Source: a virus. Taken from it: a stretch of 64,000 nt of DNA. The DNA is taken from positions 1 to 64,000 of the IMG/VR virus record IMGVR_UViG_3300036861_000275. One strand, written 5' to 3'. Within the stretch, counting starts at the first letter, position 1; every line of letters starts with the position of its first letter. The notes below the pieces were generated by a model, which was not told the DNA's origin, searched no databases, and worked only from the letters and a program-made list of their open reading frames with translations. Both the position numbers and the translations under genes were made by a program. Below are positions 1 through 64,000 of the stretch, piece after piece.

Positions 1-283
1 TCTCGACGCCCTTCAGTACGCCCCGATCGAATACATCGCCTTCGATCAGATGGATCTTGAGGACCCCGCACTCGGAGCGGCATCGGACCACCTTGGGCGC
101 CTTGTAGGGTGGAGGCGGCGGCGAGTCGGCGGCGATGGTCCCAGATCCGCCCTGAGTCCGGTCCTCGAGGTAGGAGTACAGAACCTCTAGAAGCGGATGC
201 CAGCCCTTTCCGACACAATCCTGAGCCATTCCGAGAGTGAGACCTCTTAGAGCGTACGCGCCTGGATGCAGTTCACCCGTCAC
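1..283 (-). CDS. Hypothetical phage protein (3' end truncated by window)
   Basis: GTG overlaps the upstream TGA (GTGA); frame is open to the window edge: MTGELHPGAY...CVGKGWHPLLEVLY... Confidence 0.6.
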   Translation of the reverse strand, partial: MTGELHPGAYALRGLTLGMAQDCVGKGWHPLLEVLYSYLEDRTQGGSGTIAADSPPPPPYKAPKVVRCRSECGVLKIHLIEGDVFDRGVLKGVE

Positions 284-687
284 CACAGCCCTCCCTCGTG
301 GTAACACCTGACGCGTCCCTTACAGACGTGGCGCGGGCATGGATCTTTGTCGGTGAGTCTTGGCAGATCCACCTCAATCCTCTCCTGAGCGTCGTAGACG
401 ACCTTGCAGGTATCGCATCGGTACCGAGAACGGATCGCCTGCAACATGAACTCGCCGCGCATGAGTTTCCTCTGCCGCACCCACCAACCTCGAGGGTTCA
501 GGATAGACGGAAGCGGGCTAGAGTGCCCGTCGTCTAGACCGGTAGCTATCAGGTATCCGCGGGGATCGGCCGCCGTCGCGATCATAGCGTCCGCCAGCCC
601 GGCCCAGTCTAAACCGTTTTCACAGATCCTTCGAGCCCGCGGCAGCTTTTCACCGTCGGCAAGGCGGTTAATAGACCATGACAGCAT
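280..687 (-). CDS. Hypothetical protein with C-terminal Cys motifs (CxxC...CPxxxC)
   Basis: ORF coupled to both neighbours. Confidence 0.65.
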   Translation of the reverse strand: MLSWSINRLADGEKLPRARRICENGLDWAGLADAMIATAADPRGYLIATGLDDGHSSPLPSILNPRGWWVRQRKLMRGEFMLQAIRSRYRCDTCKVVYDAQERIEVDLPRLTDKDPCPRHVCKGRVRCYHEGGLW

Positions 688-1043
688 TAGTGCACTCCCG
701 CTCGGCCTAGGATGCGGCCGGTGTTCGTCTCGACCTGAACCGCCCTGTCATCCCAGAGCTCGATCATATTGGAGTCTTTGGCGGCAATCACAGGCAGCAC
801 CCTTCCTAGATGCTGTAGACACCAGAGTTTGATCGGCGGGGTGGTCACAGCCGGATCATTACCCGGCCCTACCCGGGCCGTCACAATGCGCACATCTCGG
901 CCTTCGGCGAGCCACGCCTTGACACGTTCGACCATGGCCGGTATCGGCTTGCCGATGTCGTCCGGTCGCCACTCTTCTTGAGGCTTTGAGTGGTACTCGG
1001 CCAATGTCCCGTCCAGGTCGACGCCAAACCATCCATTACCCAT
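687..1043 (-). CDS. HAD-superfamily phosphatase-like phage protein
   Basis: VDLDGTLA motif I, VRIVTAR motif II, ELWDDRA motif IV; start placed at the ATG overlapping the upstream TGA. Confidence 0.8.
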   Translation of the reverse strand: MGNGWFGVDLDGTLAEYHSKPQEEWRPDDIGKPIPAMVERVKAWLAEGRDVRIVTARVGPGNDPAVTTPPIKLWCLQHLGRVLPVIAAKDSNMIELWDDRAVQVETNTGRILGRAGVH

Positions 1044-1216
1044 CAATCCCCCCATTCGTCCACCACAGGCCGGTATCGGCCGCAGTCGCATCCGTCTTCC
1101 TGGCATTCCTCGCAACCCCCTGGGAAGCCCGGCAAGCGCACGTGAAGCGCAGCAGGATGCCCACATTCACACCGGTCAGCAGGCCGCCACTACATCCCTA
1201 GCAGCGCTTCCCTCAA
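1043..1216 (-). pseudogene. Small Cys/His zinc-finger ORF interrupted by an in-frame TAG
   Basis: Reads MREALLGM*WRPADRCECGHPAALH...GCEECQEDGCDCGRY...; TAG at 1190-1192; both ends overlap neighbouring stop/start codons. Confidence 0.45.
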
Positions 1217-1407
1217 CCTGTCTTCTTCCTCTTCCGGTAAATCATATGTCCACGTTCGCAGACGTGGAAGCGGCTATGCTGAAGGCGGCTGTTCTTGCCG
1301 CTCCCCTTGCCGACAGGGAACTTCAGCCTGGTTTCGCTACCGTCCATGGGACACGTCCCGGTCTTGGTGGCACTGCCGCCCGCTTCAGCCCTATGCGCCC
1401 GAGGCAT
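1213..1407 (-). CDS. Small basic hypothetical protein (CPxD...CxxGH)
   Basis: ATG overlaps upstream TGA; MPRAHRAE...RKRKKTG. Confidence 0.55.
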   Translation of the reverse strand: MPRAHRAEAGGSATKTGTCPMDGSETRLKFPVGKGSGKNSRLQHSRFHVCERGHMIYRKRKKTG

Positions 1408-2141
1408 CAGGATATCCCCGGCAGGTACGGCTGAATCGCCCGGGCCAGATCCTTCAGGGCAGGGCGCCAGATACCGTGGCGCTGGACGACTGGAACGAAT
1501 TCCTCGATGTCGTGCCCCCGCAGCTTCCACTCGCCGAAAACGCCCTCCTCGTTCATGTCTCTGCCGGCCATGTGGCACAGCTCGTGGTCGAGCAGGGCAA
1601 GGCGCTGGCTCATGTCGAAGATTTCCCACGTGTCGGTGTCGACCTCGATCACGTAGTCCGGGTTCCGCTCGACTTCCATCGCGGCCAAGAGAGCCCGCTC
1701 GGTCTTCTTCAGGCGACGGGCCCGGCCCCACTGCTTACAGCCCTCAGAGACGCCCAGAGGCCCGGACAGAACCACGATGTAGGCGGCTTCGAGGTGAGGA
1801 TGATGCTTCCGGATGGGCGACAACAGCACCTCCGCAGCTTTGCATCGGAACCACTCCCCCGCGGCGCCCCGGGCCTGGTCCCTCATCTTCTGGCCGATGT
1901 CTATGCCATCCAAGCCGTCGCCGGTGTCAGATGTGGCCCCCGTCGTAGCCTTTGATCTCCTCTTCCGGCTGTTTCTCTCCGCCGCCTCCCTGGCTGCCGT
2001 CCCCTTGATCAGGGCATCGAGATCCGCCTTCGGCCCGTTTCCCACCTGGATGGTAGCCTTGGTCCCCGATCCAGCCGGCCCCGCCTCCTGAATCCTCTTT
2101 GCGAGTTCGTCCATGATCATCTCTGCCGTCTCCTGTCCCAT
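1407..2141 (-). CDS. Putative phage metallopeptidase
   Basis: ALLDHELCH (HExxH) followed by LRGHDIEEF..VV.RHG.W, typical of the phage metallopeptidase family; GGAGG RBS. Confidence 0.8.
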   Translation of the reverse strand: MGQETAEMIMDELAKRIQEAGPAGSGTKATIQVGNGPKADLDALIKGTAAREAAERNSRKRRSKATTGATSDTGDGLDGIDIGQKMRDQARGAAGEWFRCKAAEVLLSPIRKHHPHLEAAYIVVLSGPLGVSEGCKQWGRARRLKKTERALLAAMEVERNPDYVIEVDTDTWEIFDMSQRLALLDHELCHMAGRDMNEEGVFGEWKLRGHDIEEFVPVVQRHGIWRPALKDLARAIQPYLPGIS

Positions 2142-2397
2142 CCTGTCCTCCTTTGCCTATTTGGTCTACGACCCATTGGCGAATACCGTCGTGGTCGATC
2201 CCGTCCAGGGCATCAAGTAATGTGTCCACCTTGAGGTACAGTATACCTTTGTCGGTGGACCGGTTGGTACAGCCTTGAGCCGAGCAGTAAACGACTCCAG
2301 GTTGTGGTCGGCTCAGCGTGGTCGCGAAACACCTGGGGCACATCTCTATCACATCGGGGTGCTTCACGTTGAAGTGTTCAGTGTAGAGCGGTCTCAT
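1927..2397 (-). CDS. Hypothetical zinc-ribbon protein (C-terminus runs into the metallopeptidase gene)
   Basis: ATGA-coupled start; CPRC...CSAQGC. Confidence 0.5.
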   Translation of the reverse strand: MRPLYTEHFNVKHPDVIEMCPRCFATTLSRPQPGVVYCSAQGCTNRSTDKGILYLKVDTLLDALDGIDHDGIRQWVVDQIGKGGQDGTGDGRDDHGRTRKEDSGGGAGWIGDQGYHPGGKRAEGGSRCPDQGDGSQGGGGEKQPEEEIKGYDGGHI

Positions 2398-2795
2398 GAT
2401 CGGCTCCGCGTGAATGGCACGAACTCGTTCATAGGCAGCCTTGATAGGCTCCACTGCCGGCCGAAGTTATAGCCGGAGTCTATTTCGGTGTCGACGGTCC
2501 ATAGATGGCCTATCGCCGGCTCGTACTTCACCCGGTCTACCATCATGATCCGCACCACCAGATTAAAAGTATGCGTCCAACGCCTCATCGGCGGGAAGTC
2601 TATCACATCCTCGACAGCGGCCAGCGCGTAGCAAACGAATCCGTTACCTTCCCTGGCCTCGACCATGATGAGGTCGCCGTCGGCGTAATCTTCGGCTACT
2701 GGCTTGGCGGCCTTGTCCCGGCTGGCTTTGCGGCGCTTGACGGCGGTGTCATATAAGTATTGGCCTTTAGTGTCGGGGCTACGCTGCTCGCTCAT
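2394..2795 (-). CDS. Hypothetical protein
   Basis: ORF in coupled run. Confidence 0.6.
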   Translation of the reverse strand: MSEQRSPDTKGQYLYDTAVKRRKASRDKAAKPVAEDYADGDLIMVEAREGNGFVCYALAAVEDVIDFPPMRRWTHTFNLVVRIMMVDRVKYEPAIGHLWTVDTEIDSGYNFGRQWSLSRLPMNEFVPFTRSRS

Positions 2796-2801
2796 ACCCC
2801 A

Positions 2802-3107
2802 TCATCGCGCCTTCCGGCGTTTCTTATTGCGTCCCTTCCAGAGGGATGCCCGGACCGGTTTAGGTCTAGACTTATGGACGATAGCGCACATAGCGGCATT
2901 ACCCTCTGACCCTACACCTTCGCAGCCAGCGACGATACCACCAGTTTCAACTTTGCCGTCGTCTAACCCCGGGCACTGGAGATGCGTCGAGCAGTAGACC
3001 GCCATAAAGTCTTCCTTGCCAGGCTCGAAGCTACTCGGCCAGCATCCTGGGCACCTGGTGCGGATGAATGGCTCATCGTCTATCCAGATACCGTTTGACC
3101 AGCTCAT
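2802..3107 (-). CDS. Cys-rich hypothetical protein with basic tail
   Basis: CPGC, CSTH motifs; fits gene tiling. Confidence 0.6.
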   Translation of the reverse strand: MSWSNGIWIDDEPFIRTRCPGCWPSSFEPGKEDFMAVYCSTHLQCPGLDDGKVETGGIVAGCEGVGSEGNAAMCAIVHKSRPKPVRASLWKGRNKKRRKAR

Positions 3108-3112
3108 TCTAC

Positions 3113-3505
3113 TTATCCACCCTGAATGTTCTTAACCCAGTCCCGCCAACGCCCCAGCAACACAGGGTTCGGGGCCTCCGTCACCCCGGCCGCTAGGAGT
3201 GTGGCGGCGGCAAGGTTGGCCTGTGCTTGCGTCGCAGCGGCCAGGATATTGGACTGAGACTGGGTAGCAGCCGCTAACACTGAGGCGTTGATGACGTCCT
3301 GCGCCGTCTGGGCGATAGTCGCGGCCGTCAAGGCGTCGACCGACGTTTTGACGGATTGTAGCGCGTCCTGAATCTCGGTCACTAGTCCAGTTATTAGAGT
3401 ATCCATCGCACTTTTCAGACCTGGGATCGAAACGGTGTCTGATGCTGCGGGGACCGCGTCTCCAACTTTGAGCTACCATGTAGGAATTGGATCGCCTGCT
3501 GCCAT
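3113..3505 (-). pseudogene. Ala/Thr/Gln-rich paralog of 3568..4335 with in-frame TAG at codon 11 (pseudogene or readthrough)
   Basis: GGAGG RBS; MAAGDPIPTW*LKVGDAVPAASDTVSIPGLKS aligns with MAAGDPIATFALKIGDVVPVASDNVSIPGIKT; in frame with ORF 3113..3406. Confidence 0.7.
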
Positions 3506-3567
3506 GTGACACCTCCGTCATGGAGGGACCCTTGTATCAGAGCAGTGGTCATATTATCCAGTATCTG

Positions 3568-4335
3568 TCACATCGCCGGTAGTGAAAAGTTGGGCGTCCA
3601 CGGAACCCATACACCTCTGTGCCTATCCAGCTTGATGGGTCCGCTCGCCTGCTCATCGGCGAATACCCAAGTCCGACCGGAGTTGTCGAGTCCGATCAGG
3701 GCAGTGAAACCAGGCCCCTGATACTGGACCATGTGTACCAGGCGCCGCACCGGGAATGGCGAAGTCTTGTCGTCGATTCGGCTGAGCCTCTCCAGGGCGA
3801 ATCTGACGTTCTGGATGCTCATCGCAAGGCCGCTAGGATTTACCGTTGAGCCTAGATCGCTTCCGATGCTCGCCACGGCATTCTTCAGGGTGTCCACGGA
3901 ACTTTTCAGCCCATCAGTGACCAGGCCGATATTGATAGACCCCCTTAGCAGATCAATAGTTGTCTCGATTTGATCCGCCTCGGCTTGGAGCATGGCGGTC
4001 TGGGCCGTAATGGCTGCCGTAGTTGCCGCTACCGCTGCCGTTTGGGCATTAGTGGCATTAGTCTGTGTCGCCAAAGCCGCTTCGACCGCTGCCGTCTGGG
4101 CCTGGACAGCGGCCGTCTGATTTGTGATTGCCACAGTCTGGGCCGTAGTAGCTGCCGTGAGGGCGTCAATGGCGTCTCTGACCTCGGTGACGAGTCCAGA
4201 CGCCAATATGGCCATCTGAGCCGTCAGGTTGTCGACCCCAGTTTTGATACCGGGGATCGAGACGTTATCTGATGCTACAGGAACTACGTCTCCGATTTTG
4301 AGAGCGAATGTTGCTATCGGATCGCCTGCGGCCAT
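3568..4335 (-). CDS. Ala/Thr-rich heptad-repeat coiled-coil protein
   Basis: TAATTAQ/TVAITNQ/TAAVQAQ-type repeats. Confidence 0.75.
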   Translation of the reverse strand: MAAGDPIATFALKIGDVVPVASDNVSIPGIKTGVDNLTAQMAILASGLVTEVRDAIDALTAATTAQTVAITNQTAAVQAQTAAVEAALATQTNATNAQTAAVAATTAAITAQTAMLQAEADQIETTIDLLRGSINIGLVTDGLKSSVDTLKNAVASIGSDLGSTVNPSGLAMSIQNVRFALERLSRIDDKTSPFPVRRLVHMVQYQGPGFTALIGLDNSGRTWVFADEQASGPIKLDRHRGVWVPWTPNFSLPAM

Positions 4336-4357
4336 AAGTCGCCCCCCTTATATCCCC

Positions 4358-4642
4358 TCAGTTCGTGCTTCCTACGCTGCCTGGGTTCTCGGGATTGGTG
4401 ACGTCGATCATGCGGACAGGTGCATCCAAGTGCTCTAGCACGCTGAGCAGGGCTTTACGTATCTCGGCTCTAACAGCACCAGCCTCGTGCAGCATCCCGC
4501 CAGCTATCGGTAGATAGACGCCTTCCTGCTCGAAAATGAGACAGATTGGCCTGGCTCCGTTTTTACGGGCAGACTCGCTTCCGAGTAGCGCCGCCCATTG
4601 GAGTACCTGAAGGTGGAAGAACACGGTGTTCTCGCTGCTCAT
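4358..4642 (-). CDS. Hypothetical protein
   Basis: ATGA-coupled to the methyltransferase stop; MSSENTVFF... Confidence 0.6.
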   Translation of the reverse strand: MSSENTVFFHLQVLQWAALLGSESARKNGARPICLIFEQEGVYLPIAGGMLHEAGAVRAEIRKALLSVLEHLDAPVRMIDVTNPENPGSVGSTN

Positions 4643-6090
4643 ATCAGTTTCCTTTGAACGCCTTGTTGCCGCCGCTCTGCCATAGCCACGTAGGATGGAT
4701 TCAGTTCGATGAGGATGGCTCTCCTGCCGTGCTGAGCCGCGACAACGCCGACGGTCCCGGAGCCACCGAATGGGTCTAGCACAGTGCCGTCTTTCGGACA
4801 GCCAGCTAGCAGGCACGGCTCGACCAGCTTCTTCGGGAATGTGGCGAAGTGGGCCTCCGGGAATGCCTCCGTCGGGATGGTCCAGACTGTGCGGCGGTTG
4901 CGGGTGGCTCGAGGTTGCCACGGCTCGTCCGATCCGCGTCCGCCCCGGCTGAGCTGCTCCGGGCGTTTGTAGCCGTTGCCGCTGGGATGATCCGAGACGG
5001 CCGGTTCCTCGATGGCCTCATGGTCATAGTAGTATGCGGTATGACTTGGACGCGATATACTAAACTCATGACTAACGAGGTCGTACTTGCATACTTGGCC
5101 GGAGTTGTGGATAGCGACGGCAGTATCTCCATAGCGGTGGACACTTGGAGGCAGCGCGTACTTGGCCGCACCCCCTCCTATCAGGAGATGATCGCCGTCG
5201 GCCAGTGCGACACCCAGGCGGTGCAACTCCTCCAAGAAACGTTTGGGGGCAGCGTCCACCAAACGAAAGCGCGCGGCGAGAAGCGCCGCCCTATGTCCTA
5301 CTGGCAGGTCTCCAACAGAGTAGCCGTCAACGTCGCCAGATCCCTGTTGCCGTTCCTGAGAATTAAGAAGCGACAGGCCGAGATACTTCTTCGACTCCGG
5401 CGCATCAAGGATCGCGGAAGAAAATGCAATACAGAGATCACGCGCCCCCATGTCCGCACTCTTCAGGCGAGCGTTATCGCCGAGATGGAAGGACTCGTCC
5501 GAGAGGTCCGAGAGATGAACGCCTCGCGTTACCCACGAGCCCTTAGCAAATAGGAAGAGGTACTCATGTGACTTCGTTGGCCGATCCTTGATGCTCTCTG
5601 GCATCGCGTTCGGTTTTTCCCATATAATATCAGAGCGTAGGTACCAGCCGTCGGCCCGGAGCGCGAAAGCTACAGACCACGGAATCCCAACCAAGTCTTT
5701 TGGCTTCAAGCCATCAGTCAGAGACCTGTAGCCGCCCTTAAACATCCTCGCCGTCCTGGCTGCGCCGCCGTCTTTGCTCTTAGTCCCACCAGTCATGCCG
5801 CCTGTGTTAGCGTATGAGTCCCCTAGATTAAGCCAGAGGGTCCCATCATTCCGTAACACCCGGCGCACGGCCCGGAATACCTCGACCAGATGCTTGACGT
5901 AATCTTCTGGCGTCGGCTCGAGGCCTAGCGAACCGATCCAGCCATTCCCCCAGTATTGCGACTCAGTGCCATAGTCGCGGAGTCCCCAGTATGGCGGGCT
6001 TGTAATAACACAGTGCACGCTCTCATTCGGCAATTCTATCAGCCGATTGAGCACGTGTCCCTGGAGAATCCTGGTGGTCGGCTCGGTCAC
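4639..6090 (-). CDS. DNA amino-methyltransferase (N4-C/N6-A, beta class) with ~166-codon insertion
   Basis: ITSPPY motif IV, DIIWEKPN, HEYLFLFAK, HFATFP, VLDPFGGSGT motif I; foreign segment between FAKG and YYYD. Confidence 0.92.
   Translation of the reverse strand: MTEPTTRILQGHVLNRLIELPNESVHCVITSPPYWGLRDYGTESQYWGNGWIGSLGLEPTPEDYVKHLVEVFRAVRRVLRNDGTLWLNLGDSYANTGGMTGGTKSKDGGAARTARMFKGGYRSLTDGLKPKDLVGIPWSVAFALRADGWYLRSDIIWEKPNAMPESIKDRPTKSHEYLFLFAKGSWVTRGVHLSDLSDESFHLGDNARLKSADMGARDLCIAFSSAILDAPESKKYLGLSLLNSQERQQGSGDVDGYSVGDLPVGHRAALLAARFRLVDAAPKRFLEELHRLGVALADGDHLLIGGGAAKYALPPSVHRYGDTAVAIHNSGQVCKYDLVSHEFSISRPSHTAYYYDHEAIEEPAVSDHPSGNGYKRPEQLSRGGRGSDEPWQPRATRNRRTVWTIPTEAFPEAHFATFPKKLVEPCLLAGCPKDGTVLDPFGGSGTVGVVAAQHGRRAILIELNPSYVAMAERRQQGVQRKLI
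5056..5067 (+). promoter_or_regulatory. Candidate -10 box for a leaderless LAGLIDADG transcript
   Basis: TATACT 6 nt before the ATG; no Shine-Dalgarno sequence. Confidence 0.45.
5068..5553 (+). CDS. Single-motif LAGLIDADG homing endonuclease nested antisense in the methyltransferase
   Basis: LAYLAGVVDSDGSISI motif; LQETFGG, YWQVS, LLPFLRIKKRQA signature segments. Confidence 0.9.
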   Translation: MTNEVVLAYLAGVVDSDGSISIAVDTWRQRVLGRTPSYQEMIAVGQCDTQAVQLLQETFGGSVHQTKARGEKRRPMSYWQVSNRVAVNVARSLLPFLRIKKRQAEILLRLRRIKDRGRKCNTEITRPHVRTLQASVIAEMEGLVREVREMNASRYPRALSK

Positions 6091-6359
6091 GGCTCACCGC
6101 CGTCAGCCACCCTGGCCAGGACATCGCCGTGACACTTCCGGGGCGAGCAGTAGCAGAGCAGAACCTTCCCACGTAGCTCGGATCTCGCCGCCTCGACCAG
6201 GTCGGGCCGAACCCGGAGCATCTTGATGTATTGATTAATCGAGCCGTTCCGCCCATATCTGTAGATGTGGAACGGGTTCCCCCACTTCGACGGATTCCCG
6301 ATGTAGACCTCGTCCGGTGTTTTCAGCCTGTCTTGAAAGTTAATCACCGTCGTAGTCAC
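6087..6359 (-). CDS. DUF4326 family protein
   Basis: VYIGNPSKWGNPF...ELRGKVLLCYCSPRKCHGDVL. Confidence 0.85.
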   Translation of the reverse strand: MTTTVINFQDRLKTPDEVYIGNPSKWGNPFHIYRYGRNGSINQYIKMLRVRPDLVEAARSELRGKVLLCYCSPRKCHGDVLARVADGGEP

Positions 6360-7138
6360 ACCGCCCCCTTCACTCGACACACACAGTACCAGCCTGCGCC
6401 CTCAGTTGGATACAGCTTTGCGAGCCTCACTCGCAGCGCCGTCAACTTCCGGTACAGAGTGACAGAGAGTCCACCGATGATGTCGATGAGCCCGACGAGC
6501 GGCGTGTCGTACACGCTTGGATGCAGACTCTCAATCTCGAAGCCGGCCGCCTCGAGCTCGCCACGTAACTCCGGGAGCGTGTATTCGATCTTATGGTCCG
6601 GATCGGAGAACGACGGTAGGCCAGCCGCCCGTAGCCGGCGCTTCCACGATGTCCCGCTGTTCGGAACTGACAAGAGCAGGCGTCCTCCTGGCTTCAGAGC
6701 CCGGCGGCACATTCCCAGCACCTTTTGCCGTCCATGGACGTGCTCTAGTAGGTCGTGGCACAAGATTACATCGAAGTACAAGCCTCCCCAGTCTTGTCTC
6801 TGCCATGACTTCGTGGCGTCCCCGATGTAGAAGACAGCCATTACGCGCCGAGCAGTCCGCTCCCGCCTAGCTGTCTGCACGCTCGCTTCGTCCATATCGA
6901 ACCCTGTGACCGCTTGGCACAGACTAGCCACCCGTAGAGAATGTTGCCCATTCCCACAACCGACGTCGAGCAGGCGGGCGCCCGGCCGGATATGCTCCAT
7001 GTACCAGTAGTGAGAGTCGTCGAGCAGGTGCTTCGGATGGACGCTCTCAGAGCTCTTGCCAGTCCATTTGACCAGCCGGATGGCCAGCCCCTTGGCCTTG
7101 ACGTTACCCCAGAGCGCGACACGCAGTAGTATCTTCAC
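6356..7138 (-). CDS. Class I SAM-dependent methyltransferase (small-molecule/glycan type)
   Basis: LLDVGCGNG, FDVILCHDLLEHV, LKPGGRLLLSVPN. Confidence 0.88.
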   Translation of the reverse strand: MKILLRVALWGNVKAKGLAIRLVKWTGKSSESVHPKHLLDDSHYWYMEHIRPGARLLDVGCGNGQHSLRVASLCQAVTGFDMDEASVQTARRERTARRVMAVFYIGDATKSWQRQDWGGLYFDVILCHDLLEHVHGRQKVLGMCRRALKPGGRLLLSVPNSGTSWKRRLRAAGLPSFSDPDHKIEYTLPELRGELEAAGFEIESLHPSVYDTPLVGLIDIIGGLSVTLYRKLTALRVRLAKLYPTEGAGWYCVCRVKGAV

Positions 7139-7476
7139 TCTGCGCCGGGGAGAGTGACGGTCCAGCGCCCGAGCGTACCGCCAGCACCACGGATCGAAAC
7201 GGCCGGCAAGGGAGATAGGCTCCGATACCGAATCTCTGAGCCTGCAACCTGAGCCTGCCCGGCGTCTACTCTGGCCAGAATAACCAGAAAGCGCTTATGG
7301 ACGTCAGGCCGAATACCCGGCGGCGCAGACTTGGGTTGCTTTTCTGGTTCCATTAGTGCATCAAGCGCCATGCGTACACGGCGGTCATCAGGATCATGGT
7401 CACGGCGTACAGGGCCCATTCTGCACTGGTAATGATCGGTCGATAGTCCATTGTCCCCTCCGTGGGGATATGTCAA
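7135..7476 (-). CDS. Hypothetical protein
   Basis: Coupled ORF. Confidence 0.5.
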   Translation of the reverse strand: MTYPHGGDNGLSTDHYQCRMGPVRRDHDPDDRRVRMALDALMEPEKQPKSAPPGIRPDVHKRFLVILARVDAGQAQVAGSEIRYRSLSPLPAVSIRGAGGTLGRWTVTLPGAE

Positions 7477-7943
7477 GACCTGCCTTCGTTGTCCTCGAGA
7501 TTCTTGACGTCGGCCGATAGGCCCGTCACGGCGCCTGAGACGGCCACGGTGACCACGCGGTAGTCGGCCTCGCGCGCCTTGTCCAGGTTTGTGCCCTGGC
7601 TGTGGCTGTCGGGACTGAACATCATCGGGATCTCCATCTTGCCCATGTGGTCAAGAGCGCCCTTGAGCCGAGTCACGAATGCCTTACCCTGGGCGGCAAT
7701 GGCCTTGCGTCGAATCGCCTCAGCTGCCGACTCCCTAGCGCCTTCGTACTTGCTGAAGCCGGCCAGCCGGCGCTTAATCCACGCCTTAGCGGTCTCGACG
7801 GAGATCTCGGGAGCGGTCACGACGGCGACTGCGCCGCCTTGTAGGACGGTAGCGAAGATGACACACCCATCCTTGTGCTCGGCGTACAGTGGCTTCATGT
7901 CGTCCCCAACGCCGGCCATCAGCACTCGGCGCGAGGTTGTCAT
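7473..7943 (-). CDS. Hypothetical protein
   Basis: Coupled ORF. Confidence 0.6.
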   Translation of the reverse strand: MTTSRRVLMAGVGDDMKPLYAEHKDGCVIFATVLQGGAVAVVTAPEISVETAKAWIKRRLAGFSKYEGARESAAEAIRRKAIAAQGKAFVTRLKGALDHMGKMEIPMMFSPDSHSQGTNLDKAREADYRVVTVAVSGAVTGLSADVKNLEDNEGRS

Positions 7944-7955
7944 GGGCGTTGGTCC

Positions 7956-8004
7956 GGGCCGGCAGCTCCGTTTCGGATAGAGGGACGGAGACTTACGCCG
8001 GCCC
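7956..8004 (-). other. Long intergenic stem-loop
   Basis: Nested inverted repeats GGGCCGGC/GCCGGCCC and CTCCGT/ACGGAG. Confidence 0.55.
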
Positions 8005-8014
8005 AGGTCATTGC

Positions 8015-8605
8015 TTAGCTCTTCCGTACCTTGTCGACTAGCTTGTCGAGGTTCTCGTCGCCCAGCCGCTTCGCCTTGTACTTGTCGTTACCCAGGGAGA
8101 CCGGAGCCTCGGCGGCGCGCCGTTGACCTACTTCGTCGGCCGCCTTCCCGTTGCTCGACCAGCCAGTCAAGACTAGTCTTTGGTACGACTCGCTCCCGAC
8201 CGGATTCTCAGCCAGGTCGATCGCGGGGTAGGCATCGTGACACCGGAGTATCGTCCGGTGGTCCGTCTCTTCCGGATGGCGCTCGTAGTACCAATCCCAG
8301 TAGTTCACGCCTTCGGGCTTACGGTCGACCGGCGTGTAGACCATGTGTCCCTCGCCCCGGGTCGCTCTGCCTTCGGTGACGACCAGGTCGGGATTGCTGC
8401 CGGCGACACCTCGGCGGGCCAGACACTCGCCACACTGGCAGCAGGCGATGTGACCTGGAGTGAAGAAGCCCGGCGTCGGCTTGCGGGGACGTCCCGCGCC
8501 CTTCCTCTTGCCGCCATGTCCAGAACTTGAATTCGAGTCTGTCTGACCATCGGAATTCAAGTTGGTGACCTCGAATGTATCCTTCTCGTCGCTCTGTTCA
8601 CTCAT
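8015..8605 (-). CDS. Hypothetical protein with AT-hook-like GGKRKGAGRPRK motif and CxxC
   Basis: GAGGAGG RBS upstream of MSEQSDE; motif seen. Confidence 0.65.
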   Translation of the reverse strand: MSEQSDEKDTFEVTNLNSDGQTDSNSSSGHGGKRKGAGRPRKPTPGFFTPGHIACCQCGECLARRGVAGSNPDLVVTEGRATRGEGHMVYTPVDRKPEGVNYWDWYYERHPEETDHRTILRCHDAYPAIDLAENPVGSESYQRLVLTGWSSNGKAADEVGQRRAAEAPVSLGNDKYKAKRLGDENLDKLVDKVRKS

Positions 8606-8638
8606 CGACGTACCCTCCTCGAGCCGCACCATAGCACG

Positions 8639-9301
8639 TCAACTGTGGCCGTTGCTACCGGGGTTGCCGTTCCCACGATGCGGGGGTAAAGCCTTTGCTT
8701 TACCGTCGATGACTCGCTCACCCGGCGGCGGGCCCTCTGCTAGGGGGTCGACACCTACCGGCCAACGGCGGTAGACCAGCTTGAACCCAGAGCCTTCGTT
8801 CTCTTCTATCTGCACGATTTGCGGCGCTTTCCCGAAGCCGCGCTCTGACAGCCAGTTGTTCGCCTCTTTCATATCCTCGACGGTTGGGTAGTAGAGCCGC
8901 TTAACTACCACGAAACGCCGCTGTTTCTTGGCCTTTTTCTTCTGGTCGGGGGTAGCCTCGCCGCGAGCCGTCGCCTCTTGTTCAGGGGTGCGGTTGAGCT
9001 TCTCGACTTCCCTAATCCAGAACGGTTCCCCAGCGAAGAGCCTGACCCAGAACTCGACGAGCGTCTCCCCGCCTAGAGTCAAGCGTTGGATGTGGTGCTC
9101 GATGCGCTGGCGGCGGTACTTCCGCTGGAACTTCCCGTATGTGTTGCCCTTCTGAAAGAGCCAGGGCGCCCGCGAGACGGCGTCTGGAATCTCGGTCGTA
9201 GATACGTCCGGCTTAGCGGCTTCCTGGGCAGTCTTCGGGTCCGCTTCTGATGCGATGTCCGACGGCTTCCGCGGTGGTAGAGAGTCCGATAGGCTAGTCA
9301 T
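8639..9301 (-). CDS. terS: Probable terminase small subunit
   Basis: WLFQKGNTYG N-terminal motif and WLSERGFGKAPQ C-terminal motif typical of phage TerS-like proteins. Confidence 0.6.
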   Translation of the reverse strand: MTSLSDSLPPRKPSDIASEADPKTAQEAAKPDVSTTEIPDAVSRAPWLFQKGNTYGKFQRKYRRQRIEHHIQRLTLGGETLVEFWVRLFAGEPFWIREVEKLNRTPEQEATARGEATPDQKKKAKKQRRFVVVKRLYYPTVEDMKEANNWLSERGFGKAPQIVQIEENEGSGFKLVYRRWPVGVDPLAEGPPPGERVIDGKAKALPPHRGNGNPGSNGHS

Positions 9302-9348
9302 AGCCTAATCATACTCCAGACCGGGGCCATTTGGCACTTTTTCCTCAT

Positions 9349-9543
9349 TTACCTGTCGGATACCGCCCTGGGGAGGCGCGAAACATGGTCTGGATCGGGG
9401 GCTCTCCTATCCTGGATCGTCACCTTACTGGCAATGAGGACAATGTTGACCGGCATGGCGGCAGGCGATGCAATCTGGATGTACTCCGCCTTGCCGTCCG
9501 CGGTCTGGGAGATGGTGATGGTCAGTTCGCCGGTCGTCATCAT
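9349..9543 (-). CDS. Hypothetical protein
   Basis: MMTTGELTITIS...; coupled start. Confidence 0.55.
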   Translation of the reverse strand: MMTTGELTITISQTADGKAEYIQIASPAAMPVNIVLIASKVTIQDRRAPDPDHVSRLPRAVSDR

Positions 9544-9616
9544 AGGCTTGCCCACCAGAGCATACCGGCCAGAGCCAGCACGAACGCGAGCAGATGGCAA
9601 ACGGTCCGTAGAGTCG

Positions 9617-9910
9617 TCACTTGCCTGTCGCCTTACGGGCTCTGGTCGCCGCCCGGGTCTTTTCAGCTGCGACTCGGCTTGCGTCCATGCCCGAGCACCG
9701 CCCACCGGACTTACACGTGCAGCCCGACCGATCCCATTTGCAATCAGGATTGACGCGCTTTACTCCTAGCTTCCGGCACATCGCGATGATTTGCGTCCTC
9801 AGCAAACCAAGCGCCTCTGCGGCCTTCGTCTTGTTACCACCGTGCTCTACTAGGGTGCGTTCCAGGAGTGCACGCCGAAATGCCCTTACCTCGTCTCCGT
9901 AGATGCTCAT
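9617..9910 (-). CDS. Fis-family helix-turn-helix protein
   Basis: LLERTLVEHGGNKTKAAEALGLLRTQI...RKLG. Confidence 0.85.
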   Translation of the reverse strand: MSIYGDEVRAFRRALLERTLVEHGGNKTKAAEALGLLRTQIIAMCRKLGVKRVNPDCKWDRSGCTCKSGGRCSGMDASRVAAEKTRAATRARKATGK

Positions 9911-10098
9911 AACCGTCCCTTTCTGCCCTTAGTCTCTAGGGCCTCTCATGAAATAATCGCCCCAATCTGCGCGGAGGCGACGTGTTGTGTCAGCATCATA
10001 GTACATAGTCGCTTTCGGCTTAGCTACCCTTGGTCGCCGCTCGTGCCAGACATTGCGCACCGCCTCGAGGAGAGCCGTCCCGTACGCCAGCCATGCCA

Positions 10099-10482
10099 TC
10101 ATCGGACAATCCTAGTCCCGCAGACGTCGCAGTCACCACCACGCGGGCCGACCCTGGGATGGGGACAGACCAGGCCGAAATTGTTGAGAGCGATGAGATA
10201 ACACTCGGCATCCGTTGGTTTATTCCTGAGATTGTTTAGGAAATCCCCACGGTCCCGTGCGTTTAGCAGTCCAATCACGTGTTGGCCGACTGTCATTTGC
10301 ATCTGGCTGGACAGATCATAGACGCTCTGGCCTGGATACGGTATTGGTAGGCTGGCCGCCCGAGCAGCCACGTTTGCCATCACTTTGCGGTCGGTGTCGA
10401 CCAATACTTCAGCAATCTTTCCCATCCTCTTATCCCTGATAGCGCGCCGCTTTATCGCGCGTGCTGTATGTTTCAGTTTCAA
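10099..10482 (-). CDS. Hypothetical protein with C-terminal zinc ribbon
   Basis: CPHP...CDVCG. Confidence 0.6.
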   Translation of the reverse strand: MKLKHTARAIKRRAIRDKRMGKIAEVLVDTDRKVMANVAARAASLPIPYPGQSVYDLSSQMQMTVGQHVIGLLNARDRGDFLNNLRNKPTDAECYLIALNNFGLVCPHPRVGPRGGDCDVCGTRIVR

Positions 10483-10862
10483 GGCGTTTCCTCAGGGCAC
10501 AGAATCGCCCTGGCTTCGCCGGGATCACTAACGATGGCTGTCAGCCAGCCGTAACGGCGCAGCCGCATTAGTGATTGTTCGCGTACGTGGTTCATCTTTT
10601 CACGTGGCACTTGGACCATAAATGCAAACGGCTGCAATATCTTGCACTTATGCTCGCACTGCGCCCTACGCACGCCGATTATGTCGGGATAACTTATGTC
10701 CGGTGCGTAGCGTGATCCTGGGGGCAGAGCTGAAGCGTCCCGGAAAAGCATTACATCGGGCAAATTCCGGAGGATCGAGCGTACCCGGTACAACAGATCC
10801 TCACGGATATTCTCATCCTTTGCCCCCGTGGGCAGTTTACGTATCGGCTTACTATGACTCAT
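10479..10862 (-). CDS. Degenerate VRR-NUC/PD-(D/E)xK-like protein
   Basis: YPDII present and GW..IV...EA tail, but the E-x-K position reads VQVP. Confidence 0.45.
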   Translation of the reverse strand: MSHSKPIRKLPTGAKDENIREDLLYRVRSILRNLPDVMLFRDASALPPGSRYAPDISYPDIIGVRRAQCEHKCKILQPFAFMVQVPREKMNHVREQSLMRLRRYGWLTAIVSDPGEARAILCPEETP

Positions 10863-11131
10863 TGCGTGGGCCGATTCGTCTCAAAACCGTGGTCGTTAGG
10901 GACTGTTGGTGTCTGGAGAGGATCGGCAAGCTGCTCTTTGCCGTCCAGCGTGATAGGTTCGCCCGTTTTGCTATTGTGACAGTGCTCGGTGCCGGGCTCA
11001 TCTACCTTTCCTGATTTGTGTTCATAACGCGTCACCACCCGGTGGCATCCTTTGTTGTCGAGGCGCCCGGGATGAGCAGTAGCGGGCAGAGCAAACATCA
11101 GCGTAGCTAGCAAGGTCGCGATATATTTCAT
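10859..11131 (-). CDS. Small secreted YHYH-like protein
   Basis: Signal peptide MKYIATLLATLMFALPATA followed by HPGRLDNKGCH...EHCH. Confidence 0.7.
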   Translation of the reverse strand: MKYIATLLATLMFALPATAHPGRLDNKGCHRVVTRYEHKSGKVDEPGTEHCHNSKTGEPITLDGKEQLADPLQTPTVPNDHGFETNRPTQ

Positions 11132-11197
11132 AGCTTTCTTATACCTGACGCGCCAGAGTCGTCGCAAGAGGGAAGTTGAAAAAAATAATTTAGGGTA

Positions 11198-11226
11198 TTG
11201 AATATCTATTGACACCCTTGTAGTAT
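11198..11226 (+). promoter_or_regulatory. Sigma70-type promoter of the early island
   Basis: TTGAAT-N17-TAGTAT with an A-tract upstream; GGGAGG RBS follows. Confidence 0.6.
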
Positions 11227-11246
11227 CTAGATGGGAGGTAAAGGGA

Positions 11247-11456
11247 ATGGAAACTTGGACGGTCAAAAGGAATGACGCTGGTGTCTGGCTGTATTACGCC
11301 GGCCGTATAGGTAGAGTCCCGACATGGACTGCCAGCCAAGAGGCGGCCATGCTCTTCGAAAGCCGTCTTCACGCCGAGTCCATGGCCGTCGCGCACAGCG
11401 GTTGTGTATCGTCTGCATCTCACAATCCAAAAGCCATACAAGAGAGGGAGAACTAG
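11247..11456 (+). CDS. Hypothetical early protein
   Basis: First ORF after promoter and RBS. Confidence 0.6.
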   Translation: METWTVKRNDAGVWLYYAGRIGRVPTWTASQEAAMLFESRLHAESMAVAHSGCVSSASHNPKAIQEREN

Positions 11457-11458
11457 TC

Positions 11459-12463
11459 ATGGCACACAATCTGAGCTACTCCAACGGCAAGTACGAATTC
11501 GCTTACACCGGAGAGTCCCCGTGGCATGGGCTCGGGCAGCGCCTCGCCGCGGAAGCGACGAAGGACGACATCGTCAAGGCTGCCGGCCTGGAATGGGTAG
11601 TCACCCCCGAACCCATCTTCCTGGCTGACGGTACGCCCGTCCCAACCCACGTGGCCAATCGCCGCTCGGACAATCACGAGATCCTCGGCGTCGTGTCGAA
11701 TGACTATCGCCTGGTCCAGAACGGCGAAGCCTTCGACTTCATCGACGCTCTGGCCGACAGCGCCGGCGCGAAGTACCATACGGCCGGTTCGATCCGCCAT
11801 GGCCGGCAGGTCTTCGCCTGCGCCAAGTTGCCATCTTCGCTGGTGGTCGTACCTAACGACGTCGTCGACAAGTATCTTCTCCTCGTCAATTCTCACGACG
11901 GCACCACCGGCTTTCACCTGCGCTGGACCACCGTCCGCGTGGTCTGTAACAACACTCTGACGGCCGCTCTCCGCGGCGCCGCCAGCTACCAGTACACCGT
12001 CCACCATCGCGGCGACCTGGCCGACCAGCTCCGCGTAGCCCGTCAGGCTCTCGGCGTGGCTGACCGATTCTTCGACGTGGCCGGTATCGCCTACAAGGCC
12101 CTCGCGGCCAGGCAAATCAACGCGATGGAGCTCGACACTTTCGTCTCGTCCTTCCTTCCGCTACCGAAGGTGAGCATCAGCCAGGATCTCACCATCCAGG
12201 AAGACGACCAGAACAACCGCGCCAAGGTGCTCGAGGCCCGCACCGCGGTCCGCGTGCTCTTCGAGCGCGGCGAAGGTCAGACCATCCCCGGCGTGGCTGG
12301 TACCGCTTGGGCGGCCTACAACGCCGCCACGGAGTACATCGACCGCGTCCGGACTTCCCGTAACGACGGCACGATGCGCCGCGGGGCAGCCGCCGCGGCC
12401 GTCTTCGGCATCGGTCAGGATCTCCGCGACCGGGCCATGACGTCGGCTCTCGCCCTGGTCTAA
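11459..12463 (+). CDS. DUF932 family phage/plasmid protein
   Basis: MAHNL...PWHGLG...AGLEWVV...YRLVQNGEAF...YLLLVNSHDG...VRVVCNNTL...GTAWAAYNAATEYID. Confidence 0.92.
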   Translation: MAHNLSYSNGKYEFAYTGESPWHGLGQRLAAEATKDDIVKAAGLEWVVTPEPIFLADGTPVPTHVANRRSDNHEILGVVSNDYRLVQNGEAFDFIDALADSAGAKYHTAGSIRHGRQVFACAKLPSSLVVVPNDVVDKYLLLVNSHDGTTGFHLRWTTVRVVCNNTLTAALRGAASYQYTVHHRGDLADQLRVARQALGVADRFFDVAGIAYKALAARQINAMELDTFVSSFLPLPKVSISQDLTIQEDDQNNRAKVLEARTAVRVLFERGEGQTIPGVAGTAWAAYNAATEYIDRVRTSRNDGTMRRGAAAAAVFGIGQDLRDRAMTSALALV

Positions 12464-12465
12464 CA

Positions 12466-12533
12466 GGCCGAAACCTACGGGGGTGCCCTCGACCCCCGGA
12501 CGGTCAGCCCGTCAAGCGGGCTTTGAGGAGGCC
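12466..12533 (+). ncRNA. Type II hammerhead ribozyme-like RNA (U at core position 3)
   Basis: GGCC-GAAA-CC[stem III CGGGGGT/ACCCCCG]GG-TC-AGCCCG tcaag CGGGCT-TTGAGGA-GGCC. Confidence 0.7.
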
Positions 12534-12536
12534 ACG

Positions 12537-12701
12537 ATGCAAACCGAGAGTGACGTGCTTTACGATGAGGGCTTTTTTGCGGGGCAGGAAGACGCTCTAG
12601 CGGTGTATCCGGACCGTCCGGATTGGCGTCCGGATGGCAATGACTCATGGACGAAGGGGTGGTGGGCCGGTGTTCGTTCTATTCACGAGGACGAGCAATG
12701 A
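12537..12701 (+). CDS. Small acidic hypothetical protein
   Basis: GAGGAGG RBS; YDEGFFAG...WTKGWWAG. Confidence 0.65.
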   Translation: MQTESDVLYDEGFFAGQEDALAVYPDRPDWRPDGNDSWTKGWWAGVRSIHEDEQ

Positions 12702-12829
12702 GCCGCACCGCCGCATTACTGGTGTATCTCGGAGTCGTCGCGGTGCTGTCGGCTATAGCTGGCACGACGCCGCCACAGGCCACGATCGCCCTGGTGGTAG
12801 CTTGGGGCATCGCCGTGATATGGCTATGA
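12698..12829 (+). CDS. Small membrane protein (2 TM)
   Basis: ATGA-coupled; hydrophobic. Confidence 0.55.
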   Translation: MSRTAALLVYLGVVAVLSAIAGTTPPQATIALVVAWGIAVIWL

Positions 12830-12906
12830 GCGCCGCATGGTTCTGGGTTACTGTTTTCGGTACTGTGGCTGTCCACTACATCGTGGCAGCTCTGGTGCTG
12901 CCGTAA
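12826..12906 (+). CDS. Hydrophobic micropeptide
   Basis: ATGA-coupled; MSAAWFWVTVFGTVAVHYIVAALVLP. Confidence 0.45.
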   Translation: MSAAWFWVTVFGTVAVHYIVAALVLP

Positions 12907-12925
12907 TTATTTTTAGCCTGGGGTA

Positions 12926-12954
12926 TTGACAGGCTCCGGCTTTGACGGTATCGT
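12926..12954 (+). promoter_or_regulatory. Sigma70-type promoter
   Basis: TTGACA-N17-TATCGT with an AT-rich upstream tract. Confidence 0.65.
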
Positions 12955-12979
12955 TCCCGTAGTGGAAAGGTGGTCCGAG

Positions 12980-13219
12980 ATGAAAAGATCCAGAGTCGAG
13001 ACGGCCGAGCGGAACCATGTCAAGGTGCTCGCTCGTAAAATCGACGCCGAGCTGTACGATCGGCCGGAGTGCCGCATCTGTGGCGGCAAGATCCCAAAAA
13101 AGTACGTTCTCGCCGGTGTTTCCACTCGAACCGTGTGCTCTGGCGAATGCGCCCTGAAGGCAGTTGTGATGAAAGAGAACGCCAAGATCAAAGCGGAGGC
13201 AATCCATGACTCAGCATAA
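12980..13219 (+). CDS. Zinc-finger hypothetical protein
   Basis: CRICGG...VCSGEC; AAAGGTGG RBS. Confidence 0.65.
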   Translation: MKRSRVETAERNHVKVLARKIDAELYDRPECRICGGKIPKKYVLAGVSTRTVCSGECALKAVVMKENAKIKAEAIHDSA

Positions 13220-13424
13220 TCCAGAAAAGTATCTCGGGTGGTCCATCGAGAACCCAGGTCACGTGTCTCACTTCATAGTTGACCGGAATGGCTACGCTCA
13301 GGCCCTGTGCGGCAGCCCGCGCTTCGGAGGTTCAGTGGAAGCGTACCCGAAACTGCCCCGCTGGGGAGCGACCTGTGGAAGATGCTCGCGCTCCCTCATT
13401 AAAGCCGAAGCGGTGCAATCGTGA
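13206..13424 (+). CDS. Zinc-finger hypothetical protein
   Basis: H...ALCG...CGRC. Confidence 0.65.
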   Translation: MTQHNPEKYLGWSIENPGHVSHFIVDRNGYAQALCGSPRFGGSVEAYPKLPRWGATCGRCSRSLIKAEAVQS

Positions 13425-13660
13425 GAGCGTGCCTGGGCGGTTGTGGGGCGATTCTTCCGAGTGAGGAGACTCTCTGTACGGTGTGCTGGGACCGGTACGA
13501 TCGAGCTCAGGCCGCCAAAAGGCCGCCGATGTCGGCCGCCCAGTGCGCCCTTGGGATCTCGCAGGCCGCCGGCGGGATGCTGCTGCTCTTGGCTGTGGGC
13601 GCCCTCTGCTGCACTGGCTTCCTGATAGCCCTCGCGACGGCCGGGCAGGCACTGCGATGA
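13421..13660 (+). CDS. Zinc-ribbon plus TM hypothetical protein
   Basis: CLGGCG...CTVC then a hydrophobic stretch; GTGA-coupled. Confidence 0.55.
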   Translation: MRACLGGCGAILPSEETLCTVCWDRYDRAQAAKRPPMSAAQCALGISQAAGGMLLLLAVGALCCTGFLIALATAGQALR

Positions 13661-13863
13661 GATCCTGGTGGTACTGTAACGCTTGCGGCGCCCAGAACAG
13701 CCCTGTCGACGGAGAGTGCCAGTTTTGCATCTGCGAGGGCGCCGATTGCGAACGCAGCGACTGTAGCGATCCGGCCCATTTCTGCCCGGATACGGCTGAG
13801 CACGAGACGTGCAACTCCAGGCGCGACTGCCGCGCCATTCAGTCACCAGAGGTGCAACCATGA
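13657..13863 (+). CDS. Cys-rich protein with RanBP2-like finger
   Basis: WYCNACGAQN...ECQFC plus further Cys. Confidence 0.6.
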   Translation: MRSWWYCNACGAQNSPVDGECQFCICEGADCERSDCSDPAHFCPDTAEHETCNSRRDCRAIQSPEVQP

Positions 13864-14036
13864 AGGCGCCGGTAAACATCTACACTATTGGTTACCCGAT
13901 GGATCAAAAGACGCAGGCCATGGCCGATTTGCTAGTCACGCGCCCTTACTGCCAGTTCCACACCTGCTCCGTCACCGGCCGCGTGGTTTGCTTGACGTGC
14001 TGGATTCGCAACAAGGTTTTCGCCGGCAAGGTGTAG
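13860..14036 (+). CDS. Hypothetical protein
   Basis: ATGA-coupled; CQFHTC...CLTC. Confidence 0.5.
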   Translation: MKAPVNIYTIGYPMDQKTQAMADLLVTRPYCQFHTCSVTGRVVCLTCWIRNKVFAGKV

Positions 14037-14038
14037 CG

Positions 14039-14215
14039 ATGAAAACCTTTGTTCGGGATACCAGTTTCGGCGCTCATGCTGTCAGCGTGGTTTGTTTGAC
14101 ATGTGGCAAGCTAGTGCGCCTTTGCGATGCCCTCATCGACCCCAACGGTCCTGCGTTCAGAGCGTACTATCACGACCAACCTGAATGCCGGCCAACGAAA
14201 GAGGATGCGATATGA
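14039..14215 (+). CDS. Hypothetical protein
   Basis: CLTCG...YYH...C. Confidence 0.55.
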   Translation: MKTFVRDTSFGAHAVSVVCLTCGKLVRLCDALIDPNGPAFRAYYHDQPECRPTKEDAI

Positions 14216-14754
14216 CACTTCGTGGCCATTCCATTGCCTTGGCACTAACGGTACTCTCGACCTCGGCGTGTACGAGCATGGGATGGCACGACCGTGCCGC
14301 CCTGGCCCATCAAGACTTTGGGCCGACCAAAATCTTGACCATCTGCGTGCTGGCTGATGCCGCCAAGGATCTCGAGGTGTTCGCGACCGCTGAACATGAG
14401 TTTTCCTCTCATTACGGTCTGCATCTGAGTCTTAGGTACCTCGGGCCTTGGCGTCGTCCAGGATGGACGGGCCCTGCCATTTACGAGGGGTTGCTCAGGG
14501 TGGACAGGCCGGCCGGTTGTCATAAGCTCTTCGCCTTGGTGCGTCGAAGCGTCGGGGATTACGTCTGGACATACGCAGGGATGCCGACCATCTACGGCAT
14601 AGCTGGAGGGATCACAGAGTATGACCGAGCGTTCGCCGTCCTCGATGCACCATCAGTTCTTCATGAGATGTATCACCTGCTCGGCTGTACTGAACATTTC
14701 GACATGCAAGGCTGCTATCCAGCCATAGCAGAACTCAAGAGGAGGCTACCATGA
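14212..14754 (+). CDS. Putative lipoprotein with zincin HExxH motif
   Basis: Hydrophobic leader ending LSTSA-C (lipobox-like); VLHEMYHLLGCTEH. Confidence 0.7.
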   Translation: MTLRGHSIALALTVLSTSACTSMGWHDRAALAHQDFGPTKILTICVLADAAKDLEVFATAEHEFSSHYGLHLSLRYLGPWRRPGWTGPAIYEGLLRVDRPAGCHKLFALVRRSVGDYVWTYAGMPTIYGIAGGITEYDRAFAVLDAPSVLHEMYHLLGCTEHFDMQGCYPAIAELKRRLP

Positions 14755-14996
14755 GGCCAATGAAGAATCACGACGGCGCGACGCTTGGCTACTGCCTGGA
14801 GTGCGGCCTAGTCAAGTATGTCGCGTCGTGGGACTGGATCGACGGCAGGGACAGTCCGTACGCCATCAAGCGCTGCCGGTGTACCAAAAGGATACCGCGC
14901 AACCACAAACCCGTGCCAGCGGCGTACTGTGACGAGGCCGGTAAGGTCTACAACGGACCGCAGGTCATCCCAGAGACAGAAAGGAAGAGGCAATGA
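14751..14996 (+). CDS. Hypothetical protein
   Basis: ATGA-coupled; CLECG. Confidence 0.55.
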   Translation: MRPMKNHDGATLGYCLECGLVKYVASWDWIDGRDSPYAIKRCRCTKRIPRNHKPVPAAYCDEAGKVYNGPQVIPETERKRQ

Positions 14997-15256
14997 AAGA
15001 GCCGCTGCCGGAGTCAGAGAATTGCATATCTCCAAACTTCAAACCAGAGCTCAGGCTGACGCCTAGCTACCAGCTCGGCTTTCTCCAGGGATCTGTGCGG
15101 GCGTTCCTGAGAGGCTACAGCACTCGGGAACTGCTCGAATCATCTTTTCACTTGGTGCTGGCATGGCAGAAAGAGCAAGACGAGATGGAGAATGCTGCTC
15201 TCAAGGGATTACATGATGGGTTACAGATCGACTCGGTGAGCGATCGTGCGGAGTAG
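14993..15256 (+). CDS. Hypothetical protein
   Basis: ATGA-coupled; last gene of the + strand island. Confidence 0.55.
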   Translation: MKEPLPESENCISPNFKPELRLTPSYQLGFLQGSVRAFLRGYSTRELLESSFHLVLAWQKEQDEMENAALKGLHDGLQIDSVSDRAE

Positions 15257-15565
15257 CTCCAGGGACTCTTTTTTGTAGGCGTCTGTCTCAGCGGCGGCCT
15301 GGTAATGGAAGTGAGTCGCCCCAGATCGGTGCTCTAGCCAGCCGATCAGGACGGCGGCGCACTCCCACACGAGCGCGACGCCGGTCATCATCAAGATGGC
15401 TCTGGTCACTCCAAAACCCAGGTACTTCAGGGCGGCGGAACCGCCTAGCGCCGGCAAGACCCACCGCTGTAGAGGGGAGAGCCACACGTCTCCCTTATTT
15501 TTGAGATACAGGGCCATCCCCACCCGGCGTGACCAGCCGCCGCCCTGCGGTTGCTCGACAGTCAT
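15221..15565 (-). CDS. Hypothetical membrane protein
   Basis: ATGA-coupled start MTVEQPQ; two hydrophobic segments. Confidence 0.6.
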   Translation of the reverse strand: MTVEQPQGGGWSRRVGMALYLKNKGDVWLSPLQRWVLPALGGSAALKYLGFGVTRAILMMTGVALVWECAAVLIGWLEHRSGATHFHYQAAAETDAYKKESLELLRTIAHRVDL

Positions 15566-16146
15566 GAGCGCGAGCCTCGAGGTAGCACCTGGAGCTCGAG
15601 CTCGGCTGCGAATGGATGAACCCGGGATGGTTCCGCGGAGAGCCGCATCGTCAGACCAGATACGAACTCGAATAGCCAAGTGTCCCCGCCGGTAGGAGTC
15701 GGCTCTCCCAGAGTGGTAAACCCGCGCAGGACTTCGCCTTGCACCTGATGACCCGGGCAGCGCTCTGGATATACTTGCCGGCAGACCTGGCATTCCAGAT
15801 GACTAGCTCGTCCTTCGCCCTTGATATGGCGCTCTTGCATCGTCGGAGTCCAGATCTTCTGTATTGTGAGCCATCTAATCAGTAGACGGGCCTTGTATTT
15901 CTTGTCCAGAGTAGGCGCCGCCTCGACCACCATCACTTCGGACGTGGTCAACTCAAAGCCTATGCCTTGCCATCCGCGCGGGAGCTCTCCTGGCAGGAAA
16001 TAGACACCGCTAATCTGTTTGCCGCCGCATCTCTCTTCTAGGGATTGCCAGGAAACAAGTTCCTCACCGCCATTCCAGGCCACCTGATGGTGAGGATCGG
16101 TAGGAAGACGCTGGAGAGGATTAATGGAACGCTCTTCCTCGCTCAA
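15562..16146 (-). CDS. Hypothetical protein
   Basis: TTGA-coupled ORF with GAGGAG RBS. Confidence 0.65.
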   Translation of the reverse strand: MSEEERSINPLQRLPTDPHHQVAWNGGEELVSWQSLEERCGGKQISGVYFLPGELPRGWQGIGFELTTSEVMVVEAAPTLDKKYKARLLIRWLTIQKIWTPTMQERHIKGEGRASHLECQVCRQVYPERCPGHQVQGEVLRGFTTLGEPTPTGGDTWLFEFVSGLTMRLSAEPSRVHPFAAELELQVLPRGSRS

Positions 16147-16307
16147 GTGCCAGATCTCCTCGACTTGGGCGCTGTCTTTTTGAAGACCATCGCCCCCGGG
16201 ACAGTTGGATGGGGACTGCCGCGCATCGGCTTATCCTTGCACTCGCTGGCGCGATGTCCCTGATGACGGCAGAAGGCGTAATATGCGTGGCTCGGCTTGT
16301 CGGCCAT
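16143..16307 (-). CDS. Small basic hypothetical protein
   Basis: MADKPSHAYYAFCRHQGHRASEC...; fills the gap and is coupled at both ends. Confidence 0.5.
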   Translation of the reverse strand: MADKPSHAYYAFCRHQGHRASECKDKPMRGSPHPTVPGAMVFKKTAPKSRRSGT

Positions 16308-16511
16308 TTATGTCCCCTTTCGACGGCCATTGCTGGACGTCTTTTTGAACTTCAGTCCGGCTGACTTCACCCCGGTCTTAACCCCGGCATGCTCCGGCAG
16401 AGACTTGATATTCGGGGTTTCCTTGGCCCATCCTTCGGCCTTAGACTTCATCTCCGGGCCGAGGTACCCACCGAATGCGGCCTTCATCTGAGCCTTACTT
16501 TTGAATGGCAT
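16308..16511 (-). CDS. Conserved small phage protein (MPFKSKAQ type)
   Basis: MPFKSKAQ...WAKETPNIKSLPEH; GGGAGG RBS. Confidence 0.7.
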   Translation of the reverse strand: MPFKSKAQMKAAFGGYLGPEMKSKAEGWAKETPNIKSLPEHAGVKTGVKSAGLKFKKTSSNGRRKGT

Positions 16512-16523
16512 AGGCGTCCTCCC

Positions 16524-16844
16524 CTACATAGATTGTACCTCTTCGGCCAACTTCCGCGCTCGCAAGAGACGCTCGCTCTCGATCCCGAGATCTTGCACCA
16601 AGGCCGCGACGCGCTTCTCAGTGCCGTCAATGTATGCCTGGATGGCGCCCACTTTGGTTGACTGAAGAGGCGGCAAGTCTTTCGTCCATCGTGTCTTACA
16701 ATGGAACGCAAGACCTGGCCCGCAGACACCACGGCCCTTCAGCCAATAGACAGTCTTGGTCACCTTCACGATTTCGGCTTCATGGATCTCGAGCTCGCGA
16801 TAGCCGGAGTAGACAGCGTAGACTTTGGTCCCAGTAGTTAGCAT
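16524..16844 (-). CDS. Hypothetical protein (SH3-like N-terminus, helical C-terminus)
   Basis: EAEIVKVTKT pattern. Confidence 0.6.
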   Translation of the reverse strand: MLTTGTKVYAVYSGYRELEIHEAEIVKVTKTVYWLKGRGVCGPGLAFHCKTRWTKDLPPLQSTKVGAIQAYIDGTEKRVAALVQDLGIESERLLRARKLAEEVQSM

Positions 16845-16848
16845 GGAT

Positions 16849-17100
16849 TCATGTCCTCGGTAGCGCGTTCATGAGTCTTTCCATTAGCCTGCCAGCGTAG
16901 GAGTTGGTGTCTATTTCTCGGCGACGCAGCTCTACGCAGACCAGGTCTATGGCGGCGTCCGTCATCTTTTCGGCTAGGCCGGTCTCCATGATGTCAGCCC
17001 TGAACCTCGCACCCGAGTTAAGAGCCAAGGCCACTAGAACTACCTCCGCATCGTTGAATCCATCGAACGCCTGTGCCGCTACCTCACGAACGTCACTCAT
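16849..17100 (-). CDS. Hypothetical protein
   Basis: Coupled ORF. Confidence 0.6.
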   Translation of the reverse strand: MSDVREVAAQAFDGFNDAEVVLVALALNSGARFRADIMETGLAEKMTDAAIDLVCVELRRREIDTNSYAGRLMERLMNALPRT

Positions 17101-17477
17101 GCCGGTGTTCTCCGGTACCTGATATAGGTGGTCTGTCTCGGGAAGTCGACGCTGTCATTGGCCATCCACTTCGCAAATGTAAACGCCTCGTGGCCATGCG
17201 CCTCGACGCCGAGCCAGTGTTGATTGTCGTGCGATCGGTCCGTGTCGTCGTGGCACGGTCGGCAAAGCATGGTCAAGTTGCTAGGTGTACTGAGGCCACC
17301 TTGGCTGCGTTTGATCACGTGATGTGGATCGAGCCTGGCCCCGCTTCTACACCAGGGATTTTCACAGCGATGGCGGCATCGGACGGTTAGGCTCTTCACC
17401 AGAGATACGTAGTCTTTCCGTGGCATCCCGTCCCGCATGATCGGCTTCGGCCGGCTGCTCAATCGGCTACGTTTCAC
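17097..17477 (-). CDS. HNH endonuclease
   Basis: CENPWC...LDPHHVIKRSQGG...SNLTMLCRPCHD. Confidence 0.85.
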   Translation of the reverse strand: MKRSRLSSRPKPIMRDGMPRKDYVSLVKSLTVRCRHRCENPWCRSGARLDPHHVIKRSQGGLSTPSNLTMLCRPCHDDTDRSHDNQHWLGVEAHGHEAFTFAKWMANDSVDFPRQTTYIRYRRTPA

Positions 17478-18336
17478 ATTCCGCCTCCTCCTCAACGCCG
17501 GCGACAAGATTCTGGCGCAGCCAGTCTATCTCCTGTAAGGCTTGCAGATGACGGGCGCGGTCCTCGATCCATCCCGTGTGCCCCTTGGCTTCTTCTGCGG
17601 CGATATATGCTAGCCGACGCCGAATCTCGCTCGTGGCCGCCGCCAAGGCCAGACGCGGATACTTGACGCGAGCGTGATGCACGAAGATCCGCACGGCCGT
17701 TAGGGGCGCCATGCCCGAGACGATGGCTTGCCGGCATAGTTTGTACATCGCGTAGCCGGTCTGAATTGCCTCGGGTACGACATAGAGCGAGGCCAGGTCC
17801 ATAATAGTCACACCGTAAGGGCCGACCATCACGTTGTGTGCGTGCAAGTCAATGTGGGCCAGCGTGGGCGCTCCCAGATCGGTCTCATAGGCGATAGCCT
17901 CGATGCCGTCGGCTGGCACGTGGCTCAGTGTGTGGCGCAGCCAGGCGATCCTCGCGGCGACTCGACCCAAGTCTGTAGCGTCCACGAAGCTCGTTCCTCC
18001 GACGTACCGCAGGACCACACAGCCGTGGGCCTCTCCGAGATGGCTTGGAAATAGATCTTGGAGTGCTGGCAGTAGGGCCATGCGGCGACGGTAACGGTCC
18101 TGCTCGCCAGCCGGAAGTTTTTTGACGACTAGGCCGGCCGGCAGGATGCGCATGTTCTTCGAGTTTTCCGCCGCATCGGCCTTGACCACCAGCCGCTCAT
18201 AGTTGCGCTCGACGATCGCCACAGGTCCGAAGCCGATCCCGAGATCGGCACAGACGGAGCGGGACAGGTCTGCCAGGTCCGGCTCGCACGGCCCCCATAT
18301 AGGCGATGGGCGCGAATGGTTGTCAGGCTCCCACAT
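17467..18336 (-). CDS. APH/choline-kinase-like phosphotransferase
   Basis: LVVKK, LAHIDLHAHNVMV (HxDxxxxN), IMDL. Confidence 0.75.
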   Translation of the reverse strand: MWEPDNHSRPSPIWGPCEPDLADLSRSVCADLGIGFGPVAIVERNYERLVVKADAAENSKNMRILPAGLVVKKLPAGEQDRYRRRMALLPALQDLFPSHLGEAHGCVVLRYVGGTSFVDATDLGRVAARIAWLRHTLSHVPADGIEAIAYETDLGAPTLAHIDLHAHNVMVGPYGVTIMDLASLYVVPEAIQTGYAMYKLCRQAIVSGMAPLTAVRIFVHHARVKYPRLALAAATSEIRRRLAYIAAEEAKGHTGWIEDRARHLQALQEIDWLRQNLVAGVEEEAECET

Positions 18337-18363
18337 AGGATCTATCCTCCCATCACCAGTAGG

Positions 18364-19014
18364 CTACGCTTCATCTCGTTCTACCCCTTGGCCCTGTGCG
18401 GCCAGGTCGATATTCGTAACTTCGACCATCACCAGAAATGCCGCCACTGGATGTTTGATGCCGTGCGCAGACATTAGCTTGCTAAAAACCCGCTCAACGA
18501 AATCTGCTTCGCTGGGCGGCATTCGGCTCAGAATGAACCGTAGAAAGCCGACCCCTGGAGCATCGGCCATACCCCGCGGCTTAGCGCCAGTGATGTCCGT
18601 AGCCCTGGCCTGGACGGCCGCGGTGGTGGCTTGGCCGGCGAACTTGACCTGCTCACGCCAGTCTACCGGATGGGCGTTCAAGTCTGCCGGTATCTTGGCG
18701 GCCAGCTTGAGCACTGGAGCGAGAGCGGCAGCTTTGTGAACGCCAAGCCTGGCAAGTAATTCCTTAGCTTCAGCCTGCTCTTCTACGGGGAGCGCCTCTA
18801 TGCCGGCATGGGCCTGTAGCCAGCGGCGCAGAGTACGATATCCAACGGATACGCGCTCATCAAAGTACGCCTCCTCACTTTGATAGCCGAAGTGTTCGTA
18901 CGTCTTTTCGCGTATCGCTTGAGCCGCCAGATCGGCGAAGTCCAGAAAGGAAGATGTCGTTTTTTTGGCGGCTTCGCGTAGACGGCGATCCAGATCTTCT
19001 GCGGCTGCATTCAC
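18364..19014 (-). CDS. Hypothetical helical phage protein, possibly DNA-binding
   Basis: YEHFGYQSEEAYFDER..VGYRT pattern. Confidence 0.65.
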   Translation of the reverse strand: MNAAAEDLDRRLREAAKKTTSSFLDFADLAAQAIREKTYEHFGYQSEEAYFDERVSVGYRTLRRWLQAHAGIEALPVEEQAEAKELLARLGVHKAAALAPVLKLAAKIPADLNAHPVDWREQVKFAGQATTAAVQARATDITGAKPRGMADAPGVGFLRFILSRMPPSEADFVERVFSKLMSAHGIKHPVAAFLVMVEVTNIDLAAQGQGVERDEA

Positions 19015-19466
19015 TTGGCGCGCCTCCGTTTATTGTCCTGGCGCTTACACTCTTTACAGCTCCTCGCGCCGGCTTTGGTGATGTATAAATTATCGCCCGA
19101 GTACAGATGCTCACGTGGGCAATGTGTCTTGGCTATGTTGTGTTCGCCGCGGTTCAGATTGCTAAGGTTGGGTACGTGCCGTCCTCTGGCCACACAGTCT
19201 CGCATGTTATCCGATTGAGTCCCGCGATATAAATGTTCTGGCTCGAAACAAGGCGGATTGTCACAAGCATGTAGGACCATCGGGCCATCTCCAGGCAGTC
19301 CTATCAGATCGGCCATGACAATGTGGACTTTGAGCGTGAGTCTGCCGTGGCGCACTTGGCCGTAGCCGTGCTCGTTGGTCGAGCCGTCCCAGATTAAACA
19401 GGCGCCTTTACGCCGACCGCGCGCAGTGAGGCGCTCAATCGTAAGCGGTGTTCTAGCCGGCGGCAT
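19011..19466 (-). CDS. HNH homing endonuclease
   Basis: CLIWDG...GYG...VLHACDNPPCFEPEHLYRGTQSDNMRD; KTHCPREH...CKEC. Confidence 0.88.
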   Translation of the reverse strand: MPPARTPLTIERLTARGRRKGACLIWDGSTNEHGYGQVRHGRLTLKVHIVMADLIGLPGDGPMVLHACDNPPCFEPEHLYRGTQSDNMRDCVARGRHVPNLSNLNRGEHNIAKTHCPREHLYSGDNLYITKAGARSCKECKRQDNKRRRAK

Positions 19467-20409
19467 TAGCTACATTCCTGATGAACTTGATTTCCTCGGC
19501 TAGGTTTTTGGTCAAATCGTGTCTCTCCTCGATCACACGTCTAGCCCTAGCCCTCAGCCAATCTCCTTTGGCGGCAGATATGGCGAGCTCGATCCGTGCC
19601 GATAACTCGTCTATCCGATCTGGCTCATGAGTAAAACACGGGTACGTCTTAGCGTCTGGAACGCCTGTCGAGACCACGCACGGTAAGCCGCAGGCCATAG
19701 CTTCCCAGAGCGCCTTCGGAGAGCCCTCCGACCATGACGGCATAGCAAACACGTCGGCGTCGCGTAGCATCGCGGAGACCTGGCCGTAGGACACCCGTCC
19801 AGGGAATAGAGTATATCTCCCTTCTGATACCGCTTTAGATACCAACTTCAACCTTTCAGGTCCTTCACCGAGGATGGTGAGGTTGACCATAGATCCTAGC
19901 CGGAGACTGTTGACGGCCTCGATCAGGTTCCCGAAATTCTTTTCCTTCGAGAGCCGCCCTATCGCAAGCACTTCACAGGTCGGCCTCGTCCGTTTGCTTA
20001 CTGGTATCCAGAACTTATCCAACGGCACGCCATTCGGAATGACCGTCACTGAAACATCTCGGTACCGGGTCCGAAGGGCCCAGCGTTTTTCTAGGCCATA
20101 GGCCGATACAATGATCCCGGCCGCGAAACGGCATGCCCAGTTACGTAGTGTCGCCCACATAGCGGCCTTGTAGGTCTTGCCGGCCAATCTAGCGAGCTCG
20201 GCATGGTCATAGCCGAGTGTCAGGACGAACGGTGGACCTCCGGCCATGCGCGCCCTAATGGCCGGGATGGCATAGCGAAGATTCGTTACATGTACGGCAT
20301 CGGCGCCATCTATGGTGTCCGTCACCTCAAACGCCTTGGCGTAAGCGTCCCTGTCCAGCTGGGTTCTCTCGTCAGCAGGAGACGGATCTCGTAATACCGC
20401 TAGGCGCAT
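19453..20409 (-). CDS. Glycosyltransferase family 4
   Basis: VIPNGV, IGRLSKEKN, DVFAMPSWSEGSPKALWEAMACGLP. Confidence 0.9.
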   Translation of the reverse strand: MRLAVLRDPSPADERTQLDRDAYAKAFEVTDTIDGADAVHVTNLRYAIPAIRARMAGGPPFVLTLGYDHAELARLAGKTYKAAMWATLRNWACRFAAGIIVSAYGLEKRWALRTRYRDVSVTVIPNGVPLDKFWIPVSKRTRPTCEVLAIGRLSKEKNFGNLIEAVNSLRLGSMVNLTILGEGPERLKLVSKAVSEGRYTLFPGRVSYGQVSAMLRDADVFAMPSWSEGSPKALWEAMACGLPCVVSTGVPDAKTYPCFTHEPDRIDELSARIELAISAAKGDWLRARARRVIEERHDLTKNLAEEIKFIRNVANAAG

Positions 20410-21593
20410 GGTAGCCCCCGATAAACCCTTAATAACCGTTCCGCTATTAAGACTTTAGAGAATCTCTGTAAGACGTTCTGTCTGGCTTCGGGTATATTCC
20501 AGGGCCACTTACGCTGGATGAGTTGCAGCGCAATTTCCGGAATACACTCAGGACTTGTCAAGGTACCGGTACCCTTGGTGATGATCTCTGGCAGGCCGCC
20601 CCTATCAGTTGCCAGGATGTACCTCTCTTGTGCCTGCGCCTCGAGGGCGGTCCGCGGCAGCGTATCGCATTGAAGTGGCGGGATCATGACAAACGTCGAT
20701 GCCCGCATCCATCGCAACACCTCGGTGCGTGGTAACGGCCCGACCGAGAGGACGTTGGGATGTGTCTTGTCCTTTTGCCCTACATGTACGAATGCGGCTT
20801 GCTTATGCCCTTGAGTCGCCGCCATCGTGAACAGTCCCCATCCCTTACCAGGGCTCGGCTTGCCGACAAAGAGCACGACAGGACGGAACCCTAATTCGTG
20901 TCGGTCCCGCAGGTTTATAGCCTCCGCTAGGAAAACGGGCGGCTCTGGGTTGACGGGTGACGGTATAACAACACTTGTTATATTCCGCTGAGAGTAGACC
21001 TGCCGCAATGCCTCGGATGGGAAGACCACCGCGTATGCGTGCTGTAGTTGATCTAGGATGCCGCGTCGCCAACGATAGCCTAGAGCGCGTTGAACGTAGG
21101 CTCGATGCCCGCCATACTGGCGCACAAATTCCGGGATGCACTCCGTCATCAGCTTGCCCTGACCGCAGTCGCTCGGAATGGTGATCCGGGAGAGCAGGCA
21201 GACCGCAATCGGACAAAGCAGGCCCACGTCACGCAGTGTGACAATCCGCCTAGTTCTCCAGTCTTTGACCTGGCAGAGCGCCCCGAAGGAACGCCAGTCT
21301 TGAGCATGTACAACCTCAGTCGGCATCATGACGTCCGCGTAGGCGGCCATCACGTCCTTCCACCCGCCAGACTTCCAGTAGTCTCGTTCCCTGTCCGAGG
21401 ACGGCGCAGGGAACCTGATCACATCGACGCCGCCCACAGATTCCTCGTCTTGGGTTTCTTCTATCCACTTAGGGGTGAGCACCTGAACCTGATGGCCCAG
21501 CATCGCAAGGGTTTCCGCCTCGAGGCGGACACTCTCAGCAGAGCCACCCTGTTCCGAGGGAGGATAGTGTTCGCATAACATCAAGACTCTCAT
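20400..21593 (-). CDS. Glycosyltransferase family 4
   Basis: MRVLMLCEHYPP..GGSAE, FVGKPSPGKG, DTLPRTALEA, ATDRGGLPEII. Confidence 0.88.
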   Translation of the reverse strand: MRVLMLCEHYPPSEQGGSAESVRLEAETLAMLGHQVQVLTPKWIEETQDEESVGGVDVIRFPAPSSDRERDYWKSGGWKDVMAAYADVMMPTEVVHAQDWRSFGALCQVKDWRTRRIVTLRDVGLLCPIAVCLLSRITIPSDCGQGKLMTECIPEFVRQYGGHRAYVQRALGYRWRRGILDQLQHAYAVVFPSEALRQVYSQRNITSVVIPSPVNPEPPVFLAEAINLRDRHELGFRPVVLFVGKPSPGKGWGLFTMAATQGHKQAAFVHVGQKDKTHPNVLSVGPLPRTEVLRWMRASTFVMIPPLQCDTLPRTALEAQAQERYILATDRGGLPEIITKGTGTLTSPECIPEIALQLIQRKWPWNIPEARQNVLQRFSKVLIAERLLRVYRGLPCA

Positions 21594-21615
21594 CTGGCCA
21601 TCAGTTCTGCGACCG

Positions 21616-21798
21616 TCACTTGCCGTCGCCGATGCAAGGACTCACCAGATGTTCAGGATTTGCGAAGAAGGTTTTAACCCTGACAGCGCTAAGGGCGGCC
21701 GCTCTGGCATCCTCACAAGCCCCCTTTGAGGCGAACTCCATCTTGACGGGCCGATCCCCCAGGAATATCACGAAGAAGTAGATTAGCGCCCCGATCAT
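21616..21798 (-). CDS. Small protein with hydrophobic N-terminus (EFxSxxAC motif)
   Basis: MIGALIYFFVIFLG...EFASKGACEDA. Confidence 0.55.
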   Translation of the reverse strand: MIGALIYFFVIFLGDRPVKMEFASKGACEDARAAALSAVRVKTFFANPEHLVSPCIGDGK

Positions 21799-22511
21799 GC
21801 CGGCCTCAACACATACAGCGTCGTGGCCGCGGGCGCCTGGAGATGCTGAGGAAGATTCTCGATCGAGCGCACTGAAGGCCCGATCATGGTATCGAAGTTA
21901 TGCCGCCATAGAACGTAGTCCCCGGTCGACTTCAGCGCATCCCATGAGGCTGGCCCTTTGGCGATGGTGCCGAAGCCAGGTTCTTCGACCAGGACTACGG
22001 CTTGCCTTGCCCGATGGCGCATCCACGACACCAGCCGCTCCGCTCCGGTACGCTCCAGATGCCCGAGCACGCCGACCGTGAAAATGACATCGGCGGCATA
22101 CACCGGCGATAGCAGCATGTCGTAAAGATTGGCGGCAGTGAAGATGGACTTTGCGGGGAGTGTGGACTTGCATTCCCGGATCGCGTCAGCGTTAATGTCC
22201 ACCCCGATCACGCCCAGGTCGACATACTTCCGGCGTAGCTCTGCTAGATTACGGCCGCAGCCGCAGCCTAGTTCCATGACGTTCTTCGCATCCATGAAAA
22301 CGCCATGCTTAGCCAGCCAGCGAGCGCGTAGCTGGGCCCTACTGAGACTAGTGGGAGCATCCCTGTAGCCCAGCATATACGTCTCCGTACGTTGCGAGAT
22401 GCCCCGCCACTGTTTTGCTGTCATCTCCCGGACGGCTAACACGTCTGTCTGGTCAGGATAGCGTCGCAATTTCTCCCGTAGCATCCGCACTGTCTCCGTC
22501 CATTTGTTCAT
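21795..22511 (-). CDS. Class I SAM-dependent methyltransferase
   Basis: VMELGCGCGRNL, GVDIN, DVIFTVGVLGH. Confidence 0.85.
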   Translation of the reverse strand: MNKWTETVRMLREKLRRYPDQTDVLAVREMTAKQWRGISQRTETYMLGYRDAPTSLSRAQLRARWLAKHGVFMDAKNVMELGCGCGRNLAELRRKYVDLGVIGVDINADAIRECKSTLPAKSIFTAANLYDMLLSPVYAADVIFTVGVLGHLERTGAERLVSWMRHRARQAVVLVEEPGFGTIAKGPASWDALKSTGDYVLWRHNFDTMIGPSVRSIENLPQHLQAPAATTLYVLRPA

Positions 22512-23515
22512 AGCATGCTCCGGTAGGCCGATTCGATCCTGTCTAGCCAGACTTCCGGCGTGTATGCGCCTTGCCACGCCGCACGATTCATGACCGCTAG
22601 CGTAGTCGGCTGACAAGCCAGCGCCCTAACAATAGCATCCGGCATATCACGTTCCGGCATGGCCTGACGATTCCCGAGCAGGTCGAGCATTGGCCCCCCT
22701 TCCGCCGCAACTATCGGCAGGCCGGCGGCCATCGCCTCGAGCACGGCTAGAGGGCATCCCTCCATCTTGGACATGAAGACGAATAGGTTTGCTGTGCGTA
22801 ACAAGGCGTCTTTCAGTAATTCAGCGGTGCGTCCCAGGAAAAATACACGCTCCTGAATATCGAGGGTCCTGACGAGCGCCCGTGCCTCGGCCAGTAGCGG
22901 TCCGTCCCCGACCCAAATCAGGTCAGAGTCAGGCCGCATCCGTACTACATCTGCCCAGAGACGCACTAATTCTAGCGGCCGCTTTCGCGGTATTAGTGGC
23001 CCTACGGTAACGGCTAGATTCAATGTCCGGTAATACCCTTTGCCGCCCGGTTCTCGGATGCCGCATCCAGATACAACCACTGGCGGTAGCTTAGCATCCT
23101 TGCCCACGCGGGCAAACTCATTACGCAACTGCTGCGCCACGAAATGACTGTCGACCACCACCAGATCAGACTTAGATATGACCCAGCGCTCGACCGGTGC
23201 GCAGACAGGCTCCCAGTGATGTACATGCGTGACCATGGGAAGCCCTGTGCGGGCCAGGATACACGCCGGCCCTAGATGGCTTGTGGAATGACACCTGAGC
23301 AGGTCAAATGCCGGCCCAGATCGGCTGGCGGCCCGCAGCATCGGCGCCATGGTCGCCCACGCCACCGGCCACCGGCCTAGTCCTTTGCGCGGGAAAGATA
23401 CCGTACGGACACCATGTCCACGCTGTCCCAGCCCTAGAGCTAGCTCGTATTCGTACCGACTTCCGCCGCCGGTAGCGTTTGCCGTGAATCCGCAGGACGG
23501 ACTGAGGATTCTCAC
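22508..23515 (-). CDS. Glycosyltransferase family 4
   Basis: VGPLIPRKR, VGDGPL, EGCPLAVLEAMAAGLP; GTG start coupled to an upstream micro-ORF. Confidence 0.9.
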   Translation of the reverse strand: MRILSPSCGFTANATGGGSRYEYELALGLGQRGHGVRTVSFPRKGLGRWPVAWATMAPMLRAASRSGPAFDLLRCHSTSHLGPACILARTGLPMVTHVHHWEPVCAPVERWVISKSDLVVVDSHFVAQQLRNEFARVGKDAKLPPVVVSGCGIREPGGKGYYRTLNLAVTVGPLIPRKRPLELVRLWADVVRMRPDSDLIWVGDGPLLAEARALVRTLDIQERVFFLGRTAELLKDALLRTANLFVFMSKMEGCPLAVLEAMAAGLPIVAAEGGPMLDLLGNRQAMPERDMPDAIVRALACQPTTLAVMNRAAWQGAYTPEVWLDRIESAYRSML

Positions 23516-23579
23516 CACAGCCCCAAGAAAAGCATTCGTATCAGCCAAGCGCCTAGTAGTGCCAACATGACCCAGCGCC

Positions 23580-24680
23580 TTACCATTTTCCTGTTATCCG
23601 TCCTATTTCGCGCACTACGGTGACCTGTTGATCAGCCGTAATGTCGGGACCGCTTGGCAAAATCAACAGCGTCCTAAGAAGATTCTCGGCTACAGGTGTC
23701 GGTGTAGATACCGACACATGCGGATAAAATCCGAGAGGGTAAAAACCCGGCCGCGTCTCGACACCAAGTTCGCCCAAAGCTAGCCCCAGGTCTCCTGGTA
23801 ACATTTTTGTGAACGTGTCCGTCTTGAGTGCGGTCAGCCACCACGCCGGCGTATGCGGGCCTGGGCTCTGAAAGGCGGACTCCGACACGCCGGTCGCCAG
23901 ATGCTCGAACGCAGACAACCATCCAGCGTGAACCTGATTGCGTTTGAAGACCAGTTCCTGAATACGTTCTAGTTGGGCACAGGCCAAGGCGGCGTTCAAA
24001 TGAGCCGGCTGCATATTCAGACCGGGCTTAGTCGCCCAGTACCGAACCCGACTGCACGGTAAACCGTTGTGCGACCACTGCCGCACGAGACGAGCAATCT
24101 CAGAATCATCGGTCAGGACGGCGCCTAGTTGGCCACCGCTGATGGTCTTTTCCCCACGGAAACTCATGATGCTGACCGCTCCACGACTGCCAGCTACTTG
24201 ACCGTTGGCATACATGGCGCCGTGGGCCTCGGATGCGTCCTCGATCAACGGCACGTCGTGTTGTGAACACCAATCCGCTATGAGGTCGCTTTCCTTGGCC
24301 AGCACTCCGTAGGTATGAGCTAACACTACCGCTTCTAGTGGAGCCGTCCCTATATCAGAGACGAGGTGCATGCCAAAAGTTCTTGGTTCGGCGTCGGCTA
24401 TCCGGATACTGAGCCCGGCCATGATAGCGGCATTGCAGACCGCGTCGCAAGTATACGCCGGGAGCAAGACCGGTCCCTTGATGTCAAGCGCCCGGAGTGC
24501 CAGGTAAAGCGCGGCCGTACCGGACGACACGGCAACCACGTGGGCTCGGCCAGTCAGTTTGCACAGCCAATCCTCGAACCGATCGACATACGGGCCAACA
24601 GTCACCCAGCCGGATCTAAGGGCCGCCGCTACGTATTCCTGTTCTAATGGACCAAGCGACGGCGAATTTAGCGGAATCAA
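23580..24680 (-). CDS. DegT/DnrJ/EryC1/StrS PLP-dependent sugar aminotransferase
   Basis: GPYVDRFE, SSGTAAL, IEDASEAHG, SFRGEK (catalytic Lys), LPSG. Confidence 0.92.
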   Translation of the reverse strand: MIPLNSPSLGPLEQEYVAAALRSGWVTVGPYVDRFEDWLCKLTGRAHVVAVSSGTAALYLALRALDIKGPVLLPAYTCDAVCNAAIMAGLSIRIADAEPRTFGMHLVSDIGTAPLEAVVLAHTYGVLAKESDLIADWCSQHDVPLIEDASEAHGAMYANGQVAGSRGAVSIMSFRGEKTISGGQLGAVLTDDSEIARLVRQWSHNGLPCSRVRYWATKPGLNMQPAHLNAALACAQLERIQELVFKRNQVHAGWLSAFEHLATGVSESAFQSPGPHTPAWWLTALKTDTFTKMLPGDLGLALGELGVETRPGFYPLGFYPHVSVSTPTPVAENLLRTLLILPSGPDITADQQVTVVREIGRITGKW

Positions 24681-25597
24681 CTCTGTTTCTCCTTCCAGAT
24701 GTGATGGCTCTGTCCTGCGATGATGCGTAACTTACGCATCGGCCCGTATTCGGACTCGTGCATCGCTATGATGCCGTTACCTTTAGCCTCTTCCCAGCGC
24801 CTAATGTAGCGTGTCAGCCTGGCCAGACCAGCCGGTTCCAAAGACGCACTTTGATCCGTCCCCCACGCGGAGCGATCTAAAGTAAAGTGCGCCTCGATCA
24901 CCGCGGCGCCGAGTACGGCGGCAGCGAACTTATCCCATATACCGACCGCATGGCTGGAGTACCCTACCACCGCTTCATGACCAAAGGCTTCATGAAACGT
25001 TAGGATAGCCTTCAGGTTGAGCGCCTCCGGTGGACATGGGTATGCCGATTTGCACCACAGGATCACCAGCGGCATTCCCGGCGACGCCATGAGTAGAATA
25101 TTGTAGGCCCGGATGATCTCGGCATCCGACGACATGCCCGTCGAAAGTATCACAGGCTTACCCGTTTTTGCCGCTGCCACCAGAAGGGAGTCGTCCGTCA
25201 AGCATGCGGACGGGATCTTATACGCCGGCAGATCGTACTGCTTCAGAAATTCCAGGCTCGGTGTATCCCATGCCGAAGCGAACCAGGTGATGTTCTCGCG
25301 GGCACAAAATGATGCTATAGCATCGAACTCGCGCGTCTCGAACTCAAGCCGGCGCCGATAGGTCATGTAGTCCATCTGGCCCCACGGAGTATCACGCATC
25401 ACCGACCGCTGCGCTACAGGTACGGCGATTTCCAGGGTGCGTTTCTGAAACTTCACGGCATTAGCGCCAGAATCAATGGCGGTCCAGATCATCTTGAGTG
25501 CTGTGGCGACATCGCCGTTGTGGTTTTGCCCTATCTCCGCGACTATATAGCAAGGCAAATCCTGCCCGACTTCGGCGTGGTCTATCCTCACCCTCAT
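24677..25597 (-). CDS. neuB: NeuB-family nonulosonic acid synthase (short form, no SAF domain)
   Basis: IVAEIGQNHNGD, AVKFQKR, KIPSA, LSTGMS, GYSSH, IEAHFTLDR..WGTDQSASLEP. Confidence 0.93.
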   Translation of the reverse strand: MRVRIDHAEVGQDLPCYIVAEIGQNHNGDVATALKMIWTAIDSGANAVKFQKRTLEIAVPVAQRSVMRDTPWGQMDYMTYRRRLEFETREFDAIASFCARENITWFASAWDTPSLEFLKQYDLPAYKIPSACLTDDSLLVAAAKTGKPVILSTGMSSDAEIIRAYNILLMASPGMPLVILWCKSAYPCPPEALNLKAILTFHEAFGHEAVVGYSSHAVGIWDKFAAAVLGAAVIEAHFTLDRSAWGTDQSASLEPAGLARLTRYIRRWEEAKGNGIIAMHESEYGPMRKLRIIAGQSHHIWKEKQS

Positions 25598-26313
25598 TTG
25601 CAGTCTCCCGGCGTCCATCGCCGCTGGGCGGCTATTGTGGCGGCGCGCTCTAGATCGTCCAGTGTGTCTATCTGACACGCACGGTCCTCGGCGGGATACG
25701 GTACTACCAATCCGGCTATGGTGTACCCTTCCATACTGCCGGCACGAATGCAGCGTACCCGCACAGCGTCAATCCAGCCGGCCGATTGGAATGCTGGCGG
25801 TAACAACTGACGTGGATGATTAGCTCGGCTATCCTCAGAAATGTAGGGGGCCAGCCAAGGCTGACCCGAGAGATCGCCGAGAACCTTATACATCTTGAGA
25901 GGATGGTGGATGGCCGGCACCACAGATCGTATCGAGTCTATCTCTGGATGTGCATCCATGAACTCGACTACGTCTTTGATGTTCTCCGGATTCCTGAACG
26001 GTGCCGTCGGGCGCAGCCAGACTATCAAATCGTCCGAGTCCAAGACGGTCTCGAAAATGAGATGCTGCGCCACTGGTAGATCCGGTGTCCAATCCTGACT
26101 CCAACGGCTCGGCCTTTCCAGGACGCCCACGTTGAGCCTCTCCGCCTCTGCCAGGATTTCGACTGATTCACTAGACACGATGACTGGGTAGGTCGTGTGG
26201 CGCGTGGCCATGACAGCCCACTCCAAGAGGGTGGCGCCGTTCAGTTTAGACAGATTCTTGCCGGGTATGCCCTTAGATCCACCGCGGGCCGGTATTACGA
26301 TTGTAGTTTTCAA
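25594..26313 (-). CDS. neuA: NeuA-family acylneuraminate cytidylyltransferase
   Basis: IVIPARGGSKGIPGKN, LRPTAPFR, IDTLDDL. Confidence 0.92.
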   Translation of the reverse strand: MKTTIVIPARGGSKGIPGKNLSKLNGATLLEWAVMATRHTTYPVIVSSESVEILAEAERLNVGVLERPSRWSQDWTPDLPVAQHLIFETVLDSDDLIVWLRPTAPFRNPENIKDVVEFMDAHPEIDSIRSVVPAIHHPLKMYKVLGDLSGQPWLAPYISEDSRANHPRQLLPPAFQSAGWIDAVRVRCIRAGSMEGYTIAGLVVPYPAEDRACQIDTLDDLERAATIAAQRRWTPGDCK

Positions 26314-27245
26314 TGCCGACCGCAAATGTGGTGCTCGATTACCCGTTCTAGGCCGGCTGGCAGCGGGATCGTAGCCTCCCACCCGAGGTTATTCAGTCGA
26401 TCCGTGTTCAAGCACTCGACGTAGCCGTTCTGGCTTCTGTCGATATTCAGGACCCGGGGCGTCACTTTGCCGCCGGTTAACTTACACACCAGGTCAGCCA
26501 CCTCCAGAACTGAATAGGTCATGGCGGAGGCGCAGTTATACGATCCTCTCGCGTCCTTGTTGGCCACCGCCTCGGCTAGGATCATGTACGCCCTCACGAC
26601 GTCATCGACATGGATGTAGCTCTTACGCGGGCTTCCGTCAGAGTTGATGACCGGGGATACCCAGCGTAGAGCCGACGAAACCGCGCTTGGGATCAGATGG
26701 TTGGAATGCGGATCGAGCTCGCCATAGGCATTGACATGCCGCAGGTTTGCCACCGGTAACCCATCGAGGGCCGCTTGGCTCACCAGTATGTCAGCCGCGG
26801 CCTTAGTAGCGCCGTATACGTCCACCGGGCGCAGCATATACTGCTCAGTCATCGCGGCGCCTGCATAGTTCCCGTACACACGATCAGACGATGCGAAAAC
26901 AGCAGCCTTCAAAGTAGGCTGGCCGTCTATCCGGATACTAGATAAAACATCATGCGCGGCCTGAACGTTCGCCAGGAATGCCCTCCCTGGATCATCTTTA
27001 CACTTATGCACGTCCACCGCTCCGGCCAGGTGAAATATGATTTCCGTTCCCCCAATATACTTCAAGCCTCGATAGACCGGCACGTCGCCAAGACCAAGGG
27101 CGGTCCATGCCCGACTGTCGCACACTAGATCACGGCCGGACACGACCGCGCCGGTATCTACCAGAACCTTAACCAAGTGCGATCCCACGAACCCGACACA
27201 CCCGGTCACAACCACTCCCTTGCCGCGCCAGAATGCGCTAGTCAT
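26310..27245 (-). CDS. NAD-dependent NDP-sugar epimerase/4,6-dehydratase
   Basis: VVTGCVGFVG, ASSDRVYG, YGATK, YIHVDDVV. Confidence 0.9.
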   Translation of the reverse strand: MTSAFWRGKGVVVTGCVGFVGSHLVKVLVDTGAVVSGRDLVCDSRAWTALGLGDVPVYRGLKYIGGTEIIFHLAGAVDVHKCKDDPGRAFLANVQAAHDVLSSIRIDGQPTLKAAVFASSDRVYGNYAGAAMTEQYMLRPVDVYGATKAAADILVSQAALDGLPVANLRHVNAYGELDPHSNHLIPSAVSSALRWVSPVINSDGSPRKSYIHVDDVVRAYMILAEAVANKDARGSYNCASAMTYSVLEVADLVCKLTGGKVTPRVLNIDRSQNGYVECLNTDRLNNLGWEATIPLPAGLERVIEHHICGRH

Positions 27246-27850
27246 ATCTTCACCTTTTTCCCTAGCGGAATACCGTGTAAGATCCCGAGGACATCCCGAA
27301 TGTATTCGCGTAGCCGGACCGCAGCGAACCACAGCCGCTCAAACCAGATAGCTTCCATCATGTAGACCGTATAGCCTTTGCTCCGGTCAGCCGGCCTGTA
27401 GTGAGCCTTCGCCCATCTGCGTGTGTCGAGGGTTCTCTCCAGGGCCTCGAGTTGTGAATCTCGGTTACCCTCTATGAATACCACCCCGCCGATAGCAAGC
27501 CTCCGGAAATGGTCGGACTGTGTAGTGCCGTCCACCACCAGAAAGTCATACAGGCAGTCGCCTGGTCCTAGACAAATCCGCAGACGAACTTCCTTCCCCC
27601 GTGGCAGGTTCTGACTTAACTGGGTACGGCACCAAGGTTCCGGTTCTTCGGCCACAATACGGGTATGCCGTGGGGCGGCCCGCATGATAATCGACGTCAA
27701 CGTCCCGATGCCGGCGCCTACTTCGTACACAAAATGAGGTTGGCAGCAGCGTATCCACCAGTCCAGACCCTCGCACGCGAAGACAGTAGCAATCTGCTCA
27801 GAGCCGGCTCGGCTAGCGAAATCCGCTCGGACTTCCGCTGGCGTCATCAT
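27242..27850 (-). CDS. SAM-dependent methyltransferase-like protein
   Basis: YEVGAGIGTLT, YDFLVVDG, GGVVFIE. Confidence 0.7.
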   Translation of the reverse strand: MMTPAEVRADFASRAGSEQIATVFACEGLDWWIRCCQPHFVYEVGAGIGTLTSIIMRAAPRHTRIVAEEPEPWCRTQLSQNLPRGKEVRLRICLGPGDCLYDFLVVDGTTQSDHFRRLAIGGVVFIEGNRDSQLEALERTLDTRRWAKAHYRPADRSKGYTVYMMEAIWFERLWFAAVRLREYIRDVLGILHGIPLGKKVKI

Positions 27851-29115
27851 CGGACTAAGCCGGCGATTAGCGTTGCTAGTCTCCTGGCCGTGTGTCCGTC
27901 AGTCTGAACTACGGACTGTGCATTATGGATAAGTCCGGATGCCAGCCATTTCGGCATTGTTCTATGAACTCGCGCTAGTACGGCCTGTTCTAGTTGCTCT
28001 TGCGTCTTGGCTACGACGACACCTGGCCAATCAGTAACGGCCTTCATATGCTCAAAGCCGGCATGGTCCAGGAGATCACCGGTCTCTCGGTCTCCGCCCT
28101 CACTACCGCCAGTTGATGGCCCATAACTGACCAGGATGGACGGAGTGCCTTGAAGCGCCGCCTCGATCACCAGAGTCGAGAATGCCGTAACAACCACCTT
28201 CACCTTGCCCAGCATCCCGCGCAGAGGCCCCGGCGCGCTAGCACCGGTATCCAGGTATACGCCGAGATCTCGCCATGCTCGCGATTGCTCGACAAGATCG
28301 GCCTTCGATCGGCCCTGTAGCCGGCGAGGGTGTAACCTATACCAGACCCTAAATCTGCGTTTCCTTGCCAGGTTAGCCAGATCCCTGACTAGGCCCTCCT
28401 CGTCCCGCATATAGGCTATAGACGTACCGGCCACAAGCACTATCGGTGGTTTGCCTGGTAGCAACCTTTTATTTATAGCCTCCGATGCTGGGGCGTCTAG
28501 GCGCAGCGATCCAATGATATGCACTTTGTCTGAGTCGAATCCGTGACAAAGAGCATGCGCTAAGGACGCCTTACCCCACACCGCGACGTGGTCAGGCTTG
28601 ACTAGATAACTACCCTTCGATGTTAACGTATCCCAGGAAGCAACGATGCCGAGAGTCGGGATACCTAGGCGCCTTGCGGACTTGAACAGATCCGCCTCTT
28701 GGCCGCGGTAAATATCCGTGACCGCAACTATGACGTCAGGTTGAAGCACTTTGAGCGCTTGCACGGTCAGTCTACGTACCGGGATCAGCTTTTCGATACT
28801 CCTAGCAAGCCGCTCGCCGTCGCGCACATACCGATCAACAAGACTACATAGCCAGATCTCAAGCCGGAGTCGTGTTGCTCTACGCCTGCCCAGCTTCGTC
28901 TTGGCCGTCACAGAACCGTGTCGTTCCCAGGCGGTATAGATGAGAGTCCTGAGAATCCGACGCCGCAGCCAGGATACCGGAGCCGGCGCTTGCACGTCTT
29001 TGTCTAACAGATGTTCCGCCGTGATGCCGGCTCCAGATAGATAGTAATCCATCTTCGCCTGGTACCAGTCGCGCTCCAGGGCCTCGCTCCCTAAGTAGAC
29101 TAGAACTCGTTTCAT
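27847..29115 (-). CDS. GT-B-fold protein, candidate nonulosonate/glycerophosphate transferase
   Basis: ARRLGIPT...SWDTLTSKG, VAVWG, YRLHPR, STLVIEAALQGTP. Confidence 0.7.
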   Translation of the reverse strand: MKRVLVYLGSEALERDWYQAKMDYYLSGAGITAEHLLDKDVQAPAPVSWLRRRILRTLIYTAWERHGSVTAKTKLGRRRATRLRLEIWLCSLVDRYVRDGERLARSIEKLIPVRRLTVQALKVLQPDVIVAVTDIYRGQEADLFKSARRLGIPTLGIVASWDTLTSKGSYLVKPDHVAVWGKASLAHALCHGFDSDKVHIIGSLRLDAPASEAINKRLLPGKPPIVLVAGTSIAYMRDEEGLVRDLANLARKRRFRVWYRLHPRRLQGRSKADLVEQSRAWRDLGVYLDTGASAPGPLRGMLGKVKVVVTAFSTLVIEAALQGTPSILVSYGPSTGGSEGGDRETGDLLDHAGFEHMKAVTDWPGVVVAKTQEQLEQAVLARVHRTMPKWLASGLIHNAQSVVQTDGHTARRLATLIAGLVR

Positions 29116-29390
29116 GGCCTAGGAGGGCTATTGATTTCGATCCAGGCTCGCGCGCCCCATGGTAGAGGCTTGTTTTTGTCGTACACCACCCGACCCATCA
29201 CGCCCTCGTGCCCACATTGCTGACAGACGGCAGTGAGCGGTATCTGGTGGGCGTAATCCTGTTTACCGTACTTGCCATTACTGATTCGCAGCGGTGGCTT
29301 ATTCTCGCCTCGCTTGAGGTTCGAGATGATGGTGTTTTTGCAGACAGTGATGTAGATCAGAAAGCTCTTCACGGCTGGCAAACTGGACAC
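29112..29390 (-). CDS. Hypothetical phage protein
   Basis: VVYDKNKPLPWGARAWIE motif. Confidence 0.6.
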   Translation of the reverse strand: MSSLPAVKSFLIYITVCKNTIISNLKRGENKPPLRISNGKYGKQDYAHQIPLTAVCQQCGHEGVMGRVVYDKNKPLPWGARAWIEINSPPRP

Positions 29391-29578
29391 GGTACCATAT
29401 CGTGTTCAGTCTCGGGGTCTGCGCAGCAGCAGGTGTCCTCGAAACAGTCATCAAGGACGATGCCTTCTCCGCCGCATTCGTAGCACTCGTCTCCGTCATA
29501 CTCATCCGGCCATTCTTCGGTCCCGTTTGTCTCATCAATGGCATCGTCAGAGTATCGCGGATCATCCGGATTCATCAC
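29369..29578 (-). CDS. Small acidic Cys-rich protein
   Basis: CYECGGEG...DCFEDTCCCADP...CPVC. Confidence 0.65.
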   Translation of the reverse strand: MMNPDDPRYSDDAIDETNGTEEWPDEYDGDECYECGGEGIVLDDCFEDTCCCADPETEHDMVPCPVCQP

Positions 29579-29582
29579 ACCA

Positions 29583-30470
29583 TCACCTTACCTGATGATT
29601 GTCCGCGTGGGCAACAGGAAACTGCTGGATGCGTAGGTCCTCTGGCCATTCGGCCGGATCGCTGCCTTTGCGGTCGCGGATATTGACTGTCTCGATCCTT
29701 CCGCTAGCCGTAAGGTCGCTGTCGTAGACATTAGCCCCTAGCTGCTTGACGAACACTGGTACGCCGTAGCATTGTGCAACCACATCGCGAATCCAGTCGA
29801 GGTCGCATGGTCTAGCGTGAGGCCCGCTCTCGCCGCCTATGATGACCCACTGCTGGGTGCCTTTGTAGGTGAGCCACGTCTTGGGGATCTCGACAGGGCC
29901 TAGCAGCGGCTCTATCGAGAGAAACTGCACGGCGGCCGGCGTAGCTTGCAAGTCGGATATGCGCTGGTCCATGGCGGCCTGATTCTCGATAGAGACGCCG
30001 AGCCAGACGTTAGGGAGGACCGGATAGCCGCGGCGCTGCATAGTCTGCATCGACTCCATCATCCGCTCGGGCCGCTTCGTGAGGACCTGGTAGGTGTGTC
30101 GCGGCGTGTGTTCCATCACGCTGAAGATGGCGTCGATCCACCCGTCCTCGACCTTCTCGTGGAACAGGTCGGACATGGAGTTGACGAAAATCCTCTTGGG
30201 CGATTTCCAGCGGAGCGGTAGATCTAAGGCTTCTTCGATGAACCGGACCTCGCCGGTCCAGCGGGCAACCGTAGCGCTTTCGCCTGTCCCGTCTTCTACG
30301 ATGCGCTTACGTCGGGCAAGCCCCTCGTATGGCTGGCCCGGACCAGAGAACCGAGCGGCGATCACCTCGGCATAGCAGTTACGACAACCCTCGGAGACGC
30401 GAGAACATCCTCTGATTGGATTCCAAACCATATCCGTCCAGGAGATTGAGGTCTTACCGGCCACTGGCAA
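29583..30470 (-). CDS. Phage Gp37/Gp68 (DUF5131) radical-SAM-like protein
   Basis: ISWTD..WNPIRGCSRVSEGCRNCYA, IFVNSMSDLFH, LTKRPERM, WVIIGGESG, VFVKQLG. Confidence 0.93.
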   Translation of the reverse strand: MPVAGKTSISWTDMVWNPIRGCSRVSEGCRNCYAEVIAARFSGPGQPYEGLARRKRIVEDGTGESATVARWTGEVRFIEEALDLPLRWKSPKRIFVNSMSDLFHEKVEDGWIDAIFSVMEHTPRHTYQVLTKRPERMMESMQTMQRRGYPVLPNVWLGVSIENQAAMDQRISDLQATPAAVQFLSIEPLLGPVEIPKTWLTYKGTQQWVIIGGESGPHARPCDLDWIRDVVAQCYGVPVFVKQLGANVYDSDLTASGRIETVNIRDRKGSDPAEWPEDLRIQQFPVAHADNHQVR

Positions 30471-31446
30471 CTCGGTCTTCGAGATCCATCACGATCCGTA
30501 GGCCCGCTTTACCATCCGCCCATCCTAGATACCGTTCGATGTACTCCTGCCGGGCCGACTCAATCATCCCGAATGGCACGAATCCGTACGCGGCTTCGTA
30601 GCGCATGCCAGTTCCGGGCCAACTGTAAAAGTTACGCTCAGACCAGGGATTGAAGTCCACACCTCGGCCGGCGTAAGCGTTCCATCCTCGCGGCGCTACA
30701 TTCCAGGACGGAACATTAGCAAGCACGGCCTCAGCCACTCCAGAGGAGCAATGGTGAATGAAGAGCCCGGCCCGGTTCAACAGCGTCACCGGGTCCTGAT
30801 TGGCTACTACGTCGGCAGCGTCGCGCGTGTACTCCGGCAGATACACCTTGTCGCGGGCCGAAACCACCAGCGGCCAGCCTAGCTTGTCGGCAGCCTGCCT
30901 GGCCGCCTTCACAGTCCGCCGATCCTCGAACTGCATCTTGAGCCAGAAAAGACTGTCAAGGTGGTGCGCGCCCCATGGGAACGGGTAGTAGAGTACCGAT
31001 TTCGGCGGTAGCGGTAGCGGATCGGTGGGCCCACTCATAGGATGCCCGACCGGGACGAAGTTTCTAGGAAACAGCCTTTCCTGCCGTTCCTGCCAGAAGC
31101 CTAGCCATGCCGAGCTCCAAGAGTACACGACGTCCCAGTGCTCTGGGTTCAGATAAACCAGATCCGACCACGAAGTCTGGAGTGCGGCGCATATCCCACC
31201 GATGCCGCGAGGATCAATGTCTAGAGCTGCTGGAACCAGCCAGGCGTCCATGGCCGGTGTCAAGTCATCCGGACCGCGGTAGTGGACCCAGTATGGCAGG
31301 CGCTCTCTGCTAACCGTGTGCTTGGCGTCACCCGGCTTGGGTCGACCTAGCACATAGACATCATGCCCACGTGCCGTGGCTACTAATGCTGTCCCCTCGC
31401 ACCAGCGCCATTGATTAGCTCGCCTGATTACGATGCCTAACTTCAT
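30454..31446 (-). CDS. Divergent GT-B-like protein, candidate sugar transferase/hydrolase
   Basis: FVPVGHP, HCSSGVAEAVLANVP, YIERYLG.ADGKAG.RI; embedded among neu genes. Confidence 0.55.
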   Translation of the reverse strand: MKLGIVIRRANQWRWCEGTALVATARGHDVYVLGRPKPGDAKHTVSRERLPYWVHYRGPDDLTPAMDAWLVPAALDIDPRGIGGICAALQTSWSDLVYLNPEHWDVVYSWSSAWLGFWQERQERLFPRNFVPVGHPMSGPTDPLPLPPKSVLYYPFPWGAHHLDSLFWLKMQFEDRRTVKAARQAADKLGWPLVVSARDKVYLPEYTRDAADVVANQDPVTLLNRAGLFIHHCSSGVAEAVLANVPSWNVAPRGWNAYAGRGVDFNPWSERNFYSWPGTGMRYEAAYGFVPFGMIESARQEYIERYLGWADGKAGLRIVMDLEDRVASGR

Positions 31447-32504
31447 ACCAGGTAGCTCCACATGATCGTACTGCCGGCCGGAATATCGACGGCCACACGA
31501 CGGCCTATCAGATACACTTCGTCCGGCGGCTCGAACCCGCCTAGGACGGATGGTCGGCGATAGTCGAAATCATCGCACTTGATAGTATCGCCAGCGTGCA
31601 GCGTGCTACTTGCGAAGGCGCAGCGCCTAGCGGCGGCTTGGCTATAACGTTCGGCCGGGAGGATACGTTTCCTCTCCGGCTTACCTATCGACGTCCAGAC
31701 ATTGTGCATGGCAAGCACAAAATCCCGAGCCTCGTTTGGCGCTACGGCCGTCGACTGCTCAGGTCCAGCGCTGTGACGATCTAGCGTCAAGTTTTTTTCG
31801 ATCATAGAGGCGCCGAGGGCCACTGCGGCGGCATCCACATGCCAGCTCCGAATGTGCGATGAGTAACCGATAGCAGCCTCCGGAAAAGCAGCCATCAAGA
31901 CAGGTATCTGAGACAGGTTGACTCGACGCATCGCGGCTGGGTACCCACCCGCTACTTGGTGTATCATCACTTCGCTGGCGGCATCAATAACGGCGTTGAC
32001 CGAGCGCTCTAATTCTCCCAGCGTTGCGTGCCCGGTATCGAGCAGGATAGGCTTCATAGTCCTAACAGCGATACACCGAATCAATTCCGTGTTTGTGATG
32101 TCGCCAGAGCAGATCTTGATCGCTTTAACCTTGGCTGCGATGGCTGTATCTAGGGAAGTCTCGGCATTGTCGACCGTCGCGATCAGGTCGAGCCCTAACT
32201 CCTCGCAGCGCGCCCCGACGATCTTCCATTCATCACGGGTCAATGTCCGCCGCTGGAGAGCCGCCCGTTGAGATTCCTCGCGTTCGACACCATCGGCATC
32301 GGTAAAGTGGACTACGGGAGCGCCTCCGATCAATGTATCCACATCCAATATCTGGACCTTGAGAGCGTCGGCGCCGGCATTGGCCGCACACTCTGCCAGT
32401 CTCATGGCAGACATCAGACCTGACATGGTCCCGCCGATTTCAAACGTGATATACGGCGCGAGATCCGATCCTAGCGTCTTGTAGCCTATTCTGATGGTAG
32501 CCAT
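31443..32504 (-). CDS. neuB: Divergent NeuB-family synthase with C-terminal SAF domain
   Basis: ADALKVQ, KICSGD, GYSSH, IEKNLTLDR; C-terminal LHAGDTI...RRP..G...DIPAGSTI. Confidence 0.85.
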   Translation of the reverse strand: MATIRIGYKTLGSDLAPYITFEIGGTMSGLMSAMRLAECAANAGADALKVQILDVDTLIGGAPVVHFTDADGVEREESQRAALQRRTLTRDEWKIVGARCEELGLDLIATVDNAETSLDTAIAAKVKAIKICSGDITNTELIRCIAVRTMKPILLDTGHATLGELERSVNAVIDAASEVMIHQVAGGYPAAMRRVNLSQIPVLMAAFPEAAIGYSSHIRSWHVDAAAVALGASMIEKNLTLDRHSAGPEQSTAVAPNEARDFVLAMHNVWTSIGKPERKRILPAERYSQAAARRCAFASSTLHAGDTIKCDDFDYRRPSVLGGFEPPDEVYLIGRRVAVDIPAGSTIMWSYLV

Positions 32505-33019
32505 GTGTCTCCCGCAATAGAAAAGTAGAGACTGTCCCACAGCTTTCCGTTCCAGAACTTGCGGCGTGGTAGCGTCGTGGTGTAGGCGGATAATCTTTCG
32601 GCTATAGTCTTCCAGAAGACTACAGCGTCAGTATTACAGGTGTACACCTCTCCGTACACAGTCTCCAGACGCATCCGCATGAACGCTTCCACCAGTATCG
32701 CTTCCACGGTTCTGCTACCGTACCTAGTCCCGCTATGCCTATACCTAGGGGCTACGATGAGGCTGATTTCAGCAGAGCCGTTCTCTGGCGAGATGTCGGT
32801 CAAGCCCGCCATCCCCAGGAAGTCATGTTGTCGGACAGCCCAATACCTGTGGCGACTCAATGGGTTACAGACCACGTTACGGTAAAACTCGCGTTGCGAC
32901 TCTGGCGTAGAGAGCGTGGCGGTGCGTAGCGCCCCTCGAACACCATTGCGCCACGCCGCTACTTCAACACACTCCTCTTCCGAGAGCGCATCTAGCCGAA
33001 TGTTAACAGGCGGAATCAA
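32486..33019 (-). CDS. GNAT N-acetyltransferase, PseH-like
   Basis: VAAWRN, AEISLIVAPRYR, VYGEVYTCN; located between neuB genes. Confidence 0.8.
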   Translation of the reverse strand: MIPPVNIRLDALSEEECVEVAAWRNGVRGALRTATLSTPESQREFYRNVVCNPLSRHRYWAVRQHDFLGMAGLTDISPENGSAEISLIVAPRYRHSGTRYGSRTVEAILVEAFMRMRLETVYGEVYTCNTDAVVFWKTIAERLSAYTTTLPRRKFWNGKLWDSLYFSIAGDTWLPSE

Positions 33020-33819
33020 GGCCGAACCTGATATGGAACCATAGGCTGTTCACACTCCTGTAGGCGTTTCACTCCGTGTCCTACCATCGCCTCGGCGTGA
33101 CGGATGAATTGAACGTACTCTGCCAGAGACTGTGGGTCGTGCGCAACAGCATAATCCGCGTTCGTGGATGGCGTATCCTCCAGTCGGGCATGGACTTCGA
33201 TGATCTCTGCTCCGGCAGCCACAGCCAGACCACCGGTCGTACGTAGTCTAGTATGGTCACTGAAGCCTACTGGCACCGGCGCCAGCATTCGGCGTAGCTG
33301 ATAGATGGCGTCGAGGTGCACGTCTCGGGGAGGCGTCGGATAGGCAGAAACGCAATGCAAGACTCCTCCCAGGTTGCCCACCTGGGCAACCGCCGATGCC
33401 ACATCGTGGATGTCCAGCATACCGGTGGACAGCAGTATCGGCGTGCCAGGAAACCGGTCGTGCGCCCGAATGAAGACCGTATCCCTCGCCTCGAAGCTGG
33501 CTATCTTGAACTGCTTGACTAGCGGCGCCACCGCTTCTATATCTTTCGGGAGGTAGACGGTGCACATAAAATCGAGGCGGGTTTCGTGCGCCATGAAGGC
33601 TATTTCGTTGAGCCAGGTCCCCGGGAATTCTATCAGCTTGTAGGCGTCCAGGTACTCAGGGGCCCGCCGTCGCTCACAGATAGCCTTGGCGTCGGACGTC
33701 CATTGAAACTTCACGGCGTCGGCTCCGGCAGCCTTGGCGTTGGCAACGTGGGCCCGCACCATGTTTCGGTCACGCATGTGCGTGCTGCCGACTTCCGCTA
33801 TGATGTATGTCTGGCTCAT
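33016..33819 (-). CDS. neuB: NeuB/PseI-family synthase (short form)
   Basis: IIAEVG, ADAVKFQ, KIASFE, LSTGM, HCVSAYP, GFSDHT, IEVH. Confidence 0.9.
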   Translation of the reverse strand: MSQTYIIAEVGSTHMRDRNMVRAHVANAKAAGADAVKFQWTSDAKAICERRRAPEYLDAYKLIEFPGTWLNEIAFMAHETRLDFMCTVYLPKDIEAVAPLVKQFKIASFEARDTVFIRAHDRFPGTPILLSTGMLDIHDVASAVAQVGNLGGVLHCVSAYPTPPRDVHLDAIYQLRRMLAPVPVGFSDHTRLRTTGGLAVAAGAEIIEVHARLEDTPSTNADYAVAHDPQSLAEYVQFIRHAEAMVGHGVKRLQECEQPMVPYQVRP

Positions 33820-34757
33820 CCCAACATTCCTTTCAGGACATTCGGGTCTAGCTTCCTCGCGGTGCGGCTTGATACTTCTCCTCTCACGGCGCCCACTGTC
33901 GCATCGGTGGATTTAATGACGTAGTGTTCAAAATCAACCCCGTACACAGAGTTTATGAGCGTCGCGCGTCTAGCCTCGTCCGCCGAGATGACTACTTCAT
34001 GGAGTTTTTCTCCGGCCCGCAAAGGAATTCGGCGCTGTTTGGCTCCAGGCGCCACTACTTCAGCTAGTGTCGCCAGACTTGCAGACTCCATCGCCGGGAT
34101 GTATACCTCCCCTCCTTCCATCAGGCTTATGGCCGCGATCGCGAAGCCCACCACTCGGTCCATCGTGATCCAGAACCGTGTCGCCTCGGGGACGGTGATG
34201 GTGATAGGCAGCCCGGCCGCGGCCTGCCGGCGCCACGTCAGGATAACCGACCCAGCACTACCTAAGACGTTCCCCCAGCGCGTACAGGAGATGCGTGTAT
34301 GAGGGCGCCCCCATTTATTGGCATGGACGGCGTAGAATTCGGCGGCTAGCTTGCTGGCCCCATAAGCAGTGGCCGGGGCAGCTGCCTTGTCGCTGGAGAG
34401 AACCAGCACCTTCGGCACATTGCGTTTTAGGGCCGCCCGGATCACCTGGATAGTCCCGTCTATATTAATCGAATACATCTCGCGCGGGTCATTCCCGTCT
34501 ACGCGCTTCATGGCGGCCGCATGGATGATGGTGTCGATTCTGTGCATGGCGTCGTAGAGCGACTCCGGCGAACGTATGTCGCCGAGAATCCATTCCACCG
34601 TGGCAGGATAGTCCAAGGATTCCCGTAGCTTGGCCTGGACGGATTCATTTCTGGAGTAGGCCACTATCTTCTCGGGCGGCACCTTGGACGCCAGCAGATT
34701 CCTGATGAGCGCGCTCCCGAAAGAGCCCGACGCTCCCGTAATCAGGACTCTCGTCAT
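33816..34757 (-). CDS. pseB: PseB/FlaA1-like UDP-GlcNAc 4,6-dehydratase
   Basis: LITGASGSFG, IHAAAMK.V, SSDKA, YGASK, RWGNVLGSAGSV, TRFWIT, RAGEKLHE. Confidence 0.88.
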   Translation of the reverse strand: MTRVLITGASGSFGSALIRNLLASKVPPEKIVAYSRNESVQAKLRESLDYPATVEWILGDIRSPESLYDAMHRIDTIIHAAAMKRVDGNDPREMYSINIDGTIQVIRAALKRNVPKVLVLSSDKAAAPATAYGASKLAAEFYAVHANKWGRPHTRISCTRWGNVLGSAGSVILTWRRQAAAGLPITITVPEATRFWITMDRVVGFAIAAISLMEGGEVYIPAMESASLATLAEVVAPGAKQRRIPLRAGEKLHEVVISADEARRATLINSVYGVDFEHYVIKSTDATVGAVRGEVSSRTARKLDPNVLKGMLG

Positions 34758-35413
34758 ATCTTGCCCCTGTCGACCAGGGTATTCGCGAACAGAAGGTCGA
34801 CGGCATCGTTCACGTCGACTGACTCTACCGGGTTAACTAAATATGGCACAATACTGAGAGAATCGTACCAGGACTTCGGCTTACGGCACAGCCAATCTGC
34901 TCTAGCCCAGATGACAGTTCCGTCATGCTTAAGAGCGTCACCTGGCCATCCTGCCGCATGAGATAATACCAGTTTACCTTGGCTGTCCAGAAAACACATA
35001 TACCGATAGTCTTGCCTGAATGGCACCATCGACATGACGGCATCCACTGTGCCGTCGTATAGCAATCGAGATTCTACCAGGTGTCGTAGGGTGCGTAATG
35101 GCGACGTCGGCAGGAGTAACGCAAATAGATCCCACTGACCGTGTTTAGGCTGAAGGAACTCTTGAACACATTCCAACGTTCTAGTTGGTTTAGGGTCCTG
35201 TTGTGGGTGTAGGAAGATGTCTTCATATTCCTTAAAACTTTGATCCCAGCCGTCGTATGAGATCGCTATCTCGTCCACGAGCCCCAACCATTTGGCTTGT
35301 CGTGCAATCTTGACCGCTCGACCCACAAGCGTTTCCCCGCCGACTAGGCGGAAGTTTTTGCGGGTTAGCCGTTCCGAATGGATCTTCACCGGGATCACTG
35401 CTAGCGTTCTCAT
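34754..35413 (-). CDS. neuA: NeuA/PseF-family cytidylyltransferase
   Basis: AVIPVK..SERL.RKN, LPTSPLR, SVDVND..DL. Confidence 0.85.
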   Translation of the reverse strand: MRTLAVIPVKIHSERLTRKNFRLVGGETLVGRAVKIARQAKWLGLVDEIAISYDGWDQSFKEYEDIFLHPQQDPKPTRTLECVQEFLQPKHGQWDLFALLLPTSPLRTLRHLVESRLLYDGTVDAVMSMVPFRQDYRYMCFLDSQGKLVLSHAAGWPGDALKHDGTVIWARADWLCRKPKSWYDSLSIVPYLVNPVESVDVNDAVDLLFANTLVDRGKI

Positions 35414-35766
35414 TTTGGCCCTCCGGTAAATTTAGCCACCAGATCATCGACCAGTGCTCGAAACCTGGCCCGCGCCCGGTCAGCCTCAGCCTGCTCCTCG
35501 GCTGTCATTGGTGCCGGTGGCAGCGCCGGATTCTCGATACGCCGACGTTCCCGTATAGCTCTCGCTCGCTCTATGATATCCGGCGCCTGAGGGAAGAATG
35601 TAATCTCCTGCCGGCACCGTTTCAGCGCTGCTAGGACGTCTTCCAAGTCGTATGGCTCAAGATCTTCCCAGTATGCTTCTATGACGTGCCGCTCAAGATC
35701 CCGTTGCTTCACGGACGCCAGTGCCGTCAGCGCCACCACGAACGGCCGCTTATCCTCAGTCTTCAC
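35410..35766 (-). CDS. Replication protein, helicase loader/inhibitor-like
   Basis: YWEDL...VLAAL......FFPQAPDI; follows the initiator-like gene. Confidence 0.65.
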   Translation of the reverse strand: MKTEDKRPFVVALTALASVKQRDLERHVIEAYWEDLEPYDLEDVLAALKRCRQEITFFPQAPDIIERARAIRERRRIENPALPPAPMTAEEQAEADRARARFRALVDDLVAKFTGGPK

Positions 35767-36136
35767 CGAGGAACTCCTTGGCGGCCTGAATGTTCTTCCG
35801 AGTGCGCTCGGTTAAGATCGTGGTCGGCTTGGTCCGTACCAGACCCAAGTAGCTCTCACACTTCGTCCGATTGAAGAGCGTAGCCGGGCGAAGGTATTCG
35901 CTCATCTTGGGATCATCCTTCCAGGCCGCGACACGGTTGTCGATCACGGCCATCAATTGCTGCACCGTGATACCTTCAGACAGACGGGCCCTTACAAACT
36001 CCACACTCTTGCCCTCCGCTCTGAAGTATCGCTCGGCTTTCTGATTCAGGTATGTGATGACCTGTATCGCCGGGTCAGTGCATGTGGTGGCGAGGGCGGC
36101 TTCGTGTTTGTGCGCCAGCGCTCTTATATCACTCAA
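35756..36136 (-). CDS. Conserved phage replication-initiator C-terminal domain protein (Phg_2220_C-like)
   Basis: VITYLNQK...ARLSEG...VID.....W..DPKM.EYLRPATLF..KCESYL. Confidence 0.85.
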   Translation of the reverse strand: MSDIRALAHKHEAALATTCTDPAIQVITYLNQKAERYFRAEGKSVEFVRARLSEGITVQQLMAVIDNRVAAWKDDPKMSEYLRPATLFNRTKCESYLGLVRTKPTTILTERTRKNIQAAKEFLGED

Positions 36137-36166
36137 CGTGCCTTATCCCTCCGCTGGAACACGGTT

Positions 36167-36196
36167 ACCTTACGCGACCGTGAGAAACTCTGTCAA
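36167..36196 (-). promoter_or_regulatory. Sigma70-type promoter upstream of the replication and sugar operon
   Basis: TTGACA-N18-TAAGGT, then GGAGG RBS. Confidence 0.55.
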
Positions 36197-36205
36197 TCCC
36201 ATTTA

Positions 36206-36238
36206 TATAGTGGTCGTGTACAGACCAGAACCACTATA
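36206..36238. repeat. Inverted repeat with 9-bp arms (TATAGTGGT/ACCACTATA)
   Basis: Perfect arms and 15-nt spacer, directly upstream of the -35 box. Confidence 0.6.
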
Positions 36239-36590
36239 CGTTGGGGACCCCAATAGAATCCAAGAACATGGACGCTTTCTGATGGCCTGTTTGACATTCT
36301 GCCGAACGCTGTGCCTGTCTGACATCAGACCATTTCACTAGATGTTCTTGGCCTGGGCGCCATACATATACAGATTCACTGAGGCCCGACAACCAGTCGA
36401 GCACAAATACCTGCTCATCCGAGAATCCGCTTCTGTCTTTGACCTCTATAACCACTACACGACCATCTTTCTCAGCTATAAAATCCGGCCAGCCACGCCT
36501 AAATACTTGCCAGCCGGCCTTCTGAAGGCGTAGCAGACAGTCTTGTTCAGCGCGATTGCGTACCAGTATCAAAGGCTCCGGCTGTCCCAT
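36234..36590 (-). CDS. VRR-NUC/PD-(D/E)xK nuclease
   Basis: GWPDFIA...VIEVK....SDEQ. Confidence 0.82.
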   Translation of the reverse strand: MGQPEPLILVRNRAEQDCLLRLQKAGWQVFRRGWPDFIAEKDGRVVVIEVKDRSGFSDEQVFVLDWLSGLSESVYVWRPGQEHLVKWSDVRQAQRSAECQTGHQKASMFLDSIGVPNV

Positions 36591-37085
36591 TTATAGCTCG
36601 TTCCAGTGGTCCGTCAGGAACGTTTTGATGCCCTCTCCGGCGCTGTAGTCTGGGTATAGTGGCAGGAACTTCATCGCCGCCGCGGGGTAGCTATCAGCTT
36701 CCCTTAGGACCTTCGATCTCTTTGCCAGCCACAGGAGCGCTAGGGACGGCGCCCGGCTGAGACCATGGTTGCAATGAATCTCGACGCCTGGCTTGCTCGG
36801 GAGCATCCATTGGTCCAAAAAGTCCAGCGCTGTCTGGAACGACTTCAATTGAAACAGCGGCAGAGGCGGGTCGATGAGATTTAGGACCAGGTGCTCGCCG
36901 AGATCTCCGCGCAGGCACGACAAATACTCTGGATGGTCCTTTGGGAGTCGGCGACTCCCCACCGCCTGGACGTGACATGGATCTTTCGCCGCGTGAATCA
37001 TCGCCGGCTGCTTGCTCGACTTGGTCATCCATGAGCGGCAGTCTGTCACGTCCCCTAGCCAAAGCCGAGGATGTACCTCGATCAT
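36591..37085 (-). CDS. Dual-specificity protein phosphatase family
   Basis: LWLGD N-terminus; IHCNHGLSRA (HCx5R). Confidence 0.85.
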   Translation of the reverse strand: MIEVHPRLWLGDVTDCRSWMTKSSKQPAMIHAAKDPCHVQAVGSRRLPKDHPEYLSCLRGDLGEHLVLNLIDPPLPLFQLKSFQTALDFLDQWMLPSKPGVEIHCNHGLSRAPSLALLWLAKRSKVLREADSYPAAAMKFLPLYPDYSAGEGIKTFLTDHWNEL

Positions 37086-37278
37086 GTATCTTCTCTCTGG
37101 CCGGCGGATGGCTGGCCTCGTCTCCGGATTGAATAACCAGCCCGCAACGGCACTGGTGCGGTTCTCCGTGGTGGTAGCGCCCCAGGACGCACCAATGTGC
37201 GATGCCGGTCGTGCCGTGTACCCTGTCTAATCCCCGACACGATGGCATCCCAGGGTTAACATCAAACAGCCAAGCCAA
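36694..37278 (-). CDS. Small Cys/His protein (C-terminus overlaps the phosphatase gene)
   Basis: GAGGAGG RBS + TTG; HWC.L..YH.GEPHQCRCG. Confidence 0.45.
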   Translation of the reverse strand: MAWLFDVNPGMPSCRGLDRVHGTTGIAHWCVLGRYHHGEPHQCRCGLVIQSGDEASHPPAREKIHDRGTSSALARGRDRLPLMDDQVEQAAGDDSRGERSMSRPGGGESPTPKGPSRVFVVPARRSRRAPGPKSHRPASAAVSIEVVPDSAGLFGPMDAPEQARRRDSLQPWSQPGAVPSAPVAGKEIEGPKGS

Positions 37279-37301
37279 CTTAACCTCCTCTACTAATTTC
37301 C

Positions 37302-38114
37302 CTATTCAGGGTACCCTGCCGCTCCCAAGAGCCCATTCTTGCCTTCTGGAAGCGGAAACTGCTCTGACGTCGCCGCATAGATGCGGGTCAGCACTTCTCC
37401 GACAGAGAATGCCTTCAGGGCGCGCTCGGTTTTCCAGTAGATTTCGGCGTTGATGGTGCCGTTGCTGGCCCCCACCATGTCCTTGAGGAAACCCCTGAAG
37501 TACATCATGGTGGCCTCTTCTGGCTTGGGGAGGCCACCAGAGAGAATCGCTGCGGCCCGCTCCAGGGTGGCGGAGTGGAGATGATAGTAGGCACGCCCGA
37601 ACACCGATCTCACCGGAGCTATGTCCACACCCTTGCCGCCTCTGGACAATAGCTTGGTGGCGTATCGGATGGCCAGTTCGTGTTGTTTGAAGAACGTCCT
37701 GGCTGTGTTCAAGCTGCTCGGCCTCAAGCTGGGGGCACCAGCTCGATACATCTGATTGGCCGTCGCCGACTCGGCGGCTGAAACCGAGACGTCGTCCACG
37801 ATTCTCATGGTATCCGCCAGCGTGCGTCCGCGCTGTTGGTCGATGGCGGCGACCGCCTCATCCGATAGCCCATAGGCCACCATCATCCACACGCCGCGGT
37901 TGGCCCGGATGATCGCCAGAAGCCTGTGCTGGCCGTCGCGTAGCCGGCCCTTATCGTCGAACGCAATCCCTTGATGATGCAGATAGAACCTGCCGGCGAG
38001 GATGTCCGATGTCAACCTCGCGATGTCGTACTCGTTGATCTTCTTGTTCTTGTAGTTAAGAGCAAAGTACACTTCTGCCAATGCCGGGTCGATGTATTGC
38101 TGCTCGATTCTCAT
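37302..38114 (-). CDS. ParB-like/DGQHR-motif phage protein
   Basis: QGIAFDDKGRLRDGQHRLLAII...ID....RT.AD. Confidence 0.8.
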   Translation of the reverse strand: MRIEQQYIDPALAEVYFALNYKNKKINEYDIARLTSDILAGRFYLHHQGIAFDDKGRLRDGQHRLLAIIRANRGVWMMVAYGLSDEAVAAIDQQRGRTLADTMRIVDDVSVSAAESATANQMYRAGAPSLRPSSLNTARTFFKQHELAIRYATKLLSRGGKGVDIAPVRSVFGRAYYHLHSATLERAAAILSGGLPKPEEATMMYFRGFLKDMVGASNGTINAEIYWKTERALKAFSVGEVLTRIYAATSEQFPLPEGKNGLLGAAGYPE

Positions 38115-38125
38115 TACGGTCTCCT

Positions 38126-39370
38126 TTATGCCCTGAGTGTGGGCTCGAAAGTGATCCCGGACGCCTCGAATTCCGCCCGGTCTATAAAAAAATGGGGCTT
38201 GCTATCGAACTCCGCAGTAACCATCGGATAACACGTCCTTTTCACAACGCAGTAGCTGCACGGATACCCTAATTCCGCCCGGTCCAGCTTGCCAGTGCTA
38301 TTGCATTCTTCGCACGCTTTTGGTCCCCGCGCAAGAGGGATCATAGAACCTTTCCTAGTTCTCTGGATACCGCTACCGCCGCAGGTAGGACAGTCGAAAA
38401 CTGGTCCGTACTGTCGAAAAACATCCTTAGAACCTGGGCCAGCGTCGCGAGAGAACAACAGCGTCCGCCGGACGTGGTCGTGAATTAGCGTCAGCATCCC
38501 ATCATCGTAGGGATTGTCCACGTGGGCAAGATCCCATTCCTGGTCTCCGGGCAGCTCCGGTTCCCGATCGTCCTTGAGCATGTACTCCTCGGTCTTGCCG
38601 GTCAGCTTTGTGATGGTCAAGACCTTCCGCTGATGCCGGCGCGAGAAGTCCAACTCGACCAGGTGGCTGGTCTCTTTGCGCTCAGCGATCATAACGACGT
38701 CTAGACCTGTGGCCTCGCTGAGCCCGATCATCTGAGCCAGCCTACCCCAGCCTAGACGCCCCAACAGTACGTCCCTGAAGCCGAAGTTAGACATGCTCTT
38801 ATTCTCGATCACGACCAGGCGGCCGTCGATCAAGCCGAGCCAGTCAACGAATGTCGGCACCCAAACACGACTGCCGACAGAATCGACCACGAAGCCTAAC
38901 ATCTTGCCGCACCAGCCGTGAGCCGGGCGGTCGTCGCGCGATATGCCTGCATCGCAGGATGGACAGGCAATCAGTTTCATTTTTAGACGGCCATCCACGA
39001 GACGTACGTAGGGCGGCGAGAAAGTGTCGCGCCGAATGCCCCATATACGGCGGCGGGAGACCATGTCTATCATGATCCTTAACTCCTCGTCCTTGAGTGG
39101 CACCGGGAAGTAGAACGGCTCTTGCCGCAATCCGGTCAGGTTGGGGATGCACTGCCGGAAAACGTCATTCAGCCACTCTTCTTCGATGCGGCCATGAGCA
39201 AAGCGGATGAGATCTCGTGGCTGCAACGCTTCCGGGTTAGACTGCTCCGGGAAGCGCCGGAACTGAAGCGAAGCCGTGCAAGTGCCCAGCTGTGAACCGG
39301 TCGGATTGCCGCGTTCTTTGCGTTCAGCGGCTAGCCTGCCGTAGTGTGCACGTACGGATTCGATAATCAT
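38126..39370 (-). CDS. Cas4-like PD-(D/E)xK exonuclease with zinc-finger insertions
   Basis: SQLGTC (first Cys), D...IENKS, C-terminal CSYC....C. Confidence 0.7.
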   Translation of the reverse strand: MIIESVRAHYGRLAAERKERGNPTGSQLGTCTASLQFRRFPEQSNPEALQPRDLIRFAHGRIEEEWLNDVFRQCIPNLTGLRQEPFYFPVPLKDEELRIMIDMVSRRRIWGIRRDTFSPPYVRLVDGRLKMKLIACPSCDAGISRDDRPAHGWCGKMLGFVVDSVGSRVWVPTFVDWLGLIDGRLVVIENKSMSNFGFRDVLLGRLGWGRLAQMIGLSEATGLDVVMIAERKETSHLVELDFSRRHQRKVLTITKLTGKTEEYMLKDDREPELPGDQEWDLAHVDNPYDDGMLTLIHDHVRRTLLFSRDAGPGSKDVFRQYGPVFDCPTCGGSGIQRTRKGSMIPLARGPKACEECNSTGKLDRAELGYPCSYCVVKRTCYPMVTAEFDSKPHFFIDRAEFEASGITFEPTLRA

Positions 39371-39555
39371 CCGACAATCATCCGAGGTTTCCGGATTCTC
39401 CTGACTTCTTGGATGGCCGAAATCTGCTCCAGGGCGTGCTCGGCCATGGCCAAAATTAGGCGCAACTGAAGCTGGTCAAACACTAGCGCCTCCCTGGATT
39501 GCAGTGTGTCTCGGATCTGGGTCACCGCTCGTATCGCTTCGTCCTTGGCGCTCAT
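39367..39555 (-). CDS. Hypothetical protein
   Basis: AAGGAGG RBS; MSAKDEA... Confidence 0.6.
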   Translation of the reverse strand: MSAKDEAIRAVTQIRDTLQSREALVFDQLQLRLILAMAEHALEQISAIQEVRRIRKPRMIVG

Positions 39556-39621
39556 TGTGTCCCCTCCTTTCCAAGTTCCCCTATTCAGCATGCCGTTGCT
39601 CAGCCCCGCCACGCCTCGGTT

Positions 39622-40620
39622 CTACCTGCGCTTTCCCTTCAGCCGGATGGTCTGCGCCAGTATATCTCTGGCCCCACGGCCGCCGGCTTCGGCACCCTCG
39701 AACATATCGCCCTGCTCTTTGATCTGTCCGCCGTTCAGGTCTGGCGATCGGTACACCGCCGTCAAATACGCCTCGTACTCAGCCGGAGTTAGCCCGTTAG
39801 ACTGCGCCGCACGGTAGCAGCTTTCGACGGTCCATCCGTATGTTTTCTGTGCCGGCGCCCCAGCACCATCCGGGGTGCTCAATCCGGATGGGCCCATTGC
39901 TGGAGACGCCGGCTCAGACTCGATCACGTCGTCGTCGATTTCGTCCACCGGCGCGGCCGGCAGGCTCATCACTTCCACCTTGCCACCCATGGCGCGACGG
40001 TACTCGAAGACGTCCGCGTAGCTCACCGGCGCGTCGATTCGAGGCACGTGGATCGTGGTCCGCACCATATCCTGTTTCTTGGGATCGTGTCGCTGGGTCT
40101 CCTGGGGCTCCAGCTTCAGCAGGAACGGGATGCCCCTAAGTCCCCCGAACGTAGCCGCGAAATGGTCCAAGCAAGAATTTAATGAGATGATGCTGGTCCG
40201 GCCGTGCACGGTCAATTGCCAGACACCCAGCATCTTTACGTCCGGTAGCAGGAAGTTCAGCGTGGCGGTCGGCTTGCACTGCGGCTTGTCACCGTCCAGG
40301 TACTCGCAGGGGCAGGTCCGCTCCACCAGGTCGCCACCCGGGGACCAGCGCCGCGCCACTTCGCCGTTGCCGGCGCAGAAGAGACCGCCGCCGGACCGGT
40401 ACATCTTCAGGGATTGCGGGAAAATCATATCCGGGTCATCAACCGGGAGCATGATCCTCAACTCTTTCGGTTTGTCCCCGAAGACGGCCTTGACCGGGTC
40501 GGGACAGACGAAGTAGTCAGTCGCCCGCGGGAACGTTCTCCCATTGGACTCGACCATCACGCCGAGCTTGATCTTGCCGGCTCTAGGTAGCCGGCGCTTC
40601 TCCGACAATCCTTTAATCAC
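39622..40620 (-). CDS. Phage recombination protein (Gp3-like/recombination directionality factor family)
   Basis: RLPRAGKIKLG...PRATDYF...FGDKPKEL...CAGNGE...CPC...CKP...LGVWQ. Confidence 0.75.
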   Translation of the reverse strand: MIKGLSEKRRLPRAGKIKLGVMVESNGRTFPRATDYFVCPDPVKAVFGDKPKELRIMLPVDDPDMIFPQSLKMYRSGGGLFCAGNGEVARRWSPGGDLVERTCPCEYLDGDKPQCKPTATLNFLLPDVKMLGVWQLTVHGRTSIISLNSCLDHFAATFGGLRGIPFLLKLEPQETQRHDPKKQDMVRTTIHVPRIDAPVSYADVFEYRRAMGGKVEVMSLPAAPVDEIDDDVIESEPASPAMGPSGLSTPDGAGAPAQKTYGWTVESCYRAAQSNGLTPAEYEAYLTAVYRSPDLNGGQIKEQGDMFEGAEAGGRGARDILAQTIRLKGKRR

Positions 40621-40633
40621 TTTTTCAACTCCC

Positions 40634-41389
40634 TTATAGGGTTTTGATCGCAATACTTTCCTTCTGAAACACTGCAATTCCCGGAATGTTGATCTGCGCT
40701 GCCGTGAGCCCGGTCTTACCGAGACGCACGATTTCGGCCCGGATGGCTGGCTCATCAGGCTTCATCAGATGACGCGGCACTAGAGCCGTATTGATGACAT
40801 TAAAATCCCAGAGCTTCCGGACGGTGGACGTCGCCTCTTCGGTGACGGTGGTACGCTTTGGCGCCATAGCTACGGCGCGTAGGTCGACAGCCTTGACTTG
40901 CTCCTGTTGAGCCACGGTGTCCGCCGCAGCGGCCGTATCGAGGGCCTCCGCAACCGCCTCATGCTGCCCCGCCCTGTCGGCCTCGAGGGCGCGCGCCATG
41001 GCATCGTCGGCTTCCCGTTTGGCGCGTATGGCCTCTTCCTGTGCCTTGCGCGCCAGCGCGGCGGCTTCGTCGGCTTTACGTTGCTCTTCACGGGCGAAAG
41101 TTAGTATGCGCTCGCGCAGAATAGCATCCGCTTGGCTCACTGGGAGCATCACGCTTCTGAACTCAGCGTTCAAGCTATCCTTCCAGGCTTCGACCGGTTT
41201 CAGGAAGCTCCTCCGGCCAGCCTCGGCTTGATTGAGGATCGTGGAGATGCGCCCCAGTATGGTGACAGCCTGCGCCCTGGAATCAGCGTCGATGACTACA
41301 AGCGCCTTCGCCTGCTCCAAAATCGCCGCGGCTTGTGAACGGTAATCCTGAACAGCCAGCCCCTTGTCGATTAGCACTGGTACGCTCAT
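40634..41389 (-). CDS. Coiled-coil phage protein of the recombination module
   Basis: Long Ala/Glu/Arg helix; W.F.V.....VPR..M.PDE..I...IPGI.V C-terminal motif. Confidence 0.75.
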   Translation of the reverse strand: MSVPVLIDKGLAVQDYRSQAAAILEQAKALVVIDADSRAQAVTILGRISTILNQAEAGRRSFLKPVEAWKDSLNAEFRSVMLPVSQADAILRERILTFAREEQRKADEAAALARKAQEEAIRAKREADDAMARALEADRAGQHEAVAEALDTAAAADTVAQQEQVKAVDLRAVAMAPKRTTVTEEATSTVRKLWDFNVINTALVPRHLMKPDEPAIRAEIVRLGKTGLTAAQINIPGIAVFQKESIAIKTL

Positions 41390-41420
41390 TGTGGCCACCA
41401 CCTTTTTGTGTGTGATCCGC

Positions 41421-41487
41421 ATACTACGCTATCGACACAATCGTAGTCAATACCCTATTGCGACCAATTCACTTTTAGGAGTAGGGT
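41421..41487. promoter_or_regulatory. Divergent promoter pair
   Basis: - strand TTGACT-N18-TAGTAT (41450-41421); + strand TTGCGA-N18-TAGGGT (41458-41487), 7 nt before an ATG. Confidence 0.55.
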
Positions 41488-41494
41488 GGGTTTT

Positions 41495-41833
41495 ATGGAC
41501 CCAACGAAAAGACGGTCTACCAGAAACTCCCGATTCATCGTGGACTGGAACGCCGGAATGGACGAGGAGGTCCTGCGTAAGAAATACCTGTTCAATGACC
41601 GCCGCGCTGTGCGCGATTTGGCGTCATGTCTGCGCCGGCTAGGCTATACAGTGAAGCGGCGACTTCCCACCAAAAGCAAGCGTAAGGTATGGGCGGAAAC
41701 TGTCATACTCAGGACAAGGGCAGCTACCGCGGTCCTCATGGACGCAGATGGTAAACAGATTGGCACCATGGACCCCATGACTAGAAAACCAAGCTGGTTC
41801 GGCGTGCCGACCGACGGAGGGCGATATGAGTAG
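41495..41833 (+). CDS. Basic hypothetical protein, possible transcription regulator
   Basis: Divergent from the recombination operon; Arg/Lys rich with HTH-like helices. Confidence 0.55.
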   Translation: MDPTKRRSTRNSRFIVDWNAGMDEEVLRKKYLFNDRRAVRDLASCLRRLGYTVKRRLPTKSKRKVWAETVILRTRAATAVLMDADGKQIGTMDPMTRKPSWFGVPTDGGRYE

Positions 41834-42218
41834 AGAGAGCGATTTCCTGAATGGTCTCATGGAGAAGAACAAAGAGGTCGAGCGTCTGACGGAAGACGTC
41901 GCCAGACTGCGCACCGAACTGGATGGACAATTGGCGGCTACGCTTCGCGTCAGAGAGGACGCCAACAAGTGGTTTCACGCCTATCAGGACGAGTTTAGCG
42001 AGAGCATCCGCCTGCGCGCCGAGCGAGATGAGATGTTCACCGCCAAAGTTATGGATGAGGTAGTGGCGGCTGAAACGGAGAAGCTGAGGGCCGAGGTAGC
42101 CCGTCTGCGTGTAATCGCAGACAAGGCGTATGCGCTGGCCGTATTTATGGGACGGGATGCAAACCCCACATCAGCTTGGGCGGACTTCTACAATACCGCT
42201 ATGGCCGTCCAGCCTTGA
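41826..42218 (+). CDS. Coiled-coil hypothetical protein
   Basis: EVERL/EVARL repeats; GGAGG RBS. Confidence 0.65.
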   Translation: MSRESDFLNGLMEKNKEVERLTEDVARLRTELDGQLAATLRVREDANKWFHAYQDEFSESIRLRAERDEMFTAKVMDEVVAAETEKLRAEVARLRVIADKAYALAVFMGRDANPTSAWADFYNTAMAVQP

Positions 42219-42387
42219 GACAAACAAGCCTGGGGCGCCGGCACACAGAACATTCAAGCGTGCGCCAAGCGTCCCCAGGCCCGATCCGAAACGCTCTACC
42301 CGGCACGTCGTGATGTCCTAGCCAGGAGCAGAGCAGGCCGCCTAGAATACGATCCTTCCACGTGCGCGGCCTGGCTGGCCGGCGCAT
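42199..42387 (-). CDS. Small zinc-binding phage protein (LCxxxGH...CxxC)
   Basis: LLCSWLGHH...ECSVC; GAGG RBS. Confidence 0.55.
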   Translation of the reverse strand: MRRPARPRTWKDRILGGLLCSWLGHHDVPGRAFRIGPGDAWRTLECSVCRRPRLVCLKAGRP

Positions 42388-42400
42388 CTAGGCACCTCAG

Positions 42401-42685
42401 TTACTTCGTCGACAGCTTGTCGACGCCAGTCAACTTCTGGAAAAGGTTGACTAGTACGTCTCCTGCCAGGTATGCAACAGCCCCCACTAGGGCAGCCTGT
42501 TGCAGCACGCTGGCGTCCTTCGGGATCGGGATCACTGGGAAGAGCGGGAGGAGGACTCCGACCGCGCCGCCCAAGAGAACGTCCGCAATCGACTTCCGGG
42601 AGAGCGTGACCTGATCGTTGCTGACGAAGGCTTTGAGGGCTGACCCGGCGATGCCCCCGAGGGCAAGGTAGACACTGACGTCCAT
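42401..42685 (-). CDS. Putative holin (3 TM)
   Basis: AGGAGG RBS; three hydrophobic segments; downstream of lysozyme. Confidence 0.65.
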   Translation of the reverse strand: MDVSVYLALGGIAGSALKAFVSNDQVTLSRKSIADVLLGGAVGVLLPLFPVIPIPKDASVLQQAALVGAVAYLAGDVLVNLFQKLTGVDKLSTK

Positions 42686-42852
42686 AGGATACCTCCTGTC
42701 GTGGTTGAAGGAACTACCGTCCGTGCTTCTAATATAGCGCAGATGATGCCCATCACCGCTATGATTATTGCGAGTCCCGCAAAGCCTATGGCAAAGTATC
42801 CGGCCATGGCTGATGTCTGAGGAGAAAAGAGCACTATATCGCGTAGTTCCAT
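42532..42852 (-). CDS. Single-TM hypothetical protein (overlaps holin)
   Basis: TAATG-coupled; GYFAIGFAGLAIIIAVMGIICAIL. Confidence 0.45.
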   Translation of the reverse strand: MELRDIVLFSPQTSAMAGYFAIGFAGLAIIIAVMGIICAILEARTVVPSTTTGGILWTSVSTLPSGASPGQPSKPSSATIRSRSPGSRLRTFSWAARSESSSRSSQ

Positions 42853-42977
42853 TACACGCTCTGCCTGGTGGAGCCGTCGACCCACCCGCACACACATCTC
42901 CACAGGCGCACAATCGGGTCGAAATACGCCGTGTGTTGCCCGCATCTTTGGCAGTGCCGGGGATCATTGGCTAGCAT
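42852..42977 (-). CDS. Small zinc-ribbon protein
   Basis: CQRCG...WRCVCGW; TAATG-coupled. Confidence 0.5.
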   Translation of the reverse strand: MLANDPRHCQRCGQHTAYFDPIVRLWRCVCGWVDGSTRQSV

Positions 42978-43399
42978 TAGTTCCATTCTCCGGTCCGAAG
43001 TTGTGTCATCAATCTCTCTGCCCGTATTCCTACCTGACGGGCCCACTTTGAAGCAAGCCCCTCTCGGGCAGCTGTCTCCCAGTCTCCAGCCTCAGCGGCC
43101 TTGAGCATTTTCTCGAACTTGGCAAGTCCAGCGACACCGAGATTATACCCCATGTTCACGAAGGCTCCGCGTCTCGGTTCATCCAGAATTCTCATCCACG
43201 GCCATCGCCCTAAAACCTCGGCCGTGGTCTCGGAAAGCACCTCGTCGAGAATGAACTCAGCCGCTCTCAGGGAGAGCTTTCGCCGCTCCAGACAGAACCC
43301 GATTCCTACCGTCCAGAGCCCTTGAGAATCCTGGTATGGGGTCGGACGATAGCCCTCGTCCCGTATAAGCTGCTCACGGAGGTTAGTCGGAGCACTCAT
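42977..43399 (-). CDS. Endolysin, T4-type lysozyme (GH24)
   Basis: DEGYR..PYQD..G.WTVGIG (E-D-T triad), NMGYNLG, SKWARQVG.RA.RL. Confidence 0.93.
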   Translation of the reverse strand: MSAPTNLREQLIRDEGYRPTPYQDSQGLWTVGIGFCLERRKLSLRAAEFILDEVLSETTAEVLGRWPWMRILDEPRRGAFVNMGYNLGVAGLAKFEKMLKAAEAGDWETAAREGLASKWARQVGIRAERLMTQLRTGEWN

Positions 43400-43620
43400 C
43401 AGTCGCACTCCCTTTGTGCCACTTCGTCACCGCGCCATGTGCCGCGGCAGATAAGACGCAACGTCTTCTGATTACTCTCGTCGTGTCTCTTCAGGGCAGT
43501 CGTCAACGGGCTCGCTAGGACACCGTCAAAGGCTCCAAGTATGTATAGACACAAGAAAGTAGGTACTCCGATCACCCCTACGGCTTTAACCCACCACGGC
43601 ATCCGATCTGTAGGGTTCAT
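43399..43620 (-). CDS. Small membrane protein (holin/antiholin-like)
   Basis: WWVKAVGVIGVPTFLCLYIL TM segment; directly upstream of lysozyme. Confidence 0.6.
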   Translation of the reverse strand: MNPTDRMPWWVKAVGVIGVPTFLCLYILGAFDGVLASPLTTALKRHDESNQKTLRLICRGTWRGDEVAQRECD

Positions 43621-46600
43621 CGGCCGTGCTCTTCCATGATCATCCTCTTCACCGGACCCATTTTTTTCATCTTCATCTCTTTCCATAGCTCAGGATCTTG
43701 TGCTCGGACACGGCTATTGGCCACCCCTCGGACTTCGCGTAGCTTTTTAGCTAGCGCCTCGCGTTGTTCAGCGTCAGTCAGGGATTGATAGGCCGACGAT
43801 GACACGTATGGGTCGATGCGCTCCTCGACTAGCGGACCCATCTCCTCTTTGACCATGCGGTCCCATTCCGGGATTCCGATTGTAGGTAAGATCTCTCGCG
43901 ACTCAAAACCTAGCCGGTCTAGTTCTCTCTCGGCATCGTTTTTGGGTTGCGTCACGGTGGCGCCCAGCATGCCGGCTATCGGCATCCGGCGCTTTGACAC
44001 CTCCCCGGTGGTCGGCGCTATTCTCTCCGGCAACGTTTCGGCGGCGAATGGTGTCGTCGCTTTGATGGGTCCTAGGAACGGCTCCAGGGAAGGGTCTCTT
44101 TGGGTTGCGAACTTATCGGAAAAGATGGCCATGGTCTCTTGGATGTTTTTCAGGGGCACTAACAGGCCGGCGACGGCCTCTCCGAAGAGTTTGCCGGTCA
44201 GCCTACCCTTCATACCCTCCGTGTCAAGATCCCCCAAACCCTTGAAGAGCTGGTCGACCAGCGCCATACCCACGCCAGCCCTCATGTTGACAGACAGAAT
44301 CCCCCGTAGTATCGACCATGAGTCTATGTTGTACAGCGTGCCACGCCTGGCTCGGACCATCAGGTCGCCCACGAATAGGTATGCCGCGAACGGGTTGTAG
44401 GGAGTGATGTCGATATTGTGGCCGCCGACGTTGACCTCATACCACTTATCACCCGCCCAGTCGCTATCCCGCAGCGCATACGAGAGACCCAGCAACATCG
44501 CGCCCATCAATGAGTGGCTGATAGCTCGAAAGTTGCCCTTGGCGAATTCAGCGCGCTCGGCCTTAGACAGCAGTGACAGGAAGCCGAGCGGGTTGAACTT
44601 GCCATAAAACTTCAGAGTGTTCAGCATGAACCGCGGGAACGGTATCACGAAACTAAGCGGGAGGAACCTGTTTACCAGATTCATAAAAAGCCACGGTACG
44701 CTGCCATGTTCAGGGCTCTCGGCGAACGTCAGCTCGAGTGACTTCTGAATGGCTGCCTTCACATCGTCTAGATGGATTTCATCGGCCCGGTTCCCTTTGA
44801 TGAGTGTCTCTAGATCCTTCCCGCGCAACGTAGTGAGTCGATCTAGCTCGGCATGGAGGATGGCGTTACGGAAAGCATTCTCCTGCCAGTTGTTCACGAT
44901 GTTTAGCAGGCTGACGCCCTGATCCATACCGTCTAGGATACGATCCAGCCTAGCCTGACTTCCTCCGGCTGCTTTCTTGTATAATTCGTTGCTGCCGTAA
45001 GTGCTAAAGGCGCGTGAGAATTCCTTTGGGAATGCTGCCAATATCGCCCGGATCTCCGCCTCGTTCTTGGATGGTCCCTGGAGCGCGGTCCCGCGTTGGC
45101 CAGGTCGGAACCACATGTCGATGAGCTGGTGCATCGCGGCCGAAGGGTCTGCCATCCGACTAGGATCAATCTTCCCGCCGAGACCTTTCACGCCGGCCTG
45201 AATCATTCTCTGTAGCCCAACGTCGGCTATATCCAGACCGACTCTCACGTTCTGGCCCCAGAAGTTATGAGTACCGGTCGCCCATCTAGTCGTCAAGAGA
45301 CCACGGCGGATGTTATTCAGCCGATTCCACCAACGCCGCTGGATTTCTTGCTCGCGCATCACCTCTTTGAGCCCTTGTTTCTCTGCGACCTCGTCTAGGG
45401 CTGCCCTTATTTGCGGATCGGCTCGCTTGATAGCTTGAGCCAGACGTCCTAATGCACCAAGACGTCTAGCCGCATCTCTGACGGCATCCCGGAAGAGAGC
45501 GTCAGCAAATTCGGTGTCAGTGAGTCCGAACTTAGCCCGGACACTCTGGAGATGATCGCTCGTCAACTTGCCGTCTTCCATAAGGTTCCGGATCTGATCC
45601 GAGATTAGCATGTCTGGGTCACGAGCTACACCGGCCGCAGTAAATAGATCCTTGGCTACGGCAAGCACTTGACTGTGCTCCCCTAGAGCCAGTATAGGAT
45701 CGACCACATTGACGTCCGCTTGCGACAGAGCGCCCGGCTGAGCGCCTTGCATGTTCTGTGGATTCGCCACCAGCGGGTCAGGTGACGTTTCGCCCGGCGC
45801 CGGCAAAGACTTCTGCACTGCCTGACTAAGCTCCTGCTGCCGCGCCAAGGTACGTTCACGGATGCGCCGGCCGACTTCCTCTTGGATCTGGCGTCGGCGA
45901 TCTTCGGTAGGTTCCCGGGCCATCAGCCCGGTCTCTCCAGGTCTGGCCTCAGCAGCTCTTGCAGCGGGAAGAACGCCGGTGAGTCGTTCCCGTTCCACGG
46001 CATATCCAGTAACCTTTTCCCCGTACTCCAGGCCACGTTCTACGTTTGTCCGCACAGCCTCGCTGCCGGCTGCTCCCGTCACCGGGGAGCGCCACACGTG
46101 GTCTGTGATATTGCCGTTCTTAATCAATGTACGCGAAATCTGATCTGTGCCAGCCCACAGGGAGTCTGTGTAGACCAAGGCTCTCATAGCACCGAAACCG
46201 CGCTTTTGATCCTGAAGCCATTGCCTGAATTCAGGGCCGGAGTTGTATTCAGCTAGAGGTAAGGTCTGAATGGCCCGGACCTTATTGCGCGCATCGGAAT
46301 AAACAAGCACAATCTCTTGATGCCCATGCACGATCTGCCCGGCAACAGCAGCCATCGCCTGAGGGGTCCCGACGTCAGCATTGAGCAGCTTATGCTCGAC
46401 TAGCGGCGTTAGAAGCGTATCCGGGCCTGTGCCAGGGAGTTTATGGATGGTTGCCATCTCAGGAGTCCTGGCACCGCTAGAGATCACGGCATACGTGCCT
46501 GAATCTATGACTACGTGGCCCTGAAAACCGGGCACTTCACCGCTGATCGTGGTAGTCATGTTCACGTCGTCCTGAGATACGGCAGGGTTGCCTGATGGAT

Positions 46601-49600
46601 GGTTGTGCATCATCCAATACCCATCAGCCCCCAGATCCTTCATCGTAGCCTTCATCCTGGCCATGCCTTCAGCGTTTGTGCCGTTTCCCTCGAAAGCTAG
46701 AGTGACGGCCGCCAGCCTTGACGAGACAGGAGTCCAACCTACTAACCGGCCCTGTTTCGTGTACAGTATCCGGAATGTCTCGTACCTAGGATCACGTAGT
46801 ACCTGGGCCATCTCGGCGAGCTGGCGATGTCCCTCTATCTTGCGCCCTATCCAATCCAGTTTGCCGGTCTGGACAAGATCGGCGCGGATGCCGAGGCCCA
46901 GTACCTTAACGCCTTTCGGCCAGATAGCTGAGGATGGGGCCATGGACTTGAAACTATCCTCCGGGGTCGCCTGGACGGCTTGTAGATCCCAGAGGGCATC
47001 CATCGTTAGCTGGTTCGTGCGCGCCGAGGCGTCTTTGCGTTTTTTGTAATCCTGTACGCGCTCAAATAGCGCCTGACCTCGGTCCAGCACGCTCTCTCGC
47101 ATGGCCGTGGTGACTTCGAGGGAATGCACCGGATGGCCTTTGCTGATCGGGTCTATCAGGTTGTCCATCCACTGACCGTTCCCACGGTCTAGGGCCGATT
47201 GAGCCTCTCTCCTAGTCGCATACTGACCGACAACCGTACCCGAACCTGTAAGAGTAACCCAAGGCTTGGCGGCCTTTTCGGCATCGCTGACAGGCCCAAG
47301 GAAAACCAAGTTGGGCCGGTCCACCTCGACCATCGAGTACTTGGCGCCCCACTTCTTCCCGTACTTGACGGCAAAGTCCTTGAGGATCTTGTCGTAGAAG
47401 CCGCGCATGCCTTCGCCGCCAACCTCTAGCCCGTCGCCAGCTATGTATCCCTGGGCTTCGCCTACAATGCGGGCGGCTATCGGTTTCGGTAATACGTCAT
47501 CGACCTGGTGTCCGACAAAACGTTCAGCGCCTCTGTTGGCTGTGCTAGCCAGCACTTTCCCATCCGAGCCGACCAGAAACTTAATGTCGCCGCCGCCGCC
47601 CTGTTTGCCCAAGACAACCATTGGCTGATGCTCGCCTCGGAGCGTGTTGGCCCACGTCACGGAATTGATCACGTGAGAGATTGAATAGCGCTCATTCTGC
47701 TGGGCGCCGGTGGTCCAGGATACCCTGTCGTAGCCGTTCTCTGCCGCCCAGCGCAACACTCGCTTGAAGGCGAGCTCGTGCCAGGTCTTCGCGAATGGAG
47801 CGTCAGGGACTCCTGTTTTCCCGACGTCTTGCAGCTTGTGAATCATATCTTCCTTCTCTACGAGGCTCTTATGCCTACTCCTGATCTCATCTGGTTCCGC
47901 CTGCTCAGCGCCACGTCGCCCGATTAGAGTCTCATACTCTGCACGCTCTTGATCGAACGATTGCTGAAGGGCCTTAATCTGGGCGATTTCGGGTATCGTC
48001 AGCTCGCGACGGTAACCCTGCTTGCGGCCTTTCTGGTGCCAATCGGACTGGAGCTCCTCGATATGCAGCGTCCTACGACCTTCCGGATCGGTTCTGTCAT
48101 TGAATCGTGTGTGCACTAGGATATTTGGTGCATCCCAGTGCGCCGACTCGAACACTACCGGTTTGCGTTTAGAGACTGTAGGTGCAGGTGATTCGTAGAA
48201 GCGGGTTCCATCCTTGACCATGTCGGCTACGTGACCAGCGTGACCCCTAAAAAACTCAAACACATTTCCATTACGATTAAGAGCTAAAACCTCGCCGCCA
48301 TTATTCACTCTACTGGCAGCGTCCTCGGCAGAAAGCCGAGCGCCTGTTTTAATAAACCCGTTGGGTCCCTGAGTCTCGGCCTGGATAATAGCGTCCATCC
48401 GATCCCGAGCTAGGTACGAGCCTATCGGGCGGCCCTTGTCATCAAACACGTCGAATACGTCCGCTCCCTGCATTTTGTTATGCCATGTAATACCCGCCGA
48501 TACCGCTTCAGCAGGAAGACCCCTGATCGGCTGCTCGTCGCTGACGGAGACAGCCTGCTCGTACAGCATCATCCACTTATAGAACTCGTTCAGGTCCGAT
48601 CTGATCTGGCCCTGGGCGGATTCCTGGACACCCGGGATCGGAATGCTGTATCGAATACTTCTGGCCTCATTGGTGTGGTACCCGAGCAGCAGATTAGCCT
48701 TTAACAGCTGCGGTACCCCGGCGGCGTTCTGGTCTAGCGTGATAGCAGCCGTGGCTTTAGCCTGGTCGGCCCGCTTCAGAATTGCTTCCTTGATACGCCT
48801 GTCGTCCGTCGGCTGATTTGCGTGCGTCAATTCCACCCAGCGCTCGAACTGGTCTTGTGTCATCTCTTCTAGTGCTTTGCGATTAAGCCCATGCAATTCG
48901 GCCGACTCGTTTGGATTGAGAGGGCTCACGTTACCTAGAGTCAGGAGAAGTTCACGGCCGTTCTTGGCCCCTGGGAGGACGTAAGCTGCATACTTCAATC
49001 CTTGCCCTGCATTGGAAATATCCCTAGCGGCTTGATTCAGGTCACGACTCAGGTCGGCCACTCTATCCCTGGTCTCGAAAAATCTATCCGTCAAAGCTGC
49101 CAACCGATCTTCGACGGCCTGAATCGGCGGGCTGGGGACACCATTAATCAACATGGAGTCAGTGCCAGTGTAGAGAGCTGCCCGAAGATTTTTTAGCCCC
49201 CTATGAACCATCTGATTATCAGCACCGGCGCTTAAATCATCCATGATCTGATCGGCGCGATAGCCGCTCACTAAAGGATCAACGGCTCGCCATATATCCC
49301 CTTTGGCTGAGACGTACTCACGATGAGCCGCTGAATGAGCCGCCTCTATGGTCTCTTTCTTCGCCAGCAATTCTGGCGGTGCCATTCCATAGACCACCTC
49401 GTCGACCTTGACGGCGTTAGCATCCAGGAAGTTCACCACGTCCTGCTTGGTGACCGGCCCTGTCTTGTCGCGTAGCCAGTCATCCAGGCCGCTCCACTTA
49501 ACTTCGTCCTGTTTGACCTCGTTCGACCTGAGAATGGCCCGAAGCTGGTCTACGCTTGCCCGCGTGGGCAGTTTGGTCTCTATCAAATCCTTGAGGCCAG

Positions 49601-52600
49601 AGTAAAATACTGGACCAGGCTCTCGCCTTACTCCATACTCTTGAGCCGCCTCGGCTAGCATTGAATGCTGGGCCGAATCGTAGCTGCCACGATTTCCGAG
49701 CGCGCTCTTAATCTGTCCCGGGTTGAATGCTATCCAGACACGATGCTCCGGACTACCGGTTCTCTGGCCGCCGATATGAGTGATGCCGTCGTAGCCGGCG
49801 TTACGCAAACTCTGATTAGCTTGGCCGGTGGAGAACTCGTTGCCGTTAGCGCGCCAAGCGTCCGTCAACGCATCCCAGACTTGAGCCCCTCTGGCGTACG
49901 GCTTGTCCATACCCTCACGGAGCATGGTAAGGGCCTCTGTGATCGTGAATTCTGGGAACATGCTCTCGTAAAATTCTTGCTGGACATATCCAGGCAGGGA
50001 ATCGACAATGTCGCTCACCTGTCGGCCGGTCATTAGCGTATCATCGGCCTGGAATGGATTCTCTAGGCGGGCATACAGAGCGTAGACCCCTCCGACGCCG
50101 CGCTCCCGCTCTAGGATCTTCTGAATGACACGCATGTTGTAGGGCTGACCGCTAAGTTCGTCGAGCCACGCGTACTGTCCAGTTTCCAGAAAGCGCTGCA
50201 CGTTGTTATCGACCCGTTGCTGCTCCCCCTGGGAGAGATAGCCGCGCTCGATCATCCCGCGAGACCAATCCCTACTAGACTTCAGCTCGCTCACAACCCG
50301 ATTGCGCTCATCTTGATCCGCGACTCCAACGTCCAACCCTTTATGGGCGTAGCCTCGGCGCTGGAATGTCGGTGTATGGATAGATGCTGCCCATTGCCTC
50401 TCCTCAATCGGTCCTTGACCTACACTCCATACGAATCCTTTTCGTCCAGGGGCGGCCATGGCTTCTTCCTGGGTCGGGAAGTACTTGACCTCGGTATCTT
50501 CTTCCACGACCCCGCCGGCAATGTTGGGCGATTCTGTCATGTAGAACCCGGGACCGTAGAGTGCCCCTGGATCAAATTTCTCAGGATTCACTTCCTCGAA
50601 GCCGGGGTTACCTGTGCCGTGGTAGACAACGCGTGGATCGCCGTTCTCGTTTCGGACATGGCTATTCCCGAACCACTGCCGGAAATTATCGGCGTGACTC
50701 CCGCTGCGGTTGTAGGGCGAGATAGGCTCGAAGAGTAGCATTTGGTTCTGCTTCTCTTCGAGACTGCCGCGGCCGAGTGGGGTTTGCTCGAATCCCTTTT
50801 GCTGCACCCCCGCCTTAAGCGGGGTCGCTGGCATCTGGCGGGGCGCTACTCCTGGGACGAGGGCTTGCTCTCCGATGGGGGTTTGTTCGTATCTGAGGCC
50901 CGCTTTGCCTTCCAGTGAGCCGATATCTTCTCGACCATTTCCTTGTGTCTCGGCAGAAGTGCCAAGTCGTCCTCGTGTAGGAAATGTTCCCCCGGTTTCG
51001 GTCTGGGTCGGTCGTTGCCCTCTGGGGACATCGTTGTTCCAGGCTTCATAGCTGTCCACCCTTTCCGTATCGTTCTTGAGAGCATCATATGTCGCAGCCG
51101 GCCTGGCGTCAACCTCTAACACATAAGCCGGATCTACGAACTGAGTAGGTTCGCCCCTCTGGAGGCGATTCATGTAGCGGTCGACGGCTCTTTGAGCCGC
51201 CTTCTCCTCAGGTAATGCCATATAAGCCAAGTGCACTCGGTAGCCGTTCATCTTTGCCTTATTCAGGACTTGCGTGATACGGTCCGGGTTTTTGCCGGTC
51301 AACACATACACAATATTGTCGCCTTGCGACACGGCATGATCGTAGACATCGTCGGCCACCGCCGATGACTCCATATGAACGGCGCCGTTGAATCTGCCGT
51401 TCTCTGATTCCGGGATCATCAGTTTAACGATGTCGCTATCAATAAGAAGAGCCGACAGCCGATCCTGAAGAGGCTCCGCGAGATGATCGGTCTTACCAGA
51501 AGCCGGACCACCTAGAACTACCGCTAGGATCTTGTCCTTGCCACGGGTCCCTTCGTCGGTATTGGCCAGCGCTCCGCGCTCCCACATTCGGACTGTCTGA
51601 CCGTCACCGTAGAGTTGGTCTGCCCAGCCATCTCGCATCTGCCGCCGCTCGATCGTATTGATTTCGTCGGTAGGCTCTTTCGCTGCCTGCTCTTGGCGGG
51701 CGGCTACAATCTCAGGGGTATCGTATGGGGTGGATACCTCCAAGGTCTCTGGATTACCGGCGAACTCACCACCAACAGCCTTGCGGAGCGCTTCACCCTC
51801 TGGCGTTGTAGACGTCCAGATTACCGGCTCATCGCCCTTTTGCAATTCCTCGACAAGGGACTTCCCGACCCCCTGCCTACGGGCATCCGGCTCGACATGG
51901 ATGTACTGGATATATGTCTTGCCGCGGTACGACGCCCAGTCTATGTGCCCGACCTGGGTATCGCCGCGCATGGCGCGTAGAGTTCCATCGGTCTGACCAT
52001 GACTGACCCCTAGGACGTCGTTCTGGAAACTTATCTCTGGCAGTTGGCGGCCGCCGGCCTCCCGCACCACGGTCGGTTGCTCCACCTTGACAGCTTCCAT
52101 GACTTGGCGATGGATAGCGAGCAGCCTGTCTTGGCCTGAATTGATGTCTCGCTTCCAATTTATGTCCTTTGGCCTGTTTTTGTTATGCTTTTCCACCGCG
52201 GCCCGCATTTCGGCCTTAGCGGACGCTAGCGCTTCGCTGGGGTCCATACCCTTCCGAAGGCCACGAACGTACTCACCTGGAGCCAGAGAACGGAGCATGT
52301 CGTCGAAGTGGGCCGCCCCGACAGGAATAGTGCCAAATGGACCCTGGTTCTTCCTGGCTACATTCTCTAGGCGTTCCGCTTCCGTATCCAGTTTGCGCAT
52401 AACCGCAAAGAGCGCTTCCCTGGGCTTCTCTTCCAGGGCGCTATAGTATGGCTTTGGCTTCTCTACCTCGGCCGGAACGGCTTCGGCAGGTGCTTCTCTG
52501 CGAGCCTGCGCTTCTCGGCCAACATGTTCTGGACCTGCTGGCGGACCTTGGACCTGGCTGCGAGGTTCTTCTGGATTCTCTTTACCACCTCTTTCCTGGG

Positions 52601-55556
52601 CAACTTCGACATTCGTACCTCCCTCGGCGGATGGGAGAGCGTACTCCAAGAGCTTACGCATATCAGCCCCGGATAGCGTCCTGCCGCCTGGTGTAGTGTA
52701 CTGCGCGTCCTCCCCTTGACGATAGATGAGATCTAGCAATTCAGGCACGCCGCCGGCCGCATCAACCTGCTCTGCAATGGCCTCTACTAGATCATGGCTC
52801 TGGGGACCGCCTTCGGTCATGGTAGTGATAATGTCCGAGGCTGCTGGTACAGCTATGGTCTCGGTGTCTATGACCTCGTCGCCAAAGGTATCCGCCTGCT
52901 CACGTTGGACACGGGTCTCCCATTCCTGCTTGGATAAGTTCAACCGCCCTAAATCGCTGAGCAGTTGAGCATCGGTGTACGGCTGCCCAGTGACCTCTTG
53001 GACTGCTTCTGCCATTCTGGCAGGAGATAGTCCGTTCTTGTTCTTGTATCTAAATGGTACAGGCGCATACTCTCCTTTAAGATCCTGAGTCGGAGACATT
53101 GCAATACCGCCCTTGGCGCGCACGAACTCACCTAGCCACCACGGATTAGTGGGGTGGGCGCCAACGGTATTCATGGCCTGTTCACGCGTAGTAGGTTGCG
53201 CAGGAGCCTGTTTCGGGGCCTGTGCCGGCGGCTGTTGGGCCTGGACGGCCTGTTTTGGCGCTGGGAGTACGGCAGGCGTAGCCGGCGGTATCGGTTGGGC
53301 GCCTTGAGTCTTAGCGGCCGTCTTGACTGCCTTCTTTCGAGTAACCGGCTGGGCCTGGACGGCGGCTGCCTGTGGCGCTTGCTGGGCGGCCTTTTCTTCG
53401 ATAGCAGGGGCGGCCGGCGCAGCAGGGACAGTCTCCGGCTGAGCTTGCGGTGTAGCGCCCAGCGGAATATCAGTCGTCTGACCTGATTTCGATGAGAACT
53501 GAACGGTGTCTATTAAGGCGCGCATGCCAGCGAATGGCGGCGATATCCCGACGTACTTGTCGCCCATGCCGGGCTTGAGATACGCGATGGTGACGTGCGG
53601 TACATACTCGCCGTGCTCGTTTGTATTCGGCAGATTACCCAGTTCTGTGTTGAGCCGCTTCAGGTCGGCGCTTCTCACTTCCGAATACAGGACATCGTAG
53701 CCTTCCTGCTTGAAAATGTTCAATGGTCCTAGCGTGACCTGAACGGCCTCCGATCCGGCCAGCTTATCTCGAATCGGGCCAGGGTCCTCGTCGTGTAGAC
53801 CGAACCGTACGGTGGCGTGCGGAGTTTCCTCCCTGCCTTTCTCCGCAAGTTCTGCGTCCGGGATCGTGTCAGCAAATGCCCTAACATTTCCTGACATTTC
53901 ATCAGGCAGGTTGACCTGGGTAGAAGAGTGCTCAAACTTCGGTTGTGGCTGTTCTTCGGGCGGCTCAGCCGGCTTCTCGACTGGCTTCTCAACCGGCACC
54001 TCTACTGCTGCTGCCGCCTCTGGTGATGCCTGTTCTGCCTGCTTGCCCACAGGGGCAGCAGTGGGCGGCGGTGGTGGTGGGGGCGGCGGCTCCTCGGCTG
54101 GCGGCTTAGCTACTGCCTGCTGGAACTCGGCCTCGGCGCGCGCCTTCTCGGCCGGCGCCAGTTCCGGTCTAGCAGCAATCTTAGCGGCAATCTCTGTGCT
54201 TAAGATGGTCCGAAGCGGTGTTACGTAGCCCGCCGCAGATCCAGGGGCTGCCTCATATTGTTCTTGCGCTTCTCTCCGTGTCGGAGGCATGCCATGATGA
54301 GCCAGTGCCCCGGCGGGGGCGGCCACGATACCACCGATGACTCCCTGATAGGCTATGTCGCCGGCTCCGGCTTTCAGACGGTCCAACGCGTCCTCTAGAT
54401 CCTGCGATGGAATAGCCGTACTTATGGCTTGCTGCCCGGCCTCTTGGCCTCCCTCTGACCCTATCGTGGCCGCAGTGCGTTTAGCTTTTGCTACGATACC
54501 TTTTCCCTTCACTTCCCCGAAGATGCCCCAGTGGTTCGTGAATGCCAGCAACATCGTGTTTGAGACAAACGACACAGCCGAACGCCTCGCCGCTTGATCG
54601 GGCGTCATGCCCTCGGCTACCATTTGTCTGTAGTCATCGCCGGCTTGCTGCATCGACTCCAGCCCAACCATGGCGCCTTCACCGAACAGGCGAGCCATAT
54701 AGGGAGCGAACCTGCCGATCATCGAGGCTGCTTTCGCAGTCCCCATGGCGGGGACCATGAACAGAGCCATGGATGTCGCGGCGTTCACTAGATCATCGTA
54801 GAGTCCTGGGTTTTGCGGAGTTAACGACTCCTCGATAGCCTCCATCTTCTGCGCCAAAGGCTCTAGGTATTTATCTGCGTATGCTGTGAGAGTCCGCTCA
54901 GTCTTAGGAGTCGTCGTGACAGGTCCGCCGGCGAGTGACGGGCCCTTTTTGAATGATTCTGCGTCAGTTTGTCCCAACTGGTCAGCTAAATTGGCCATGG
55001 CTTGTCCAAAGCCAACAAGTCCGGTCCCCATGCCAACCGTTCCGCGTGCCACGCCGGCACCGGTACGTTCCAGGTATGTATATGGACGCTCTGGCGTTAT
55101 AGGCCGATACGGGGTTCTCATGCCGGATAGGCCGGATGTGACTTCAGCTGTAACCGGCTCTTCAATCGGCGGGCCCGGCCGATTAGGAGTGGCCATACCT
55201 TCACGTTGCTGGGCGGCCGCTACAGCGCCCTGCGCCTCCTGGACTTCAGGACTGACAGTAGGAGCAGCTGGCGCAGGCATCCACGGGAATGATGCCCTTG
55301 GTGTAGTCGGTGGTAGGGGGGTGGGCTCTTCCTCGATCGGAGGACCAGGCCGATTAGGGGCGGCCATACTCTCGGTCGTGGTTTCATTGACCGGGGTTTT
55401 TTCTGGCGCCCCCCTATTGGCTTGATCTATAGCGATAACATCATCTACTGACAATTCTCCGGTAATGGTTGGAGCCGGAGTCGGGGCCTGGGCTGGCTTT
55501 GGGGCCCTGTTCGCCTTGTCAATCTCTACGACTTCATCGAGAGACAGATCGGCCAT
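43617..55556 (-). CDS. Giant (3979 aa) polyvalent virion/ejection protein: 2H phosphoesterase, GNAT, zeta-like kinase, ART-like, EELQSDWHQ domain, JAB/RadC
   Basis: HATV/HVTI; VEPDARRQGVG; GGPASGKT; VYHGT...GFY...GYDGI; HNHPSG; located after the tail and ejection genes. Confidence 0.9.
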   Translation of the reverse strand: MADLSLDEVVEIDKANRAPKPAQAPTPAPTITGELSVDDVIAIDQANRGAPEKTPVNETTTESMAAPNRPGPPIEEEPTPLPPTTPRASFPWMPAPAAPTVSPEVQEAQGAVAAAQQREGMATPNRPGPPIEEPVTAEVTSGLSGMRTPYRPITPERPYTYLERTGAGVARGTVGMGTGLVGFGQAMANLADQLGQTDAESFKKGPSLAGGPVTTTPKTERTLTAYADKYLEPLAQKMEAIEESLTPQNPGLYDDLVNAATSMALFMVPAMGTAKAASMIGRFAPYMARLFGEGAMVGLESMQQAGDDYRQMVAEGMTPDQAARRSAVSFVSNTMLLAFTNHWGIFGEVKGKGIVAKAKRTAATIGSEGGQEAGQQAISTAIPSQDLEDALDRLKAGAGDIAYQGVIGGIVAAPAGALAHHGMPPTRREAQEQYEAAPGSAAGYVTPLRTILSTEIAAKIAARPELAPAEKARAEAEFQQAVAKPPAEEPPPPPPPPPTAAPVGKQAEQASPEAAAAVEVPVEKPVEKPAEPPEEQPQPKFEHSSTQVNLPDEMSGNVRAFADTIPDAELAEKGREETPHATVRFGLHDEDPGPIRDKLAGSEAVQVTLGPLNIFKQEGYDVLYSEVRSADLKRLNTELGNLPNTNEHGEYVPHVTIAYLKPGMGDKYVGISPPFAGMRALIDTVQFSSKSGQTTDIPLGATPQAQPETVPAAPAAPAIEEKAAQQAPQAAAVQAQPVTRKKAVKTAAKTQGAQPIPPATPAVLPAPKQAVQAQQPPAQAPKQAPAQPTTREQAMNTVGAHPTNPWWLGEFVRAKGGIAMSPTQDLKGEYAPVPFRYKNKNGLSPARMAEAVQEVTGQPYTDAQLLSDLGRLNLSKQEWETRVQREQADTFGDEVIDTETIAVPAASDIITTMTEGGPQSHDLVEAIAEQVDAAGGVPELLDLIYRQGEDAQYTTPGGRTLSGADMRKLLEYALPSAEGGTNVEVAQERGGKENPEEPRSQVQGPPAGPEHVGREAQARREAPAEAVPAEVEKPKPYYSALEEKPREALFAVMRKLDTEAERLENVARKNQGPFGTIPVGAAHFDDMLRSLAPGEYVRGLRKGMDPSEALASAKAEMRAAVEKHNKNRPKDINWKRDINSGQDRLLAIHRQVMEAVKVEQPTVVREAGGRQLPEISFQNDVLGVSHGQTDGTLRAMRGDTQVGHIDWASYRGKTYIQYIHVEPDARRQGVGKSLVEELQKGDEPVIWTSTTPEGEALRKAVGGEFAGNPETLEVSTPYDTPEIVAARQEQAAKEPTDEINTIERRQMRDGWADQLYGDGQTVRMWERGALANTDEGTRGKDKILAVVLGGPASGKTDHLAEPLQDRLSALLIDSDIVKLMIPESENGRFNGAVHMESSAVADDVYDHAVSQGDNIVYVLTGKNPDRITQVLNKAKMNGYRVHLAYMALPEEKAAQRAVDRYMNRLQRGEPTQFVDPAYVLEVDARPAATYDALKNDTERVDSYEAWNNDVPRGQRPTQTETGGTFPTRGRLGTSAETQGNGREDIGSLEGKAGLRYEQTPIGEQALVPGVAPRQMPATPLKAGVQQKGFEQTPLGRGSLEEKQNQMLLFEPISPYNRSGSHADNFRQWFGNSHVRNENGDPRVVYHGTGNPGFEEVNPEKFDPGALYGPGFYMTESPNIAGGVVEEDTEVKYFPTQEEAMAAPGRKGFVWSVGQGPIEERQWAASIHTPTFQRRGYAHKGLDVGVADQDERNRVVSELKSSRDWSRGMIERGYLSQGEQQRVDNNVQRFLETGQYAWLDELSGQPYNMRVIQKILERERGVGGVYALYARLENPFQADDTLMTGRQVSDIVDSLPGYVQQEFYESMFPEFTITEALTMLREGMDKPYARGAQVWDALTDAWRANGNEFSTGQANQSLRNAGYDGITHIGGQRTGSPEHRVWIAFNPGQIKSALGNRGSYDSAQHSMLAEAAQEYGVRREPGPVFYSGLKDLIETKLPTRASVDQLRAILRSNEVKQDEVKWSGLDDWLRDKTGPVTKQDVVNFLDANAVKVDEVVYGMAPPELLAKKETIEAAHSAAHREYVSAKGDIWRAVDPLVSGYRADQIMDDLSAGADNQMVHRGLKNLRAALYTGTDSMLINGVPSPPIQAVEDRLAALTDRFFETRDRVADLSRDLNQAARDISNAGQGLKYAAYVLPGAKNGRELLLTLGNVSPLNPNESAELHGLNRKALEEMTQDQFERWVELTHANQPTDDRRIKEAILKRADQAKATAAITLDQNAAGVPQLLKANLLLGYHTNEARSIRYSIPIPGVQESAQGQIRSDLNEFYKWMMLYEQAVSVSDEQPIRGLPAEAVSAGITWHNKMQGADVFDVFDDKGRPIGSYLARDRMDAIIQAETQGPNGFIKTGARLSAEDAASRVNNGGEVLALNRNGNVFEFFRGHAGHVADMVKDGTRFYESPAPTVSKRKPVVFESAHWDAPNILVHTRFNDRTDPEGRRTLHIEELQSDWHQKGRKQGYRRELTIPEIAQIKALQQSFDQERAEYETLIGRRGAEQAEPDEIRSRHKSLVEKEDMIHKLQDVGKTGVPDAPFAKTWHELAFKRVLRWAAENGYDRVSWTTGAQQNERYSISHVINSVTWANTLRGEHQPMVVLGKQGGGGDIKFLVGSDGKVLASTANRGAERFVGHQVDDVLPKPIAARIVGEAQGYIAGDGLEVGGEGMRGFYDKILKDFAVKYGKKWGAKYSMVEVDRPNLVFLGPVSDAEKAAKPWVTLTGSGTVVGQYATRREAQSALDRGNGQWMDNLIDPISKGHPVHSLEVTTAMRESVLDRGQALFERVQDYKKRKDASARTNQLTMDALWDLQAVQATPEDSFKSMAPSSAIWPKGVKVLGLGIRADLVQTGKLDWIGRKIEGHRQLAEMAQVLRDPRYETFRILYTKQGRLVGWTPVSSRLAAVTLAFEGNGTNAEGMARMKATMKDLGADGYWMMHNHPSGNPAVSQDDVNMTTTISGEVPGFQGHVVIDSGTYAVISSGARTPEMATIHKLPGTGPDTLLTPLVEHKLLNADVGTPQAMAAVAGQIVHGHQEIVLVYSDARNKVRAIQTLPLAEYNSGPEFRQWLQDQKRGFGAMRALVYTDSLWAGTDQISRTLIKNGNITDHVWRSPVTGAAGSEAVRTNVERGLEYGEKVTGYAVERERLTGVLPAARAAEARPGETGLMAREPTEDRRRQIQEEVGRRIRERTLARQQELSQAVQKSLPAPGETSPDPLVANPQNMQGAQPGALSQADVNVVDPILALGEHSQVLAVAKDLFTAAGVARDPDMLISDQIRNLMEDGKLTSDHLQSVRAKFGLTDTEFADALFRDAVRDAARRLGALGRLAQAIKRADPQIRAALDEVAEKQGLKEVMREQEIQRRWWNRLNNIRRGLLTTRWATGTHNFWGQNVRVGLDIADVGLQRMIQAGVKGLGGKIDPSRMADPSAAMHQLIDMWFRPGQRGTALQGPSKNEAEIRAILAAFPKEFSRAFSTYGSNELYKKAAGGSQARLDRILDGMDQGVSLLNIVNNWQENAFRNAILHAELDRLTTLRGKDLETLIKGNRADEIHLDDVKAAIQKSLELTFAESPEHGSVPWLFMNLVNRFLPLSFVIPFPRFMLNTLKFYGKFNPLGFLSLLSKAERAEFAKGNFRAISHSLMGAMLLGLSYALRDSDWAGDKWYEVNVGGHNIDITPYNPFAAYLFVGDLMVRARRGTLYNIDSWSILRGILSVNMRAGVGMALVDQLFKGLGDLDTEGMKGRLTGKLFGEAVAGLLVPLKNIQETMAIFSDKFATQRDPSLEPFLGPIKATTPFAAETLPERIAPTTGEVSKRRMPIAGMLGATVTQPKNDAERELDRLGFESREILPTIGIPEWDRMVKEEMGPLVEERIDPYVSSSAYQSLTDAEQREALAKKLREVRGVANSRVRAQDPELWKEMKMKKMGPVKRMIMEEHGR

Positions 55557-55580
55557 GATGGTCTCTATTGTACCCTGGTA

Positions 55581-57551
55581 TTACCTAATCTGCGCGGATC
55601 GGCTATTGATAAGATTGTTCACCATCCGCAGAGCCCGTGCTTGCTCGGACGGTGGCAAATCGGCCATAGGCTTGTCCCCGAAGTAGTACTTCAGGGTCTG
55701 CCGGACCGCCTCCTCTCTGCTCATGGCTGCTGGTCCGCCGCTTGGCCCTGGTTGGGCCGGTTGGCCTCCTGGTTGGGCTCCCGGAACCGCTGTAGTGCCA
55801 CCGAATTCCTTGTATATGGCGTCCACGTTGACATCAATTCCGGGCCTCTTGACCGCAGATTCCCAACCTCCCGGCACCGACAAAAGGGCCTTAACCTGGT
55901 CGACACTGAGCCCCTTATCCGTGATCAGGCGTCGTACTTCGTTTCTGAAAAGGCGCTCCCCTGTGGACGATGAGCGAGGATTAGGTACGGGGCCCGGTTT
56001 CGGAGCCAGTTCTCCAGTTGGCTCTGGCGGTGTCGGGGCGCCCTTGATAAGGGTAGCCTGCTGTTTCTGCCAGTCCGCCACATGCTTATTAGCCTGCTCA
56101 TAGTCCGCTTTCGCTTTCTCGATATCCTCTGGCGTCGCTCCGGAATTAGGCTTCCGAAGATTATTCAGTTCAATCCTAAGCGAGTTGGCGTGTTGCTGCG
56201 CCGTGATGAGGGCGTGTTGCGTCTGACTAATATCGGTAGCCGAGGCTGGAACCTTAGCGAGATCCTTGGTGATTTTAGCAAACTCGGCTGCGTAGACTGC
56301 GCCGTTCTTCGGCAAGGTCGGGTCCAGGCCCCTATCACGAAGATTCTGCGCAGCCATATCGGCAACAGTCTTTGAGATATGCCCAAGACCAGTGATCCTC
56401 AACAGCCATTCCGGCGGTTTCTTGCCGGCCTCAATCTGATTAAGAAGAACACTCTGCACAGCGGAGCGGCGGGCCGGGTCTTTATTGAGGATCGCATCGG
56501 CATTATTCTCTATGACCATAGTCTGATCCAAGTCCTTGCCGATGTTCATGTTCTGGCTTGCCTTATCCGAAGCCTCTTGACGTAGCGCATCCAGCACTGG
56601 ATGACTCAGGACCCTAGATTCTTCAGCGATCTTTCGTAGCATGATCGGCGCCATCTGCCTAGCTAGATGACTGTCGATAGGGTAATCCTGGACCGCCATC
56701 ATGTAAGAAGTCATATTAGCGTCGGTCGGGTCATCGCTGTATTTCTTCTGCAACTTCGACGTTTTAGAGACCCATTCCTGGGTCGCCTGCTGGATCTTCG
56801 GGTTGTCCTGGTCTTTCGCCCAAGCCTTCAGTTCTTCCTGCTTGGCAAGATACCGATCCATCCACTTCTGTGGGTCATCGTCTAGAGCGCTCTTGGCCAA
56901 AAAAGCAGAGCGTTGCGCCTGTAGACCTTTTTCTATGTCGCCATTATCAAATGCAGTCTGAGCCTTTTCCATGGCCTCCCTGAGCTGCTTGTAACCCTCG
57001 TGGTTCCGCCGCTGCTTATCGACCTCGGCCTCGGTCATCACGTTCTTGAGTTTAAGGATGCTTTGAGCGCGGGGGCTCATAAAAAAGGAAGACTGCTGTC
57101 GGGGCGTCATCTTCTTGCGGGTCTCTTCCATGGACACATACGGCGCTCCGGCCACGGCAGGCTTCGGTGCGGTCACAGCAATGCTTGGCATGACTTCGTT
57201 TCCGGGAGCGGCGACGTAATTCCCGGCCTCCCCTCCGATTTGTGGCTGTCCAGGTGGTGACCACGGCTCTACACCCGGAGTAACCCCAGGAATGTTGGCC
57301 GCGATACTGCCCTCGACTGCGGGCTCATACAATGGCGTCGTGCTCGGTGCCCCTAAAACTATCTGTGCGCCCTCTTCTTCGGCCTGCTGCTGTTGCAGAC
57401 CGAGAGCCTCTCTCTGGGTCTGAAGGCCGCGGAGCAGAGATAGTTCGTCGGCCTGACGCAGCTTGAGTCCGGTCTCTAGACCCTGGACTAACCCGGCGTT
57501 CGCCCCCAGGGCCGCCGCTCCTGAGACGCCAGGATACGCTATGCCGGCCAT
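55581..57551 (-). CDS. Putative DNA-ejection/internal virion protein
   Basis: Gln/Ala/Pro-rich helical protein; synteny after the gp10-like gene. Confidence 0.65.
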   Translation of the reverse strand: MAGIAYPGVSGAAALGANAGLVQGLETGLKLRQADELSLLRGLQTQREALGLQQQQAEEEGAQIVLGAPSTTPLYEPAVEGSIAANIPGVTPGVEPWSPPGQPQIGGEAGNYVAAPGNEVMPSIAVTAPKPAVAGAPYVSMEETRKKMTPRQQSSFFMSPRAQSILKLKNVMTEAEVDKQRRNHEGYKQLREAMEKAQTAFDNGDIEKGLQAQRSAFLAKSALDDDPQKWMDRYLAKQEELKAWAKDQDNPKIQQATQEWVSKTSKLQKKYSDDPTDANMTSYMMAVQDYPIDSHLARQMAPIMLRKIAEESRVLSHPVLDALRQEASDKASQNMNIGKDLDQTMVIENNADAILNKDPARRSAVQSVLLNQIEAGKKPPEWLLRITGLGHISKTVADMAAQNLRDRGLDPTLPKNGAVYAAEFAKITKDLAKVPASATDISQTQHALITAQQHANSLRIELNNLRKPNSGATPEDIEKAKADYEQANKHVADWQKQQATLIKGAPTPPEPTGELAPKPGPVPNPRSSSTGERLFRNEVRRLITDKGLSVDQVKALLSVPGGWESAVKRPGIDVNVDAIYKEFGGTTAVPGAQPGGQPAQPGPSGGPAAMSREEAVRQTLKYYFGDKPMADLPPSEQARALRMVNNLINSRSAQIR

Positions 57552-59320
57552 TAGGCTGTCCCTCCTAGGTTGAACACTGGCGCGGGTCGGCTAGCCGCGA
57601 GAGCGGCGCCACCTGCACCAGTGAAGAGCCCTGCGATGCCCTTAGCGGTGTCTGCCGCGTTCTGGCCACCTGCCTTGAAGGCTTCCAACGCCGCCTGATT
57701 CTGTAGCTGATTCGCCTGTTCCGCGGATCGGCCGGCTACATCCAAGCCAAGCAGTTCGCGGGCCGATGGAGCCGTAGCACCAATGGTCGTAGCCGTCGTA
57801 GCCAGCGGTGTCCGCCCTAAGCCTCCGGCGATGCCCTGCGCCTGACCGAGACGATTAGCTTGAACGTTCTCACCAAATTGAGCTCGCTGGAGCTCATTCG
57901 GCGCAAAGTTAGCTAGTCGTCCCTGGAATACGTTTTCCGGCTGAGTGATGTTGAACTGCCGGCGGCTTTGTTCCTGACCGGCTAGATTGACCAGGACTTG
58001 CTGTTTATACTGTTCCCGCCGGACCTGTTGACTCTCCCGCATCCTTTGGAGGGCCTCGATACCAACCGACGACGTCTCATAGGCAGGGCCCTGACTCCTC
58101 AGTAGATCATTACGTAGAGTCTGCTCTTCGATCTTGTACTGGCGGTCCAGTTCCGGTGTCGGCAGATTGCCAGCCAATACACTTCTTACCTGGGCCGCCA
58201 TGGCCTGCTGAATCGGATCTTCATATAGCGCCGGTGCGATGGTCTGGCCGGGCTGAGGCGCCGCGGCAAGCGTATTCTGGGTGGCATTGCTGAACAAAAG
58301 ACCAGATGCTAATGTCGGCGCCAGCCCAGCGGTTGGTCGCTGCAACCCCTGGATGTCCTGAACGGCCTGGATTCTGGCGGCGCGTTCGCCAGGGGCCTGT
58401 TCTTGCTGAGCCAGCAGTTCCCGTCCAGCAGCGCCAAGGGCAGCATCCGATACAGTCCTCTGGCCTGCGACAGCATTCTGAACGTTCGTCGTTAGATCGG
58501 ACGTCACGCCTCGAGGAGCGAACTGAGAGAGATTCTGTGGCGCTAGAGCATTCGCCACGCCCCCGGTACCGCCGGCTGGCATTGATGCGGCCAGAGATCC
58601 CGGGACTGTGCCGGGAGCGTTCTGAGCCCCAGCCAGCACGTTCTCGCCTATTCTTGTGGCCGGGGTTGTCACTGGCGTCGGAGTCTGGAGTTTAGGCGGC
58701 GTCGGAGCGAAGAGTCTGCCGGCAGCCATGCCGACTACACCGAGCCCAAGAGATGTCAGCGCGGCGATACCGGCTGAGCCGGTGGCAAACTCCCCCAGCT
58801 TTTGAATAAATGTCTTCTGTTCCGGTGTTGGTTTTTGAGTGCCAGTACCAGGACCTAAATCCAAGACTTTGCCGGTAGCCAAATCGACTAGCTGATGCTG
58901 CGCGTTTGTGCCGAGCGTATCCATGGCCGCATCTGTGGCGGCCTTTTCATCGGGCGTCAATTTGTTGAAATAAGCTTGGGTCTGGGCGGCTGCGTCCGCT
59001 TGACTCATCATCGGCTGCGACTGGAACTCTGGCTGTGTCTGGAATCCGCCCCCTACCGGCTGAGCAAGCGACGGGATATTGATCGGTCCTCCAGCCGTAG
59101 GTTCTCCGGTGGCGGAGGCTAACTCACCCGGACTCGGTGGAGTTGGGATATTGATGGGATTGACTGGTGATATGGAAGGGAAATCGGTGGCCGGCTGAAT
59201 GGGTTCTGCCGGTGGCGTCAAGTCAATGGGCGTATTCGGCTGTTCCCAGACCGGCGTGAAGTCTAGGGGTTGCCCGTCCTGAATGATGCCGCCAGTATCC
59301 GTCCAGTCCCATTCGGCCAC
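57551..59320 (-). CDS. Putative DNA-ejection (pilot) protein
   Basis: Low-complexity Ala/Gln/Gly/Pro sequence with hydrophobic Gly/Ala segments; synteny. Confidence 0.65.
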   Translation of the reverse strand: MAEWDWTDTGGIIQDGQPLDFTPVWEQPNTPIDLTPPAEPIQPATDFPSISPVNPINIPTPPSPGELASATGEPTAGGPINIPSLAQPVGGGFQTQPEFQSQPMMSQADAAAQTQAYFNKLTPDEKAATDAAMDTLGTNAQHQLVDLATGKVLDLGPGTGTQKPTPEQKTFIQKLGEFATGSAGIAALTSLGLGVVGMAAGRLFAPTPPKLQTPTPVTTPATRIGENVLAGAQNAPGTVPGSLAASMPAGGTGGVANALAPQNLSQFAPRGVTSDLTTNVQNAVAGQRTVSDAALGAAGRELLAQQEQAPGERAARIQAVQDIQGLQRPTAGLAPTLASGLLFSNATQNTLAAAPQPGQTIAPALYEDPIQQAMAAQVRSVLAGNLPTPELDRQYKIEEQTLRNDLLRSQGPAYETSSVGIEALQRMRESQQVRREQYKQQVLVNLAGQEQSRRQFNITQPENVFQGRLANFAPNELQRAQFGENVQANRLGQAQGIAGGLGRTPLATTATTIGATAPSARELLGLDVAGRSAEQANQLQNQAALEAFKAGGQNAADTAKGIAGLFTGAGGAALAASRPAPVFNLGGTA

Positions 59321-59334
59321 GAATCATCCCCCCT

Positions 59335-60879
59335 TTACGCGAGCACGTCTAGTCCGATATAGAGCTTCATTAGCGATACATCGGCCGCAGTTGTAGTCAA
59401 CCCGCTAAATCCCCAACGGTAGGCAATCCCTTTCAAACGCTTCGGCCTGGTGCGTCGCGGCGTGCTCTCGCCGAGAATGAATGGGAGCACCTGAGGCAGA
59501 ACCGCGGGCTGCTCCACCAGACTAAAACTGATGACTTGAGACTTCTGTCCATCCCGGAGCGCCGTGATGGTGTGGGTTGCAGCATTTCTAGGGTCATATT
59601 CGAGCTGAAGGAACCGACCGGCAGTCCTGCGGCCTACGGCCTGTCCTAGCACCGCAGCGAAGTCCGTATCCCACATGTTCCAGTAGAAAGTAAAAGCGGC
59701 GCCGTCCTGGCTCCTATTCGTGCGGTCCAGTTCCCATAGTTTCCCGTTAGCATCGGTCATGGCTGGGATCTCGAAGTTGCCGCTCTTCCGCATAAAAAGA
59801 GCCTCATTACGGTCACGGTCCGAATAGGACCACTTCTCTCCAATCTCCGCCACGTCCAGAACGTCCATGTGTATCCGGACATTCTTGGTTGTAAGACCGG
59901 CCTGATGGCATGCCAACATGGCAACAGCCTTCTGCCCGTAGTAGACGAGTTGCGCCGTGGCCAATTGCGCCAGATTGATCCGCTCCCGCATGAAAGCGCC
60001 CAACTTCTTCGCAGTGATGTCAGATGCCCGCACTGAACCTGACGCCTGCGTCTGGGAGATGAGATGCCAGCCGCCGGCAGGGTCTATAGATAAAACATCG
60101 TCCTCCAACCCGGTCACGTTATAAGGTCCGACGGCACCGGCAGGCCCGACTTGGGTTACGGTCCAGTTAGCCTCGGCCGCATTCCTGGTGTCTAACAGGA
60201 ACACCCCTCGAGGGAACTTCCATATGACCAGGAAGCCCTTGTATGACCACATTGCCGAGATATACTCGCCTACGCCGGGGAAGATAGGCCGCTGGTACGG
60301 GAATGTCAGGAAGTCCTCGTGATCCAGTATGGAGGATCGGTATACCCTGTCGCCGAGCGCGCCCCACAAGAAGCCGGCGTGCGCACAGAGACAGAACGGC
60401 TGATTGGCCCCAGACCAGTCTGCTGGAGGGTTAGAGATGGTAGTCATCACGGTGCCGTCGCCAGAGAGTACCCTGACCGCATTGACGCGGTCCGCCATGA
60501 ACAACTTCACGTTGTTCCCGAGCTGCTCGGCGCCACCCTTTACGAAGTGCGGTATCTGACCGGACGTCGTTAGACCCGAGACTAGAGCCGCGCTGTATGT
60601 ACCATTCCCGTCGTCTTTACGGACCGTGCCATCAGCAAACGCCGTCACGGTGCGCTGCTGTGTCTGGGTAGGGAAGTAGTCGAAGGATGCCAGCCCAGAC
60701 GAGCCTATAGCTACACCAAGCGACGCTGCGCCACCTTCAGTCCGGAGCGTGCGGTCTTCCATAGATACGTTTCTCAATAGGCGCGCTGACCCTAACGGCA
60801 CTCTATCGGCATTCCGAATGCCGTAGATACCGTCCTTGCCGAGAACCACCGGCACTATTAGGGTGTTTTCGTACGGCAT
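59335..60879 (-). CDS. Tail hub/DNA-stabilisation protein (P22 gp10-like)
   Basis: 514-aa beta-rich protein with VYRSS..D.EDF-type repeat; located between tailspike and ejection genes. Confidence 0.7.
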   Translation of the reverse strand: MPYENTLIVPVVLGKDGIYGIRNADRVPLGSARLLRNVSMEDRTLRTEGGAASLGVAIGSSGLASFDYFPTQTQQRTVTAFADGTVRKDDGNGTYSAALVSGLTTSGQIPHFVKGGAEQLGNNVKLFMADRVNAVRVLSGDGTVMTTISNPPADWSGANQPFCLCAHAGFLWGALGDRVYRSSILDHEDFLTFPYQRPIFPGVGEYISAMWSYKGFLVIWKFPRGVFLLDTRNAAEANWTVTQVGPAGAVGPYNVTGLEDDVLSIDPAGGWHLISQTQASGSVRASDITAKKLGAFMRERINLAQLATAQLVYYGQKAVAMLACHQAGLTTKNVRIHMDVLDVAEIGEKWSYSDRDRNEALFMRKSGNFEIPAMTDANGKLWELDRTNRSQDGAAFTFYWNMWDTDFAAVLGQAVGRRTAGRFLQLEYDPRNAATHTITALRDGQKSQVISFSLVEQPAVLPQVLPFILGESTPRRTRPKRLKGIAYRWGFSGLTTTAADVSLMKLYIGLDVLA

Positions 60880-60880
60880 T

Positions 60881-61105
60881 TTACTTGGCGTCCTTCGCCT
60901 TCAAAAGGAGCTCCACTTGAGCCTGTAGCCCCTCGATCTGCTTCAGGAGCCGGCTGATAACCTGAGCCGCTTCCGTCTCTCCGCGGGTCCGGCTGGCGGA
61001 GAGCTGGTCGAGCGCGACCTTGGCGGTACGCAGATTGTCCTCGCACGTGTCGGCGGCCCACGCCAAGCTGGGCCACAAGAGGAGCGCTACAAGGAGACGC
61101 TTCAT
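60881..61105 (-). CDS. Small coiled-coil protein with signal peptide
   Basis: MKRLLVALLLWPSLAWA|AD...; ATGA-coupled to the tailspike. Confidence 0.7.
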   Translation of the reverse strand: MKRLLVALLLWPSLAWAADTCEDNLRTAKVALDQLSASRTRGETEAAQVISRLLKQIEGLQAQVELLLKAKDAK

Positions 61106-63441
61106 GGCATCACCACCGTGGATTCGTGAACGTAACCCCCGCCCAAAAACGTGTCGAGCGCTTTCATCATCCGCTCCATGTCGATCCTGAGTTTGCGCCC
61201 TGTCGTGGTGTCGACCGAGTCGAAGATCCACTCTCGCGTGTAATGATCGTGAGGCGATAGGAGAGTGGCGCCGCCGGCAGCATCCATGACCCGCAGTTCT
61301 CCGGCCGTGGAGTATAGCGAGACGCCGTTAGCCAGAGTGCCGACCGGAGCCGTGCCGTCGAAGATATTCAGGCAATTGGTACAAGTCGTGGCCGATCGAC
61401 CGAATGTGCCGCCGATGTAGAGGCTCGATTCCGTGCTGTTTTGGAGATAGACCGAGCCCGTGTTACGCAACTCGAAGAGCGCGCTGCCACCGGTGCCGCC
61501 GAATGATAGGCCGGAACCGCCAGTGATGTGCCTTATCTGTAACGGGTTGTTCGTGCCGGCCGGGTCGACGAAAAACATCCATCCGTCACCGTTACCGACC
61601 ATAGCTAGCGCGGTGCGTCTAGCCGCTCCAGAACTGGCTGTCGAGTGAATGGTCAGTATCGGTGTGGAGGCTCCCGTGATGGTGCCAAGGTTGGCAGTCG
61701 TTTGTGCCACGAGGGCCTGATTGGTGCCGGATGACTTATAGTACGAACCGACTCGCAAACCAGCCGATGCTGACCCTACGACGGGAATCGTAGTCCCTGT
61801 AAACGTGTCTGTGATCATGTAGCTTCCAGCCGAGCGCAGCATGTCTCGCAGCATTACGCTCCCGGATGTATGGATAGCTACGGAGATATTCTGGTCCGTC
61901 CCGGAAAAAGTAAGCCCGTCCGCCATCAATTCCGTGTTGTTACCCAGGAAGACCCCGATGAGGCCGTTCTCCAGGTTGACTGTCTTCATGTGAATCCCGG
62001 AACCACCGGCGGCTTGATTCTCGACCCAGACGTTAGCTAGATAGGACGTCGTGGTTCCGTTGCTATTGGTTATAGACGTCCGTCTGATGAGGCCGTTGTT
62101 TGAAAACGTATTAACATAGATACCAATGGTATTGCGCGTGCCACCGTTTGCGGTACGCCAGAGCTCGCTGTCGGAGATGTCCCAGTTAGCGTTGTAGATT
62201 GTGGACGAGGTGTCCTGGAAAAGAGCCCCGTGAGTGATAAAGCCTCGGATACGCACCCGGCGTAGACCGGAATTCTCATTAGCCCGATCAGATCTAACGG
62301 CGATGTTAACTACGTGATTCAGGTTCATCTGGAGATCTTCCAGCCGCGTATTAAACGCCAGAGCGGTCCCGTTGGTGCTACCAAGCAAGACTGCCGGCGT
62401 CGAAATAGCTATAGCCGTCGTGTAGTGAAGTGTCGTCTGTTGTGGCCCGCGGCCGCGTAGCACGACGCCGTTCTGGATGATCAACTGTCCACTTACCACG
62501 CAGTCTCCGGCCGGCAAATCTACATAGTTACCGAAGCTCATATTACCGATCGTGTGGGCGGCTTTGACTAGGGCCGAGCGTATCGCAGCGGTATCATCGG
62601 TTGCGCCGTCACAACGGATGCCGTGGTCCGCAGCGTTAATCACATCATTCGTAGCAGGTGGAGTTAGGCCGAAGAGTAATGCGCGCACGTGGCGCGTACT
62701 CGAGCTCTGAGGGCCTGCGGTAGCGTGCAGAGCCACGGCAAAGGCGCCAGCCGGCGGCTGGCTCGAGGAGGCGTGATACCTCGTCGCCGCAGCCAACTTG
62801 GCCGTACCGGAAGTCACGAGATACGCCCCAACATGTACATCGGTGGACACCCCGATGTGGTGAATGCCGAAGAACGCGACCCGGCCATATGCAGCGTGGG
62901 CGATGCCCTCAAGGGCAACTCCCACTATCCCGCGCTGGGCGTAGGCGGTTGTGGTGGTTATCCTCGGGCCGGGAGTGTCCTGCGATGTCGCTGCCGGACC
63001 CAGGTAGTTAGCTAAGGGTGCTCCTGGGTCCAACGTGATGACGTCGCCGGCCGAGATCCCGCCTCCGGAGTGATTTTCTGCCCGCATAGCAGGCACGTAC
63101 CACTGAGAGACCTGGGCGCTATCCATGGCCTGGCCAAGGCGTAAAAGCAGACCGCGTAGCCCCTGGATTTCACCCGTCAGGGATGGGGTTAGATCGGGAT
63201 TCAATCCGACCTGGAGTGGCTGGCGCGTCGTCTGGAGAGCGGCTACAGATGTTGAATGGCTAGCCGTACAATCCGCGTTCGCATTGGTCACGCCGACAGT
63301 AGTAAAGGACGTCGTCAGGTCGCCGGCAGTCAATTGATCGCCGGTCTGCCAGGAGCGGAAGATCGAGCAGTTGCCGTTGACGGCCCATGCAACCCCTGGG
63401 AATAGTGTCAGGATGGCTAATACGAGCATAACCTTCTTCAT
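61102..63441 (-). CDS. Tailspike/depolymerase with pectate_lyase_3-like beta-helix and N-terminal signal peptide
   Basis: MKKVMLVLAILTLFPGVAWA; RSWQTGDQLTAGDL; NAADHGIRCDGATDDTAAIRSAL...VDLPAG. Confidence 0.85.
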   Translation of the reverse strand: MKKVMLVLAILTLFPGVAWAVNGNCSIFRSWQTGDQLTAGDLTTSFTTVGVTNANADCTASHSTSVAALQTTRQPLQVGLNPDLTPSLTGEIQGLRGLLLRLGQAMDSAQVSQWYVPAMRAENHSGGGISAGDVITLDPGAPLANYLGPAATSQDTPGPRITTTTAYAQRGIVGVALEGIAHAAYGRVAFFGIHHIGVSTDVHVGAYLVTSGTAKLAAATRYHASSSQPPAGAFAVALHATAGPQSSSTRHVRALLFGLTPPATNDVINAADHGIRCDGATDDTAAIRSALVKAAHTIGNMSFGNYVDLPAGDCVVSGQLIIQNGVVLRGRGPQQTTLHYTTAIAISTPAVLLGSTNGTALAFNTRLEDLQMNLNHVVNIAVRSDRANENSGLRRVRIRGFITHGALFQDTSSTIYNANWDISDSELWRTANGGTRNTIGIYVNTFSNNGLIRRTSITNSNGTTTSYLANVWVENQAAGGSGIHMKTVNLENGLIGVFLGNNTELMADGLTFSGTDQNISVAIHTSGSVMLRDMLRSAGSYMITDTFTGTTIPVVGSASAGLRVGSYYKSSGTNQALVAQTTANLGTITGASTPILTIHSTASSGAARRTALAMVGNGDGWMFFVDPAGTNNPLQIRHITGGSGLSFGGTGGSALFELRNTGSVYLQNSTESSLYIGGTFGRSATTCTNCLNIFDGTAPVGTLANGVSLYSTAGELRVMDAAGGATLLSPHDHYTREWIFDSVDTTTGRKLRIDMERMMKALDTFLGGGYVHESTVVMP

Positions 63442-64000
63442 GATCCGTACGCCCCCCTGTAGCCAGTTGGCGACTTGGTCTGGAGCCCATGTAGGCGCTG
63501 TTTCTCGTAAGCAATGCACGCCTCTATCATACGCTCAGCACGTGCCAAAGTGTCGTTCTCTCTACGGTCAAACTTCATACCGATGAGAATCGCTAAAGCC
63601 TTCACTGCTAGAGCCGGTCTCCAGAATGACGGTAGTGCTAATGTGGTCGTTCCCGAAGGATCATCGGGGACGAACGAGTACGGGTACTCGACCCGCTTCA
63701 CGCTGGTCGGATAACTGGACAGCCGTATCGTTCTTTGGCCGATTCGAGCAAAGTACTCTGGGATGTCGCTGGCGTGCGGTACCGGGAAGCTGGTCCGCAT
63801 GTATTCCTCGCTCTTGAGCGCCACGAACTTGCTGGTCGGATACCACAGGCCGTCCACGAAGAGCCCCAGGTCGGCGTTCAGCGTGTACTCGTCCTGGTAG
63901 ATCGTGCATGCCTGTCCGGCCGCTAGCGCTTCCTGAGCTACGTCCAGGGTGAAGGCCGTCTCATTGGCATTGTGTGCCGTGATGATCCCGTACCATTCCT
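63438..64000 (-). CDS. Head-tail adaptor/tail tubular protein (5' end outside window)
   Basis: Frame open to the window edge; IYQDEYTL...IRL..YP...LP..W..AL...A pattern; synteny. Confidence 0.6.
   Translation of the reverse strand, partial: EWYGIITAHNANETAFTLDVAQEALAAGQACTIYQDEYTLNADLGLFVDGLWYPTSKFVALKSEEYMRTSFPVPHASDIPEYFARIGQRTIRLSSYPTSVKRVEYPYSFVPDDPSGTTTLALPSFWRPALAVKALAILIGMKFDRRENDTLARAERMIEACIAYEKQRLHGLQTKSPTGYRGAYGS

Follow-up and report, generated by a model that had tools for sequence, protein, structure and literature searches.

The methyltransferase gene and its insertion

The window analysed here is the whole 64,000-nucleotide stretch formed by positions 1 to 64,000 of the IMG/VR virus record IMGVR_UViG_3300036861_000275. 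Its minus strand carries an open reading frame whose product, judged from its sequence, is a beta-class N4/N6 DNA methyltransferase (methylase), and the plus strand of the same region carries a LAGLIDADG homing endonuclease gene nested inside that frame (Table 1). The methylase starts with GTG, overlapping the stop of an upstream DUF4326 gene, and its frame stays open throughout, as an earlier sequence-only reading of the locus had stated. The PF01555 match falls in two stretches with the insertion between them. Motif IV (SPPY, residues 31-34, 5989-6000) precedes motif I (FGGSG, residues 441-445, 4756-4770), and the Rossmann-type core of the methylase model resembles M.BceJIV, CcrM, M.PvuII and M.RsrI (TMt 0.6-0.74). 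The collection's gene call for the methylase of this phage is a truncated 385-aa protein.

Table 1. Features of the methylase locus, in window coordinates.
Feature	Position	Strand	Remarks
Whole DNA methyltransferase ORF	4639..6090	-	483 aa, uninterrupted; PF01555 N6_N4_Mtase, E 1.9e-42
Methylase part before the insertion	5539..6090	-	residues 1-184; motif IV and the conserved HEYLFLFAKG strand
Insertion	5035..5538	.	168 codons, S185 to A352 in the methylase frame; promoter and plus-strand endonuclease ORF
Methylase part after the insertion	4639..5034	-	residues 353-483 and stop; YYYD and motif I
Family -35 box position	5033..5038	+	TTGCAA in relatives, 17-nt spacer; degenerate here (TATGCG)
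-10 box TATACT	5056..5061	+	6 nt before ATG
LAGLIDADG homing endonuclease gene	5068..5553	+	161 aa and TAG, single-motif I-CreI type; ATG at 5068, TAG at 5551-5553
Borrowed endonuclease end	5539..5553	+	last four codons A-L-S-K and TAG

The limits of the insertion, good to about 2 codons, were obtained by alignment with insertion-free homologues and with empty-allele DNA (19 loci), which place it between K183/G184 and Y353 of the methylase. This agrees with the earlier suggestion that some 500 bp had been inserted between FLFAKG and AYYYD. The gap from the conserved K to YYYD spans 168-171 codons in 26 elements vs 3 in empty alleles. The site had been described as a variable region of the enzyme; the alignment instead shows a tight, highly conserved turn (HEYxFLxxK, three residues, YYYD). 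In the AlphaFold model of the insert-bearing methylase, the core has a pLDDT of 80-95 and the insert, which is partly helical, a pLDDT of 24-66.

The endonuclease gene

The motif of the endonuclease, LAYLAGVVDSDG, occupies residues 7-18 (5086-5121). Across 40 sequences its residues A11, G12, D15, D17 and G18 are invariant, and Q46 and K100 are invariant in the same way as the catalytic-motif residues D15 and D17. The profile phrog_5046 covers the protein over its full length (E 7.5e-16), and Pfam LAGLIDADG_1 scores 19.5 bits, just under the cut-off of 23.1. phrog_5046 carries the label 'HNH endonuclease', which is a mislabel. The AlphaFold model (pLDDT 92.4) has an alpha-beta-beta-alpha-beta-beta-alpha fold, with I-CreI, I-MsoI and I-CvuI as top Foldseek matches (probability 1.0, TM 0.68-0.71), and homologues of the endonuclease are annotated as proteins in their own right. 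The invariant motif residues and the I-CreI-like model fold bear out the earlier claim of a clear LAGLIDADG protein on the strand opposite the methylase. I-CreI, I-MsoI and I-CvuI are homodimeric single-motif LAGLIDADG homing endonucleases of group I introns. The endonuclease described here is like them in size, in its single motif with the invariant acidic residue and in fold, but shares only 20-24% identity with them, and they are encoded on the sense strand in self-splicing introns.

The codons of the endonuclease and of the methylase are exactly in register, both genes starting at coordinates that are 1 mod 3. The last codons and stop of the endonuclease had been read as borrowed from the methylase, and they are indeed the antisense of the conserved host codons L180-F-A-K-G184, with TAG opposite the host CTA for Leu180. 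Of 26 elements, 22 have the endonuclease stop in host sequence ahead of the conserved K, at a distance of 2-3 codons in 21 and of 17 codons in one.

Elsewhere in the window, other antisense open spans within long ORFs (11456-12160, 21084-21575 and several in a giant ORF at 43620-55580) gave no Pfam match and were taken as chance. Among the relatives, L014/L142 has a 2001-nt open antisense frame and seemed to be a further nested case, but its nuclease gene stands free, upstream of the methylase gene.

Promoter of the endonuclease gene

The TATACT box attributed to the endonuclease is present just upstream of its ATG, and the arrangement is conserved in the family. In 33 of 35 elements a TAnnnT sequence precedes the start codon by 5-10 nt (background 2.7%), the spacing is exactly 6 nt in 23 elements, and a TTGnnn -35 box is found at 16-18 nt in 17. 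A generic promoter scan of this phage's locus missed the TATACT promoter, owing to the degenerate -35 box of this copy. The distance between box and start codon suggests that the endonuclease transcript may be leaderless or nearly so. A terminator-like hairpin lies on the plus strand at 5589-5606; such hairpins occur at about this rate by chance.

Stop codons in the methylase frame

Since the endonuclease codons are in register with those of the methylase, stops in the host frame can arise only from TTA, CTA and TCA in the endonuclease gene. All three have synonyms, so selection can hold the methylase frame open and leave the nuclease protein unaltered. We gathered nested elements by endonuclease-anchored DNA searches that are independent of the methylase frame and obtained 36 distinct ones (this one and 35 relatives) with 42-79% protein identity. 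The search patterns require an intact endonuclease motif, so that decayed copies, possibly with stops in the methylase frame, would be missed in this set.

Among the 36 elements, which are related and not fully independent, TTA, CTA or TCA accounts for 0 of 593 Leu and 0 of 273 Ser codons. About 97 would be expected among these 866 codons from usage in the host flanks (11.1% and 11.4%), which also gives a per-element probability of finding none of about 0.07. The methylase frame is accordingly free of stops in 36 of 36 elements. The sequence-only reading had held that frequent methylase-frame stops in homologous insertions would speak against it, and the family holds none. In this phage 24.8% of Leu codons are TTA or CTA and 10.6% of Ser codons are TCA, and from the 14 Leu and 11 Ser codons of its endonuclease 4.6 antisense stops are expected (P of none = 0.005). 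An in-register antisense frame is open in only 2.2% of 161-codon windows in its other genes. The caveat that in-register antisense frames are often open by chance in GC-rich DNA, raised with the original observation, does not explain the present case because of these two values. Free-standing relatives, a close one among them, do use the avoided codons, with 2 in L009, 5 in L139 and 0.88 per 100 codons in GC-matched relatives.

Substitutions in the insertion follow the endonuclease frame. Endonuclease codon positions 3, 1 and 2 show 0.37, 0.19 and 0.10 differences per site, third positions being near saturation, and protein identity across the insert is 0.79 in the endonuclease frame vs 0.60 in the methylase frame. 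In the invaded methylases, the flanking 60 codons differ by 0.45, 0.15 and 0.10 per site at positions 3, 1 and 2, and SPPY and FxGxG are kept, a pattern indicating that the flanking codons of invaded genes remain under purifying selection.

These data bear on the possibility that the methylase is dead and that its open frame is due to compositional chance or to a filter acting on arrival, without selection since then. In its favour, chance alone can leave an in-register antisense frame open, several open antisense spans of 120-235 codons elsewhere in the window have no Pfam match, and 48 of 122 non-nested relatives lack such a stop in the matched stretch. Yet third positions differ at 37-57% of sites among the 36 elements, so that Leu and Ser codons have turned over many times, and none of the 866 has become one of the avoided codons. 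The strong purifying selection on the flanks, the intact catalytic motifs and the low probability obtained for this phage alone also stand against a dead gene, which we regard as the least probable of the readings that we weighed.

Inteins and introns

A second possibility is that the insertion is an intein with an antisense-encoded homing endonuclease; it would be translated with the methylase, which would account for the open frame, and would leave by protein splicing. Inteins that hold antisense LAGLIDADG genes are on record, and the nuclease is homologous (29% identity, 98% coverage) to an in-register antisense ORF in the 'MuF + intein' gene of Gordonia phages Sitar and Lennon. The insertion itself argues against this. 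Its 168 codons consist of 161 antisense nuclease codons (of which 4 lie in host sequence) and the rest is promoter, and an insertion filled in this way leaves no room for flanking splicing blocks. Up to E 1, Pfam detected neither a Hint nor an intein domain in this insert, L106 or L117, although the same search found its positive controls, the Sitar MuF (Hint_2, 3.6e-5) and L115 (Intein_splicing, 1.6e-5). The junctions here read KG followed by S/Q-W at one end and SHTA followed by YYYD at the other. No junction residue is conserved across the family except a Cys codon antisense to the -35 box TTGCA. The earlier statement that intein termini are absent is thus confirmed, the first position having no conserved Cys, Ser or Thr and the C-terminal junction lacking His-Asn with a nucleophile. 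Apart from the absent stops, the methylase-frame sequence of the insertion evolves like non-coding sequence, and its low-confidence, partly helical model is not a beta-rich Hint fold. We therefore consider an intein highly improbable.

The insertion might also be a group I or group II intron that carries an antisense endonuclease gene and leaves the methylase mRNA by RNA splicing. Phages commonly have group I introns with homing endonuclease genes, and the annotation of the Gordonia phage Ailee methylase joins its CDS around a distant relative of the nuclease that lies on the sense strand. However, no Rfam intron family matched between positions 4000 and 7000 at E up to 10, where only two chance-level matches were returned. 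About 33 nt of the insertion lie outside the endonuclease ORF, in keeping with the initial remark that there is no spare sequence for a group I intron core. A stop-free frame whose length is a multiple of three would also be needless after RNA splicing, yet it is kept in 36 of 36 elements. We give this reading a very slight chance. From the sequence alone, the methylase seems to be read straight through the insertion, without intron or intein.

Distribution and probable mobility

The insertion is distributed patchily on a tree of the methylase flanks, requiring 18 changes of which at least 7 are forced by well-supported branches; this patchiness could reflect repeated loss as well as gain. The methylase of this phage is closest to empty alleles, with 64% identity to P0017; P0017 and P0050 are the closest. 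Identity between endonucleases does not correlate with identity between flanks (Mantel r 0.096). Nucleases more distantly related to this one are free-standing and directly adjoin methylase genes of the same family, in divergent or co-oriented arrangement, and the nuclease of L009 is free-standing between terminase genes.

The nested examples come from environmental phage contigs (soil, groundwater and other). Searches of cultured phages, plasmid-free genomes and GTDB genomes returned no close nested relative, the best cultured-phage matches having at most 35% identity. A search of sequencing runs found the present sequence in two soil-metagenome DNA data sets only, possibly the origin of the sequence, and in no RNA run.

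The distribution also bears on the proposal that the frame is kept open for the passage of ribosomes and against early termination of the operon (polarity), or that the nuclease now serves the methylase as a domesticated regulator or partner. Under either version, the insert would not be the passive cargo of an active homing element. The nuclease gene is antisense to the whole minus-strand operon and its mRNA would be fully complementary to that of the methylase, which fits such roles. But the part of the gene after the insertion is always in the methylase frame and conserved as protein, and polarity alone needs neither. The element is patchy and not fixed, the histories of nuclease and host are uncoupled, and the catalytic residues of the nuclease are invariant. 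Thus, we think either variant of this proposal unlikely.

Comparison with known systems

DNA methylases of actinobacteriophages harbour 'hidden' HNH endonucleases, the ShiLan domain and the Pacc40 insertion (Gosselin et al. 2023, PMC9957025; Arsenault et al. 2025, PMC11855218), and the parallel with ShiLan, which the sequence-only reading had drawn, is real. These insertions share with the present element the PF01555 N6/N4 methylase family, a conserved insertion site, a patchy distribution, a host frame free of stops over the insert and the lack of a detectable intein or intron. In both, the nuclease lies in a frame other than that of the host, and the in-frame peptide is predicted to form a poorly ordered excursion. 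ShiLan and Pacc40 differ in that they encode HNH enzymes, read in frame +3 of the host strand from a proposed GTG, and no promoter has been described for them. The present nuclease is instead of the LAGLIDADG type and is encoded in register on the opposite strand, behind family-conserved -35 and -10 boxes and from a predicted leaderless ATG. The earlier cases are from cultured actinophages and ours from environmental phage contigs. The present element is best read as a variant of the ShiLan 'hidden HNH' insertions that uses an antisense LAGLIDADG gene.

Antisense LAGLIDADG genes are also carried by inteins, those of Synechocystis DnaX, of a Chloroflexus SpoVR-like protein and of actinophage minor capsid proteins (Gosselin et al. 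2025, preprint 10.1101/2025.01.02.630785, which cites Gorbalenya 1998 and Gogarten 2002 for antisense LAGLIDADG genes in inteins). The closest cultured-phage relatives of our nuclease are such antisense genes, in inteins of Gordonia phage minor capsid genes, a connection absent from the sequence-only reading. The nuclease family, the in-register antisense layout and the stop-free host frame are the same, but those elements keep Hint splicing blocks on both sides and leave by protein splicing, and the splicing domain is absent here. The Taj_79 group also has a LAGLIDADG nuclease inside a PF01555 actinophage methylase with no detectable intein or intron. There, the nuclease is in the host frame within the methylase chain, at another site and apparently vertically inherited (PMC9957025), whereas here it is a separate antisense gene. 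The free-standing distant relatives beside methylase genes of the same family recall the 'intronless homing' of T4 Seg/Mob endonucleases; unlike these, the copy described here lies within a coding sequence without splitting the gene.

Discussion

We conclude, with a probability of roughly three in four, that the locus holds a mobile homing-endonuclease cassette that sits backwards in an orphan phage methyltransferase gene and spares its host by being translated without splicing. The original proposal of a selfish antisense element in the methylase frame is supported by the family-wide codon avoidance, by the patchy distribution and by the lack of a detected Hint domain or intron. The cassette of about 500 bp comprises its own sigma-70-type promoter, a predicted leaderless start codon and a 161-codon I-CreI-like LAGLIDADG ORF whose end reaches into the host gene, where a conserved Leu codon read in antisense serves as its stop. 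Synonymous avoidance of TTA, CTA and TCA would keep stops out of the methylase frame without harm to the nuclease. The methylase would then be made as a single chain with a 168-residue, poorly ordered excursion at the turn between the HEYxFLxxK strand and YYYD, and probably remains functional. The nuclease, presumably a homodimer, may cut the empty allele at the conserved site in co-infecting phages, and the cut allele would gain the cassette through repair.

To our knowledge, homing endonucleases have been thought to persist in essential or useful genes only by means of self-splicing introns or inteins. The ShiLan work (2023-2025; PMC9957025, PMC11855218) pointed to a third route, translation of the element as a harmless insertion, but was based on a handful of mycobacteriophages and left the mode of expression unexplained. 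Here, this route is backed more strongly by a quantitative signature of selection, by a clear expression module with a conserved promoter and a predicted leaderless start, and by a mechanistic reason why an in-register antisense frame fits a nested lifestyle. The element also ties together two literatures, that on hidden methylase insertions and that on antisense-endonuclease inteins. On the practical side, gene callers mis-annotate loci of this type, and protein engineering may find a natural guide in this presumably permissive site for 168 residues of a beta-class methylase.

We lean towards the broader view that antisense in-register nesting, with synonymous removal of stops and a mirror-image peptide borne as a tolerated loop, is a third, splicing-independent lifestyle of homing endonucleases, widespread and actively mobile in environmental phage methylases. 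It would be common to unrelated nucleases, because other sites of these methylase genes hold HNH genes in antisense orientation. Since 'non-canonical' inteins contain antisense LAGLIDADG genes akin to this nuclease, the family may show transitions between free-standing, nested and intein-borne states, and the nested elements may be the intein-less ancestors or descendants of antisense-endonuclease inteins.

Structure of the insertion

The plus-strand ORF inside the methylase gene (see table) encodes a LAGLIDADG endonuclease, as the sequence-only reading had proposed. Its product, which begins MTNEVVLAYLAGVVDSDG, is matched end to end by phrog_5046 (E 7.5e-16), with a Pfam LAGLIDADG_1 score slightly below the cut-off. 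A structural model (pLDDT 92.4; 40-sequence alignment as input) was matched by Foldseek to I-CreI, I-MsoI and I-CvuI (probability 1.0, TM 0.68-0.71), which are homodimeric single-motif enzymes, and residues D15, D17, Q46 and K100 are invariant in the alignment. Since the start coordinates of both ORFs are 1 mod 3, endonuclease and methylase codons pair one to one as exact reverse complements.

Features of the nested methylase and endonuclease genes
Feature	Position	Strand	Details
DNA methyltransferase ORF	4639-6090	minus	483 codons, uninterrupted; PF01555 N6/N4, E 1.9e-42
Motif IV SPPY	methylase residues 31-34		sequence/alignment
Motif I FGGSG	methylase residues 441-445		sequence/alignment
Insert	about 5035-5538		methylase S185 to A352; alignment with insertion-free homologues
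LAGLIDADG endonuclease ORF	ATG 5068 to TAG 5551-5553	plus	161 codons
-10 box TATACT	5056-5061	plus	6 nt before ATG

The PF01555 match to the methylase falls in two separate stretches. The gene starts with GTG, overlapping the stop of the DUF4326 gene upstream, in the minus-strand order class I SAM methyltransferase, DUF4326, methylase, on a 92 kb viral contig from a soil metagenome (~80% complete by estimate). Automatic gene calling truncates the methylase: its protein-collection entry, P0001, has 385 aa, an internal Met start and no SPPY. The nuclease ORF is absent among the called proteins of that collection.

Insertion-free homologues (~310 aa) align as HEYxFLL(S/T)KS-x-(R/K)-YYYD, with 3 codons between the conserved K and YYYD vs 168-171 in the invaded genes, that of the window included, confirming an insert of about 500 bp, essentially all of which is the endonuclease ORF plus ~33 nt upstream. 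The nuclease does borrow its end from the methylase, the final four codons and TAG being antisense of host G184-K-A-F-L180. Likewise, 22 of 26 relatives at this site (site 1) stop inside host sequence on a Leu or Ser codon, 2-3 codons before the conserved K in 21 and 17 codons before it in one. The site had been taken for a variable region; the insertion-free homologues indicate that it is instead a conserved tight turn. A nuclease sub-lineage (loci L011, L056, L135, L136 and L140, proteins P0049 and P0063) is inserted ~15 codons farther downstream, after YFFDxxAVRE; the L011 methylase has an apparent in-frame stop close to its N-terminus. A further insertion site may exist at locus L020, where a free-standing nuclease relative is followed by a methylase gene with a ~500 bp gap at residue ~150 (about 3524-4023).

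Stop avoidance and selection on the two frames

The methylase frame stays open because the endonuclease gene has no TTA, CTA or TCA codon, and the sequence-only reading had cautioned that antisense frames are often open by chance. In the phage's other genes TTA and CTA make up 24.8% of Leu codons and TCA 10.6% of Ser codons, so that 4.6 methylase-frame stops are expected from the endonuclease's 14 Leu and 11 Ser codons and none is present (P = 0.005, window alone); 2.2% of 161-codon windows of phage genes are open in the in-register antisense frame. The lack of any CTA in the endonuclease gene is all the more striking because the codon is unusually frequent in this phage, where it accounts for 220 of 1206 Leu codons (30 long ORFs). 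Several antisense spans of 120-207 codons are open within a giant frame of ~3,990 codons (43620-55580, minus); they are taken as chance, and Pfam searches with the three largest gave no match.

Relatives were collected from three DNA collections by an endonuclease profile search, which does not depend on whether the antisense frame is open. Apart from two, all close relatives are flanked by homologues of both methylase halves and run antisense to them, in register, giving a nested set of 41 loci (36 distinct sequences, mutual protein identity 42-79%). None of the 593 Leu and 273 Ser codons in these 36 elements is TTA, CTA or TCA, vs ~97 expected from host-flank usage (11.1% and 11.4%, respectively); the probability of zero is ~0.07 per element. 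Stops in homologous insertions, which the earlier reading would have counted against itself if frequent, are absent from all 36. Of the two exceptions, which act as controls, L009, free-standing between terminase genes, has two such codons and L139, which lacks methylase flanks, has five; GC-matched non-nested relatives have 0.88 per 100 codons. Nested elements differ from one another at 37-57% of third positions, so the avoided codons have turned over many times, and a filter acting only on arrival cannot account for their absence. On these sequence comparisons, the codon avoidance is the decisive evidence that the open frame exceeds chance.

Selection was compared on both strands. Between the closest nested pairs, differences per site at endonuclease positions 3, 1 and 2 are 0.37, 0.19 and 0.10, and protein identity across the insert is 0.79 in the endonuclease frame vs 0.60 in the methylase frame, so the insert evolves as an endonuclease gene, with freedom from stops as the sole constraint on the methylase frame. 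The 60 methylase codons directly before the insert show the reverse, as expected: here it is the methylase frame that is conserved, with 0.45 differences per site at its position 3, 0.15 at position 1 and 0.10 at position 2. As the catalytic motifs are also retained in invaded genes, this pattern indicates that invaded methylases are maintained as proteins.

Splicing alternatives

Removal of the insert as an intein carrying an antisense endonuclease has precedents (preprint 10.1101/2025.01.02.630785), which share the nuclease family and register of our element, and the window nuclease has 29% identity over 98% of its length to an in-register antisense ORF that Gordonia phages Sitar and Lennon carry in a gene annotated 'MuF + intein'. 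However, only the inteins retain a splicing domain: Sitar/Lennon-type inserts keep Hint blocks, whereas Pfam gave no such match for the window insert or for those of loci L106 and L117, although it recovered Hint_2 from Sitar MuF and, from the L115 methylase with its canonical intein, Intein_splicing. Junction nucleophiles are not conserved across nested elements, in agreement with the intein termini reported missing earlier, and AlphaFold gives pLDDT 80-95 for the methylase core and 24-66 for the insert, the latter partly helical and unlike the beta-rich Hint fold. We therefore regard an intein as very improbable. Removal by RNA splicing would make a stop-free, multiple-of-three frame needless, and with no Rfam match and, as first noticed, no room left for a ribozyme core beyond the ORF and its ~33 nt, an intron seems hardly more credible.

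Two related loci carry inteins. The L115 methylase (89-2158, minus) combines a canonical intein (Intein_splicing, LAGLIDADG_3, end ...THN/SKPNPMPES) with an antisense LAGLIDADG cassette at site 1, and thus holds both strategies in one gene. Sitar gene 16 (L001:956-4066), a MuF-like minor capsid gene annotated '+ intein', has a homologue of the window nuclease antisense and in register with an adjoining N-terminal Hint block (Pfam); it exemplifies the intein-borne form in a cultured phage.

Predicted expression of the endonuclease

The nuclease's own TATACT box, noted at the outset, has an equivalent in 33 of 35 elements, a TAnnnT hexamer 5-10 nt ahead of the start codon (exactly 6 nt in 23; chance expectation 2.7%). 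The gap is 7 nt in the downstream-site sub-lineage apart from L140. Farther upstream by 16-18 nt, 17 elements have a TTGnnn box, mainly TTGCAA, abutting the host YYYD codons, and a conserved methylase-frame Cys two residues before YYYD is the antisense of TTGCA. The elements leave no space for a Shine-Dalgarno sequence, L140 alone having a real leader (AGGAGG); this arrangement suggests a leaderless mRNA. The window's own -35 position reads TATGCG and a generic promoter scan did not call the TATACT promoter, so this copy may be weakly expressed. A terminator-like hairpin and T-run (5589-5606, plus) lies 36 nt past the endonuclease stop in conserved methylase coding sequence; one such hairpin is about the chance rate for the region.

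Mobility and relation to known systems

The ShiLan insertion named by the sequence-only reading, and that of Pacc40, share with our element the host family, a stop-free insert and the lack of intein or intron, but there the hidden gene is of HNH type and is read from the methylase strand in a different frame (PMC9957025, PMC11855218); neither paper mentions an antisense arrangement. In our literature search, no methylase with a nested antisense LAGLIDADG gene but no intein or intron was described. Three related methylases with the antisense LAGLIDADG element have at other sites a second antisense ORF, which encodes an HNH endonuclease (Pfam HNH; L122:878-1420, L110:1729-2289 and L121:3160-3765, all plus; NUMOD3 in L121). 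These share one antisense register, other than the in-register one, and across them the methylase frame is open and reads as a Ser/Pro/Arg-rich peptide.

On a methylase-flank tree of 136 rows, 18 changes are needed to explain the site-1 insertion, of which well-supported branches force at least 7; the count is approximate, rows L109, P0021 and P0054 being mislabelled by the motif rule, and covers gains and losses alike. The window methylase is closest to empty alleles (P0017 at 64% identity, P0050 as sister), and endonuclease and flank identity are not significantly correlated across 22 invaded genes (Mantel r 0.096).

We favor, at a probability of roughly three in four, a non-splicing cassette that homes by cleavage and comprises a promoter and a leaderless ORF whose stop is supplied by the antisense of a host Leu codon. 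In-register antisense is the sole alternative frame that maps host-frame stops to whole nuclease codons (TTA, CTA, TCA), and since all three have synonyms the host frame can stay open with the nuclease protein unchanged. The methylase would be translated through the mirror-image peptide and remain active and unprocessed, the peptide projecting at a turn that joins two adjacent strands. Presumably acting as a homodimer like I-CreI, the nuclease would cleave co-infecting genomes at the conserved empty site, and repair would then copy the cassette into the empty allele. More distant nuclease relatives are often free-standing and directly adjacent to a methylase gene of this family, divergent or co-oriented, which fits a nuclease family that targets this methylase gene.

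Follow-up and report, generated by a model that had tools for sequence, protein, structure and literature searches.

The genome of an uncultured tailed phage devotes approximately 16 kb to enzymes that are predicted to make and attach nonulosonic acids, the sialic-acid-like nine-carbon sugars of bacteria. The genes form one run on the minus strand (positions 19453-35413 of the window, the whole stretch of 64,000 nucleotides that was analysed), in which adjacent genes overlap, several by 4 nt, or are separated by no more than about 30 nt. By joining this run to genes elsewhere in the 92,312-bp virus record, a route may be proposed in which the phage makes one or more CMP-nonulosonates, builds a glycan and coats its own outer virion proteins with it, most likely by a lipid-linked path through a Wzy_C-family protein. 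We favour this reading tentatively; if it is true, the particle gains an acidic sugar coat. From its first gene to its last, the run contains the following.

34754-35413, minus strand: NeuA-type cytidylyltransferase-like protein 2 (219 aa), first gene of the run; Pfam CTP_transf_3 16 bits, below cut-off
33816-34757, minus strand: PseB-like inverting UDP-GlcNAc 4,6-dehydratase (313 aa); Polysacc_synt_2 223 bits
33016-33819, minus strand: NeuB-family synthase 3 (NeuB3, 267 aa), barrel only, canonical motifs; NeuB 151 bits
32486-33019, minus strand: GNAT N-acetyltransferase, weakly PseH-like (177 aa); Acetyltransf_3 37.7 bits
31443-32540, minus strand: NeuB-family synthase 2 (NeuB2, 365 aa), active-site motifs altered; NeuB 161 bits plus SAF
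30454-31461, minus strand: GT-B-335, orphan GT-B-like protein (335 aa); distant family links only
29583-30470, minus strand: DUF5131 (phage Gp37/Gp68 family) protein (295 aa); PF07505 270 bits
29112-29578, minus strand: two or three small overlapping ORFs (69-92 aa); no family match
27847-29115, minus strand: GT-B-422, orphan GT-B protein with a UDP-sugar 2-epimerase-like fold (422 aa); no Pfam match
27242-27850, minus strand: weak FkbM-like methyltransferase (202 aa); no Pfam match, NCBIfam FkbM 27 bits against a cut-off of 37.7
26310-27332, minus strand: second NDP-sugar SDR epimerase/dehydratase (340 aa); Epimerase 118 bits, GDP_Man_Dehyd 89 bits
25594-26382, minus strand: NeuA-type cytidylyltransferase 1 (262 aa); CTP_transf_3 50.6 bits
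24677-25678, minus strand: NeuB-family synthase 1 (NeuB1, 333 aa in the longest ORF), barrel only; NeuB 227 bits
23580-24680, minus strand: DegT/PLP sugar 4-aminotransferase (366 aa); DegT_DnrJ_EryC1 212 bits
22508-23548, minus strand: GT4 glycosyltransferase c (346 aa); Glycos_transf_1 75 bits, Glyco_transf_4 38 bits
21795-22616, minus strand: class I SAM methyltransferase (273 aa); Methyltransf_25 36 bits
20400-21593, minus strand: GT4 glycosyltransferase b (397 aa); Glyco_transf_4 44 bits, Glyco_trans_1_4 39 bits
19453-20409, minus strand: GT4 glycosyltransferase a (318 aa), last gene of the run; Glycos_transf_1 80 bits

Family searches (Pfam and NCBIfam) recovered on this strand, and at these positions, all of the enzyme classes that the earlier note had named from the DNA, with two qualifications. 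Of its two SAM methyltransferases, the class I enzyme is clear and the other gives only the weak FkbM match; of its two additional GT-B-like proteins, GT-B-422 was confirmed as GT-B by AlphaFold and GT-B-335 is backed by distant links only. No enzyme reaches its NCBIfam equivalog cut-off, so the assignments stop at the family, short of substrate and stereochemistry.

The run appears to be native to the phage. The record carries major head, portal and terminase (TerL) genes, which bears out its phage origin; phage genes flank the cluster on either side, an HNH endonuclease gene (19011-19466) following GT4 a, and the GC content is uniform (0.57-0.59). In a second phage contig, G001, the upstream half of the cluster and its flanks are kept at 53-94% amino-acid identity overall (53-72% for seven genes of the cluster, 57-94% for its upstream flank); two small ORFs also occupy the place of those at 29112-29578. 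The closest bulk of bacterial PseB homologues is mostly 40-46% identical to the phage protein. The uniform GC, this synteny and the distance of the bacterial homologues argue, as had been proposed, that the cluster is no fresh host island, and the GC, the flanking phage genes and the independent syntenic contig practically rule out a chimera. For the claim that the run lies directly downstream of replication genes, confirmation goes no further than an RDF-like and a Phg_2220_C protein. A search of the phage genome for an integrase or resolvase found none, which argues against lysogenic conversion.

The conversion to CMP-nonulosonic acids is well supported, and the pathway suggested earlier does assemble on paper from the encoded enzymes. 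Starting from a nucleotide-HexNAc, soluble enzymes would yield one or two 5,7-diamino nonulosonic acids in CMP-activated form, by way of the inverting PseB-like 4,6-dehydratase, the DegT aminotransferase, the GNAT enzyme, a GT-B-fold nucleotide-sugar hydrolase/2-epimerase, condensation with PEP by a NeuB-family synthase, and transfer of CMP by a NeuA-type enzyme. The order of the genes points to two half-modules, which would have one aminotransferase and one acetyltransferase in common. The upstream one (cytidylyltransferase 2, PseB-like dehydratase, NeuB3, GNAT, NeuB2-SAF and GT-B-335) suggests a Pse-type front end, and the downstream one (2-epimerase-like GT-B-422, FkbM-like protein, SDR, cytidylyltransferase 1, NeuB1 and DegT) looks Leg/Neu-like.

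In the upstream half, a two-sequence profile of cytidylyltransferase 2 and its G001 orthologue matches the N. meningitidis CMP-Neu5Ac synthetase 1EYR along its whole length (E 4e-8, residues 3-228), and the protein conserves AxIPxKxxSxRLxxKN and LLPTSPLR, which we take to be NeuA signatures. The dehydratase scores 249 bits against the NCBIfam PseB model (cut-off 408), and among solved structures it comes closest to H. pylori FlaA1/PseB (181 bits), with CapE/CapD (about 132) and PglF (93) behind. NeuB3 lacks the SAF domain but carries AEVGSTH, FSDH and IEVH, and its G001 orthologue is 72% identical. NeuB2 has EIGGTM and IEKN, in which Asn replaces the His of the other two paralogues, and its G001 orthologue retains both. 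The sole NCBIfam match of the GNAT protein is PseH (36 bits against a cut-off of 93). In the downstream half, cytidylyltransferase 1 matches the CMP-Neu5Ac synthetases 6IFD and 1EYR (E about 5e-17), and NeuB1, with AEIGQNH, SSH and IEAH, is nearest among solved structures to the short Leptospira NeuB 6NCS (135 bits) and then PseI 8H2C (115 bits). The DegT protein scores 176 bits for the LegC family and 138 bits for PseC, each under its cut-off, and on the second SDR none of the GalE, RmlB and LegB models comes near its own. All three synthases score higher with the NeuB/NnaB model than with PseI, whereas the dehydratase is PseB-like.

Among the cluster enzymes, no recognisable member for the PseG step was found. 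For GT-B-422, 5.8 billion clusters yielded only 12 homologues, one of which carries Pfam Epimerase_2 and is fused to methyltransferase domains. The AlphaFold (AF2) model of GT-B-422 (pLDDT 84.7) gave, in the VIA fold comparison, UDP-sugar 2-epimerases for all of the best 31 rows (Z 20.8-23.2), glycosyltransferases reaching at most 20.6. We regard it as a candidate for the NeuC/LegG-type step, the 2-epimerase assignment being by fold alone at 12-17% identity. GT-B-335, with no match in Pfam, NCBIfam or PDB sequences and an AF2 model of pLDDT 40, has 172 relatives among 1.8 billion representatives, a few of which match Glyphos_transf, Glyco_transf_4 or DUF6716; in ESM-Atlas its neighbours come from viruses and include some with Glyphos_transf or alpha-2,8-polysialyltransferase. 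It is a candidate nonulosonate transferase or PseG-like hydrolase. A part for the DUF5131 protein in the pathway is doubtful. Its gene is missing from the corresponding place in G001, and a homologue lies near a GT-B-335 homologue in metagenome contig L011.

The sugars would then be methylated and assembled into an oligosaccharide. The top NCBIfam match of the class I methyltransferase is "pseudaminic acid biosynthesis-associated methylase" (37 bits against a cut-off of 112), and the three GT4 proteins match Glycos_transf_1, Glyco_trans_1_4 or Glyco_transf_4 with E 1e-9 to 1e-22. The putative builders are these GT4s and GT-B-335, together with enzymes encoded outside the window: a GT2, a GDP-mannose-dehydratase-like (Gmd-like) enzyme and a fourth GT4, whose gene lies in the head module and overlaps the start of that for an 817-aa protein beside the portal with N-terminal repeats rich in Ser/Thr/Pro. 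None of the glycosyltransferases is membrane-bound, and their solubility would agree with direct glycosylation of proteins in the cytoplasm too.

The earlier note had argued from the lack of a Wzx- or Wzy-like membrane protein to a cytoplasmic acceptor. This lack holds inside the 64-kb window only. Outside it, at 68990-70300 and two genes away from the major head gene, lies a gene for a Wzy_C protein (33.9 bits against a cut-off of 31.7) with at least eight hydrophobic segments; no other polytopic membrane protein is encoded in the genome. Nearby ORFs, including a tailspike of pectate-lyase fold, have N-termini resembling Sec signal peptides. With such a gene among signal-peptide-bearing virion genes the cytoplasmic inference is unsafe, and since a membrane sugar-chain ligase is encoded there, the sugar probably ends on the outer proteins of the phage. 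The glycan would be built on the host undecaprenyl carrier with a host initiating transferase and flippase, and the Wzy_C enzyme would transfer it in the periplasm to the signal-peptide-bearing outer virion proteins. No initiating phosphoglycosyltransferase was found in the phage genome and no flippase among its membrane proteins, so this route needs host enzymes that accept a foreign glycan. The Wzy_C gene stays with the structural genes in two relatives, G001 (79% identity) and, at a greater distance, G002 (49% identity). The latter has no NeuB, GT4, GT2 or epimerase gene, so the ligase can do without the nonulosonate cluster; nonulosonate genes occur without Wzy_C in two further complete phage genomes.

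The main rival, which we consider rather unlikely, is that the nonulosonate unit is built on undecaprenyl phosphate and placed on the LPS or capsule of the infected cell, with Wzy_C as the ligase (WaaL-like) or polymerase (Wzy-like); receptors would be masked, other phages excluded, or progeny kept from adsorbing to debris. Wzy_C is the O-antigen-ligase/O-oligosaccharyltransferase family, in which WaaL ligases, Wzy polymerases and the O-oligosaccharyltransferases acting on proteins are not told apart, and GT4 and GT2 enzymes are typical for O-unit assembly. Phage neuABC-type clusters have been read in this way (bioRxiv 10.1101/655167), and prophage nonulosonate-modifying enzymes, Wzy and O-acetyltransferases serve Acinetobacter capsules (PMC12053666, PMC9241936, PMC6586298). 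However, Wzx, Wzz, GtrA/B and O-acetyltransferase-type membrane proteins are all absent from the phage genome, any effect would be limited to the lytic cycle given that no integrase or resolvase was found, and the position of Wzy_C beside signal-peptide proteins, a linkage kept even in G002, is unexpected for an LPS ligase.

Less probable still is the reading of the earlier note, by which soluble GT4 and GT-B enzymes add sugars singly from CMP- and NDP-donors to folded virion or other phage proteins, Wzy_C being unrelated. This would resemble flagellin pseudaminylation or mycobacteriophage capsid glycosylation. It agrees with the solubility of every transferase, the features of GT-B-335 near TagF-like and polysialyltransferase-like clusters, the GT4 overlap with the 817-aa protein, and the nonulosonate-cluster phages without Wzy_C. 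Yet no Maf-type transferase (Maf/MptE-like domain) is present, no acceptor is conspicuous as strongly Ser/Thr-rich, a set of five to seven transferases points to a chain of several sugars, as is more usual where assembly is carrier-linked, and a lipid-linked-glycan transferase among exported virion proteins is left unexplained. Finally, sugars on phage DNA (hypermodified bases), a drain on host precursors or an assembly chimera with a bacterial locus are together very improbable: T4 DNA glucosyltransferases are GT-B enzymes (T-even DNA glucosylation is mentioned in the Chem Rev review PMC9614988) and "DNA beta-glucosyltransferase" appears low in the BFVD fold list (rank 43), but no thymidylate-synthase-like hydroxymethylase was found in the phage genome, the literature searched shows no nonulosonate-modified DNA, and the GC, flanks and synteny speak against a chimera.

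Compared with the CMP-pseudaminic acid pathway of Helicobacter pylori and Campylobacter jejuni (PseB-PseC-PseH-PseG-PseI-PseF), the phage has a dehydratase nearest to FlaA1/PseB, a DegT aminotransferase, a NeuB-family synthase, a NeuA-type cytidylyltransferase and an acetyltransferase of GNAT type like PseH, not LbH type as in PglD/LegH. It differs in being phage-encoded, in scores far under the equivalog cut-offs throughout, in two orphan GT-B proteins in place of a PseG homologue, and in three synthase paralogues, which favour NeuB/NnaB over PseI, and two cytidylyltransferases. The downstream half, with an SDR, a LegC-best DegT, NeuB and NeuA-type enzymes and 2-epimerase-fold GT-B-422 at the NeuC/LegG place, is similar to the legionaminic and N-acetylneuraminic acid pathways (LegB,C,H,G,I,F; NeuC,B,A), but no LbH-type acetyltransferase was seen in the phage, and the LegB and LegC scores are far under cut-off. 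Like PglL-type O-oligosaccharyltransferases and WaaL ligases, the polytopic Wzy_C protein is encoded beside candidate exported acceptors and would use an undecaprenyl-PP-linked glycan from soluble GT4 and GT2 enzymes; unlike them, it gave no match to the PglL-specific domain, and the initiating transferase and flippase are not phage-encoded. To our knowledge, virion proteins of tailed phages have not been described as acceptors of PglL-type O-glycosylation.

Mycobacteriophage virions are glycosylated by phage glycosyltransferases. As in the present phage, the transferases lie near structural genes and the particle itself is the proposed acceptor; mycobacteriophages, however, draw their nucleotide sugars from the host, work with one or two transferases, and are not known to have a nonulosonate pathway or a membrane ligase. 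In one genome announcement, capsid glycosylation was inferred from two glycosyltransferase genes (PMC11256854). The nonulosonate pathway genes of the present phage lie outside the head module. That such a cluster is unusual in phages, as had been claimed, is true of cultured phages, with a NeuB homologue in 3 of 50,697 records, but not of uncultured ones, in which clusters were already known from a 2019 lake-virome preprint: Lake Biwa LBVG_26 carries neuA, neuB, neuC, capD, pseA, pglC and pglD (bioRxiv 10.1101/655167). Both are metagenomic tailed-phage genomes with a multi-gene nonulosonate pathway whose function is read from sequence alone. The present phage is distinguished from LBVG_26 by two cytidylyltransferases, by three NeuB paralogues (against at most one in each of 32 other IMG/VR loci sampled, one having none), by five classical glycosyltransferases and two orphan GT-B proteins, and by a Wzy_C gene in its virion module.

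At window positions 19453-35413, about twenty genes follow one another without a break on the minus strand; neighbours overlap or are at most about 30 nt apart, and several overlaps are of 4 nt. Pfam, NCBIfam and PDB-sequence searches, on which the inventory below is based, bear out the nonulosonate synthesis and glycosylation enzymes that had been read from the sequence in the earlier note.

Genes of the cluster in order of transcription (window coordinates)
34754-35413, minus strand: NeuA-type cytidylyltransferase-like protein (cyt 2), first in transcription
33816-34757, minus strand: PseB-like dehydratase
33016-33819, minus strand: NeuB3
32486-33019, minus strand: GNAT
31443-32540, minus strand: NeuB2, with SAF domain
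30454-31461, minus strand: orphan 335-aa protein (GT-B-335)
29583-30470, minus strand: DUF5131; small ORFs come after
27847-29115, minus strand: orphan 422-aa protein (GT-B-422)
27242-27850, minus strand: FkbM-like methyltransferase, weak match
26310-27332, minus strand: second SDR
25594-26382, minus strand: NeuA-type cytidylyltransferase (cyt 1), clear match
24677-25678, minus strand: NeuB1
23580-24680, minus strand: DegT aminotransferase
22508-23548, minus strand: GT4
21795-22616, minus strand: SAM methyltransferase
20400-21593 and 19453-20409, minus strand: GT4 pair

An HNH endonuclease gene comes after the last GT4 gene, and a convincing membrane span was found in none of the cluster proteins. 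Predicted promoters and terminators at 18.0-37.5 kb are no more numerous than in shuffled sequences.

The window makes up bases 1-64,000 of one virus record of 92,312 bp. In the remaining part of this record, genes for the portal, the large terminase and the major head protein are found, the last sharing about 32% identity with its counterparts in the podophage group Bcep22, PBC5, POI1126 and LASTA. GC content stays at 0.57-0.59 over the cluster and its flanks. An independent IMG/VR phage contig of 67.8 kb (G001) is collinear with the record; the collinear stretch begins within the 422-aa gene, takes in the structural genes and spans the two ends of the record. Identities in G001 are 53-72% for seven cluster genes and 57-94% for the upstream flank, and these figures cover the upstream half of the cluster with its flank, as G001 breaks off inside the 422-aa gene. 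The record is classed as linear, with a CheckV completeness of 80%; despite this label, the 92-kb record is essentially a complete, circularly permuted genome, because its two ends adjoin in G001 (G001 65.4-67.8 kb against window 687-2795 and genome 91964-92290). In addition, about ten metagenomic sequences are close to the PseB-like protein, at 48-68% identity, and the bulk of its bacterial homologues, including those on megabase contigs, stand at 40-46%. The uniform GC content, the collinearity with G001 and this pattern of relatives make a chimera or a recent host island very unlikely. Together with the virion genes, they uphold the view that this is a phage whose cluster is not a fresh host island. 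Upstream of the cluster, a 3,979-aa ORF (window 43617-55556; 54% identical in G001) separates the tail genes from the early region and may encode a giant virion or ejection protein like that of Bcep22-like phages. Genes for a RusA resolvase, an RNA-ligase-family protein and a dCMP deaminase are located downstream of the terminase in transcription, at genome 87265-89291 (7265-9291 of L002, which, like L001, is a fetched part of this genome).

Every NCBIfam match of a cluster enzyme lies far under its equivalog cut-off, so the identity of the sugar is not readable from sequence. The PseB-like protein scores 249 bits against TIGR03589, the model of the inverting UDP-GlcNAc 4,6-dehydratase/5-epimerase PseB (cut-off 407.75); among solved structures, that of H. 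pylori PseB comes closest (181 bits), followed by CapE/CapD (about 132) and PglF (93); the dehydratase thus appears to group with the inverting enzymes. The DegT protein matches the LegC family model best (176 bits, cut-off 420) and gives 138 bits with TIGR03588 (cut-off 423.5), the model of PseC, a PLP aminotransferase with specificity for the L-arabino 4-ulose. The acetyltransferase is a GNAT, the same type as PseH, and PseH TIGR03585 is its sole NCBIfam match (36 bits, cut-off 93). As for PseG, a UDP-sugar hydrolase with GT-B fold, neither orphan GT-B protein has a match in NCBIfam or Pfam. The two cytidylyltransferases score 64 and 20 bits with PseF TIGR03584 (cut-off 206), and the best structural matches of both, over their full length, are CMP-Neu5Ac synthetases. 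The three NeuB paralogues give 182, 135 and 123 bits with PseI TIGR03586 (cut-off 340) and 229, 183 and 146 bits with the NeuB_NnaB model (cut-off 400), each scoring above its own PseI value. In the active NeuB of N. meningitidis, a TIM barrel carries two metal-binding His residues in SxH and ExH motifs, and the full-length form adds a SAF domain. NeuB1 and NeuB3 consist of the barrel only, without SAF; they keep both His motifs and resemble the short Leptospira protein 6NCS. In NeuB2 the SAF domain is present and the motifs read EIGGTM and IEKN, so that Asn replaces the second His of NeuB1 and NeuB3, as it also does in G001. NeuB2, its metal site presumably altered, is among the very divergent enzymes that this genome offers.

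The gene order looks like two half-modules. The upstream half (cyt 2, PseB-like, NeuB3, GNAT, NeuB2-SAF, GT-B-335) would be a Pse-type set without an aminotransferase, and the downstream half (GT-B-422, FkbM-like, SDR, cyt 1, NeuB1, DegT) a Leg/Neu-type set without an acetyltransferase. Either the halves would share the aminotransferase and acetyltransferase steps and yield two nonulosonates, or the surplus paralogues would form heteromers in one route. That one or more CMP-nonulosonates are synthesised is highly probable.

For GT-B-422, one of the two orphan proteins, a search of 5.8 billion clusters gives only 12 homologues. One of them, a fusion with methyltransferase domains, has a match to Pfam Epimerase_2; a scan of IMG/VR with GT-B-422 gave no match. 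Its AlphaFold model (pLDDT 84.7) has a GT-B fold. In the fold search, the best 31 VIA rows were all UDP-sugar 2-epimerases (Z 20.8-23.2), and glycosyltransferases came next at Z 20.6 or less, within 2-4 Z units. The value for NeuC is Z 21.3, and the epimerase matches align about 300 residues with an rmsd of 3.8-4.1 at an identity of only 12-17%. Weaker matches to the model in BFVD, at ranks 10 and 21, are uncultured Caudovirales proteins named 'Methyltransferase FkbM' (936 aa) and 'Acylneuraminate cytidylyltransferase' (545 aa), whose lengths permit fusions, and the metagenomic homologue P0006 is a 611-aa methyltransferase fusion with a GT-B-422-like domain. These proteins hint that the fold works alongside methylation and nonulosonate activation. 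A 32,396-bp metagenomic contig seems to hold a PseB-like gene and a GT-B-422::methyltransferase fusion together.

The 335-aa protein has 172 relatives in an exhaustive profile search, a few of which match Glyphos_transf, Glyco_transf_4 or DUF6716. In the ESM-Atlas it is surrounded by clusters of viral origin, and some of these carry Glyphos_transf or polysialyltransferase domains. An AlphaFold model built from 3 sequences reached a pLDDT of 39.8, a PDB profile search with a 44-sequence alignment gave no match, and in IMG/VR and JGI metagenomes the family was found only in G001 and two short contigs. We read the protein as a putative transferase or hydrolase that is GT-B-like, belongs to a family not yet described and is not demonstrably PseG. 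The two orphans were also considered as paralogues of each other, and we do not regard them as such, as hhalign gives only a 31-column motif at a probability of 2.5%. With these two families, for which billions of sequences yield 12 and 172 detectable relatives, the genome is a compact source of very divergent enzymes. The DUF5131 gene adjoining the 335-aa gene is absent at the corresponding place in G001. In the 4.4-kb groundwater contig L011, DUF5131 is found at 2921-3856, about 0.9 kb from a homologue of the 335-aa protein. The protein has a weak match to 'radical SAM mobile pair protein A', and it may be a mobile insertion or have a linked function.

The earlier note had found no Wzy-like membrane protein and hence placed the glycan acceptor in the cytoplasm. 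This is true of the window alone. At genome 68990-70300 (L001:5990-7300) lies a gene for a 436-aa protein that matches Wzy_C, the O-antigen-ligase/O-oligosaccharyltransferase family (PF04932, 33.9 bits, cut-off 31.7), and no other domain at E <= 0.01. With at least 8 hydrophobic segments, it is the sole polytopic membrane protein of the genome. The gene, which decides how the cluster is to be read, belongs to the virion module and is two genes away from that of the major head protein. Orthologues above the Pfam cut-off are found in G001 (79%) and in a second related phage contig, G002 (84.5 kb, 90% complete), where the head module and Wzy_C (49%) have the same arrangement. Because G002 has no NeuB, GT4, GT2 or epimerase gene, the ligase apparently predates the sugar cluster and does not depend on it; the cluster itself looks like an add-on supplying a phage-specified donor. 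Sec-like signal peptide N-termini are found on ORFs near Wzy_C, for example MKKVMLVLAILTLFPGVAWA on a pectate-lyase-fold tailspike and MKTLKWLAASLAALILCAAPAAAQ on the product of the gene adjoining the head gene. Besides the tailspike, the signal-peptide proteins are encoded at genome 64661-65845, 65857-66858, 66807-67151 and 70406-71365. These neighbours point, circumstantially, to a protein acceptor of the PglL type, against the lipid A-core used by WaaL or the growing O-chain used by Wzy.

Sugar genes outside the cluster (genome coordinates)
79441-80463: fourth GT4, overlapping the start of the gene for an 817-aa protein beside the portal
81475-82257 (L002:1475-2257): soluble GT2, 91 bits
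89894-91063 (L002:9894-11063): GDP-mannose-4,6-dehydratase-like protein, 254 bits

All three genes are kept in G001, and since the GDP-mannose-4,6-dehydratase-like and GT2 genes lie far from the cluster, the sugar toolkit of the phage is spread over the genome. The genes of the 817-aa protein and the GT4 together occupy genome 76988-80463 (L001:13988-17463), and the 817-aa protein has Ser/Thr/Pro-rich N-terminal repeats (TPLRSLLGG / TPLSKLLGG).

After the CMP-nonulosonates are made, methylation would tailor the sugars, and five classical transferases with one or two orphan ones would assemble the oligosaccharide. Most likely, the glycan would then be lipid-linked and transferred by the Wzy_C enzyme in the periplasm onto outer virion proteins. 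Taken over all routes, the chance that the phage's own outer virion proteins are the destination is close to even, if slightly short of it. The complete scheme, a phage-owned general O-glycosylation of bacterial type, with two CMP-nonulosonates, its own lipid-linked oligosaccharide and its own Wzy_C enzyme acting on Sec-exported outer virion proteins, is put forward tentatively and is on the doubtful side. If it is true, the acidic coat of the particle is specified by the virus and not borrowed from the host. An initiating phosphoglycosyltransferase (Bac_transf) and a flippase were not found in the genome.

Remodelling of host LPS or capsule is possible but somewhat unlikely: the literature is in the habit of reading such genes in this way and the family name of the ligase fits, but Phage_integrase and Resolvase have no match in the genome and the placement of the ligase among virion genes is conserved. 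Direct glycosylation in the cytoplasm, the route of the earlier note, is still less probable. The fourth GT4 and the 817-aa protein may be a cytoplasmic transferase-acceptor pair; a Ser/Thr-richness scan for an acceptor showed no outstanding protein, and at E <= 0.1 the Maf/MptE-like domain PF01973 was not detected anywhere in the 92-kb genome. DNA modification or an artefact is most improbable, a thymidylate-synthase-like hydroxymethylase not being found in the genome.

Nonulosonic acids are bacterial surface sugars of flagella, capsules and LPS, and they serve as receptors for many phages. A phage that makes and probably wears them would alter the view of particle surfaces, in terms of charge, stickiness in mucus or soil, and recognition by predators or immune systems, and would bear on how re-adsorption to its own hosts is avoided. 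This genome also brings a sugar-nucleotide pathway and a Wzy_C transferase together in one virus, a link that can be put to the test. An experiment showing a nonulosonate on any phage particle was not found in the searchable literature.

The claim that such a pathway is unusual in a phage stands for cultured phages and falls for uncultured ones. A NeuB1 homologue occurs in 3 of 50,697 cultured phage records, and megablast of the 16-kb run against these records gave no match. In the Lake Biwa virome preprint, one viral genome already has neuA, neuB, neuC, capD, pseA, pglC and pglD, read as host-surface genes (bioRxiv 10.1101/655167). A literature search for nonulosonates on the virions of phages, or for their genes as auxiliary genes of viruses, gave nothing past this, and a review of giant-virus glycans leaves nonulosonic acids unmentioned. 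Two other complete IMG/VR genomes, G003 and G005, combine PseB-like, DegT and NeuB genes with the absence of Wzy_C and GT4; in G003 these genes are next to an SU10-like portal gene, and the cytidylyltransferase is fused to a class-III aminotransferase. A compact set of this make-up, in the complete 77-kb genome IMGVR_UViG_3300026088_000014 (fetched locus L005:5630-13198), comprises PseB-like, DegT, NeuB with SAF, a CTP_transf_3::Aminotran_3 fusion, a GFO/IDH/MocA oxidoreductase and two methyltransferases; it adjoins an SU10-like portal gene, with no GT4 and no Wzy_C. Among 33 other IMG/VR loci, reached with the PseB-like or NeuB1 query and fetched at 20 kb each, 32 have at most one NeuB gene and one has none, against several in this phage and G001. 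The modules of serotype-converting temperate phages (Gtr, Wzy, Oac) combine an integrase with GtrA/GtrB/Gtr-type or O-acetyltransferase membrane proteins, whereas here there is no integrase and only one polytopic membrane protein. Several features set this phage apart: the size of its toolkit, NeuB in three paralogues and NeuA in two, a pair of near-orphan GT-B families, the absence of Maf, and the co-occurrence of the cluster with a Wzy_C enzyme and exported virion proteins.
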